The notes under the pieces: model-generated
Told to the model about the DNA's origin: nothing
Seen by the model: the letters and a program-made list of their open reading frames with translations, nothing else
The model's database searches: none
Assembly (NCBI GenBank): GCA_045594525.1
Contig: JAZNYR010000132.1
Coordinates: forward strand, 1-31,327
Source of the DNA: Clostridia bacterium
Lineage (GTDB): Bacteria > Bacillota > Clostridia > HGM11514
Direction: 5' to 3'
Length of the DNA stretch: 31,327 nt
Program-made: the position numbers and the translations under genes
In this document: positions 1 through 31,327 of the stretch, piece after piece
How the letters are laid out: each line of letters opens with the position of its first letter
How positions within the stretch are numbered: position 1 is the stretch's first letter

Positions 1-30
1 ATGCGGTCTGTGCATTTTGCGACCGACCCT
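1..30 (-). repeat. Terminal part of a MITE-like repeat copy (truncated by window start)
   Basis: Reverse complement agggtcggtcgcaaaatgcacagaccgcat matches the element end at 8648 (agggctgtagcaaaatgcacagaccgtat) and at 2953; it starts 12 nt after the stop codon of the upstream acyl-CoA ligase gene. Confidence 0.7.
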
Positions 31-42
31 TACATTTCACAT

Positions 43-1674
43 TTATTTCAGCTGACTTTCTACCAGGCTTTCGCCACAGTATATTTCCCGAAGCTTGGGT
101 TTTTCAATTTTGCCGGTGGGATTTCTGGGCACCTGAGCAAAAATAATTTTATGAGGCCGTTTATAACGGGGCATTCCTTTGCAGAATTCCTGAATATCTT
201 CCTCGGAACAGGTTTCCCCTTCCTTAATTTCAATAATTGCTGTTGCAATTTCTCCCAGTCTTGCATCAGGAAGACCGATTACGGCAACATCCTTAATGGC
301 ACTGTGAGCACGGAGGAAATCTTCAATCTGTACGGGATAAAGGTTTTCTCCCCCGCTGATGATCACATCCTTTTTCCGGTCAACCAAGTAGATAAAACCG
401 TCCTCATCCTCTTTTGCCATATCTCCTGTATATAACCAACCGTCATGAAGCACTTCTGCGGTGGCTTTGGGGTCATTATAATAACATTTCATGACTCCGG
501 GACCGTACACTGCCAGCTCTCCCACATCCCCTTTGGGAACAGCATTTCCCTTATCATCGATAATCTTTACCTGCCAGCCGTAGCCTGCAATTCCGATTGC
601 GCCAACCTTATGGATGTTTTCCACGCCCAGATGCACGCAGCCGGGTCCGATAGATTCGCTCAAGCCGTAGTTGGTATCGTACTGATGATTGGGGAAAATG
701 GTCTTCCACCGCTTAATTAGGCTGGGGGGAACGGGCTGTGCACCGATGTGCATCAATCTCCAGGAAGACAGGTCGTATTTCGACAGGTCAATTTCTCCCC
801 GGTCAATGGCATCTAAAATATCCTGTGCCCAGGGTACCAAAAGCCATACAATACTACATTTTTCGCTGGCTGCCGTTTCGATAATGGTAGAGGGACGAAC
901 ACCCTTTAACAGCACCGCACGGCTTCCTGAAATCAGGCTGCCGAACCAGTGCATTTTGGCGCCTGTGTGATACAGAGGCGGGATACACAAAAAGACATCC
1001 TCATGGGTTTGTCCGTGATGATTTTGCTCCACTTGACAAGATTGGACCAAGCTTGTATGGTCATGCAAAATTGCTTTGGGAAACCCTGTGGTGCCGGAAG
1101 AAAAATAAATGGCTGCATCATCAGAATCAGTAAGCGTAATTTCCGGCTTCGTGCTGGAAAAATTGGTTGCCAGGTGCAGATAATTTTCCGCAAAACTGGG
1201 GCAATTATCCCCTATGTAAAAAAGCAGCTTCACATCCGGAATTTTATCGCAGATTTCTTCCATACGACCAATAAATTCAGGCCCGAAAAAGAGGGCATCT
1301 ACCTCAGCCAGCTCCAGACAGTATTTGATTTCTTCAGAGGTGTAGCGGTAATTTAGGGGTACCGCCAAAGCACCTGTTTTCAAAATACCGAAATAAACCG
1401 GAAGCCACTCCAAGCAGTTCATCAACAAAATGGCAACCTTATCACCTTTTTTAATACCACGGCTAATCAAGAGATTTGCACAGCGGTTTGCTTTTTCTTC
1501 AAACACACTCCAGGTAATCTCACGGCGGTAAGATTCCCCCTGCTTGGCCTCAATCAGTTCGTATTCCTTCCAGGTAACACGACGAACCTCTTTTACCTCC
1601 GGATTAATTTCCACAAGAGCAGTTTCTGCTCCGTACAACCCGGCATTTCTTTCTAAATATTCTGTAATGGGCAT
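43..1674 (-). CDS. Acyl-CoA synthetase / AMP-binding (ANL superfamily) ligase
   Basis: AMP-binding motif YFSSGTTGFPKA, YGLSE, TGD, DRKKDVIISGGENLYP and C-terminal PRNPTGKI lysine; RBS aagaaggg upstream. Confidence 0.92.
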   Translation of the reverse strand: MPITEYLERNAGLYGAETALVEINPEVKEVRRVTWKEYELIEAKQGESYRREITWSVFEEKANRCANLLISRGIKKGDKVAILLMNCLEWLPVYFGILKTGALAVPLNYRYTSEEIKYCLELAEVDALFFGPEFIGRMEEICDKIPDVKLLFYIGDNCPSFAENYLHLATNFSSTKPEITLTDSDDAAIYFSSGTTGFPKAILHDHTSLVQSCQVEQNHHGQTHEDVFLCIPPLYHTGAKMHWFGSLISGSRAVLLKGVRPSTIIETAASEKCSIVWLLVPWAQDILDAIDRGEIDLSKYDLSSWRLMHIGAQPVPPSLIKRWKTIFPNHQYDTNYGLSESIGPGCVHLGVENIHKVGAIGIAGYGWQVKIIDDKGNAVPKGDVGELAVYGPGVMKCYYNDPKATAEVLHDGWLYTGDMAKEDEDGFIYLVDRKKDVIISGGENLYPVQIEDFLRAHSAIKDVAVIGLPDARLGEIATAIIEIKEGETCSEEDIQEFCKGMPRYKRPHKIIFAQVPRNPTGKIEKPKLREIYCGESLVESQLK

Positions 1675-1692
1675 AGTAAAGTCTTCCCTTCT

Positions 1693-2613
1693 TTATAATT
1701 GAAATAGTAGTATAATCAATGGAATGGTAATAATGGATAGCAAAGTGGAAACAGATACAATTTCAGAAGCATAATCTGCATCCAGATGATACTTTTTTGC
1801 AAACAGAGCAGATACTGCCGCGGAAGGACAGGCGGTAGAAATCATGACTGCTTGTGCTACCGTCTGATCCATAGGCAATAATTTTGCAATCCCTATGGAA
1901 ATCAAGGGAATGAGAACCAGCCGAACTGCACATACAACATACATCCCACCGCTTTTGATCACCCGTTTGATATTCAGATTGGCAAGATAAAACCCCAGCA
2001 CAATCATAGAAAGAGGAGTGTTCAAATTTGCTAAATGTTTAATAGGCTCCAAAACGATAGAGGGCAGTTGAATCTGTGCAAAAAAGAGAATTAAACTGAT
2101 GGTCGTTCCCACAACACCAGGGTTAAAAATTGCTTTCTTCAAAGAAATTTCGTTCTTATCTCCAGCCGTATATACATAAACCCCATGTGTCCAGTAAAGA
2201 ATCGAAAATACTGCCAAGTAAGCAGAGCCATAAAACACACCGTCTGAACCCAACGCTGCGGAAAGAAGCGGAATTGCCATAAAACCGCAGTTAGAATAAA
2301 CGGAGCAGAAAATATTGATCCGATACCGCTTTGAGGGTTCCTTACGGAACAATAAATGAGAAAGCAAAATGGCTACTCCGTTGGTAATCAGGGAAAATAC
2401 CACAGCCACAAGCAACCCTCGTACCAGCTTGACTTCCAATTCTTTTTGATAAGCGTTAATCAGCACGCACGGGGTTACCACTTTTAACAACAGATTGGTA
2501 AACTGATCAATCCCCGTTTGGGTTACCATCTGCTTCTTTTTCATTACTGCACCCACCAGAATCAGCAGAAAAATCACTGCCACCTGTTGAGCCACTATCC
2601 ATGCAAGTTCCAT
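1693..2613 (-). CDS. AEC (auxin efflux carrier / membrane transport protein) family transporter
   Basis: About 10 hydrophobic segments, SNCGFMAIP and ACPSA motifs typical of the AEC/YfdV family; start moved to ATG 2613 because AGGAG lies 8 nt upstream. Confidence 0.88.
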   Translation of the reverse strand: MELAWIVAQQVAVIFLLILVGAVMKKKQMVTQTGIDQFTNLLLKVVTPCVLINAYQKELEVKLVRGLLVAVVFSLITNGVAILLSHLLFRKEPSKRYRINIFCSVYSNCGFMAIPLLSAALGSDGVFYGSAYLAVFSILYWTHGVYVYTAGDKNEISLKKAIFNPGVVGTTISLILFFAQIQLPSIVLEPIKHLANLNTPLSMIVLGFYLANLNIKRVIKSGGMYVVCAVRLVLIPLISIGIAKLLPMDQTVAQAVMISTACPSAAVSALFAKKYHLDADYASEIVSVSTLLSIITIPLIILLFQL

Positions 2614-2645
2614 GAAACCGTCTCCTAATTTCTGCATATAAAATT

Positions 2646-2674
2646 ATTATAACACTTTTTTCCCCTTTTTGCAA
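2646..2674 (-). promoter_or_regulatory. Sigma-A promoter of the AEC transporter / acyl-CoA ligase operon
   Basis: Minus strand TTGCAA-N17-TATAAT with extended -10 (TGtTATAAT). Confidence 0.7.
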
Positions 2675-2788
2675 GAGAAAAGGATTTCTTTTTCAGAAAT
2701 CCTTTCTTATTATAACCTGTTTTTAAAAATTTACCTTGGCTTTCTATTATATTTGTCATAAAATAAAAAGCTACAGTTCCCTTCGTTA

Positions 2789-2952
2789 GGGATGGAGAAA
2801 AATAGTGCAGAATGAACAAACTGAGCAAAAGCAAGGTTTAAGCTTGTTTTTGGGCACCCGAAGTCGTATGTGGATACGACGAGTGGCGATGTTTGTTTAT
2901 AGCATAAAGCAAAATTCTTGCTTTATGCGATCGGTGCATTTTTCTACAACCC
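2789..2952 (-). mobile_element. MITE-like non-autonomous repeat, copy A (164 bp)
   Basis: Imperfect terminal inverted repeats (agggttgtagaaaaat / agggatggagaaaaat, 14 of 16). 2793-2831 is identical over 39 nt to the reverse complement of 8860-8898; 2848-2912 matches the reverse complement of 8779-8843 at 62 of 65 nt. Starts 1 nt after the argB stop. Confidence 0.75.
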
Positions 2953-2953
2953 T

Positions 2954-3829
2954 TTACTTTCTTTTCTTAATCATAGTACCGATTCCCGAATGAGTAAAGA
3001 TTTCAAGCAAAATACAGTGAGGCAGGCGACCGTCGATAATATGGACGCTGTTGACGCCTGAATCAATGGCCTCTAAGCATCCCAAAATCTTGGGAATCAT
3101 CCCGCCTGTAATGACGCCGTCTTCAATCAGCTTTAAAATTTCATCCTGAAAAATTTCGTAAATAATGTTATCGTTTCCATCCTTTACACCGCTCACATCG
3201 GTGAGGGTAATGAGCTTTTCCGCTTTGATGGCACAAGCTACGGCACTGGCAACGGTATCGGCATTAATATTGTAGCTGTTGCCTTCCTCGTCCATACCAA
3301 TGGGTGCCACAACGGGAATAAATTCATCCTGAATCAAATGGTCTAAAATATGAGTATTAATGTGGGTAATTTCACCTACAAAGCCGATGTCTTCCGCTTT
3401 TCCCTCAATTTCGGGAGTGAATTTTTTACAATGAATCAGACCGCCGTCAATCCCGCAAAGACCCAATGCTTTTCCTCCGTTACAGTTGACCAAAGACACG
3501 ATTTCCTTATTGGTTTTTCCCATCAGAACCATCTGCACAACCCGCATGGTTTCTTCATCCGTCACACGAAGGCCGTTTTTAAAGTGACTTTCGATGTTCA
3601 TATCAGAAAGTGCCTTGTTAATATCGGGTCCGCCCCCGTGCACCACAATGGGGTTAATACCGATAAACTTCAACAAAGTGATGTCCTCCATAACAGAAGC
3701 CTTCAAATCCTCGTTAATCATGGCATTTCCGCCATACTTGATAACAAAAGTTTTGTTAGAAAATTTCTGAATATAAGGCAGCGCCTCAATCAAGATATTT
3801 GCTTTTTTAATCAAAGAATTTACATCCAT
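2954..3829 (-). CDS. argB: Acetylglutamate kinase
   Basis: [47 protein letters not shown] motifs. Confidence 0.97.
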
Positions 3830-3841
3830 GGTTTCTTCTCC

Positions 3842-4885
3842 TTACAGATAAAATGCAGGGCAATCCAATGCCGTATTTTCGGGCAGACCAAACAGCAGAT
3901 TCATATTCTGCACTGCCTGACCTGCTGCCCCTTTGAACAGATTGTCAATACAGCTTACCACAATCACCCGTCCCGTTCTGGGGTCAGCAACCAGCCCCAT
4001 ATCTACAAAGTTGGAGCCAGCCACATGATTGGTTTCAGGGAGCTTTCCTTCTTCATAAATTCTGATAAAATATTCATCCTGATAAAATTCCTTGTAAACC
4101 GCCAACAATTCTGCTGTGGACATCGGAGCTTTTAACTTACCGTAAATGGTTGCCAAAATCCCTCTTTTCTGGGGAATCAGGTGGGGGGTAAAAGAAAGGA
4201 CAATGTCCTCTCCTGCCAGCAGGGACAATTCCTGCTCAATTTCAGAGGTGTGCCGATGCTTTGCCACACCATAAGCCTTGGTATTTTCCGTACATTCGCA
4301 GAAATGCTGGTCAATCACCAATTTTCTGCCCGCACCCGACACACCGGACTTTGCATCAATAATCACCGAATCAGGCTCAATCAAACCTTTTGCAAGCAAG
4401 GGTGCTGCTCCTAAAATGGAACAGGTGGTATAACAACCGGGGTTGCCGATTAATCTTGCCTTTTTTATGTCTTCACGGTACAGCTCACACAGACCGTAAA
4501 CCGATTCCTTTAATAAATCCTTTGCACAATGGTCAATGCCGTACCACTGACTGTAAATATCAGGGTCACGGTAACGGAAATCTGCACTTAAATCAATCAC
4601 CTTCAAAGTCGGGCTTTCCATCAGCGCCGCAATGGTTTCGGCAGACGCACCGTGGGGAAGGGCGGTAAACACCACATCACAGTCCCGCTTTAACACTTCC
4701 GTATTCAAATCTTCACAAACCAAATCCTGCACCTTTCGCAAAGAGGGATACAGCTCCGTCAATTTCTGACCGGCATAGCTTTTGGACATAGCATGAACAA
4801 TTTCTGTTTCCGGGTGATAGCTTAAAATTCTCACAAGCTCGGCACCTGCATAACCTGTTGCACCGATAATACCAACTTTGATCAT
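3842..4885 (-). CDS. argC: N-acetyl-gamma-glutamyl-phosphate reductase
   Basis: GIIGATGYAG Rossmann motif, ALPHG, IDLSADFR, GNPGCYTT (catalytic Cys), SGVSGAG, IDNLFKGAAGQAVQN. Confidence 0.97.
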   Translation of the reverse strand: MIKVGIIGATGYAGAELVRILSYHPETEIVHAMSKSYAGQKLTELYPSLRKVQDLVCEDLNTEVLKRDCDVVFTALPHGASAETIAALMESPTLKVIDLSADFRYRDPDIYSQWYGIDHCAKDLLKESVYGLCELYREDIKKARLIGNPGCYTTCSILGAAPLLAKGLIEPDSVIIDAKSGVSGAGRKLVIDQHFCECTENTKAYGVAKHRHTSEIEQELSLLAGEDIVLSFTPHLIPQKRGILATIYGKLKAPMSTAELLAVYKEFYQDEYFIRIYEEGKLPETNHVAGSNFVDMGLVADPRTGRVIVVSCIDNLFKGAAGQAVQNMNLLFGLPENTALDCPAFYL

Positions 4886-4906
4886 AATGACACCTCATTT
4901 ATAGTA

Positions 4907-4944
4907 ATGTTATAATTATACAACAAAACGAATAAAAATTCAAG
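4907..4944 (-). promoter_or_regulatory. argC promoter overlapped by two tandem ARG boxes (ArgR/AhrC operator)
   Basis: Minus strand TTGAAT-N17-TATAAT (4943 to 4915); ARG-box-like cores TGAATTTTTATTCG (4929-4942) and TGTATAATTATAAC (4909-4922), i.e. 18-bp boxes 2 bp apart. Confidence 0.7.
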
Positions 4945-5026
4945 TCTTTTTTTGTCTTCTTTCCTATTTTTAGCATTTTACACAAATGCAACTCATAAAT
5001 TACTATGAAAGGTGGGAGGAAATGTG

Positions 5027-5260
5027 ATGTTAGATGAGTTGAAAATCGGACAAACCGGACGGATTCTTTCGGTAGAGGGAGAAGAACGGCTGAAAAACAG
5101 ACTATATGATTTGGGATTATTGCCCGGCACAGCCGTCACCCTCAAGGGAATTGCTCCTTTGGGCGACCCGTTGGAGCTTTCTTTACGGGGATATTCCCTT
5201 TCTTTGCGGGCATCTCATGCCAAACAAATTTTGATTGAGGAGGATTCTTCTCTATGGTAA
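5027..5260 (+). CDS. feoA: Ferrous iron transport protein A
   Basis: RLYDLGLLPGT, APLGDPLEL, LSLRASHA FeoA signature; start moved to ATG 5027 (GGAGG upstream); overlaps the feoB start. Confidence 0.92.
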   Translation: MLDELKIGQTGRILSVEGEERLKNRLYDLGLLPGTAVTLKGIAPLGDPLELSLRGYSLSLRASHAKQILIEEDSSLW

Positions 5261-7005
5261 TCGCCCTGGCAGGAAACGCAAACTCAGGAAAAACCACCCT
5301 TTTTAATGCGCTGACGGGCGCCTCGGCTCATGTGGGAAATTTCCCCGGTGTCACAGTGGAATACAGACAGGGACAAGTAACATGGAGTCCCTCTCTTACC
5401 CTACTGGATTTACCCGGGGTTTATTCCCTGACGCCTTATTCAGAAGAGGAGGAGGTCACAAAAAAAGCATTGCAAAAGGTGCAAGGCATTATTAATGTGG
5501 CAGATGCTTCCAATTTGCCTCGCAATCTATACCTGACTTTGCAGTTAACAGAGCTTGGGATTCCTACGGTACTGGCTATCAACATGATGGACGAGGCAAC
5601 TCATTTGCAAATTGATTGTTCCAAATTAACAAAGCTTTTAGGAGTGCCGGTCATTGGGATTTCTGCCAGAAAAAAGGAAGGCCTGCGGGAGTTAACTCAA
5701 CTTTTGACACAGCAGATGGAACAAAAAGTTCGCCCTCGTTGTCCCGTTCCCCCGGTGCGAGGAGAGGAGTATGTCATCAGTGCGGACAGGCGGTACCGAT
5801 ATATTGAAACCCTTTGCCGTGAGTGCATCCGTCAGACCAACAAGAAAAGAACAACGGAGAAGTTAGACCGACTCCTTCTTCATTCAAAGTGTTCTTTTCC
5901 CGTTTTGTTCGGCGTACTTTTGCTGTTATTCTTTATTCCCTTTGGACCTTTGGGCACATGGCTTCAAAAAGGAACAGAGGCAATCATCACACAAGTTTCC
6001 CAAATCCCTTTCCCCTTCTTTCCTCCTTGGTTTCAATCCTTTTTGCAGGATGGAATTTTTAGGGGAGTGGGCAGTGTGTTATCCTTTTTTCCTTGTATTT
6101 TACTGTTGTTTTTCTGTCTTTCCTTGTTGGAGGACAGCGGATATTTAGCACGGATTTCCTTTTTAGCAGACCGCCCCCTGCAAACAATCGGTCTTTCGGG
6201 GCGATCGGCAGTCCCTTTTTTGACCGGCTTTGGCTGTACTGTTCCCGCCGTTGCCGCCGCAAAAACCATGCCTTCTCAACGGGATAAATTATTAACGGTG
6301 CTGTGTCTTCCCTTTGCTTCCTGCAGTGCCAAATTGCCCGTTTACACCTTTGTAACAGGGGCGTTGTTTCCCGGATCCGGCTTTCTCATTATTTTTTTGC
6401 TGTACCTGTCAGGCATTTTATGGGGCATCATCAACACTGCTTTTTCCCATAAATTCTTGGTTCGGGGGGAGTCGGAATCCTTTGTGATGGAGCTTCCCCG
6501 CTACCGTTTTCCCAATTGGAAACAAAGCCTTAAATACACCCTGCAACAATCGGGAGAATTTATAAAAAAAGCATTCACTGTTATTTTTCTTGCCAGTGTA
6601 TTGATTTGGGTGTTACAGTATTTTTCTCCTCAAGGAAACACGGCAGAAGAATTTCAACAGAGTATTTTATTCTGTTTGGGAAAAAGAATTGCGCCCCTAT
6701 TCTCCCCCCTGGGCTTTGGAACGCCAGAGGCGGCATCCGCTCTTTTGGCAGGCTTGGGAGCAAAAGAGGCGGTCATCAGTACATTAAGTGTGCTGACAAA
6801 GGATGTAACATCCCTGTTTTCCCCCCTGTCCGCCTTTTCATTTTTGCATTTTGTGCTGCTTTATATGCCCTGTGCGGCCGCATTTGCCGCCGTTCGCCGA
6901 GAATTGGGAACAGTTTCTGCCACCCTTGCCTTTGTTTACCAGACCGCCTTTGCCTGGCTTGTTTCCTTTGGAATTTATCAGTTAGGACTGAAGCTTTTGG
7001 GATAA
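5254..7005 (+). CDS. feoB: Ferrous iron transporter B (compact, 583 aa)
   Basis: G motifs GNANSGKTT, VGNFPGVTVE, DLPG, NMMD; gate motifs GFGCTVPA, CSAKLPVY, FVMELPRY, YMPCAA. Confidence 0.95.
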   Translation: MVIALAGNANSGKTTLFNALTGASAHVGNFPGVTVEYRQGQVTWSPSLTLLDLPGVYSLTPYSEEEEVTKKALQKVQGIINVADASNLPRNLYLTLQLTELGIPTVLAINMMDEATHLQIDCSKLTKLLGVPVIGISARKKEGLRELTQLLTQQMEQKVRPRCPVPPVRGEEYVISADRRYRYIETLCRECIRQTNKKRTTEKLDRLLLHSKCSFPVLFGVLLLLFFIPFGPLGTWLQKGTEAIITQVSQIPFPFFPPWFQSFLQDGIFRGVGSVLSFFPCILLLFFCLSLLEDSGYLARISFLADRPLQTIGLSGRSAVPFLTGFGCTVPAVAAAKTMPSQRDKLLTVLCLPFASCSAKLPVYTFVTGALFPGSGFLIIFLLYLSGILWGIINTAFSHKFLVRGESESFVMELPRYRFPNWKQSLKYTLQQSGEFIKKAFTVIFLASVLIWVLQYFSPQGNTAEEFQQSILFCLGKRIAPLFSPLGFGTPEAASALLAGLGAKEAVISTLSVLTKDVTSLFSPLSAFSFLHFVLLYMPCAAAFAAVRRELGTVSATLAFVYQTAFAWLVSFGIYQLGLKLLG

Positions 7006-7063
7006 AACAGCCTTTTTATATTACAAAATAAAGACAAATCGACTAATTTTTGGATACCAACAT

Positions 7064-7091
7064 TGACAAAAAGGAAAAAATAGGATATAGT
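7064..7091 (+). promoter_or_regulatory. Sigma-A promoter of the LRR protein gene
   Basis: TTGACA-N16-TATAGT. Confidence 0.6.
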
Positions 7092-7128
7092 GAGGAGATG
7101 GAAAGGTTTAAGAAAGGAATGATGAACC

Positions 7129-8649
7129 ATGAAAAAAACCGCACTTGTTCTGACCTTGTGCATCTTACTTTCGCTGTGCTCCATCGTCTTTGCCGAACCT
7201 CAAGGAACCTTTTACAAACAATACGGCATTTGGTTTGATAAAGAAACCGGCACCGTTACCGGTTTTGAAGAAGGAATCACAAGTCTTACGATTCCCTTTA
7301 AAATTGACGGCAAAAAAGTTACAAAGATTGGAGACGGTGCTTTTTCGGAATGTGATACGCTGGAACGACTGGTGCTTCCGGGTTCCGTTACCGAAATCGG
7401 TAATCAGGCATTTGCAGGCTGTACAGCACTCAAGGAGCTGTCCCTTTCGGATAACATTACCCGCATCGGAACCGAAAGCTTTGCCCAATGTACGGCATTG
7501 GAAACCTTTACTCTGCCCGATTCCTTGGAAAACTTCGGAAATTATGCATTAATGGGCTGTAGTAATCTTACAGAAATCAGCTGTTCTGCACGAAATCGAA
7601 ATTTCAGCTGTCAGGAGAGTGTGTTGTTTGATAAAGATCAAACCACTTTGATTCAGTATCCTGCAGGAAATCAGGCTACCGCCTACACAGTACCCGAAAC
7701 CGTAACCTCTATTGGCGGGGGTGCGTTTTCCTTCTGTACCTCTCTGACAGCGATTACTTTACCCGAAACACTCTCCTCCATTGGAGAATATGCCTTTTTT
7801 AACTGCGATAGCCTTGAGGAAATTACCGTTCCCGATTCCGTTATCAAAATCGGAAAAGAGGCGTTTGGCTGGTGTGATTCGTTGCAAAAAGTAAGTCTGC
7901 CCAACGATTTAAAAACCATTGAATACGGCTTGTTCTGGTTTGCAAAAAACTTGAAAGAAATTACGATTCCTGATTCCGTTACAGAAATTAGTGATTATGC
8001 CTTCTCTCGTTGCGAATCCTTGTCCGCGGTCTCCTTCCCTGAAGGCATGACCGCCCTGGGAGAAGAAAGCTTTGCCTATTGTAATCATTTGACAGAAATC
8101 ATTCTTCCCAAAACCCTTGCCACAATCGGTAACAAAGCCTTTTTTGATACAGCTCTTGTCCGTGTGACCGTAAAAAACGGGGAAACAAACTTTGGAGAAG
8201 ATGTTTTTCAAGGTTGCGGACCCTTGCAATTCTTTACACCCGAGCATACGGCGGTGCAGCAATATGTTCTTGATCGCGGAGATGAATGGGAAAAAATCGT
8301 CACCGTTACTTATTTGGGGCATAAAATTCTCTTTGACCAGCCCCCTGTAACCAGATCTGACAGAACACTGGTGCCCCTCCGTGCCATTTTTGAAACCATG
8401 GGGGCAACCGTTTCCTGGGACGAAGCAACCCAGACCGTTACAGCTGTTCGCGGGGACCGTACTCTGACTCTGCAGATTAACAATCAGACCATGACAGTAA
8501 ACGGAGAGACGGTAGTGCTGGATGTTCCTCCCCAACAGATTAACGACAGAACCCTGGTGCCCGTCCGTGCAGTGGCAGACGGACTCAACAGCGATATTTA
8601 CTGGGATGAGGAGACACAAACTGTTTCCATCTGGGAAAAAGAAGGATAG
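7129..8649 (+). CDS. Secreted BspA-type leucine-rich repeat (LRR_5) protein with C-terminal copper-amine-oxidase N-terminal-like (stalk) domain
   Basis: Signal peptide MKKTALVLTLCILLSLCSIVFA; about 11 repeats of the LPxSVTxIGxxAFxxCxxL type; C-terminal DQPPVTRSDRTLVPLRAIFETMGATVSWD...RTLVPVRAVA. Confidence 0.9.
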   Translation: MKKTALVLTLCILLSLCSIVFAEPQGTFYKQYGIWFDKETGTVTGFEEGITSLTIPFKIDGKKVTKIGDGAFSECDTLERLVLPGSVTEIGNQAFAGCTALKELSLSDNITRIGTESFAQCTALETFTLPDSLENFGNYALMGCSNLTEISCSARNRNFSCQESVLFDKDQTTLIQYPAGNQATAYTVPETVTSIGGGAFSFCTSLTAITLPETLSSIGEYAFFNCDSLEEITVPDSVIKIGKEAFGWCDSLQKVSLPNDLKTIEYGLFWFAKNLKEITIPDSVTEISDYAFSRCESLSAVSFPEGMTALGEESFAYCNHLTEIILPKTLATIGNKAFFDTALVRVTVKNGETNFGEDVFQGCGPLQFFTPEHTAVQQYVLDRGDEWEKIVTVTYLGHKILFDQPPVTRSDRTLVPLRAIFETMGATVSWDEATQTVTAVRGDRTLTLQINNQTMTVNGETVVLDVPPQQINDRTLVPVRAVADGLNSDIYWDEETQTVSIWEKEG

Positions 8650-8903
8650 GGCTGTAGCAAAATGCACAGACCGTATAAAGCAGAAAAAGGCATAATAAGA
8701 CTAACAAAAATTTGAATAAATAAACTGAAAAATAAAGTAAAGTAGAAATTTGTTTGCTAACAAATTTCGTTGATTTCCTTGCTTTATACTATAAACAAAC
8801 ATCGCCTCTCGTCGTATCCACATACGACTTCGGGTACCCAAAAGCAAGGCAAAGCTTCTCTTTTGCTCAGTTTGTTCATTCTGCACTATTTTTCTCCACC
8901 CCC
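8649..8903 (+). mobile_element. MITE-like non-autonomous repeat, copy B (255 bp)
   Basis: TA-GGG...CCC-TA ends; the first TA is part of the TAG stop of the LRR gene; homologous to 2789-2952 in inverted orientation with about 90 extra nt inside one hairpin loop. Confidence 0.75.
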
Positions 8904-8912
8904 TAAAAACAA

Positions 8913-8975
8913 GGGCTGTGGCAAAATGCACAGACCGTATAAAGCAGAAAAGGGCATAACAAGACCGAACAAAAA
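8913..8975 (+). repeat. Partial direct repeat of the left end of copy B
   Basis: gggctgtggcaaaatgcacagaccgtataaagcagaaaagggcataacaagaccgaacaaaaa repeats 8649-8710 with few differences. Confidence 0.8.
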
Positions 8976-8982
8976 CGAAATC

Positions 8983-9019
8983 GGCTGTGGCAAAATCATT
9001 TGCCACAGCCTTTCTTTTT
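8983..9019. terminator. Probable bidirectional intrinsic terminator
   Basis: ggctgtggcaaa-atca-tttgccacagcc 12-bp palindrome with T-rich tract after and A-rich tract before, between convergent genes. Confidence 0.75.
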
Positions 9020-9023
9020 ACAG

Positions 9024-9278
9024 TTATTCACACTGATGCTGCCGTCTGCGGCAAGTACAAAAACGCACAATTAATGCAACAACCGCAAGCACGAATAAAA
9101 TCACTGCAAGAATGATAAACGCAATCAAATTTTCGCCAATGGTTGCTACCAGTGTGGTTGCACCGAGAATCAAACCCAGTACAAAAGTAAACAGTACCGC
9201 AAAAATAATAAACGGAATCCATTCACAGCAGGTTCTTCTGTTACAGCATTCATTGTTATTTACATAATAATTTGTCAT
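9024..9278 (-). CDS. Small membrane protein (84 aa, two hydrophobic helices, Cys-rich termini)
   Basis: RBS GAGGTG 7 nt upstream; hydrophobic segments WIPFIIFAVLFTFVLGLILGA and LIAFIILAVILFVLAVVALIV; CC..CC and CTC motifs. Confidence 0.75.
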   Translation of the reverse strand: MTNYYVNNNECCNRRTCCEWIPFIIFAVLFTFVLGLILGATTLVATIGENLIAFIILAVILFVLAVVALIVRFCTCRRRQHQCE

Positions 9279-9300
9279 GATAGTATCACCTCACACTTCC

Positions 9301-9327
9301 ATACTATGCAAAAACCACCTTTAATGT
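9301..9327 (-). promoter_or_regulatory. Mother-cell sporulation sigma (sigma-K/E-like) promoter
   Basis: Minus strand AC-N17-CATAGTAT matches the sigma-K consensus AC-N16/17-CATAnnnT. Confidence 0.5.
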
Positions 9328-9369
9328 CCCTTTCTGCTGAAAAATTCTCCTGTAATTTTTGAAAAAGTA

Positions 9370-9398
9370 TTGATAAAATTCGGAAAATATGATATGAT
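9370..9398 (+). promoter_or_regulatory. Sigma-A promoter of candidate ncRNA 1
   Basis: TTGATA-N17-TATGAT with extended -10 (TGaTATGAT); the predicted start (~9404-9405) coincides with the first base of the closing stem. Confidence 0.75.
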
Positions 9399-9403
9399 AA
9401 ATA

Positions 9404-9611
9404 TGCTAAACATAACTTAATATCATTTTGGGTAGGAATATTTTATGGGAATAATATATTCTTTCTTTTTCATACTATCTCTTAGACTTTTGCAAAAAAT
9501 GCAAATCTCCTTAGAGGTAGTATGGTTTCATTCCTACTCTTATTTAAGTTATGTTTAGCAACAGACGAGGTTTGCGTTTTTTATGCGTTGGCTTCGGCTG
9601 GCGCATTTTTT
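9404..9611 (+). ncRNA. Candidate structured ncRNA 1 (rod-shaped, homologous to 26848-27013)
   Basis: 17-bp perfect closing stem (9404-9420 / 9544-9560), 10-bp stem (9430-9439 / 9530-9539), 15-bp stem (9471-9485 / 9510-9524), terminator 9583-9611 with cUUCGg loop; G-U pairs work only on the + strand. Confidence 0.75.
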
Positions 9612-9634
9612 ATTGAGAAAAGAAGGAATGATTT

Positions 9635-10027
9635 ATGGTAAAATGTGTTTTAATAGGCGACGATATGACTTGTTTGGATACGGATGCAACGATTCGGATT
9701 GAGCGCCACATAGAAAACTTGATCAATCAGCACCAATCCATTGCATTTTATTACTCGCCAACCGATTTTTTTGGCATTTTTTGTAAATTGACCGTTGAAA
9801 GTACGATAAGACTTTATCATAATAAAACCATTTTAAAGTTTGAAGGAAAAATCACATCAAAAATAATAGAAGAAGCCAATTTTTGTATTACCTGTATTCC
9901 TCGGGAAACATTCTGTCCGGATATTGTGAATCAAATAGACAAAAGAAAGGCACAAGGATTGTTGGAAGAATTTGATACCATTCGTTCCTATGTGGAACCG
10001 GATTGGGAAAAGGTATTTCTTTTATAG
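9635..10027 (+). CDS. Hypothetical protein, possibly a divergent SLOG (YpsA/DUF1273-like) fold
   Basis: RBS AAGGA; N-terminal KCVLIGD resembles the xCxFxGH start of clostridial SLOG proteins, followed by ENLINQ..FYY and IIEEANFCIT. Weak similarity judged by eye only. Confidence 0.6.
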   Translation: MVKCVLIGDDMTCLDTDATIRIERHIENLINQHQSIAFYYSPTDFFGIFCKLTVESTIRLYHNKTILKFEGKITSKIIEEANFCITCIPRETFCPDIVNQIDKRKAQGLLEEFDTIRSYVEPDWEKVFLL

Positions 10028-10058
10028 AACATCATATTTTACAATTTTTTACTTACAA

Positions 10059-10097
10059 GAGGAAGTAGCGATTTTTTTGCTACACCCTCTTTTTTTT
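10059..10097 (+). terminator. Intrinsic terminator after the 130-aa gene
   Basis: Imperfect stem gagg..gtagc / gctac..cctc followed by a T run. Confidence 0.6.
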
Positions 10098-10117
10098 AAA
10101 ATTTTTTCCTATATTGG

Positions 10118-10146
10118 TTGATGTATTGGAAAATTTATGGTATAAT
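10118..10146 (+). promoter_or_regulatory. Sigma-A promoter of the secA operon
   Basis: TTGATG-N17-TATAAT with extended -10 (TGgTATAAT). Confidence 0.75.
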
Positions 10147-10221
10147 AAGATGATAGATATTTTATCTTCTCTTCCTGCGGAGAATTTTCAGAAATTAGCA
10201 GGAGAAGGGAAAGGAAATCAC

Positions 10222-12969
10222 ATGTTTAAAGCATTAGTTGAAAAGGTAATCGGCACCTATTCAGAGCGTGAAATCAAGCGGATTATCGGTACAGTAGATA
10301 AAATTGAAAGCTTAGAAGAAGAATACAAAGGGTTAACCGATGAAGAATTAAAAGCAAAAACCCCTTATTTAAAAGATCGGCTTGCAAAGGGAGAAACCTT
10401 AGATGACATTCTCCCCGAAGCCTTTGCAACAGTACGGGAGGCAGCTTGGCGTGTGCTGGGAATGCGTCATTTCCGCGTACAGCTCATGGGCGGTATTATC
10501 CTGCATCAGGGAAGAATTGCTGAAATGAAAACAGGGGAAGGAAAAACTCTGGTGGCAACCCTGCCCTCCTACTTAAATGCCTTAACGGGCAAGGGGGTAC
10601 ACATTGTTACAGTCAACGACTATCTTGCCAAGCGTGACAGCGAGTGGATGGGAAAAATCCATGAATTTTTAGGGTTAAAGGTAGGTCTGATTGTAAACGG
10701 GCTGGACAAAAACGAACGGAAAGAAGCTTACGAGGCGGACATTACTTACGGCACCAACAACGAATTTGGGTTTGACTATTTGAGAGATAACACCGTCATT
10801 TACAAAGAACGAATGGTGCAAAGAGGTCATTACTTTGCCATTGTGGACGAAGTGGACTCTATTTTGGTGGACGAAGCAAGAACTCCTTTGATTATTTCGG
10901 GTCAAGGAGATAAATCCAGCGAATTATATACTCAGGTGGATGCCTTTGTCCGGGGCTTACAAAAAACCAAGGTGATTGAGCTGAATAACAAGGAATCCCA
11001 GGACGACATGGAAGGGGATTATCTGGTGGATGAAAAAGCAAAAACCGCCACCCTAACCCCTGCGGGCACCAAAAAGGCAGAACGGTATTTCGGTGTGGAA
11101 AATTTAACCGACCCGGAAAACATTTCTCTCCTTCATCACATCAATGTTGCCATCCGTGCTTACGGCATTATGCAACGGGACATTGACTATGTGGTAAAAG
11201 ACGGGCAAGTGCTGATTGTGGATGAATTTACAGGCCGTATCATGAACGGCAGACGGTACAGCGAGGGTCTGCACCAGGCAATCGAAGCCAAGGAGCATGT
11301 GAAAATTGAAAACGAAAATAAGACTTTAGCAACCATCACCTTCCAGAATTATTTCAGACTATATGAAAAACTGTCAGGTATGACAGGGACTGCCCAAACA
11401 GAAGAAACGGAATTTCAGCAGATTTATAAGCTTGATGTTGTGGCAATTCCCACCAACAAGCCTGTGGCAAGAAAAGACCTGCCCGACCTGATTTATAAAA
11501 ACGAAGCAGGAAAATTCCGAGCAGTCATTCAGGATATTATTAAAACTCATCAAAAGGGTCAGCCTGTGCTGGTGGGTACCATTTCCATTGAAAAATCAGA
11601 GCTTTTGAGCCGTGAATTAAAGCGGGCGGGTGTGAAGCACGAAGTGTTAAACGCAAAGCACCATGAACGAGAAGCCCAGATAGTTGCCCAGGCGGGAAAA
11701 CCCGGTGCGGTTACCATTGCTACCAACATGGCAGGGAGAGGTACCGACATTGTGCTGGGCGGCAACGCAGAATTTATGGCAAGAAGTGAATTAAAACGGT
11801 TAGGCTTTTCTGAAAGCGCCATTTTGGAGGCAGACGGAAACGGGATTACAACAGACGAAGAAGTACTGGAGGCAAGAAAAACTTTCCATGAGCTGACCGA
11901 AAAATACAAGGAAGAGTTAAAACCGGAACGGGATGCGGTATTAGAGGCAGGCGGTCTTTATATCATCGGCACCGAACGGCACGAAAGCCGACGGATTGAC
12001 AATCAATTAAGAGGTCGTTCCGGCCGTCAGGGTGACCCGGGTCAGTCAAGATTTTATCTTTCTCTGGATGACGACCTGATGCGTCTGTTTGGCTCGGATA
12101 AAATGAAAACCATGGTCGAGGCCATGGGCTTAAAAGACGATGAGGCAATTGAAAACGGACTTCTGACCAAGCAGATTGAAGCCGCTCAACGAAGAGTGGA
12201 AGGCAGAAACTTTGACATTCGTAAAAATGTGTTAAACTACGACGATGTGTTAAATGTACAGCGTCAGAAGGTTTATTCGCAACGGCAACAGGTGTTGGAT
12301 TGTGCGGACATTCATGATAATGTAAAACGGATGATGCGGGATGTAATTACTGATTTTGTTCAGATGCACACCGCACAAAGCAACTACCCTGAAGAATGGG
12401 ATTTAAAAGCAATCATTGAGCATTTTGAATCTCTGTTCTTACAACCCGGTCAACTGACCTTTACCAGACAGGAAATTCAGGAGCTGACCAAAGATAGTCT
12501 CATTAACACTCTGGTAGAAGAAGCCTATGCGGCTTATGACAAAAAGGAACAGGAATCAGGAAGCGAAGTTCTCCGTGAATTTGAACGGGTGATTTTACTC
12601 CAGATTGTGGATAAAAACTGGATTGAGCATATTGAAAACATGGAGCAATTAAAGCAAGGCATTTTCCTTCGCGCCTTTGCCCAGCACGATCCTCTTGTGG
12701 AATACAAAATGGAAGGATCGGATATGTTTGACGAAATGAATGACAATATCCGCCGTGAAATGGTGGAAATGGCATTCCGTGTCCGCATTAAGCAAAATAT
12801 TCAAAGAGAGCAGGTTGCCTCCCCTGTGGAAAGCTCTCACGGTACAGGGGGAGAAAAGGTCAGCCGCACGGTTGTAAAGGCGCCCAAGGTAGGAAGAAAT
12901 GATCCCTGTCCCTGCGGTTCGGGCAAAAAGTATAAAAAATGCTGCGGAGCATCCGCAAGTGATGAATAA
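10222..12969 (+). CDS. secA: Preprotein translocase ATPase SecA
   Basis: [10 protein letters not shown] Walker [46 protein letters not shown]-terminal SEC-C motif [18 protein letters not shown]; start moved to ATG 10222 (AAGGA upstream). Confidence 0.98.
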
Positions 12970-13001
12970 AGAAAGCGAATGAAGTAAAAGGAGTTGATAA
13001 T

Positions 13002-14115
13002 ATGTTAGAGTTCGACGAATCCCGCTTGACCTTGGCGGGTATGGAACAAGATATCAATGATTTGAGGGATTCACTTTGACGTTGCAGGCTTAAAAAAGCA
13101 GATTGCTGCATTGGAAGAACAGACCGTTCAACCCGGATTTTGGGATGATATGGAAAATTCCTCAAAAATTCTGCAAAAAACCAAGGGGTTAAAAGACCGT
13201 GTTGCCGCTTTTGAAGAATTGGACAACACCTGGCAGGATTTGACCGTTTTGGTGGAAATGGCAGATGAAGAGGAAGATTTATCCGTTTTAGATGAGGTAA
13301 AAAGCGGTGTTTCTTCTTTGATCGAACGGTTGGAACAGATGAAACTGGATACCCTTCTTTCCGGCCCCTATGACAAGAACAATGCCATTGTAACCCTTCA
13401 TGCAGGGGCAGGCGGAACGGAAGCTCAGGACTGGGCGGAAATGCTGTTCCGTATGTATGTCCGCTGGGCAGAACGCCGCGGATTTACCACAGAAACTCTA
13501 GATTTCCTTGCAGGAGATGAAGCAGGAATCAAGAGTGTTACCTTTATGATTTCAGGCTTAAATGCTTATGGCTATTCAAAAGCAGAAAAAGGGGTACACC
13601 GTCTGGTGCGTATCTCTCCTTTTGATGCTTCAGGACGGCGACACACCTCTTTTGCCTCCTTGGAAGTCATGCCCGAGCTTGATGACGATGTGAAAATTGA
13701 CATCAATCAAGACGATTTAAAAGTAGATACTTACCGTTCCAGCGGTGCGGGAGGGCAGCACATTAACAAAACCGACTCTGCCATCCGCATCACCCACATT
13801 CCCACAGGAATTGTGGTGGCTTGTCAGAACGAACGGTCACAGCACAAAAACCGTGATATTGCAATGAAAATGCTGATGGCAAAGCTGTTGGAATTAAAGG
13901 AACAGGAAAACAAGGAAAAAATCGAGGACTTGAAGGGCGAACAAAAGGAAATTGCCTGGGGCAGTCAGATTCGCTCCTATGTGTTCCATCCCTACAACCT
14001 GGTCAAGGACCACCGTACAGGCTTTGAAATGGGCAACATCGGCGCGGTTATGGACGGGGATTTGGACGGTTTTGTCAACGCTTATCTGAAGCAAAGTGTA
14101 AATAAGGGAGAATAA
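13002..14115 (+). CDS. prfB: Peptide chain release factor 2 (programmed +1 frameshift; join 13002-13076, 13078-14115)
   Basis: 25-codon leader MLEFDESRLTLAGMEQDINDLRDSL ends in CTT-TGA-C; the +1 frame contains the SPF recognition motif and GGQ. Confidence 0.97.
13065..13080 (+). other. RF2 programmed +1 ribosomal frameshift site
   Basis: AGGGAT-TCA-CTT-TGA-C: internal Shine-Dalgarno-like element 3 nt before the shifty CTT TGA. Confidence 0.93.
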
Positions 14116-14118
14116 ACC

Positions 14119-15189
14119 ATGTTTGATAAATTAGCAGGTCTGGAAACAAAGTTTCTGGATTTAAGTGATAAAATCAATGACCCGGCAGTGATTGCCGACC
14201 AAAGCCAGTGGCAAAAATATATGCGTGAACACGCAGAGCTCAGTCCCATTGTAGAGGCCTATCGAAATTATCGTCAGGCAAAAGAAGAGGCAGAAGAGGC
14301 GGAAGAAATTCTTCGGGAGGAATCGGACGGGGAATTAAAGCAGATGGCACAGATGCAGTTGGAGGAAGCAAAAGCGACCATTGAAACACTGTCAGAAGAA
14401 CTGAAAATTCTGCTCCTTCCCAAGGACCCCAACGACAACAAGAATGTTATTATTGAAATCCGCGGCGGTGCGGGCGGGGATGAGGCGGCCCTCTTTGCGG
14501 CAGAGCTGTTTCGGATGTATGCCCTGTATGCAGAAAGCAAACGGTGGAAAAGTGAAGTCCTTTCTTCCAGCCCCACAGACATTGGGGGATACAAAGAAGT
14601 TTCCTTCAGTATTGAGGGGGCGGGTGCCTACAGCAAACTGAAATTTGAAAGCGGTGTTCACCGTGTACAAAGAATCCCTGCCACCGAATCAGGCGGACGG
14701 ATTCACACCTCTACCGTAACGGTAGCGGTACTGCCTGAAGTGGAAGAAGTGGAAGTAGAAATTAACCCTAACGACCTGCGGATTGATGTATTCCGTGCGG
14801 GAGGTCCCGGGGGACAGTGTGTTAACACCACCGACTCGGCAGTACGGATTACCCACCTTCCCACAGGAATCGTGGTTTCCTGTCAGGATGAAAAATCACA
14901 ACACAAAAATAAAGATAAGGCAATGAAAATTCTGCGTTCCCGTGTTTATGAGGAAGAGCAATCCAGACAGCACGCGGAAATTGCGGCAGAACGAAAAAGT
15001 CAAGTGGGAACAGGGGATCGAAGTGAACGAATCAGAACCTACAACTTCCCCCAAGGTCGTGTAACCGACCACAGAATCGGCTTGACTCTGCATAAATTAG
15101 AGGCCGTTTTAGGCGGTACTCTGGACGAAATTATTGACGCTCTGATTACAGAGGACCAGAGCAGAAAACTGGCAGCATCCGAAGAATAA
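14119..15189 (+). CDS. prfA: Peptide chain release factor 1
   Basis: [27 protein letters not shown] (PxT motif), [22 protein letters not shown]. Confidence 0.98.
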
Positions 15190-15213
15190 CAAACAGAAAG
15201 AAGATGGAGCAGT

Positions 15214-16257
15214 ATGCAAATCATTCGGGTAACAAATGAGTTTGACAAGCTGGAACCTGCAGCTCAAATCATCCGTCAGGGCGGATTGGTGGCATTTCCT
15301 ACCGAAACGGTGTACGGTCTTGGTGCCAATGCTTTTTTGGGAGAAGCCGTTGCAAACATATTTAAGGCCAAGGGCAGACCTTCGGATAATCCTTTGATTG
15401 TGCACATTTCAGACCTTTCTCAATTAGAGGATATTGTAAGCCATATTCCGGAAAAAGCAAAATTATTAATGGACCGGTTCTGGCCGGGTCCCCTCACTTT
15501 GATTTTGCCCAAAAAGGAAAACATCCCCGATGAAGTCACGGCGGGACTTTCTACCGTGGGAGTGCGGTTTCCCAAGCACCCTGTGGCACAGGCGTTTATT
15601 TCCATGGCAGGTGTTCCCATTGCGGCACCCTCTGCCAATACCTCAGGAAAACCAAGCCCTACCACTGCACAACATGTAATCGACGATTTGTTCGGCAAAA
15701 TAGATGCGGTGATTGACGGTGGAGCTGCCAATGTGGGCTTAGAATCTACCATTGTGGATGTAAGCGGGGAAATTCCCGTTCTTCTTCGTCCGGGGGGCAT
15801 TACCTATGAACAGCTTTGTGAAGTATTAGGAGAGGTTGCCTTAGGGCAAAGTGTAACCGAGCAGTTATCGGCAAATGCAACTGCCATTGCACCGGGAATG
15901 AAATACCCTCATTATTCCCCCAATGCCCAAGTCATTGTGTTAAAAGGAACGGATGAGGCGCTAATCCGTTATATCAATCAGCAAATCAGAAATCAGCACA
16001 GTCTGGGAAAAAGGGTGGGTGCTATGGTTTATACCCAGATTTTACCCCATATTCTCCAGGCAGATGTGCTGTTATCCTTAGGAGATATTCACCACCGTTC
16101 TTCCGCAGCGGCACATTTATTTTCCTACTTGCGTACCTTTGATGAACAGGGAGTAGAGGTTGTGTACGCCCAGGATTGCGGCGAAACAGGCATCGGCCTT
16201 GCCATTTCCAATCGTTTGAACAAAGCGGCAGGATACGAAATTGTAGAGGTAAACTAA
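15214..16257 (+). CDS. sua5: L-threonylcarbamoyladenylate synthase (Sua5/YwlC type, YrdC + SUA5 domains)
   Basis: VAFPTETVYGLGANA, KGRPSDNPLIVH, AAPSANTSGKPSPT, APGMKYPHYSP. Confidence 0.95.
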   Translation: MQIIRVTNEFDKLEPAAQIIRQGGLVAFPTETVYGLGANAFLGEAVANIFKAKGRPSDNPLIVHISDLSQLEDIVSHIPEKAKLLMDRFWPGPLTLILPKKENIPDEVTAGLSTVGVRFPKHPVAQAFISMAGVPIAAPSANTSGKPSPTTAQHVIDDLFGKIDAVIDGGAANVGLESTIVDVSGEIPVLLRPGGITYEQLCEVLGEVALGQSVTEQLSANATAIAPGMKYPHYSPNAQVIVLKGTDEALIRYINQQIRNQHSLGKRVGAMVYTQILPHILQADVLLSLGDIHHRSSAAAHLFSYLRTFDEQGVEVVYAQDCGETGIGLAISNRLNKAAGYEIVEVN

Positions 16258-16661
16258 TGAATGTATTGTTTGTTTGTACCGGAAACACCTGCAGAAGTCC
16301 CATGGCGCAGGCGATTTATGAGCATATTACAGGAAACAAAGCCAAATCGGGCGGTTTAGGGGTATCGTCCCCTCAGCCTGTCAGCGAGTACGCTCTTGCG
16401 GCGTTAGAAAACATGGGCATTAACGGCTTTTCTCATCTTTCTTATCAGATTACTCCCAAAGATGTAGAGGAGGCAGATGTAATTTATGTAATGACCAAAA
16501 TGCACAAACAAATTTTGGTTACCGTCTGCCCCGAATATGCAGATAAGATTCGTCTTTTGGGCGGGGAGCGGGACATCGCAGACCCTTACGGCGGGTCGTT
16601 ACAGCAGTATTTGTCTTGCTGTGAAGAAATCGAAAGCTGCATTCGGAGAGAGTTATGTTAA
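16257..16661 (+). CDS. ywlE: Low-molecular-weight protein phosphatase, YwlE-type arginine phosphatase
   Basis: P-loop CTGNTCRS (Thr variant characteristic of arginine phosphatases), DIADPYGG; ATG overlaps the sua5 stop; same order as B. subtilis ywlC...ywlE. Confidence 0.8.
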   Translation: MNVLFVCTGNTCRSPMAQAIYEHITGNKAKSGGLGVSSPQPVSEYALAALENMGINGFSHLSYQITPKDVEEADVIYVMTKMHKQILVTVCPEYADKIRLLGGERDIADPYGGSLQQYLSCCEEIESCIRRELC

Positions 16662-17107
16662 TTTTTGAAGCAACGAAAGAACATTTACAAACACTTCATG
16701 AAATTGAGCAGGTTTGTTTTTCCCATCCCTGGTCAAAAGATTCCCTGTTGTCAGAGCTTACTTCTCAAAACACCGTTAGTCTGGCGGTAAAAATTGAGGA
16801 AGAAATAGCGGGTTTTTGCTTTTTGTCTGTCATTGCAGGGGAAGGAACGGTGTTGCAAGTGGCAGTTTTGCCTGCGCACAGAAGAAAAGGATTGGGAAAA
16901 CAGCTGACCGCTTCTGCCCTACAACAGGCAGAAGAAAGAGGGGCAGAGGTTGTTTTTTTAGAAGTCCGAGTCAGCAATGCTGCTGCCAAAGGTCTGTACG
17001 AATCTCTTGGATTTAAAGAAATTGCCGTCAGAAAAGGATATTATCGAGACGGAGAAACAGCAATTATTATGCAATGGAGGAAACAAAATGAAAATTCTGG
17101 CAATTGA
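16655..17107 (+). CDS. rimI: Ribosomal protein N-acetyltransferase RimI (GNAT)
   Basis: HPWS, QVAVLPAHRRKGLG, FLEVRVSNAAAKGLYESLGF, RKGYY; directly upstream of tsaD. Confidence 0.88.
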   Translation: MLIFEATKEHLQTLHEIEQVCFSHPWSKDSLLSELTSQNTVSLAVKIEEEIAGFCFLSVIAGEGTVLQVAVLPAHRRKGLGKQLTASALQQAEERGAEVVFLEVRVSNAAAKGLYESLGFKEIAVRKGYYRDGETAIIMQWRKQNENSGN

Positions 17108-18083
17108 GTCTTCCTGCGACGAAACTGCCGCAGCGATAGTGGAGGACGGAAGAAAGGTACTGAGTGATATTATCGCATCTTCCGCAGAATTGCATAAATT
17201 ATACGGCGGCGTGGTTCCCGAAATTGCATCCAGAAAACATCTGGAATGTATTTCTCAAGTGGTAAATGAGGCTTTGTCTCAGGCAAAGATTACTTTTCAT
17301 GAAATTGATGCCGTTGCCGTCACCTACGGCCCCGGCTTAATCGGCGCCTTGTTAGTGGGCGTTTCTTATGCGAAGGCTTTGGCCTTTGCCTTACAAAAAC
17401 CGTTGGTGGCGGTGCATCACATTAAAGCACATTTGGCCGCCAATTATATTGAACACCCTGATCTGACCCCTCCCTATGTGGGATTGGTAGCATCGGGAGG
17501 GCACAGCCATATTGTGTACGCCTCTGATTGGGTGGATTTTGAAGTACTGGGAAGAACCCGTGATGATGCGGCAGGGGAAGCCTTTGACAAGGTGGCAAGA
17601 ACCATCGGCCTTGGGTATCCGGGAGGTCCTTTATTGGAGCAACTGGCACGAGAAGGAAATCCTCACGCGTACGAGTTTCCCAGAGTGCAGTTTGATAATT
17701 TTGATTTTAGCTTCAGCGGTGTGAAAACCGCTGTCATTAATACCATGCACAAAGCAGAGCAAAAAGGAGAAACCATTAACACAGCTGATGTGGCGGCATC
17801 CGTTCAGTGTGCGGCGGCAGATGTTTTGGTTGCTCATACGCTTGCGGCGGCAAAAGAAAAAGGCGTCAAAACCGTTGTAATGGCAGGGGGCGTTTCTGCC
17901 AACGGTTATTTACGCCAACGGTTTACAGACGCATGTAAGGAACAAGGTTTTACCTTCCTTTGTCCTCGACCCAGATATTGTACGGATAACGGGGTGATGG
18001 TTGGTGCAGCCAGCTTTTTTATGGCACAAAAAGGAGACTTTTGCTCCCTGGACGAAAATGCATACGCCACATTGCCATTCTAA
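17088..18083 (+). CDS. tsaD: tRNA N6-adenosine threonylcarbamoyltransferase TsaD
   Basis: LAIESSCDET, YGGVVPEIASRKH, GPGLIGAL, HHIKAH, SGGH, TRDDAAGEAFDK, FSFSG, CTDNG; start moved to ATG 17088 (GGAGG upstream). Confidence 0.97.
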   Translation: MKILAIESSCDETAAAIVEDGRKVLSDIIASSAELHKLYGGVVPEIASRKHLECISQVVNEALSQAKITFHEIDAVAVTYGPGLIGALLVGVSYAKALAFALQKPLVAVHHIKAHLAANYIEHPDLTPPYVGLVASGGHSHIVYASDWVDFEVLGRTRDDAAGEAFDKVARTIGLGYPGGPLLEQLAREGNPHAYEFPRVQFDNFDFSFSGVKTAVINTMHKAEQKGETINTADVAASVQCAAADVLVAHTLAAAKEKGVKTVVMAGGVSANGYLRQRFTDACKEQGFTFLCPRPRYCTDNGVMVGAASFFMAQKGDFCSLDENAYATLPF

Positions 18084-18180
18084 TGTTATGTAAACCACAG
18101 AAAATGGAAATAAAAGGATATAAAAAAACCCTATTTTTGCATAAAAATTCAAGAAAATGGAAAAGTTTTCTTTAAAAAAA

Positions 18181-18332
18181 TGTGGATAACTTTAAAAAGA
18201 TTAGGAAAATTCACTCTTTGATTGTGGATAACTTTGTGGATATGTTGATTACTTTTGCAAAAAACAGCCTATTTTTAAAAAATCTGTTTTCTTGTGGTTG
18301 ATTTTTTTTGACCACAAGATATAGTATCCACC
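18181..18332. promoter_or_regulatory. DnaA-box cluster (plus one NrdR-box-like 16-mer) upstream of rex
   Basis: Perfect TGTGGATAA at 18181 and 18223; one mismatch at 18235; two mismatches at 18243, 18293 and 18324; CCACAAGATATAGTAT at 18312-18327. Confidence 0.65.
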
Positions 18333-18394
18333 AAAAATAAATAGAAAAAATTTACAGAAAAAAGAGGTTAACATAATAATTTGGAGGTATGGAG

Positions 18395-19036
18395 ATGAGT
18401 GAGAAAAAAGTACCTATGACAACAATCAAACGGCTGCCCCGATATTATCGGTATCTGAGTGACTTGATGCGTGACGGGATTTATCGGATTTCTTCGGGCG
18501 AGTTGAGCAAAAGAATGGGAGTTACTTCTTCTCAAATCCGCCAGGATTTGAACTTCTTTGGAGGATTCGGCCAGCAAGGATACGGATATAATGTGGAGCA
18601 TTTATATTATGAAATTGGTGAAATTTTAGGAGTAAGAACCCAAAACGCCACCATTATCATTGGCGGCGGAAAGCTGGGACAGGCCCTTGCCAATTACCCC
18701 GCTCTTTCACGGCGGGGATTTTCCGTAGTTGCTATTTTTGATATTAATTTAGAACTGGTAGGTCAGACCATTGGCGGAGCACCGGTCTATCACATTGACC
18801 GTCTGGAATCCTTCATGGAACAAAACGATGTGCGGGTGGCGATTCTAACCTTGCCCAAAGAAGCAAGCACCGGTGTGGCAAAGCGGTTGGCAAACTGCGG
18901 TATTCGGGGAATTTTAAACTTCTCTTATGTGGATTTGGATCTTCCCTCTTCTGTTGCACTGGAGAATGTGCATTTAACAGACAGCCTCATGACTCTTTCT
19001 TATAAAATTACCAGACAGGAGGAAGCAAAGGAATGA
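18395..19036 (+). CDS. rex: Redox-sensing transcriptional repressor Rex
   Basis: TIKRLPRYYRYL, ISSGELS, SQIRQDLNFFGGFGQQGYGYNV, GGGKLG NAD-binding motif, ILNFS; start at ATG 18395 fits GGAGG spacing. Confidence 0.96.
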   Translation: MSEKKVPMTTIKRLPRYYRYLSDLMRDGIYRISSGELSKRMGVTSSQIRQDLNFFGGFGQQGYGYNVEHLYYEIGEILGVRTQNATIIIGGGKLGQALANYPALSRRGFSVVAIFDINLELVGQTIGGAPVYHIDRLESFMEQNDVRVAILTLPKEASTGVAKRLANCGIRGILNFSYVDLDLPSSVALENVHLTDSLMTLSYKITRQEEAKE

Positions 19037-20004
19037 CAGATTTATGCAATCCCTCATTTTTCCATGGAGTTTGTGAATGGGAAGAAAGCGAAAACGGGGT
19101 ATCTATCACCCGTTTGCCCAAAAAAGTACTGGATTGGTATCAACACCAAAACGAAAATTGGTATAAGTATGCCTGCTGTTATTCAGGGATTCGTTTGGAA
19201 ACAGAAACCAACGCCACATCCCTGACCTTCTCTTTGGAATATGAAAACGGAACCCCTGCGTTTGCAAGCTTTGGTTTGATGATTGACGGGCAGGTTCAGC
19301 CTGTGATTTCTCTCACCGCAGAGGAGTTAAGCAATCCTGTTACCATTCCTCTGGACGGACAAACGCATCGAGTGGTTGTTTATTTTCCCCACCTCATTTC
19401 TTTTGTCATAAAAAGTGCCGTGGCAGAGGGTGATGCCAAGCCCATAGAACCAAAGAAACAACGATATTATGCCTTTGGTGATTCCATTACGCAAGGTTCC
19501 ACGGGAGAAAACCCGTGCTTTACCTATCCGGCTCAGCTTGCCAGATGCTTTGATTTAGAATTTTGGAATTTCGGTGTTTGCGGACTTCGTTTTCGGGAAG
19601 GAACTCTTGACGGAATCGAAGCTCTTCCTACTCCTGATTTTGTTACCGTGGCTTTGGGTACCAATGATTTTACGGACGGCAGAACGGAAAATATGTCTTC
19701 CTTTTTGAAAAGCTGTGCAGGCTATTTGAAAAAAATTGATGCCATGTATCACAATGTTCCCACCTATATTCTTCTTCCTATCTGGAGAACAGACGAAATG
19801 CAATCGGTAAAACGAGGCAACTTACAAAACATTCGGGACAACATTACCCGTATTGTCGAGTTTTATCCTAATATGACAGTGATTGACTGTCAGGATATGA
19901 TTCCTCACGACGAGAAATTTTATGATGACGGACTTCATCCAAACAGCGAAGGATTTCTCCATTACGGAAAAAATTTATGCGAAGCTTTGAAGGAAAGGCT
20001 GTGA
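19033..20004 (+). CDS. SGNH/GDSL-type hydrolase with N-terminal beta domain
   Basis: Blocks FGDSITQG, ALGTND and DGLHPN. Confidence 0.88.
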   Translation: MTDLCNPSFFHGVCEWEESENGVSITRLPKKVLDWYQHQNENWYKYACCYSGIRLETETNATSLTFSLEYENGTPAFASFGLMIDGQVQPVISLTAEELSNPVTIPLDGQTHRVVVYFPHLISFVIKSAVAEGDAKPIEPKKQRYYAFGDSITQGSTGENPCFTYPAQLARCFDLEFWNFGVCGLRFREGTLDGIEALPTPDFVTVALGTNDFTDGRTENMSSFLKSCAGYLKKIDAMYHNVPTYILLPIWRTDEMQSVKRGNLQNIRDNITRIVEFYPNMTVIDCQDMIPHDEKFYDDGLHPNSEGFLHYGKNLCEALKERL

Positions 20005-20011
20005 AATCGGT

Positions 20012-20575
20012 ATGGAAACCAATGCACTTGGGATTACCCACCGTTATATGAAGCAGGTCATCGGTCTCGGTGACCATGTCATAGACGCCACTGCGGGAAA
20101 CGGTCATGACACTCTGTTTATGGCCCAGCTTGTGGGAGAGGAGGGGCACATTACCGCCTTTGATATTCAACCTCAGGCACTGGAAAACACCAAAAAAAGA
20201 CTGAAAAATGCAGGAGTGGATGCCCGTGTGACCCTGATCCAGGACGGTCATCAGAATATGAAACAGTATGTCAAAGGGCCTGTAAAAGCCGTCACCTTTA
20301 ATTTCGGATACCTCCCCGGAGGAGACCATAACATCTGCACCCATGCAGATACCAGCATTGCCGCCATTTTAGCAGCCTTGGAGCTAATTTCGGAGGACGG
20401 TATGGTATTGCTGGGGATTTATTACGGCGGTGACAGCGGATTTGAGGAAAAAGATGCCTTAATGGCGTTTTTAAAAACCTTGAACCCTCATGAATACAGC
20501 GTGCTGTGCCATGATTTTATCAATTATCCCAACTGTCCGCCCTTGGCGGTCAGAATTATTAAGGAGAGGCGTTAA
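20012..20575 (+). CDS. mnmM: Class I SAM-dependent methyltransferase, YtqB/MnmM family (tRNA mnm5s2U34 methyltransferase)
   Basis: IDATAGNGHDT, FDIQ, FNFGYLPGGD, YYGGDSGFEEK, FINYPNCPP. Confidence 0.8.
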   Translation: METNALGITHRYMKQVIGLGDHVIDATAGNGHDTLFMAQLVGEEGHITAFDIQPQALENTKKRLKNAGVDARVTLIQDGHQNMKQYVKGPVKAVTFNFGYLPGGDHNICTHADTSIAAILAALELISEDGMVLLGIYYGGDSGFEEKDALMAFLKTLNPHEYSVLCHDFINYPNCPPLAVRIIKERR

Positions 20576-21846
20576 TGGAAACAGAACAAAAACGGTTAAC
20601 CGCCATTCTGGTGGGACTAAACACCGGAGGACGGGATTTGTTAGAAGAGTCCACCACACAATCCATGGAAGAACTGGAAGCTCTGGCTGATGCGGCAGAA
20701 GTGGACACGGTTGCAGTTGTGATGCAAAACCGCCAGACGGTAGAGGCAGCAACCTATATTGGCCCCGGAAAATTACAGGAGGTTTGTGAACTTTGCCAAA
20801 GTTTACATCCTGATTTTTTGCTGTTTGACGACGAACTGTCCGGTTCTCAAGTTCGAAATATTGAAGAGGCTTCAGGGGTAACGGTCATTGACCGAAGCCG
20901 TCTGATTTTAGATATTTTTGCCGGCCGTGCCACCTCCAGAGAGGGAAAATGTCAGGTCGAGCTGGCACAATTACAATATTTACTGCCCAGACTGTCCGGT
21001 GTGGGTGCTTCCATGTCCCGTCAGGGGGCAGGAATCGGCACAAGAGGTCCGGGAGAAACCCGACTGGAAACAGACCGTCGGCACATCCGCACCAGAATTG
21101 CCAAATTAAAAGAAGATTTAAAAGAGATTGAACAGCATCGCCGCACAAGGCGCAGTAAGCGGTTAAAAGAAGGCATTCCCCAAGTGGCGCTGGTGGGCTA
21201 TACCAATGCAGGAAAATCCACCTTATTAAACTGTCTGACAGATGCGGGTACCTTTGCAAAGGATCAACTGTTTGCAACCCTGGACCCTCTGGTAAAGCGA
21301 ATGGAGCTGGCAGAGGATTTTCCCATTGTGGTAACTGACACGGTAGGGTTTGTCCGAAAGCTTCCTCATCATCTGGTAGAAGCGTTCCGCTCCACCTTGG
21401 AGGAAAGCATTTATGCAGATGTAGTGCTCCATGTGGTAGATGCCTCCAATCCCGAATATTCCCTGCAAATGGAGGTAGCACAAAAGCTGCTGGCCTCTTT
21501 GGGCGTAAAAGAAAATGTAATTATTACAGTATTTAATCAAATTGATAAGGCTCAAGGGGAGCTTCCTCACATGGCAGACAGTGTGTGCATCTCTGCAAAA
21601 ACAGGGGAAGGTATCGAGGAGCTTTTGAATTTGCTTCGGAAACGGCTGGTTCCGGTGCGCAGAAGTGTAACGGTTTGTATCCCTTATTCGGAAGGAAAAA
21701 TTGCCGCCATGCTCCATGAAAAAACAAAGGTGGAGCAGGAGGAATTTACGGAAAACGGTCAGGTAATGAAGGTGGTGGCAGACCGAGAACTGATGTCCCT
21801 CCTCGCCCCTTATCTGACAGAGGAGGAAACGGATGAAGCCTTATAA
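20575..21846 (+). CDS. hflX: GTPase HflX
   Basis: IDRSRLILDIFA, QVELAQLQYLLPRL, GTRGPGETRLE, GYTNAGKST, LFATLDP, DTVGF, AFRSTLEE. Confidence 0.97.
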   Translation: METEQKRLTAILVGLNTGGRDLLEESTTQSMEELEALADAAEVDTVAVVMQNRQTVEAATYIGPGKLQEVCELCQSLHPDFLLFDDELSGSQVRNIEEASGVTVIDRSRLILDIFAGRATSREGKCQVELAQLQYLLPRLSGVGASMSRQGAGIGTRGPGETRLETDRRHIRTRIAKLKEDLKEIEQHRRTRRSKRLKEGIPQVALVGYTNAGKSTLLNCLTDAGTFAKDQLFATLDPLVKRMELAEDFPIVVTDTVGFVRKLPHHLVEAFRSTLEESIYADVVLHVVDASNPEYSLQMEVAQKLLASLGVKENVIITVFNQIDKAQGELPHMADSVCISAKTGEGIEELLNLLRKRLVPVRRSVTVCIPYSEGKIAAMLHEKTKVEQEEFTENGQVMKVVADRELMSLLAPYLTEEETDEAL

Positions 21847-22459
21847 AACCTTTGGACAAATTGCCGTGGCAGAGCTGGTAGAAAAGCGTTCCCGATTCAT
21901 TGCCCAAGCATTTCGGATTCAGACCGAGGAAGAGGCCATTTCTATTTTAAATGACATACGAAGCAAATACTGGGATGCCCGTCACCATGTCTATGCTTAC
22001 ACCGTACGGGAAAACAACATTACCCGCTTTTCGGATGACGGAGAACCTGCTAAAACCGCAGGACCGCCCGTGTTGGATGTGATTACCCGTGAGGATGTCA
22101 CGGACTGTATGATTGTGGTCACCCGTTATTTTGGCGGAACCTTGTTGGGTGCAGGAGGGTTGGTAAGAGCCTACGGAAAAAGTGCCAAAATGGCATTGGA
22201 TGAAGCGACGGTAATTACTATGACGCCCTGCGTTCAGTATTGTGCCACCGTTGGCTACGGAGATTGGGGAAAGTTTCAGAATGTACTGAAAAATTTGGGA
22301 GCATCTTCTCCCGAAGGAGAGTTTGGAGCAGAGATTACCGCAAGCTTTTGGATTCCACTGACCGAGGAAGAAAGAGCCTTGGCAGAACTGACCGAGCAGT
22401 TTAACGCTCTCATTGTTCCCCAAAAAATACAGGAAGATTTTTTTTGCTTGGAAAACTAA
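21833..22459 (+). CDS. YigZ/IMPACT family protein
   Basis: EKRSRFIA, ARHHVYAY, SDDGEP, VVTRYFGGTLLGAGGLVRAY. Confidence 0.92.
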   Translation: MKPYKTFGQIAVAELVEKRSRFIAQAFRIQTEEEAISILNDIRSKYWDARHHVYAYTVRENNITRFSDDGEPAKTAGPPVLDVITREDVTDCMIVVTRYFGGTLLGAGGLVRAYGKSAKMALDEATVITMTPCVQYCATVGYGDWGKFQNVLKNLGASSPEGEFGAEITASFWIPLTEEERALAELTEQFNALIVPQKIQEDFFCLEN

Positions 22460-22565
22460 AAGAGGATATAAAAATCTCCAGACCGCAAAGTGATCAATAA
22501 AAAAAAGATGATCAAAAATTTTGCTACCCCTTTTAGAAAACTGTTTTGAAAGAAGGAAGGATATT

Positions 22566-22712
22566 ATGGAACCCAAAAAATTGTTTCCCACCGCCCCTTT
22601 GGGGTTTGATAAAAAGGCTGTTATCGCCTATATTGAACAGCTAAATCTTGCTTATGAGGAAGAGCTGAAAAAGAAAGATGAACTGATTCAACAATTACAA
22701 GAAAATAAATAA
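22566..22712 (+). CDS. 48-aa DivIVA/GpsB N-terminal-domain-like protein
   Basis: RBS AAGGAAGG; LFPTAPLGFDKKAVIAYIEQL resembles the DivIVA motif F..xxxGY/F..xxVxxxL, followed by a short coiled coil. Confidence 0.6.
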   Translation: MEPKKLFPTAPLGFDKKAVIAYIEQLNLAYEEELKKKDELIQQLQENK

Positions 22713-22750
22713 AAGACCCGCAAGGAACAATTCCTTGCGGGTATATTTTT
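22711..22750. terminator. Bidirectional intrinsic terminator
   Basis: 12-bp stem acccgcaaggaa-caa-ttccttgcgggt with A-rich and T-rich flanks between convergent genes. Confidence 0.85.
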
Positions 22751-24980
22751 ACCTTTCATCTGCCGGTAACTCTATAGGTGCTTGAGGCACAATGGGTTGT
22801 TCCGGCACAGGGACAGGATTCTCGGGGGTTTGATTACCCGGTGTCTCTTCCGGTGCAGGTGATTGGGGAGAGGGTGTTTCCTCCGGAAGGGTAACAGGTG
22901 TTTCAGAAGGTTCAGGTGAATCAGAAGGTTCTTCCTCTTCGCCTTCCTCTCCTTCTTCTCCCTCTTCATCTTCATCCTCGTCTTCGTCTTCCTCGTCCTT
23001 TTCTTTCTCTTCTTTTGCTTCGCTATTGATAGCCAAGTTATAATTTACATTAGAAGGCCATTCAAAATCACGGGGTGCCAAACCGAGTTCGCTATGCACC
23101 CGACGCATAACAGTTCCCCAGATAGAAGTACTGATGCCGTCAAATGTGTATTGATACAAATCCTTCGGCTGGTCGAATCCGCACCATACTGCTCCTGCAT
23201 AGTAAGGAGAAGTACCACAGAACCAAAGGTCATGAGCATTATCTGTTGTTCCCGTTTTTCCTAAAGAGGAAATTCCGTTTCCAAGCCATGCTGCAGTACC
23301 GGTACCGCTTGTGACAACAGAACGCAGACAGCTCATCATCATAGCATTGTTTTCGGGACTAAACACATAGGTTTCTTCCACCGTTTTTTCCAGCAACACA
23401 TTTCCGTCCGCATCCAACACCTTCGTATAGGTATGAGGAGTCAAATGCGTGCCGTTATTTGCAAAAGTTGCATAAGCTGCTGTCATTTCTTTTACGGTTA
23501 CACCATCGGTCAAACCGCCCAATGCCAGACCGGCAAGGTGTTTGTCTGTATGAACGAAACCGTCCTCCGCTTTTCTTGAATCAACTAAAGTAGAGAAATG
23601 GAACCGTTCTGTCATGTAATCAAAGGAAGTTTCTACTCCCAACATCTGCAATGTTCTTACTGCAACAATGTTAATAGAACGGGCAACGGCATTACGAACG
23701 CTGACTGCCCCCGAGAAAGAAAAGTCATAGTTATTGGGTTTCCAGCTTCCCACGGTAATGGGTTTATCAATAATAATGGTTCCCGGACCGATGAGTCCTT
23801 CTTCCATAGCAGGGCCGTAAACCGCAATAGGCTTAATGGTGGACCCTGGTTGACGGGTGGTCTGGGTGGCACGGTTTAAGGTACGATTGCTTTCCTTGTT
23901 TCCGCGACCGCCGATCAGCGCTTTGATTTCGCCGGTATAAGGATCCATAATAACCATGGAGGATTCCATCTGTTCTTTCCCCGAGGGAGTACCGAAATTG
24001 GAATCATCCGCATATTCTTCCTCCAGAATCGTTTGAATTCTGGCATCCATGGTGGTATAAATCTTCAAACCGCCGTTATAAAGCAGCTTTGCTGCATAGT
24101 TGGGAGCATACCCCTTTTCTTCCTGCAAATCCTTCAGCACTTCGTCAATCACCGCATCGACAAAATAGGACTGAATCTGATTTTCATCGTTGTCCCCTCC
24201 GCCGAAGGTGATTTCATAAGCCAAAGCTTCTTCGTATTCTTGTTCCGTGATATAATCCAGCTCCAGCATTTTTGCCAGAACTACTTTCTGCTTGGTCAGG
24301 TTTGCTTCCGGGTTTAAGATAGGGTCATACTGGGTGGGATACTGGGTAATTCCCGCCAATGATGCAGCTTCCGCCAGATTCAGCTCGCTGACATCCTTTC
24401 CGAAATAAGTATATGCTGCGGTTTTCACACCGTTACAGCCCTGTCCCAGATAAATGGTATTCAAATACAATTCCAGAATGCTTTCTTTATCCATTTGCTG
24501 TTCTAACTGAATGGCACGGATAATTTCACGCAACTTACGGCTGACTACCGCTTCATCATCCCCTGTCAGGTTCTTAATCAACTGCTGGGTGATGGTACTT
24601 CCGCCGTAGGAATTATCGCTTTTCATCACATAATTCAATGCTGCACCGATGAACCGCTTTAAGTCAAAACCCTTATGGCTCCAAAAGCGTTCATCTTCAA
24701 TAGCAACAATGGCATCTTTCAGATAAGGGGAAATATCCTCCATGTCTGCCCAGATACGGTTTTCCGTTCCTGACAGTTGATGATATTCCACATCGTTACC
24801 GTTTTCATCTGTATAATACAGAAAAGATGTAAAATTCAAGTTGATATCGTCTGTATTAAACTCTGTAAATACATCATTGGTAGTCAGCATAATTGCCCCT
24901 ACCGTACATCCTGCAAGGATAGACAGAATCAACACAAAGATCAGCAAGAATTTTAAAAATATTTTGACTGACCGTTTCAT
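22749..24980 (-). CDS. Class A penicillin-binding protein (PBP1A family) with acidic, Pro-rich C-terminal tail
   Basis: N-terminal TM; transglycosylase motifs EDERF, GGSTITQQL, RKLREI; transpeptidase STIK, SIN, KTGT; start moved to ATG 24980 (GGGGG upstream). Confidence 0.95.
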   Translation of the reverse strand: MKRSVKIFLKFLLIFVLILSILAGCTVGAIMLTTNDVFTEFNTDDINLNFTSFLYYTDENGNDVEYHQLSGTENRIWADMEDISPYLKDAIVAIEDERFWSHKGFDLKRFIGAALNYVMKSDNSYGGSTITQQLIKNLTGDDEAVVSRKLREIIRAIQLEQQMDKESILELYLNTIYLGQGCNGVKTAAYTYFGKDVSELNLAEAASLAGITQYPTQYDPILNPEANLTKQKVVLAKMLELDYITEQEYEEALAYEITFGGGDNDENQIQSYFVDAVIDEVLKDLQEEKGYAPNYAAKLLYNGGLKIYTTMDARIQTILEEEYADDSNFGTPSGKEQMESSMVIMDPYTGEIKALIGGRGNKESNRTLNRATQTTRQPGSTIKPIAVYGPAMEEGLIGPGTIIIDKPITVGSWKPNNYDFSFSGAVSVRNAVARSINIVAVRTLQMLGVETSFDYMTERFHFSTLVDSRKAEDGFVHTDKHLAGLALGGLTDGVTVKEMTAAYATFANNGTHLTPHTYTKVLDADGNVLLEKTVEETYVFSPENNAMMMSCLRSVVTSGTGTAAWLGNGISSLGKTGTTDNAHDLWFCGTSPYYAGAVWCGFDQPKDLYQYTFDGISTSIWGTVMRRVHSELGLAPRDFEWPSNVNYNLAINSEAKEEKEKDEEDEDEDEDEEGEEGEEGEEEEPSDSPEPSETPVTLPEETPSPQSPAPEETPGNQTPENPVPVPEQPIVPQAPIELPADER

Positions 24981-25091
24981 AGTAAACCCCCAATTCAATC
25001 TGTATCTGTTATTATATCTTGTCTTACCTTATATTATAGCACAAATTCCGGATTTTTTGTTTAAAATTGTGTTACATTTTTCTTAATATTT

Positions 25092-25120
25092 GTATAAAAA
25101 CGGGGAAAAAATGAAAACTA
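25092..25120 (+). promoter_or_regulatory. Possible forespore sigma (F/G-like) promoter
   Basis: GTATA-N17-AAAACTA resembles GHATR-N17/18-CATWHTA; lies upstream of a bofC-like gene. Confidence 0.4.
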
Positions 25121-25142
25121 AAGAAAGAAAGGTGTGATCGTT

Positions 25143-25670
25143 ATGAAAAAACCAACATTTCTTCTCGTTTGTGTCACAGGATTGATGTTGGGATTTGGCA
25201 CAGCAAAATTTCTGACTCCCTCTCCCGCCATACTGCAAAAAGCTGCCGCCACTCCCACACAGATACCCGTTTCTCAAACTTCTGTCGTGACAGAAGATTC
25301 CCGTCTTTTGGTGCGTTACAGTTTTGGCGGATGTGGCCATTTTACCCTAAATGAAGAACCTTTGCCTGCTTCCTGGATAGGAAAGGAAGCCGCATCCCTT
25401 TCCTTGCCCGGTACATTATTTGAAACCTTTGAAGAAAACACTCTTTATCTGGCAAAAATCAGTCAGAAAAAATGTGATTGTCATTTTGTTCTGACCGCAC
25501 AGGGGAACGAGCTGGTGGTCACCTATCAGAATGACCCCTCGAAAGTGCGGGATCGTCACAGTTTTCGTCCCCAGTTATTGTCTGAAACAGAGCTTCAAAA
25601 ACTGCAGGCGGGAATTTATCTGGATTCCGAAGAAGAATTAACCCGCCTGTTAGAGGATTATTGCAGTTGA
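25143..25670 (+). CDS. BofC C-terminal-domain-containing protein
   Basis: N-terminal hydrophobic/signal segment; C-terminal LQKLQAGIYLDSEEELTRLLEDYCS fits the BofC_C pattern; RBS AAGGTG. Confidence 0.7.
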   Translation: MKKPTFLLVCVTGLMLGFGTAKFLTPSPAILQKAAATPTQIPVSQTSVVTEDSRLLVRYSFGGCGHFTLNEEPLPASWIGKEAASLSLPGTLFETFEENTLYLAKISQKKCDCHFVLTAQGNELVVTYQNDPSKVRDRHSFRPQLLSETELQKLQAGIYLDSEEELTRLLEDYCS

Positions 25671-25695
25671 CTTTTTTCCAAAGGCACTATATAAT
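25667..25695 (+). promoter_or_regulatory. Sigma-A promoter of the alpha/beta hydrolase
   Basis: TTGACT-N17-TATAAT; the -35 overlaps the upstream stop codon. Confidence 0.75.
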
Positions 25696-25726
25696 AGGAG
25701 GGAGAAAATGAAAGGAGTTTTGACTT

Positions 25727-26560
25727 ATGATTCATAAAATCATTCCTTTAAGCGAAACCAATCAAGAGGTATATCTGGAAGTGTTCGTAGCAAATAAATT
25801 GGGCGAATTTGTCCGCGATGCTCTCCTGGTCATTCCCGGAGGAGGCTATGAAATGGTTTGCAACCATAATGAAGGAGAACCTATTGCTCACGCCTTTTTG
25901 GCAAGGGGATACAACACTTTTGTTCTTCACTATTCCATTGGAGAGCATGCCGTTTTTCCTCAACCTCTGATTGAAGCTTCCCTGGCGGTCAAACATATCA
26001 AAGACCACGCAGAGGAATACAACATCAACCCCGACCGCGTCTTTGGCTGCGGATTTTCTGCAGGAGGACACCTGTGCGCCTCCTTGGGAACCCTGTGGCA
26101 TTTGCCCGAAATTTATGAAAGGGCAGAAATCCCTTACGGTTCCAACAAATTAGCGGGTATGCTCAACATTTATCCTGTGATTTCCGCTTTGGTTCCCGGA
26201 ACACACATGCCAAGCTTCCATCGTATTTTAGGAACCGAATCCCCCTCACAAGAAGAACTGGCGCGGTATTCTCTGGAGCTTCGGGTAAGCGAAAACACCG
26301 TTCCTGCTTTTGTGGTACATACCATAGTGGACCAAACCGTATCAGTTGCCAATTCCTTGGTTTTTGCCCGGGCTTTAACCGATCACAATATTCCTTGTGA
26401 AGTACATATTTATCCCAAAGGTGCTCACGGTTTTTCTCTCGCCACCGAATGGACTGCCGAAGGATATACAGAGAAAATCAATCCAACCAATGCCAAGTGG
26501 GTTGATCTGGCTAATGACTGGATGAAATCAGTTGATACAGCACCGCACCATTGCAAATAA
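25727..26560 (+). CDS. Alpha/beta hydrolase (esterase/lipase)
   Basis: Oxyanion PGGGY, nucleophile GFSAGG, acid DQTV, His in HGFSL. Confidence 0.9.
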   Translation: MIHKIIPLSETNQEVYLEVFVANKLGEFVRDALLVIPGGGYEMVCNHNEGEPIAHAFLARGYNTFVLHYSIGEHAVFPQPLIEASLAVKHIKDHAEEYNINPDRVFGCGFSAGGHLCASLGTLWHLPEIYERAEIPYGSNKLAGMLNIYPVISALVPGTHMPSFHRILGTESPSQEELARYSLELRVSENTVPAFVVHTIVDQTVSVANSLVFARALTDHNIPCEVHIYPKGAHGFSLATEWTAEGYTEKINPTNAKWVDLANDWMKSVDTAPHHCK

Positions 26561-26774
26561 TGGCAACCGGTACCAAAATGCGAAATTTTAACTGTCTTGT
26601 TTTATGACGAAAGACTATCATACCAAGCCCTGCTCCCAAGCCACCCAGAAAAAAGGCGCACAGGAGCAGGGTTTTTTCGCTGATTCTCCACTCGTATGCC
26701 TCTGCTCTTTGCTTATCCCGTCCGTATAGCAAAAAAACGATTAAGTTCCATAATATAAACACAATTTTTAGCAT
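26511..26774 (-). CDS. DUF1294 family small membrane protein
   Basis: YGRDKQRA...WRISEKTLL..AFFLGGLGA.LGM..FRHKT signature; start moved to ATG 26774 (AAAGGAG upstream). Confidence 0.88.
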   Translation of the reverse strand: MLKIVFILWNLIVFLLYGRDKQRAEAYEWRISEKTLLLCAFFLGGLGAGLGMIVFRHKTRQLKFRILVPVAIICNGAVLYQLISSSH

Positions 26775-26814
26775 CTTCGGGCTCCTTTCAATCCTTTTTT
26801 CAAATACGAAAATA

Positions 26815-26843
26815 TTGACTATTGTAGCAATATGTGATATAAT
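26815..26843 (+). promoter_or_regulatory. Sigma-A promoter of candidate ncRNA 2
   Basis: TTGACT-N17-TATAAT with extended -10 (TGaTATAAT); no credible + strand CDS follows before a terminator. Confidence 0.8.
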
Positions 26844-26847
26844 GTTT

Positions 26848-27013
26848 TTACCACACAAATCAAATAAGGTATATTTCAAGAGAATGTTTTTGTTTTCGCA
26901 AAAAAATGCATTCTCCATTTGTGCATTCCTTGTGATATGCCAAATGATTTGTGTGGTAACAAACAGGAGTAATGCATTTTTTGGTGCATCGACTTTTGTT
27001 GATGCACTTTTTT
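26848..27013 (+). ncRNA. Candidate structured ncRNA 2 (rod-shaped, homologous to 9404-9611)
   Basis: 15-bp perfect closing stem (26848-26862 / 26945-26959), about 17-bp inner stem (26868-26886 / 26924-26941), terminator 26984-27013. Confidence 0.75.
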
Positions 27014-27052
27014 ATTTTTGCACTCTGTTTCAAAGGTTGCTACATACTTTTG

Positions 27053-27079
27053 AAAAATCCGCCTATACGGCGGTTTTTT
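27053..27079. terminator. Terminator-like hairpin
   Basis: aaaaat-ccgcc-tatac-ggcgg-tttttt. Confidence 0.5.
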
Positions 27080-27153
27080 CATTCCGTAGAGATATAAAAT
27101 TGATCTTGGTTAAATTCATTATAGAATCAGTGAACGAGTTAGATGCCAATTGG

Positions 27154-27351
27154 TTTAGCTAAATTTTGCAACAAGTTGCAAAGCTACATTATTCCACTTC
27201 GTTCCATAGCTAAATAACTCCTTCGGAGTAGCTAAATTAAATTCGCCTTATAGCGTGCGAAGCACATTTAGCTGCCATAGGCAATTTAGCTGAGCTTGCT
27301 CAATTTAGCTCGCATTAGCGAATTTAGCTGATTTCATCTCCGACGAAATCA
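27154..27351. repeat. Mirror-symmetric array of short hairpins separated by an 8-nt motif (AGCTAAAT x4, ATTTAGCT x4)
   Basis: AGCTAAAT at 27157, 27182 (agctacat), 27208, 27230; ATTTAGCT at 27266, 27284, 27303, 27322; most spacers are different small palindromes. Confidence 0.85.
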
Positions 27352-27379
27352 TTATACCATAAAACTCTTTTCTTTACAA

Positions 27380-27408
27380 GCATAAATCCCCCTATGAAAA
27401 CATAAGGT
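27380..27408 (+). promoter_or_regulatory. Sigma-E-like promoter
   Basis: GCATAAA-N14-CATAAGGT matches the sigma-E pattern (ATA...N14...CATAnnnT) upstream of a spoVB-like gene. Confidence 0.6.
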
Positions 27409-27424
27409 GTTACGGGTGATTATT

Positions 27425-28933
27425 TTGAAACGAGTGGGATTGTTAATGATCAACGGAACAGTTTCTGCCATAACTTCTTTTCTCATGAGCGGGATTGGGG
27501 TCTGGTTCAGTCTGTTTTTGACACGAAAAATTGGGACAGCCATGATGGGGCATTATCAGCTGATGATGTCCGTCTATTCCTTTGGGGTCACCTTTGCCTC
27601 TTCGGGGGCAAATTTTGCCACCATGCGGCTGATTTCGGAAAACAGAGACGCAAAACTTTCCGTCATTTTAAAAAAATGCTTTTTCTATTCCCTGGTATTC
27701 GGCTTTGGAAGTTGCGGTGTTTTACTGATTCTTGCTCCTTTCTTGAGTCAATCGGTGCTGCACCAAGAAACGGCCGTTCTGCCCCTTCGGATTATGGCGA
27801 TTTCTCTGCCCTTTGTTGCCGCATCGGGCATCATTGGAGGATATTTTACTGCTGTCAGAAAAGTATATAAAACCGCAGTGATTCAGATTGGCGAACAGTT
27901 GTTAAAAATCGGATTGACCATAGGCTTTTTGTCTTTTTTTCTCCCTCGGGGAGAGGAGTACGCCTGCCTGGCTTTGATTCTTGCAGGAGCGTTGGGGGAA
28001 GGACTAAGCTTTTGTGCCTCTTTTTGTCTGTATCGGATTGACAGAAAAAAAGACCATGGCACCAAAAAAGGCAAGGGCGGTCTTTTGCGAATTGCCCTGC
28101 CCATTGCCCTTTCTTCTTATTTGCGGTCGGGATTGGTCACCGTCAAGCACTTGTTGGTTCCATCCCAGCTGCAAAAATACGGCATGAACCACCGTCAGGC
28201 GGTATCCGCTTTTGGCATCATTCACGGCATTGTTCTTCCTGTTATTTTGTTTCCCACCTCTTTGCTGTTTTCCTTTTCCAATTTAATGATTCCGGAAGTG
28301 GCAGAGGTACGGTCAAAAAGCGGAAATTACAGCCGCAGAATGACTTATTTTATTGACCGCAGCCTGCAATTAACTCTACTTTTTTCCTTTGGAACGGCGG
28401 GCTTTTTGTTCTTCTTTGCCGAGGAGCTGATCGCAGCCACGGGACATGAAGGAATCAGTGCGGTTTACCTGAAAATGCTTGCCCTGATTGTGCCGGTCAT
28501 GTATTTAGACCACACGGTGGATAATATGCTCAAAGGCTTGGATGAGCAGGTGCAATCCATGAAATATAATATCATTGATTCCGCTGTTGGGTTAGGGTTG
28601 CTCTTTGTTTTGTTGCCACGGTTTGGAACCGCCGGGTATGTATTTTTGATTTGTTTCAGTGAAATTTTAAATTTTACCTTGAGCTTTCGCAGATTATCCA
28701 AGGTGTCCTGCTTTCATTTATTTTTGATGAGAGGAATTTTGCTGCCTTTGCTTTCCACAGGAATTTCCCTGCATCTTGGCAAATTTTCTGCTTTGTTTTT
28801 CGGACTGGAAGGCCTCCCCTTGTTACTTGTATCAGGAGCATTGAGCCTTCTCTGTTATCTGACCCTGCTCCGCCTTACGGGATGTTTCAGCAAAGAAGAC
28901 ACTCTGTGGGTCAAGGGAATTTTTAAACCGTAG
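27425..28933 (+). CDS. SpoVB-like MOP-superfamily flippase (polysaccharide biosynthesis protein)
   Basis: Many TM segments, KIGTAMMGHYQL, GYFTAV, EQLLKI, LRIALPIA, MLKGLD; probable TTG start at 27425 (GGGTG upstream), alternatives 27407 or 27446. Confidence 0.85.
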   Translation: MKRVGLLMINGTVSAITSFLMSGIGVWFSLFLTRKIGTAMMGHYQLMMSVYSFGVTFASSGANFATMRLISENRDAKLSVILKKCFFYSLVFGFGSCGVLLILAPFLSQSVLHQETAVLPLRIMAISLPFVAASGIIGGYFTAVRKVYKTAVIQIGEQLLKIGLTIGFLSFFLPRGEEYACLALILAGALGEGLSFCASFCLYRIDRKKDHGTKKGKGGLLRIALPIALSSYLRSGLVTVKHLLVPSQLQKYGMNHRQAVSAFGIIHGIVLPVILFPTSLLFSFSNLMIPEVAEVRSKSGNYSRRMTYFIDRSLQLTLLFSFGTAGFLFFFAEELIAATGHEGISAVYLKMLALIVPVMYLDHTVDNMLKGLDEQVQSMKYNIIDSAVGLGLLFVLLPRFGTAGYVFLICFSEILNFTLSFRRLSKVSCFHLFLMRGILLPLLSTGISLHLGKFSALFFGLEGLPLLLVSGALSLLCYLTLLRLTGCFSKEDTLWVKGIFKP

Positions 28934-28945
28934 GGAACAAAAGAA

Positions 28946-28974
28946 TTGAAAATGATATTTGATTATGATATAAT
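28946..28974 (+). promoter_or_regulatory. Sigma-A promoter of the acyltransferase
   Basis: TTGAAA-N17-TATAAT with extended -10. Confidence 0.7.
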
Positions 28975-29001
28975 AAAGAAAAAACACATAGGAGAAATGA
29001 T

Positions 29002-30183
29002 ATGGGTACAGAAAAAAACAGAATGGTGGGTCCTGATGTCATTAAAATTTTAGCGGCTGTGCTTGTGATTTTCACTCATCACAAAAGCCAAAGCAAGCCC
29101 GCCTTTTATTGGAACTATGGTTTTCTGTTTCTTTTCTTTTTGTTTGTTGCTATCATAGTATCGGCAGGACTTTCCCGATACGGAAAAAGGCAGAAATGGA
29201 GACAAAAAACTCTTACTTGGGCAATAAGAGCACCCTTTCTTTTTGTGGTTGCTCTTTTTGTGCTGTATAAATTTTCGGTCTCCTTTTTTCTGATCATTTC
29301 GGGATTTATGCTGACCGTTGCCATAGAAAAACACTCTCATCCCATCAAAGAATGGTACCGTCCGCATCAATTTCTGCCCCGTATCCTTCGTTTTTATCTG
29401 CCTTTTCTTCCGATTTTGATTGCGGGACTTTTCATTCACATTTTCTTGCAAGACAAAACCTATGATACAACCGGTATTCTGAAACGAATTTTTCTGGGCG
29501 GATTTGCGCCGGGGAGTTATTATATTGTAGTAATGATACAATTTCTGTTCCTGTTCCCCTTTTTGTATCTGATTGTAAAGCGGTGGCAGGGAAAGGGTCT
29601 TTGCTGTCTTTTGCTGTTGACTTTTGTTTGGGACTTGTTTGCTACCTGTCTTTTTCCCATATCGGTTAACAGCTATAAATTCTGTGCCCTTCGCTTGATT
29701 CCTCAAATTTCTTTGGGGATTTATGCCAATCTGACGAAACTCAAAAAACAACCCCTCCTTCATTGGGAAATGTTTCTTTTGGGTCTTCTTGGTTATTTGT
29801 TATTTGACTTTTCTCCGCTCCGCAAGCTATCTTTGTTTTATCAGTGGAAAACCTCCTGCCTTTTTGTGGCTGTGTTTTTATATCCGTTTTTGGTATGGGT
29901 GCTGTCGGCATTTCAAAAGGTTTCTTATACCGATTCTAAATTCAGCCACAGCATCATTTCCTTTTCCAATGCAACCTATCATATTTTTCTGATACAAATG
30001 CTGTATTACAATATGATTGGCTATGCCTGGAACGAGCAGGTAAACAACATCCTGTTTACCATGCCTGTCAATCTTTTGGTTTGTATTACGGGAGGGCTCC
30101 TTTACTATCGGTGGTTTGGTCCTTTGGAAAACAGGGTGTTAAAGAGGTTAAAAATCCGTTTAACTCCTTCAACAAAGAACTAA
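29002..30183 (+). CDS. Acyltransferase-3 (OafA-like) membrane O-acyltransferase
   Basis: R..GPDVIKILAAVLVIFTH, FFLIISGF, RILRFYLP, YYIVVMIQF.FLFPFL, SNATYHIFLIQ; RBS AGGAG. Confidence 0.85.
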   Translation: MGTEKNRMVGPDVIKILAAVLVIFTHHKSQSKPAFYWNYGFLFLFFLFVAIIVSAGLSRYGKRQKWRQKTLTWAIRAPFLFVVALFVLYKFSVSFFLIISGFMLTVAIEKHSHPIKEWYRPHQFLPRILRFYLPFLPILIAGLFIHIFLQDKTYDTTGILKRIFLGGFAPGSYYIVVMIQFLFLFPFLYLIVKRWQGKGLCCLLLLTFVWDLFATCLFPISVNSYKFCALRLIPQISLGIYANLTKLKKQPLLHWEMFLLGLLGYLLFDFSPLRKLSLFYQWKTSCLFVAVFLYPFLVWVLSAFQKVSYTDSKFSHSIISFSNATYHIFLIQMLYYNMIGYAWNEQVNNILFTMPVNLLVCITGGLLYYRWFGPLENRVLKRLKIRLTPSTKN

Positions 30184-30215
30184 AGCAAGAGTGCAAGTCA
30201 TCCCAAGGGTTTCCA

Positions 30216-30224
30216 TGCTATAAT
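30216..30224 (+). promoter_or_regulatory. Extended -10 promoter element
   Basis: TGcTATAAT 42 nt upstream of the TTG start; no clear -35. Confidence 0.5.
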
Positions 30225-30266
30225 AAAAATAGAATGATATTTTTATTATGAAAAAGGAGGAAACCT

Positions 30267-31327
30267 TTGAACGAACAAGAACTGAAAAAAGACATTGCAA
30301 ACAACATTACTTTTGTATTTCAAACATTGTTGCCGGAAAATACCGGAACAGACCGAGCTTCTCCTATGGCAAGCCGAATTGTTCCGGGAAAACGAAAACT
30401 GATTTCTTATTCTGGAATCAAGGAACCGGAAGCATTGCAAAAGACGGAATTTGTCACACCTTATGATGTGATTGATACAGGAATTGAAGAATTTGTCGCC
30501 GACTTTTACAAAAAAATACCAATTAAAACTGTTCCGGGTTTAAAAAATGCCTTGACAACAGGTTTGAAGAAATCGGAAAAACGGTTGGTTCAAACTCTGA
30601 CGACTCAATTAAAAAAGGATGTTGCTGCACAAAAACAAACAACTGCCATTCTTGATTCCTTGTTTTCTTTGACAGACAGAGAAACAGAAAAAAGAGAAAA
30701 GGATTTGTTAAACCTATCAGCACAATGGCTGGCAAACCTTATCTTATGGAATTGCAAACAAAAAGGCTACCTACACTATAAAGTGGTAACCGAAGGCGAC
30801 AACTGCAACGCCTGTACCAAGATGGAAGGAGCCATGTTTCCTATTGTTCAGGCAGAACCGGGAAAAACCGTTGCTCCCTTTCACCCAAACTGCAACTGTA
30901 AAACTGCCATTCTGAACCAAAATAATGACATTGCATTTTTTGTGGATGACATCGTCAAAAAGCTGATGGAAGCCTTTGATTTTTCCAAACCATGGGAACG
31001 CGATTTTTCGACAAAAAGAGTGAATTCTGTCAGCGAGGAGGAAGCTGTTTACCTTGCCAAGCTACAATCCATTGGCATCCCCTTTTCCCTTGCTTTAGAA
31101 ATTCTTGCCGAAATGAGGAGAACAGGAGGAAATGTTTCTAAAGAAAAGTTTGACAAATGGGGCTTTGCTGATGCTTTTGCACGCGGCTATGCAGAACTTC
31201 AATACAAGATGGTACTGGAAGGCATGACAATAGAGCAGTACGAATTTCTGACAGGAAACGCACAGCTTTCTGCTATAATGGATATGACCTTTTTTCAGTT
31301 GGCTCTTTCCGCTGTCAGCGTAACACA
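30267..31327 (+). CDS. Partial (3'-truncated, >353 aa) protein with a phage MuF / SPP1 gp7 (minor head protein)-like motif
   Basis: AAGGAGG 6 nt before TTG 30267; no stop to the window end (so absent from the supplied track); contains YKVVTEGDNCNACTKMEGAMF...GKTVAPFHPNCNCK (30804-30899). Confidence 0.8.
   Translation, partial: MNEQELKKDIANNITFVFQTLLPENTGTDRASPMASRIVPGKRKLISYSGIKEPEALQKTEFVTPYDVIDTGIEEFVADFYKKIPIKTVPGLKNALTTGLKKSEKRLVQTLTTQLKKDVAAQKQTTAILDSLFSLTDRETEKREKDLLNLSAQWLANLILWNCKQKGYLHYKVVTEGDNCNACTKMEGAMFPIVQAEPGKTVAPFHPNCNCKTAILNQNNDIAFFVDDIVKKLMEAFDFSKPWERDFSTKRVNSVSEEEAVYLAKLQSIGIPFSLALEILAEMRRTGGNVSKEKFDKWGFADAFARGYAELQYKMVLEGMTIEQYEFLTGNAQLSAIMDMTFFQLALSAVSVT

Follow-up and report, generated by a model that had tools for sequence, protein, structure and literature searches.

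Two loci in the window (the entire 31,327-nucleotide stretch of DNA that was analysed) belong to an RNA family that is uncatalogued and absent from Rfam, and their sequences and predicted folds suggest that both are probably copies of a promoter-anchored, cis-acting transcription attenuator leader. The original prediction had taken them for free-standing non-coding RNA genes. Since most copies of the family are followed, 10-110 nt downstream, by a co-oriented gene and its RBS, a cis-acting leader or attenuator appears likelier than a free-standing gene.

Both loci belong to a multi-copy RNA family of gut Clostridia

Using a covariance model, we identified 12 copies of the family in the source genome, an 81%-complete Clostridia MAG from pig gut. 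Against a model built from the source genome's copies, both loci among them, copy 1 scored 102 bits (E 1e-18) and copy 2 scored 88 bits (E 1e-15), and the same model matched the 10 other source-genome copies and ~100 copies in relatives. The latter were spread over 18 of 61 relatives. Matches were found in 10 of the 12 genomes of the source genome's order and in other families of the same class, while the 147 genomes searched from other classes of the phylum had no copy. The two loci had been proposed to form a paralogous pair; their homology is borne out, but they are not a mere pair, since the genome has at least 12 copies in all and more occur in related gut Clostridia.

Among viral contigs, a strict pattern gave 0 matches and a looser pattern matched two contigs, one of which was upheld by the covariance model. 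The sequencing runs containing a copy's sequence were pig, bovine and manure DNA metagenomes, with no RNA run among those listed. When both loci were compared with Rfam 15 at gathering and permissive thresholds (E up to 10), only chance-level matches were returned, in keeping with the prediction that neither is a 6S, SRP, tmRNA, RNase P or T-box RNA, and full-text literature searches returned no description of the family. The family merits inclusion in Rfam; as annotation stands, any single copy would be taken for an orphan "sRNA".

A promoter-anchored rod is followed by a linker, a tail and an intrinsic terminator

Family members share a fixed order, in which a near-consensus sigma-A promoter leads into a rod whose closing helix, P1, starts at about the predicted +1, followed by a ACAAUCGGAG-like linker, a tail (C) and an intrinsic terminator (T), for a leader length of ~150-215 nt. 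In ~40 of 41 copies, 6-8 nt separate the TG-extended -10 promoter from the closing helix downstream. At the rod apex, a conserved block (B) consists of an A run, UGCA, three variable bases and CUC, and tail C is complementary to it. The rod sequences are otherwise unalignable between copies. P1 ranges from 12 to 24 bp and the 5' arm varies in length, while the total length of the 3' arm and the distance from B to C (60-70 nt) are constant. Promoter scans, terminator scans and folds agree with the layout that had been described at both loci (extended -10 promoter, closing stem at about +1, shared blocks and terminator; Table 1), and reading the sequences directly showed that the conserved 19-mers of the apex, both tails and the compensatory differences between the terminator stems had been described correctly.

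Table 1. Coordinates of the two leader copies and associated features (positions in the window)
Feature	Position	Strand	Description
Copy 1 promoter	9370-9398	+	-35 TTGATA (9370-9375), 17-nt spacer, TG-extended -10 TATGAT (9393-9398); promoter scan
Copy 1 rod	9404-9560	+	Inner helices and an extra 5' hairpin inside P1, then apex; predicted fold
Copy 1 block B	9494-9509	+	Apical; A run then UGCAAAUCUC; conserved
Copy 1 linker and tail C	9561-9582	+	Linker ACAGAC; tail GAGG UUUGCG U6
Copy 1 intrinsic terminator T	9583-9611	+	10-bp stem (9583-9606), UUCG loop, U6 run; terminator scan
Copy 1 cargo, 130-aa ORF	9635-10027	+	No Pfam family; ORF list, Pfam
Copy 1 indel cassette	9345-10097	+	Promoter, leader, 130-aa ORF and its terminator
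Copy 2 promoter	26815-26843	+	-35 TTGACT (26815-26820), 17-nt spacer, TG-extended -10 TATAAT (26838-26843)
Copy 2 rod	26848-26959	+	P1 15 bp (26848-26862 with 26945-26959); predicted fold
Copy 2 block B	26901-26916	+	A run then UGCAUUCUCC
Copy 2 linker and tail C	26960-26982	+	Linker CAAACA; tail GGAGUAAUGCA U6
Copy 2 intrinsic terminator T	26983-27013	+	11-bp stem (26983-27008), UUUU loop, U6 run; terminator scan
Copy 2 read-through segment	27014-27083	+	Ends in a second, bidirectional terminator (27059-27073); terminator scan

In copy 1, P1 is a perfect 17-bp helix (9404-9420 with 9544-9560), and the MFE fold (-73 kcal/mol, z -9.8; equalled by 0 of 200 shuffles) places the A run of block B within the apical loop. 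Block B has 16 nt of complementarity to 9567-9582, which would form a duplex of -16.5 kcal/mol; the alternative partner of tail C is the terminator region, with which linker and tail form a predicted antiterminator of -12.5 kcal/mol (9566-9577 with 9585-9596, plus 9562-9564 with 9598-9600). Copy 2 has a promoter with 11 of 12 matches in the promoter scan and an MFE of -60 kcal/mol (z -6.6; 0 of 200 shuffles fold equally well). Its block B can pair with 26966-26982 in a duplex of -15.5 kcal/mol that has one bulge, and its predicted antiterminator (26962-26978 with 26983-27000) has an energy of -15.8 kcal/mol compared to -16.8 kcal/mol for T.

The shared blocks had been regarded as conserved handles. 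They are present, but they are not independent of each other: apex and tail are mutually complementary, and linker and tail are also complementary to the terminator. Because B is complementary to C, and linker plus C to the terminator, the helices form a chain of mutually exclusive pairings. According to the structural model, four helices compete in this chain, namely a weak pairing of block B with a 5' strand inside the rod (A:B), B:C, the antiterminator and T, with each co-evolving within its own copy. B:C is the putative anti-antiterminator, and the putative antiterminator pairs linker and C with the T loop and proximal 3' arm.

The competing helices covary within each copy

In a sequence-only alignment, 97% of P1 cells were paired across the family, and 10 of 11 P1 pairs had changed on both sides. 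A MAFFT-only alignment gave pairing of 97% for P1, 92.8% for B:C and 97.4% for T, compared to 37-54% when the partner was slid; 24 of the 34 pairs in these three helices had changed on both sides, a value that 0 of 500 shuffles reached, and the 47-sequence model alignment gave the same covariation result. Seven of the 14 B:C pairs had changed on both sides, and the terminator helix was 97-100% paired and covarying. The covariance model and this significant covariation uphold the proposal of a homologous RNA family with conserved handles and fast-evolving, compensating stems.

Nearly all copies are predicted to form the antiterminator, either as their MFE structure or when the truncated tail is folded, and the linker and the 5' and 3' arms of the terminator covary jointly (CAA/TTG, CTA/TAG, CAT/ATG and CAG/CTG). 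Antiterminator cells were 75.7% paired, compared to 31-60% when slid, and 67.8% paired on fixed columns of the MAFFT alignment, where support is moderate only. Pairing energies were also more favorable with a copy's own partner than with the partners of other copies for the antiterminator (-16.6 vs -12.0 kcal/mol), B:C (-15.1 vs -10.6 kcal/mol) and A:B (-8.6 vs -5.8 kcal/mol), with 0 of 5000 permutations reaching the observed value in each case. Averaged across copies, the antiterminator and T are nearly equal in energy (-15.6 vs -16.0 kcal/mol), and releasing block B from the rod costs 6.2 kcal/mol.

The shared apical block had been judged non-coding because it is read in different frames at the two loci. 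This argument is loose, but the conclusion holds: no ORF is common to the copies, many of which have ACG or GCG in place of the block B AUG. We rejected a small protein or type I toxin on the same grounds, since the 37-codon hydrophobic frame behind a sequestered AGGA in copy 1 is not common to the copies.

A candidate anti-antitermination switch

In the mechanism we propose, B held in the rod would leave C free to pair with the emerging terminator region, so that the antiterminator would form and polymerase would read into the cargo gene. If B were instead released or captured by C, the antiterminator would not form, T would fold and transcription would stop, yielding a short RNA of ~165-210 nt. 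C is transcribed before the antiterminator's partner strand, which would let B:C pre-empt the antiterminator. A protein, a small molecule or polymerase kinetics might serve as the effector that moves B from one partner (A) to the other (C). Its candidate contacts are the conserved nucleotides left unpaired, namely yUnAAUAU in the hinge that follows P1, UUGGU ahead of the A run and ACAA in the linker.

Scans and covariation identify T as the GC-rich hairpin with a U run that an attenuator carries between promoter and gene. The alternative helix that uses part of the terminator is the antiterminator described above, with its moderate fixed-column support, and B:C would sequester the antiterminator strand. 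A co-oriented gene too close to have a separate promoter follows copy 1 and ~29 of 47 copies; copy 2 lacks one. Counting against an attenuator, the rod (mean -48 kcal/mol) would already be folded by the time C is transcribed, and in the model B:C looks sterically difficult beside an intact, straight rod. The copies that have no co-oriented gene close by, the separate promoter of each tandem copy and the lack of a common theme among the cargos weigh against it as well.

It is possible, if somewhat doubtful, that these leaders make up a new sensor RNA class, working as riboswitches or as targets of a dedicated RNA-binding regulator and conveying one global signal to horizontally shuffled accessory and surface genes of gut Clostridia. 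The signal would pass through a four-partner strand-exchange relay from the +1-anchored rod apex to the terminator platform, with the hypervariable rod as a scaffold and the hinge AAUAU, apical UUGGU and linker ACAA as the recognition site. If the switch is real, one RNA device would govern at least a dozen accessory genes in each genome of abundant but uncultured Clostridia from gut and rumen, and would travel with its cargo genes as a portable promoter-leader cassette. Its long-range anti-antiterminator, reaching from a rod apex, would be a new design of expression platform, and knowing the effector would show which global signal these organisms use to control their surface and accessory genes.

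Many leader copies precede varied cargo genes, and both window copies are indels

A co-oriented RBS and start codon were found within ~110 nt of ~29 of 47 copies, many of them at 10-16 nt, while 9 of the 47 were followed by another copy in tandem; copy 2, copy C17 and a few others had no nearby co-oriented gene. The cargos include BspA-type LRR surface proteins, lipoproteins, AbrB/MazE-like proteins and many tiny proteins of no known function, with no common functional theme among them. An AbrB-like cargo retains a leader in 4-5 genomes; this cargo is 84% identical, yet the rods ahead of it are only 44-49% identical, indicating that leaders and cargos have been shuffled.

The cargo of copy 1, a 130-aa ORF, has the RBS GAAGGAA ~10 nt past the terminator (RBS and ATG lie 10-23 nt after T) and ends with its own terminator (10065-10083, terminator scan). 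In one relative (L047, SecA 95% identical), 9344 abuts 10098 at the syntenic site so that the cassette is missing, whereas another relative (L048) has it. We infer that the target of copy 1 is the 130-aa ORF within the same insertion cassette, and not necessarily secA. Copy 2 is likewise an insertion that is missing at the same site in congeneric genomes. It has no protein gene before the second terminator, and the next gene is 390 nt away; its read-through product would thus end at the second terminator, 70 nt on. The read-through segment (27014-27083) has no conserved ORF and is >90% conserved, with 1-nt indels, in the copies C17 and G004:C355.

Divergence from small membrane-protein genes had been described as part of the layout. 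Such genes exist beside copy 1 (9024-9278, weak DUF805) and copy 2 (DUF1294, ending near 26790), but divergence from them is not a family feature.

Alternative explanations for the family

The family could instead encode stand-alone, trans-acting small RNAs, possibly with a dual function, whose product is the ~165-210 nt terminated RNA. Such an RNA would act through the exposed A-rich apex or the single-stranded linker and tail (with GGAG), by pairing with targets or titrating an RNA-binding protein, and the downstream genes would be incidental. We regard this as unlikely, even though the promoters are strong and constitutive-looking, the terminators are strong, and the multiple copies include tandem arrays in which each unit has its own promoter, an arrangement that suits sRNA genes as well as leaders. 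Stabilizers at RNA 5' ends are known from Bacillus, and P1 starting at about +1 would shield the 5' end of a stable RNA. Cargo-less copy 2 keeps this explanation open. Conservation reaches 82-87% among copy 2, C17 and G004:C355, although none of the three has a protein cargo. However, the complementarity of linker, tail and terminator co-evolves per copy, which would be purposeless in a plain sRNA, and the RBS of a co-oriented gene lies 10-16 nt past the U run in many copies, such tightly spaced genes being found with most copies and missing from a minority. Moreover, most of the RNA consists of hypervariable rod, so that a common seed could come only from B and C, the conserved unpaired stretches, which are each other's pairing partners.

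An unregulated expression module is less probable still. Here, a portable promoter cassette would have a rod that stabilizes the mRNA and a leaky terminator that fixes low read-through or insulates the cargo, with the alternative helices tuning termination without sensing. The absence of the copy 1 and copy 2 cassettes from congeners, the AbrB-like cargo behind divergent rods and the lack of a common cargo theme all suit this explanation, and the near-equal energies of antiterminator and T would alone give partial termination. The co-evolving B:C and A:B layer and the conserved unpaired motifs nevertheless exceed the needs of fixed tuning, and the constant B-to-C spacing points to a designed switch.

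B:C pairing might also occur between molecules, with one transcript's tail invading another's apex to give head-to-tail dimers or multimers, or with abundant terminated leaders acting on nascent ones. In the rod state, C is single-stranded and the apical loop often contains the A run of B, and the intramolecular helix would appear strained beside an intact rod. We consider this very unlikely, because the covariation is strictly within each copy and the retained 60-70 nt spacing points to a constraint in cis.

The remaining explanation, a DNA-level repeat in which the closing stem represents the terminal inverted repeats of a MITE or an invertible DNA switch, is suggested by the multiple copies, the presence/absence polymorphism and the 13-24 bp inverted repeats flanking ~130 bp, but it is largely refuted and highly improbable, since G-U pairs outnumber A-C mismatches in the helices (147 to 8 and 80 to 14), a strand-specific excess that indicates selection on the RNA of the + (this) strand, the arm sequences differ wholly between copies while pairing is retained, the promoter is fixed 6-8 nt upstream and the orientation to the downstream gene is fixed, and no association of family copies with a transposase or recombinase was seen.

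Comparison with known regulatory RNAs

Several further candidates were considered. A T-box leader was rejected, as there was no Rfam match and the UGGU before the A run varies (UUGCA, UUGUU and UUGAU in the source genome). A sigma-dependent, -10-like pause element at the hinge after P1, of the kind that a lambda Q-type mechanism would use, was present in 41% of copies compared to 35% in shuffles and thus was not enriched, and inspection of the hinge revealed no tandem G-A signature of a K-turn. A fold-back geometry in which P1 matches the upper rod in length and a U-turn brings C to B was discarded given the 12-24 bp range of P1 and the constant total 3' arm. The search for a NusG paralogue (a LoaP-type antiterminator) was uninformative because no NusG domain at all was found in the 81%-complete MAG. 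For second messengers, the genome has one GGDEF gene and no c-di-GMP-I/II match, which is weak evidence at best, and the c-di-GMP-I search matched no control genome either.

Among known systems, the PyrR-controlled pyr operon attenuators of Bacillus subtilis share with the proposed attenuator three stacked, mutually exclusive helices, an intrinsic terminator and a decision made after initiation from a constitutive promoter. In contrast, the leader family has no Rfam PyrR match, no PyrR binding-loop consensus was seen in it, and its cargos are unrelated to pyrimidine metabolism; its putative anti-antiterminator is long-range, from the apex of a +1-anchored rod to the tail, and a fourth partner, A, competes. 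Terminator-type riboswitches (S-box/SAM-I, and c-di-GMP-I/II in Clostridia) likewise have a promoter-proximal structured leader and a competing-helix platform and occur in multiple copies ahead of surface or accessory genes. The leader family differs from them in having no Rfam match and no conserved ligand pocket, being mostly hypervariable helix with only short unpaired motifs kept, and its cargos point to no ligand.

The phage lambda PR'-tR' region (a 194-nt "6S" transcript with Q antitermination) and the HK022 put RNA resemble the family in that a strong constitutive promoter immediately ahead of the cargo genes yields large amounts of a terminated ~150-200 nt RNA, and polymerase reads through only after a change of state. 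No Q-like gene is known for the leader family, however, and its covarying helices overlap the terminator, which points to an RNA switch rather than to polymerase modification. Finally, 6S RNA (ssrS) is similarly rod-like and ~160-210 nt long. Unlike 6S RNA, the leader family has no Rfam 6S match (E up to 10) and no large symmetric central bubble; the source genome has at least 12 copies of it rather than 1-2, each RNA terminates at, and interacts with, a terminator of its own, and cargo genes lie downstream.

Both loci belong to a conserved, multicopy RNA family

Promoter scans, terminator scans and folds recovered at both loci the layout that had been described from the sequence, with an extended -10 promoter leading through a closing stem and a linker to a terminator, and the apical 19-mer, the tail and the compensatory terminator-stem changes common to the two loci are directly readable. 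The predicted folds reached -73 kcal/mol for locus 1 (z -9.8 against dinucleotide shuffles) and -60 kcal/mol for locus 2 (z -6.6). No Rfam 15 family matched at gathering scores, and the matches obtained at E up to 10 did not rise above chance level.

Features of the two loci and of the sequence following each (P1, closing helix of the rod; B:C, pairing of the apical block with the tail; T, intrinsic terminator)
Feature	Coordinates	Strand	Description	Basis
Locus 1 promoter	9370-9398	+	TTGATA, 17 nt, TG-n-TATGAT; TG-extended -10	promoter scan
Locus 1 P1	9404-9420 with 9544-9560	+	17 bp, perfect; then inner helices and linker	
Locus 1 B:C	9494-9509 with 9567-9582	+		complementarity
Locus 1 T	9583-9606	+	followed by U run	terminator scan
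Locus 1 cargo ORF	9635-10027	+	130 aa, no Pfam family; starts 23 nt after leader	
Terminator of the 130-aa ORF	10065-10083	+		terminator scan
Locus 2 promoter	26815-26843	+	TTGACT, 17 nt, TG-n-TATAAT	promoter scan
Locus 2 P1	26848-26862 with 26945-26959	+	15 bp	
Locus 2 B:C	26901-26916 with 26966-26982	+	one bulge	complementarity
Locus 2 T	26983-27008	+		terminator scan
Locus 2 post-T segment	27014-27083	+	70 conserved nt; ends in second, bidirectional terminator (27059-27073)	

BLAST searches with both loci found more tail and terminator copies in the window's own assembly (a 1.4-Mb MAG, 81% complete, 271 contigs), each preceded by a consensus promoter and a rod. A covariance model of the leader's 3' half, derived from 9 copies (R1), identified the further homologues that the original prediction anticipated. 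This genome has 12 copies, and the leader was detected in 18 of 61 sampled relatives, several further families of the class included, where a genome can hold as many as 15 copies and some copies are arranged in tandem. The leader was present in 6/6 congeners, in 9/11 genomes of the family and, at the order level, in 10/12 genomes, and the model had no match at E 1e-5 in 147 genomes sampled from the phylum's other classes. Two paralogous ncRNA genes had been proposed; the feature is real and conserved and the two loci are homologous, but they are not a lone pair, since the genome carries 12 copies, nor probably free-standing, since a role as cis-leaders is favoured. The family lies outside Rfam, and full-text literature searches, candidate papers included, did not find a description of it.

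Among named relatives, the nearest are MAGs carrying the labels 'Clostridia bacterium' and 'Oscillospiraceae bacterium', and the DNA runs in which the locus occurs come from metagenomes of pig gut, bovine gut and manure. One predicted viral contig in IMG/VR (IMGVR_UViG_3300011008_000947) carries a copy with a complete leader 3' half (64 bits; L127 6461-6582) at the contig's very end.

Copies share a rod, a linker and a tail

The promoter is near-consensus sigma-A with an extended -10 and, in about 40 of 41 copies, has its last base 6-8 nt 5' of the base that opens P1. P1 spans 12-24 bp and opens with semi-conserved, UGCCAAA-like bases; it covaries strongly, and a MAFFT alignment made from sequence only and fitted to no structure showed 97% pairing and two-sided changes at 10 of 11 pairs. 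The 5' strand directly after P1 carries a conserved A/U-rich motif (yUnAAUAU) that is mostly unpaired, and the inner helices of the rod are hypervariable. Copies fall into a long size class of about 196-216 nt with an extra 5' hairpin, to which locus 1 belongs, and a short class of about 150-185 nt, to which locus 2 belongs. The apical block (B) consists of a UUGGU-like sequence, an A run, UGCA, three variable bases and CUC, and its distance to the tail is constant at 60-70 nt regardless of 5' arm length. Following a ACAAUCGGAG-like linker, the tail (C) runs GAG, three variable bases, UGCG and a U run, and the terminator (T) usually has a CUUCGG loop.

Competing helices co-evolve

B and C are complementary over 14-16 bp across copies, and their variable bases co-change (UGCAAA/UUUGCG, UGCAUU/AAUGCA, UGUAUU/AAUACG, CGUGUCC/GGACGCG). 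The expected covariation was found in the model alignment of 47 copies, where B:C plus T were 91.8% paired compared to 38-65% with the partner slid, and 20 of 24 pairs had changed on both sides; the MAFFT alignment gave 92.8% for B:C and 97.4% for T. In another arrangement, the antiterminator (AT), the linker plus C alternatively pair with the end of T's 5' arm, its loop and its proximal 3' arm. AT was the minimum free energy structure in several full-length folds and the fold of nearly all tails shortened to before T's distal 3' arm, and the linker triplet co-changes with both T arms (CAA/TTG, CTA/TAG, CAT/ATG, CAG/CTG). Fixed-column pairing of AT was moderate (75.7% versus 31-60% slid; 67.8% on MAFFT), and its register is not the same between subfamilies.

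We also compared own-copy with other-copy pairing energies, which does not depend on alignment. Own energies were -16.6 versus -12.0 kcal/mol for AT, -15.1 versus -10.6 kcal/mol for B:C and -8.6 versus -5.8 kcal/mol for A:B (A being B's 5' partner within the rod), and for each helix 0 of 5000 permutations reached the observed value. Mean energies were -48.4 kcal/mol for the rod, -15.1 for B:C, -15.6 for AT and -16.0 for T, with freeing of B costing 6.2 kcal/mol; on these values AT and T balance each other. In B:C plus T there were 147 G-U pairs against 8 A-C mismatches, and in P1 80 against 14, the latter count being partly biased by the definition of P1; this excess of G-U pairs indicates selection on the RNA of this strand rather than on DNA palindromes. 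Taken together, these alignments and energy models show that the four predicted helices A:B, B:C, AT and T are mutually exclusive and co-evolve.

Many copies precede diverse genes

Among the 47 copies with flanking sequence, about 29 are tightly linked to a downstream gene, with a co-oriented start codon and an SD-like motif no more than about 110 nt past the terminator; in many the distance is only 10-16 nt, leaving no room for another promoter. Nine copies are followed by another in tandem, each with its own promoter, and about six have nothing nearby. The first downstream ORFs (cargos) share no common theme (BspA-type LRR, TerB, VWA, DUF3006, MazE/AbrB-like, Zn ribbons); most fall in no Pfam family, and lipoproteins and proteins shorter than 80 aa are frequent. 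The same AbrB-like gene (84% DNA identity) was found behind rods only 44-49% identical: leaders and cargos are modular. Between genomes, AbrB/MazE-like cargo genes are 77-84% identical and the preceding rods essentially unrelated, suggesting that leaders are exchanged or evolve very fast.

This recurrent AbrB/MazE-like cargo is 70-75 aa long and ends in a Cys-rich tail (L007 4859-5254; L022; L024; L041). In one relative (L023 840-1650; G008 C6 110.9-111.7 kb), four tandem leader units, one truncated and each with a consensus promoter of its own, precede a single 62-aa gene; similar leader pairs occur on contig C59 of the window's genome and in L025, L033, L034 and L040. In three genomes (L003 about 8373-8402; L019; L036), the leader terminator is immediately followed by a conserved mini-ORF of 9 codons (MKITKTDYG, MRIQQLEYG, MVIRQLEYG), which has a strong GGGGGTGA RBS and is situated about 80 nt 5' of a secreted-protein gene.

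The family is probably a cis-acting attenuator

The modelled helices make it reasonably probable that the family is a cis-acting transcription attenuator, best described as a terminator/antiterminator leader of new design. While A holds B in the rod apex, C would stay free and could form AT with the newly emerged 5' arm and loop of T, such that T would be incomplete and polymerase would enter the cargo. If B were instead available as C emerges, about 25-35 nt before the AT partner is made, B:C would block AT, T would fold and a short RNA would be released. In the model, B:C followed by its U run itself looks like a terminator or pause hairpin; a -10-like (sigma) pause element was not enriched in the copies. 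The most economical guess is that a protein or ligand touching the conserved unpaired motifs would shift B between A and C, and B:C might form beside the intact rod or require P1 to open.

PyrR-type three-tier attenuators and riboswitch expression platforms come closest in working mode, although the leader lacks the PyrR loop, and its genomic habit is like that of the lambda PR'-tR' unit and of the multi-copy c-di-GMP riboswitches found in Clostridia. The T-box signature and the 6S bubble are absent, and the leader belongs to none of these classes. What may be added here are own-versus-other-copy energy comparisons for each of the three alternative helices, the indel-cassette status of both window copies, the leader-cargo shuffling, the constant B-to-C spacing and the negative result for a sigma-pause element.

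A family of trans-acting sRNAs would fit the strength of the promoters and terminators, the separate promoter of every tandem unit and the copies lacking cargo, yet it leaves unexplained both the helices overlapping the terminator and the 10-16 nt spacing to the RBS, and we consider it unlikely. Less likely still is an unregulated portable expression module, which would account for leader mobility and shuffling but has no place for the third helix layer. We give very little weight to B:C serving as an intermolecular assembly contact, and least to a DNA-level repeat or inverton, which the G-U asymmetry and the fixed orientation of the element contradict.

Both window copies are indel cassettes

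Both leader copies in the window are indel cassettes. One relative with a 95% identical SecA (L047) lacks the whole locus 1 unit (9345-10097): at the syntenic position its membrane-protein gene abuts secA. A second relative (L048) carries the unit. Locus 1 and the 130-aa ORF form one present/absent unit, and this ORF is therefore the locus 1 cargo; for secA, the promoter scan gave a separate promoter-like site. A short direct repeat, AATTTTT / AAAATTTTTT, flanks the insertion (9335-9345 and 10088-10098) and occurs once at the empty site in L047; it may represent microhomology or a target-site duplication.

At the second locus, a 575-bp segment (26775-27349) is absent from the same site in a congener (G002), and near copies of the unit occur on contig C17 and in G004 (82-87% identity). 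No protein gene lies between T and the second terminator of locus 2, which thus has no protein cargo. The post-T segment is more conserved than the rod (>90% among three copies: the window, L001 5618-5690 and L132), contains a small hairpin and carries 1-nt indels, and is therefore non-coding; it may be produced by read-through, or may terminate transcription of the convergent strand. Just 3' of locus 2, inside the 575-bp segment, a repeat of about 215 bp (27115-27331) recurs on many contigs of this genome and its congeners at 75-92% identity and thus behaves like a MITE.

Also encoded in the window (7129-8649) is a 506-aa protein that combines BspA-type LRR_5 repeats with a copper amine oxidase N-terminal-like domain at its C terminus; it is typical of the surface proteins of gut Clostridia.

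Follow-up and report, generated by a model that had tools for sequence, protein, structure and literature searches.

Several described leader RNAs control transcription through helices that compete for the same strands. In the Bacillus subtilis pyr leaders (PyrR) and the S-box (SAM-I) leaders, a terminator is opposed by an antiterminator that uses the terminator 3' strand, and an upstream helix in turn uses the 5' strand of the antiterminator; this anti-antiterminator is the aptamer helix P1 in SAM-I, and the leaders are promoter-proximal and lie directly before a gene. In the ZTP/pfl, c-di-GMP-II, preQ1-II and SAM-II riboswitches a loop-tail helix has a 3' strand that is shared with the terminator/antiterminator decision, and in Clostridia a single genome can carry many c-di-GMP riboswitches, placed ahead of surface and accessory genes. 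T-box leaders, which are multi-copy in Firmicutes, place a long hinged stem before an antiterminator/terminator pair. A further group, comprising phi29 pRNA, ROOL, GOLLD and OLE, contains complementary segments that a rigid fold might keep apart within one molecule, so that pairing between molecules would be favoured.

Two RNAs, RNA1 and RNA2, encoded on the forward strand of the 31,327-nt stretch of Clostridia bacterium DNA analysed here (the window), resemble each of these groups in part. The order of terminator, antiterminator and upstream helix is shared with the pyr and S-box leaders, but here the putative anti-antiterminator is a pairing of approximately 16 bp between the apex of a rod and the tail, not a local hairpin or an aptamer-closing stem, and the family is multi-copy, arranged in tandem arrays and found before unrelated accessory genes. 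Unlike the pseudoknot-switch riboswitches, the family has a variable rod interior and a much longer helix, and a search for a conserved ligand pocket identified none. Unlike the T-box leaders, the RNAs carry no T-box or specifier motifs, and the bridge would be RNA-RNA and not a tRNA; a T-box-like UGGN or UGGU in the apex was considered and rejected, as it is not conserved. A search of Rfam 15 gave no match at the gathering score for any of these classes or others, and only chance-level matches up to E = 10. The conserved motifs were found in no paper, and published surveys of new bacterial noncoding RNAs do not mention the family, whose leader RNAs are widespread in gut Clostridia but uncatalogued.

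Organization of RNA1 and RNA2

Members of this large family are RNAs of 150-220 nt, each running from its own strong promoter to an intrinsic terminator. The RNA1 promoter (9370-9398) consists of TTGATA, 17 nt and a TG-extended TATGAT, with a predicted start at approximately 9404-9405. The rod is closed by P1, in which 9405-9420 pairs with 9544-9559. In the minimum free energy (MFE) fold, which has a z-score of -10.5, the interior of the 5' arm (9421-9493) includes an internal loop; it contains the 5' strands of P2 (9430-9439) and P3 (9470-9482), a junction hairpin (9447-9463) and a decoy strand (9489-9494). The apex motif, B (9494-9509), is the 5' strand of the apex-tail helix and is followed by the 3' arm (9510-9559), which supplies the 3' strands of P3, P2 and P1. 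The linker AACAGAC (9560-9566) leads to the tail, B' (9567-9582), which is the 3' strand of the apex-tail helix. Terminator T2 and its U run (9583-9612) have a 10-bp stem and a UUCG loop. A 130-aa ORF (9635-10027), which belongs to no Pfam family, starts 23 nt after the U run, leaving no room for a promoter of its own, and is followed by secA at 10114.

In RNA2 the promoter (26815-26843) consists of TTGACT, 17 nt and a TG-extended TATAAT, with a predicted start at approximately 26849-26850. The 5' strand of P1 (26849-26862) pairs with 26945-26958, the apex motif is located at 26901-26916 and the tail at 26966-26982, followed by terminator T2 with its U run (26983-27013). No adjacent gene is present. 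The conserved apical motif of the preliminary description of these RNAs is not a free apical loop, roughly half of it being taken up by a decoy hairpin formed locally: in RNA1, 9500-9505 pairs with 9489-9494, and in RNA2 a decoy strand, B'' (26880-26895), pairs locally with the apex motif in a hairpin of -11.7 kcal/mol.

This layout recurs across the family. Nearly all homologues have the TG-extended -10 box at a distance of 5-6 nt upstream of where base pairing begins, and P1 begins at the transcript 5' end in 105 of 113, with varying pair types. The linker is 6-7 nt long in 81 of 105 homologues and its sequence is conserved. In 93 of 113 units the apex and the tail are 45-59 nt apart. The consensus of the long form includes a conserved small hairpin between U runs.

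The apex-tail helix

The 16-bp complementarity of apex and tail that was first reported for both RNAs was confirmed. In RNA1 it was read directly as 16 bp with two G-U pairs, and an independent repeat search agreed. In RNA2 it was read directly as 16 bp with a 1-nt bulge; the repeat search alone returned arms at 26901-26912 and 26971-26982, which past the bulge reach 26916 and 26966. RNAduplex energies were -17.4 kcal/mol for RNA1 and -17.0 kcal/mol for RNA2, against means of -4.2 and -3.5 kcal/mol for fully shuffled tails, none of which (0 of 2000) matched the observed energy. When the U run was kept fixed during shuffling, the observed value was attained by 1 of 2000 shuffles for RNA1 and 4 of 2000 for RNA2. 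Over 45 homologues, in an alignment fitted to the model, pairing in the helix amounts to 95.3%, and 9 of its 15 pairs have changed on both sides. Slid registers in the same set gave just 32-71% pairing, and no shuffle out of 500 attained the values observed for the scored structure (apex-tail helix plus terminator).

The pairing of apex and tail is thus a genuine helix formed over a long range, and its topology with respect to the rod is that of a pseudoknot. The strand order (P1 5', B, P1 3', B') is that of an H-type pseudoknot. The third loop of such a fold, however, would be the 6-7-nt linker set against a rod of approximately 35 bp, and a classical coaxial H-type pseudoknot in which a 6-nt linker crosses that rod is impossible. 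Pairing in cis would require a bent or folded-back rod, which is plausible; by geometric estimate, a bend of approximately 65-90 degrees at a conserved 5-nt bulge or at the three-way junction would let the apex reach the tail. The earlier conclusion that the helix cannot form in cis while the rod is intact is therefore not compelled.

Antiterminator and terminator

The linker and the GGAG that begins the tail can also pair with the downstream terminator, through the loop and 3' strand of the latter. In RNA1 this antiterminator (9558-9604) pairs 9558-9572 with 9590-9604, so that 9567-9572 is common to the tail strand of the apex-tail helix; at -19.4 kcal/mol, compared with -13.0 kcal/mol for the terminator alone, it is the RNA1 MFE structure. 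Among isolated 3' modules the antiterminator is the lowest-energy fold in 92 of 113 (81%), as opposed to 2.7% when the 5' part is shuffled, and relative to the terminator-only state it gains a median of -7.4 kcal/mol. The consensus register is 90% paired (slid registers, 18-50%) and both sides have changed in 7 of its 10 pairs (3.5 +/- 1.2 in shuffles, with 7 reached by 3 of 500), although conservation in this set is inflated because the pattern used to retrieve 77 of the 120 sequences prescribes the linker. A G-to-A change in GGAG is matched by a C-to-U change in the terminator in 11 sequences, and divergent members with other terminator sequences were seen by eye to retain an antiterminator pairing of their own.

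The terminator is 96.6% paired over the 120 sequences, with all 10 pairs covarying, and the stems of RNA1 and RNA2 have 10-11 bp followed by U runs. In the upper stem the 5' strand varies (A-U or G-U, C-G or U-G) while the 3' strand is constant, as expected of a strand that has two partners. An alternative pairing of the apex with the terminator 3' strand and U tail, found in RNA2 and as 9 bp in RNA1, was rejected; members whose terminator ends in GCGCAC do not conserve it, and it would come too late to act before termination.

Proposed attenuation mechanism

Because they have strands in common, the apex-tail helix, the antiterminator and the terminator are mutually exclusive, and the tail strand that the first two share leads us to read the apex-tail helix as an anti-antiterminator. 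A terminator lies between promoter and ORF, the antiterminator shares a strand with it, and the helix shares a strand with the antiterminator. We therefore regard a three-tier attenuator as the probable function of these leaders, judging from sequence and predicted pairing, and RNA1 fits this model well. The most likely role of the apex-tail helix would thus be to decide whether the terminator forms in the leader, rather than to join RNAs into assemblies.

Under this model, pairing of the apex with the tail on the nascent RNA would lock the antiterminator strand, the terminator would form, and transcription would stop with release of the rod RNA. With the apex unavailable, the antiterminator would form first, since GGAG would seize the terminator loop ahead of synthesis of the 3' strand, and RNA polymerase would read into the gene 14-33 nt downstream. 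The apex might be withheld by the decoy hairpin that it forms locally, or else a factor or ligand might occupy it, in which case its availability would be under the control of a signal. The apex-tail helix (median -17.6 kcal/mol) plus the terminator approximately balances the rod plus the antiterminator in energy. The suggestion of a switch in the preliminary description is supported, but in a different form from those proposed there, the alternative partner of the tail being the terminator loop and 3' strand. If correct, the model shows how a rod-to-tail pseudoknot can drive an attenuator, and it makes the apex-tail helix, as the switching element, a concrete handle for finding the signal.

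Not all units conform to the attenuator equally. In RNA2 an antiterminator-like alternative, 26964-26970 with 26992-26998, is weak (-12.3 versus -17.9 kcal/mol), and a perfect apex-tail helix is combined with a weak antiterminator and no following gene in RNA2, in its paralogue on contig C17 (16 paired bases in both) and in some units that lie upstream within tandem arrays. Preservation of the helix under these circumstances suggests that it may also, or instead, matter for the finished RNA. The helix might then be a structural pseudoknot of a stand-alone small RNA, shaping or stabilizing the finished rod (for instance by stacking on the terminator), with the antiterminator secondary or incidental. 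Such a role would suit units that each have a strong promoter and terminator and occur in tandem arrays, and the helix is equally strong with or without an adjacent gene (-17.7 versus -17.5 kcal/mol). We consider it unlikely nonetheless: the antiterminator is specific when compared with shuffles and covaries, most units lie 14-33 nt before a gene with no space for another promoter, and the arms are without trans targets, since complements to either arm in the host genome, which had been suggested as worth seeking, were only chance-level 14-15-mers. The antiterminator is found in 89% of units with an adjacent gene versus 70% of those without, a weak trend given that ORF calling was crude.

Covariation is blind to whether strands pair in cis or in trans, and a straight rod of approximately 35 bp would put the apex approximately 100 Å from the tail, a distance to be set against a linker of only 6-7 nt. 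The tail of one RNA might therefore bind the apex of another, in antiparallel homodimers or chains or with a finished RNA acting on nascent transcripts, and a homodimer could tolerate any rod length. As first reported, RNA1 and RNA2 pair less strongly with each other (-14.5 and -12.3 kcal/mol) than each apex does with its own tail (-18.5 kcal/mol), but paralogues are not generally orthogonal: across the genome, own apex-tail pairs average -16.3 kcal/mol and cross pairs -12.4 kcal/mol, and only 3 of 11 apexes pair best with the tail of the same RNA. In this lack of partner specificity, and in having no association with a packaging motor, the family differs from phi29 pRNA; it differs from pRNA, ROOL, GOLLD and OLE alike in that its pairing overlaps a terminator switch. 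The narrow ranges of spacing and linker length fit a defined cis fold, as do the hinge, conserved as a bulge or a three-way junction, and the local decoy hairpin, which leaves a toehold exposed. Two molecules would also have little time to meet, as the terminator decision falls approximately 25 nt downstream. An intermolecular interface is for these reasons quite improbable. We are just as doubtful that the 10-18 units per genome constitute a self-sensing network through antiparallel dimers or through trans apex-tail pairing, in which finished copies would bind nascent transcripts of their own or a sister unit, although such a network, if real, would set the termination and expression of dozens of accessory and surface genes by the abundance of its own RNA.

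The apex-tail helix is flanked by A5-6 and U5-6 in more than 95% of members, and its U run matches the T-rich motif of NusG-dependent pausing in Bacillus. It could on this basis be an upstream large-loop terminator or pause element, T1 (A-tract, stem, U-tract), ahead of the canonical terminator, as was also proposed initially. The similarity is only formal and this function very unlikely: the "loop" would span 40-70 nt held in the rod, in place of the compact hairpin of an intrinsic terminator; apart from a few members in which the terminator region is unusual (L075, L109), all have a canonical terminator behind the helix; and the pairing persists in two members that lack the A and U homopolymer runs (L087 and L109). 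A bistable fold in which the 5' arm is lost or sequestered, so that the rod opens and presents the 3' arm as an antisense or guide loop on a 16-bp stem, is formally possible as a nested fold but hardly credible, being a median of 19 kcal/mol less stable than the rod (and rejected as an equilibrium state on that account), with a rod that is transcribed and folded ahead of the tail and with arm targets at chance level.

Candidate partners and signals

Neither a PyrR site nor a ligand pocket nor a leader peptide was recognised in the family; by eye, the members inspected do not share a first codon, having AUG, UUG, GUG or none. No second NusG-family gene was found, each RNA-bearing genome searched having at most one NusG match (and two incomplete genomes, G000 and G003, none), a distribution that does not fit a LoaP-type NusG paralogue as an obligatory partner. 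Hfq does not fit in this capacity either, as five RNA-bearing genomes that are 94-100% complete (G013, G018, G021, G027 and G037) gave no Hfq match. An attC-like DNA hairpin formed by the GCCAAAC...GTTTGGC ends was rejected by eye in view of the units' own promoter and terminator, the long-range covariation at the RNA level and the variable core.

Distribution and downstream genes

The family is very common in uncultured gut Clostridia. There are 12 copies in this genome, and 40 of 150 sampled genomes of the class (27%) carry the family, with up to 18 copies per genome. It is also carried by more than 120 gut metagenome contigs and two phage contigs, and carriers among the relatives are labelled Acutalibacteraceae, Monoglobus and Ruminococcus. 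A metagenome scan for contigs resembling transcripts yielded DNA assemblies only, and so bears on distribution alone.

An ORF preceded by a ribosome binding site starts within 120 nt of 89 of 113 units, most commonly 14-33 nt past the U run. The downstream genes differ by unit and encode BspA-type LRR surface proteins, lipoproteins and small membrane proteins. With each unit before a different accessory gene, the family would mark a large set of co-regulated genes, in the manner of an orphan riboswitch class. Further downstream genes encode zinc-ribbon proteins and AbrB/MazE-like and XRE regulators.

Complementarity of the apex and tail

In RNA1, the apex motif of the rod at positions 9494-9509 (AAAAAAUGCAAAUCUC) is complementary to the tail 3' of the rod at 9567-9582 (GAGGUUUGCGUUUUUU) over 16 bp, two of which are G-U, and in its paralogue RNA2 positions 26901-26916 pair with 26966-26982 through 16 Watson-Crick pairs with one bulged U. 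This complementarity, reported in the preliminary description, held when the coordinates were re-read, and both arm pairs were recovered independently by a repeat search of the window. The duplex energies are -17.4 kcal/mol (RNA1) and -17.0 kcal/mol (RNA2), whereas shuffling of the whole tail gave means of -4.2 and -3.5, respectively, with 0 of 2000 shuffles matching the observed energy. When the U run was held fixed, 1 of 2000 (RNA1) and 4 of 2000 (RNA2) shuffles equalled the observed energy, so the pairing exceeds a plain contact between an A run and a U run.

Across 45 homologues in an alignment fitted to the covariance model, the apex-tail helix is 95.3% paired, with changes on both sides at 9 of 15 pairs (one such position is C-G in 16 sequences, U-A in 16 and U-G in 11). 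Slid registers of the helix gave 32-71% pairing, and 0 of 500 shuffles matched the values obtained when this helix and the terminator were scored together. Two members of the family are without homopolymer runs, and these still pair, one as GGGAAC...GUUUCC and the other in an 8-bp plus 4-bp version, indicating that it is the helix that is maintained and not the U tract. The apex-tail pairing is real and conserved.

Distribution and architecture of the family

RNA1 and RNA2 each have a TG-extended -10 promoter and a canonical terminator, and their rods are very stable by folding (z = -10.5 and -8.1, respectively). Neither RNA matched an Rfam family, even at E <= 10, and literature searches found no paper on the RNA family. 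The window is ordinary chromosome, carrying feoB, secA, prfB, prfA, sua5, tsaD, rex, hflX and a class A PBP gene. Immediately ahead of its long frame, the prfB gene (RF2) has the known CTT TGA C site for programmed +1 frameshifting, and prfA (RF1) lies directly 3' of prfB (13070-13115 and 13111-15189).

Family members were sought using BLAST, followed by a covariance model of the apex-to-terminator part. The source genome (1.4 Mb, 81% complete) contains 12 copies, two of them in tandem. With the covariance model the family was found in 15 of 41 relatives and in 40 of 150 genomes drawn from across the class, representing 27 of 107 genera, with as many as 18 copies in a genome. One exact 21-mer, which covers the 3' strand of the closing stem P1, the linker and GGAG, matched at least 120 species-genome contigs, nearly all from gut MAGs with Acutalibacteraceae, Oscillospiraceae, Ruminococcaceae, Faecousia, Monoglobus or Christensenellaceae labels, and at least 120 gut metagenome contigs. 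The 21-mer is also present in two uncultured gut phage records, unannotated human faecal entries titled 'Bacteriophage sp.', which carry the tail-plus-terminator module (MT835503.1, 468-531, and MT835845.1, 2150-2230).

Family units open with a promoter, and P1 starts at transcribed base 1 or 2 in 105 of 113 units. P1 is followed in the short form by a conserved 5-nt A/U bulge, and in the long form by an internal loop and then a three-way junction from which a small conserved hairpin projects; the length of the 5' arm is bimodal, at approximately 50 or 90 nt. The distal stem is variable in sequence and stable in every case. Motif B (consensus UAAAAAUGCAnnCUCU) lies in the apical region and is followed by the 3' arm, a linker (consensus GACAAUC; 6-7 nt in 81 of 105 units), the tail B' (GGAGnnUGCGUUUUU) and, 0-3 nt further 3', the terminator T2 with its C(UUCG)G-type loop and U run. 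B and B' are separated by 40-70 nt, a spacing that narrows to 45-59 nt in 93 of 113 units. The small hairpin of the long form (about GGGAUAnUAUACCC; 9447-9463 in the window), at the three-way junction in the 5' arm, has U runs on either side; it may act as a site of docking or binding, and a U-A-U triplex involving the apex A run can be envisaged.

Several loci (L029, at G008:C6 110895-111681, and L042, L028, L044 and L022) carry 2-4 units in tandem. Their units each have a near-identical promoter and terminator of their own and unrelated rods, so that the ends are conserved and the middle has diverged, and a gene follows the last unit only.

The tail as part of a predicted antiterminator

Plain minimum free energy (MFE) structures of full-length members often lack T2, the linker and GGAG(U) pairing instead with the loop and 3' strand of T2. 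In RNA1 this antiterminator (9558-9572 with 9590-9604) has an energy of -19.4 kcal/mol, compared with -13.0 for T2 alone. When the 3' module was folded without the apex, the antiterminator was the MFE structure in 92 of 113 members, compared with 2.7% when the 5' part was shuffled, and the median gain was -7.4 kcal/mol. In its consensus register the antiterminator is 90% paired, with 7 of 10 pairs changed on both sides, in 120 sequences, 77 of which were gathered by a pattern that fixes the linker; shuffles gave 3.5 +/- 1.2 such pairs, 3 of 500 reaching the observed number, and slid registers gave 18-50% pairing. A G-to-A change at the first G of GGAG is accompanied by a C-to-U change in the terminator in 11 sequences. 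In the upper T2 stem the 5' strand varies via wobble pairs and the 3' strand is constant, as would be expected of a strand with two partners. The UUCG loop varies as UNCG, which is also compatible with tetraloop selection. Read by eye, contigs C28 and C74 and loci L031, L047 and L048 have their own tail-to-terminator complementarity despite quite different terminators. The conserved tail strand is common to the apex-tail helix and the antiterminator.

Proposed attenuation and downstream genes

The apex-tail helix, antiterminator and terminator are mutually exclusive, the first two overlapping at 9567-9572 in RNA1. By taking these positions from the antiterminator the apex-tail helix would let T2 win, and would thus be an anti-antiterminator. 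With the tail free, GGAG could pair with the T2 loop and the stem base next to it while the 3' strand of T2 is still to be transcribed, which would put the antiterminator ahead in the competition. We regard the helix as probably the anti-antiterminator of a three-tier attenuator; the leader/small-RNA family to which it belongs is widespread and uncatalogued.

In 89 of 113 units, an ORF with a ribosome-binding site begins no more than 120 nt after T2, mostly 14-33 nt past the U run, which leaves no space for a second promoter. That of RNA1 starts at 9635, 23 nt past the U run, encodes 130 aa with no Pfam family, and is followed by secA. The downstream genes are mutually unrelated, encoding BspA-type LRR, lipoprotein, small membrane, zinc-ribbon, AbrB/MazE-like, XRE-type, SLOG-like and DUF4236 proteins. 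Units from the same genus (L018:1627-1851, L030, L034, L044 and L051) precede 70-79-aa AbrB/MazE-fold proteins (MKNEVDSLGRFVIP...), paralogous small regulators with a C-terminal CxxC...CxxC. A search for the signal that the leader would sense gave no candidate: among family members there was no consistent leader ORF and there were no T-box features. The RNA-bearing genomes searched had one NusG gene at most, with no second copy, making a LoaP-type partner unlikely, and Hfq was absent from five RNA-bearing genomes.

RNA1 is in full agreement with the attenuator model. In RNA2 the terminator is dominant (-16.3 kcal/mol), antiterminator-like pairing reaches -12.3 versus an MFE of -17.9 kcal/mol, and the next ORF is approximately 400 nt away. 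The main rival explanation is that the helix may also matter for the finished RNA: RNA2 and some upstream units of tandem arrays have a weak antiterminator, yet all keep the apex-tail helix. The approximately 75 nt that follow the RNA2 terminator (27013-27085) are conserved in the C17-contig paralogue and finish with another terminator-like hairpin (27059-27073) and its U run; RNA2-type units may have a longer read-through form or carry a small extra 3' module.

Formation of the helix in cis or in trans

It had been proposed that the helix cannot form in cis while the rod is intact, leaving dimers or chains as one option. This holds for a straight rod, and a coaxial H-type pseudoknot with a 6-nt linker is impossible, but the block would be lifted if the rod were to bend at its bulge or junction. 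An estimate using 2.8 A per bp, approximately 6 A per single-stranded nt, a 14-bp P1 and a 21-bp distal stem suggests that bending the rod by about 65-90 degrees at the conserved bulge would place the apex close enough to pair with the tail; long forms could bend at the three-way junction instead. The limited variation in spacing and in linker length is consistent with a defined cis fold, the linker being also constrained by the antiterminator. Among paralogues in the source genome the mean pairing energy is -16.3 kcal/mol with the RNA's own tail versus -12.4 in cross-pairing, and the own tail is best for 3 of 11 apexes. Such weak specificity is what drift and compensation in a cis helix would produce, rather than an addressing system, and an RNA-RNA assembly interface is an improbable and unsupported possibility.

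Two further readings fared worse. A large-loop terminator has a similar layout of A tract, stem and U tract, but 40-70 nt of the rod would have to serve as its 'loop', the helix is succeeded by a canonical terminator, and the A and U runs are dispensable in two members. The U run may be a pause site; NusG-dependent pausing occurs in Bacillus. A bistable fold presenting a guide or antisense loop is disfavoured by the median cost of 19 kcal/mol for opening the rod to the nested apex-tail stem (-48.0 versus -73.0 in RNA1) and by a genomic search in which neither arm had complementary sites above chance.

Local hairpin at the apex

The apex is not a free loop: a local hairpin engages about half of motif B (median 53%). 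The A-run half of B is paired with a U-run strand (GUAUUUUU) in short forms, leaving CUCU exposed, and in long forms GAAUUUG:CAAAUUC pairing leaves the A run in the loop. These hairpins have energies of -5.9 kcal/mol in RNA1 and -11.7 kcal/mol in RNA2 (arms 26880-26895 and 26900-26915). The strand that occupies B is similar to the tail, and looks like a decoy, which would add a fourth tier and leave a toehold exposed from which strand displacement could start. The tail and the 3' end of the terminator look alike, so the apex A run has a further complementary stretch at the terminator end (9494-9502 with 9602-9612; 26900-26911 with 27002-27013); this complementarity is lost where the terminator ends GCGCAC.
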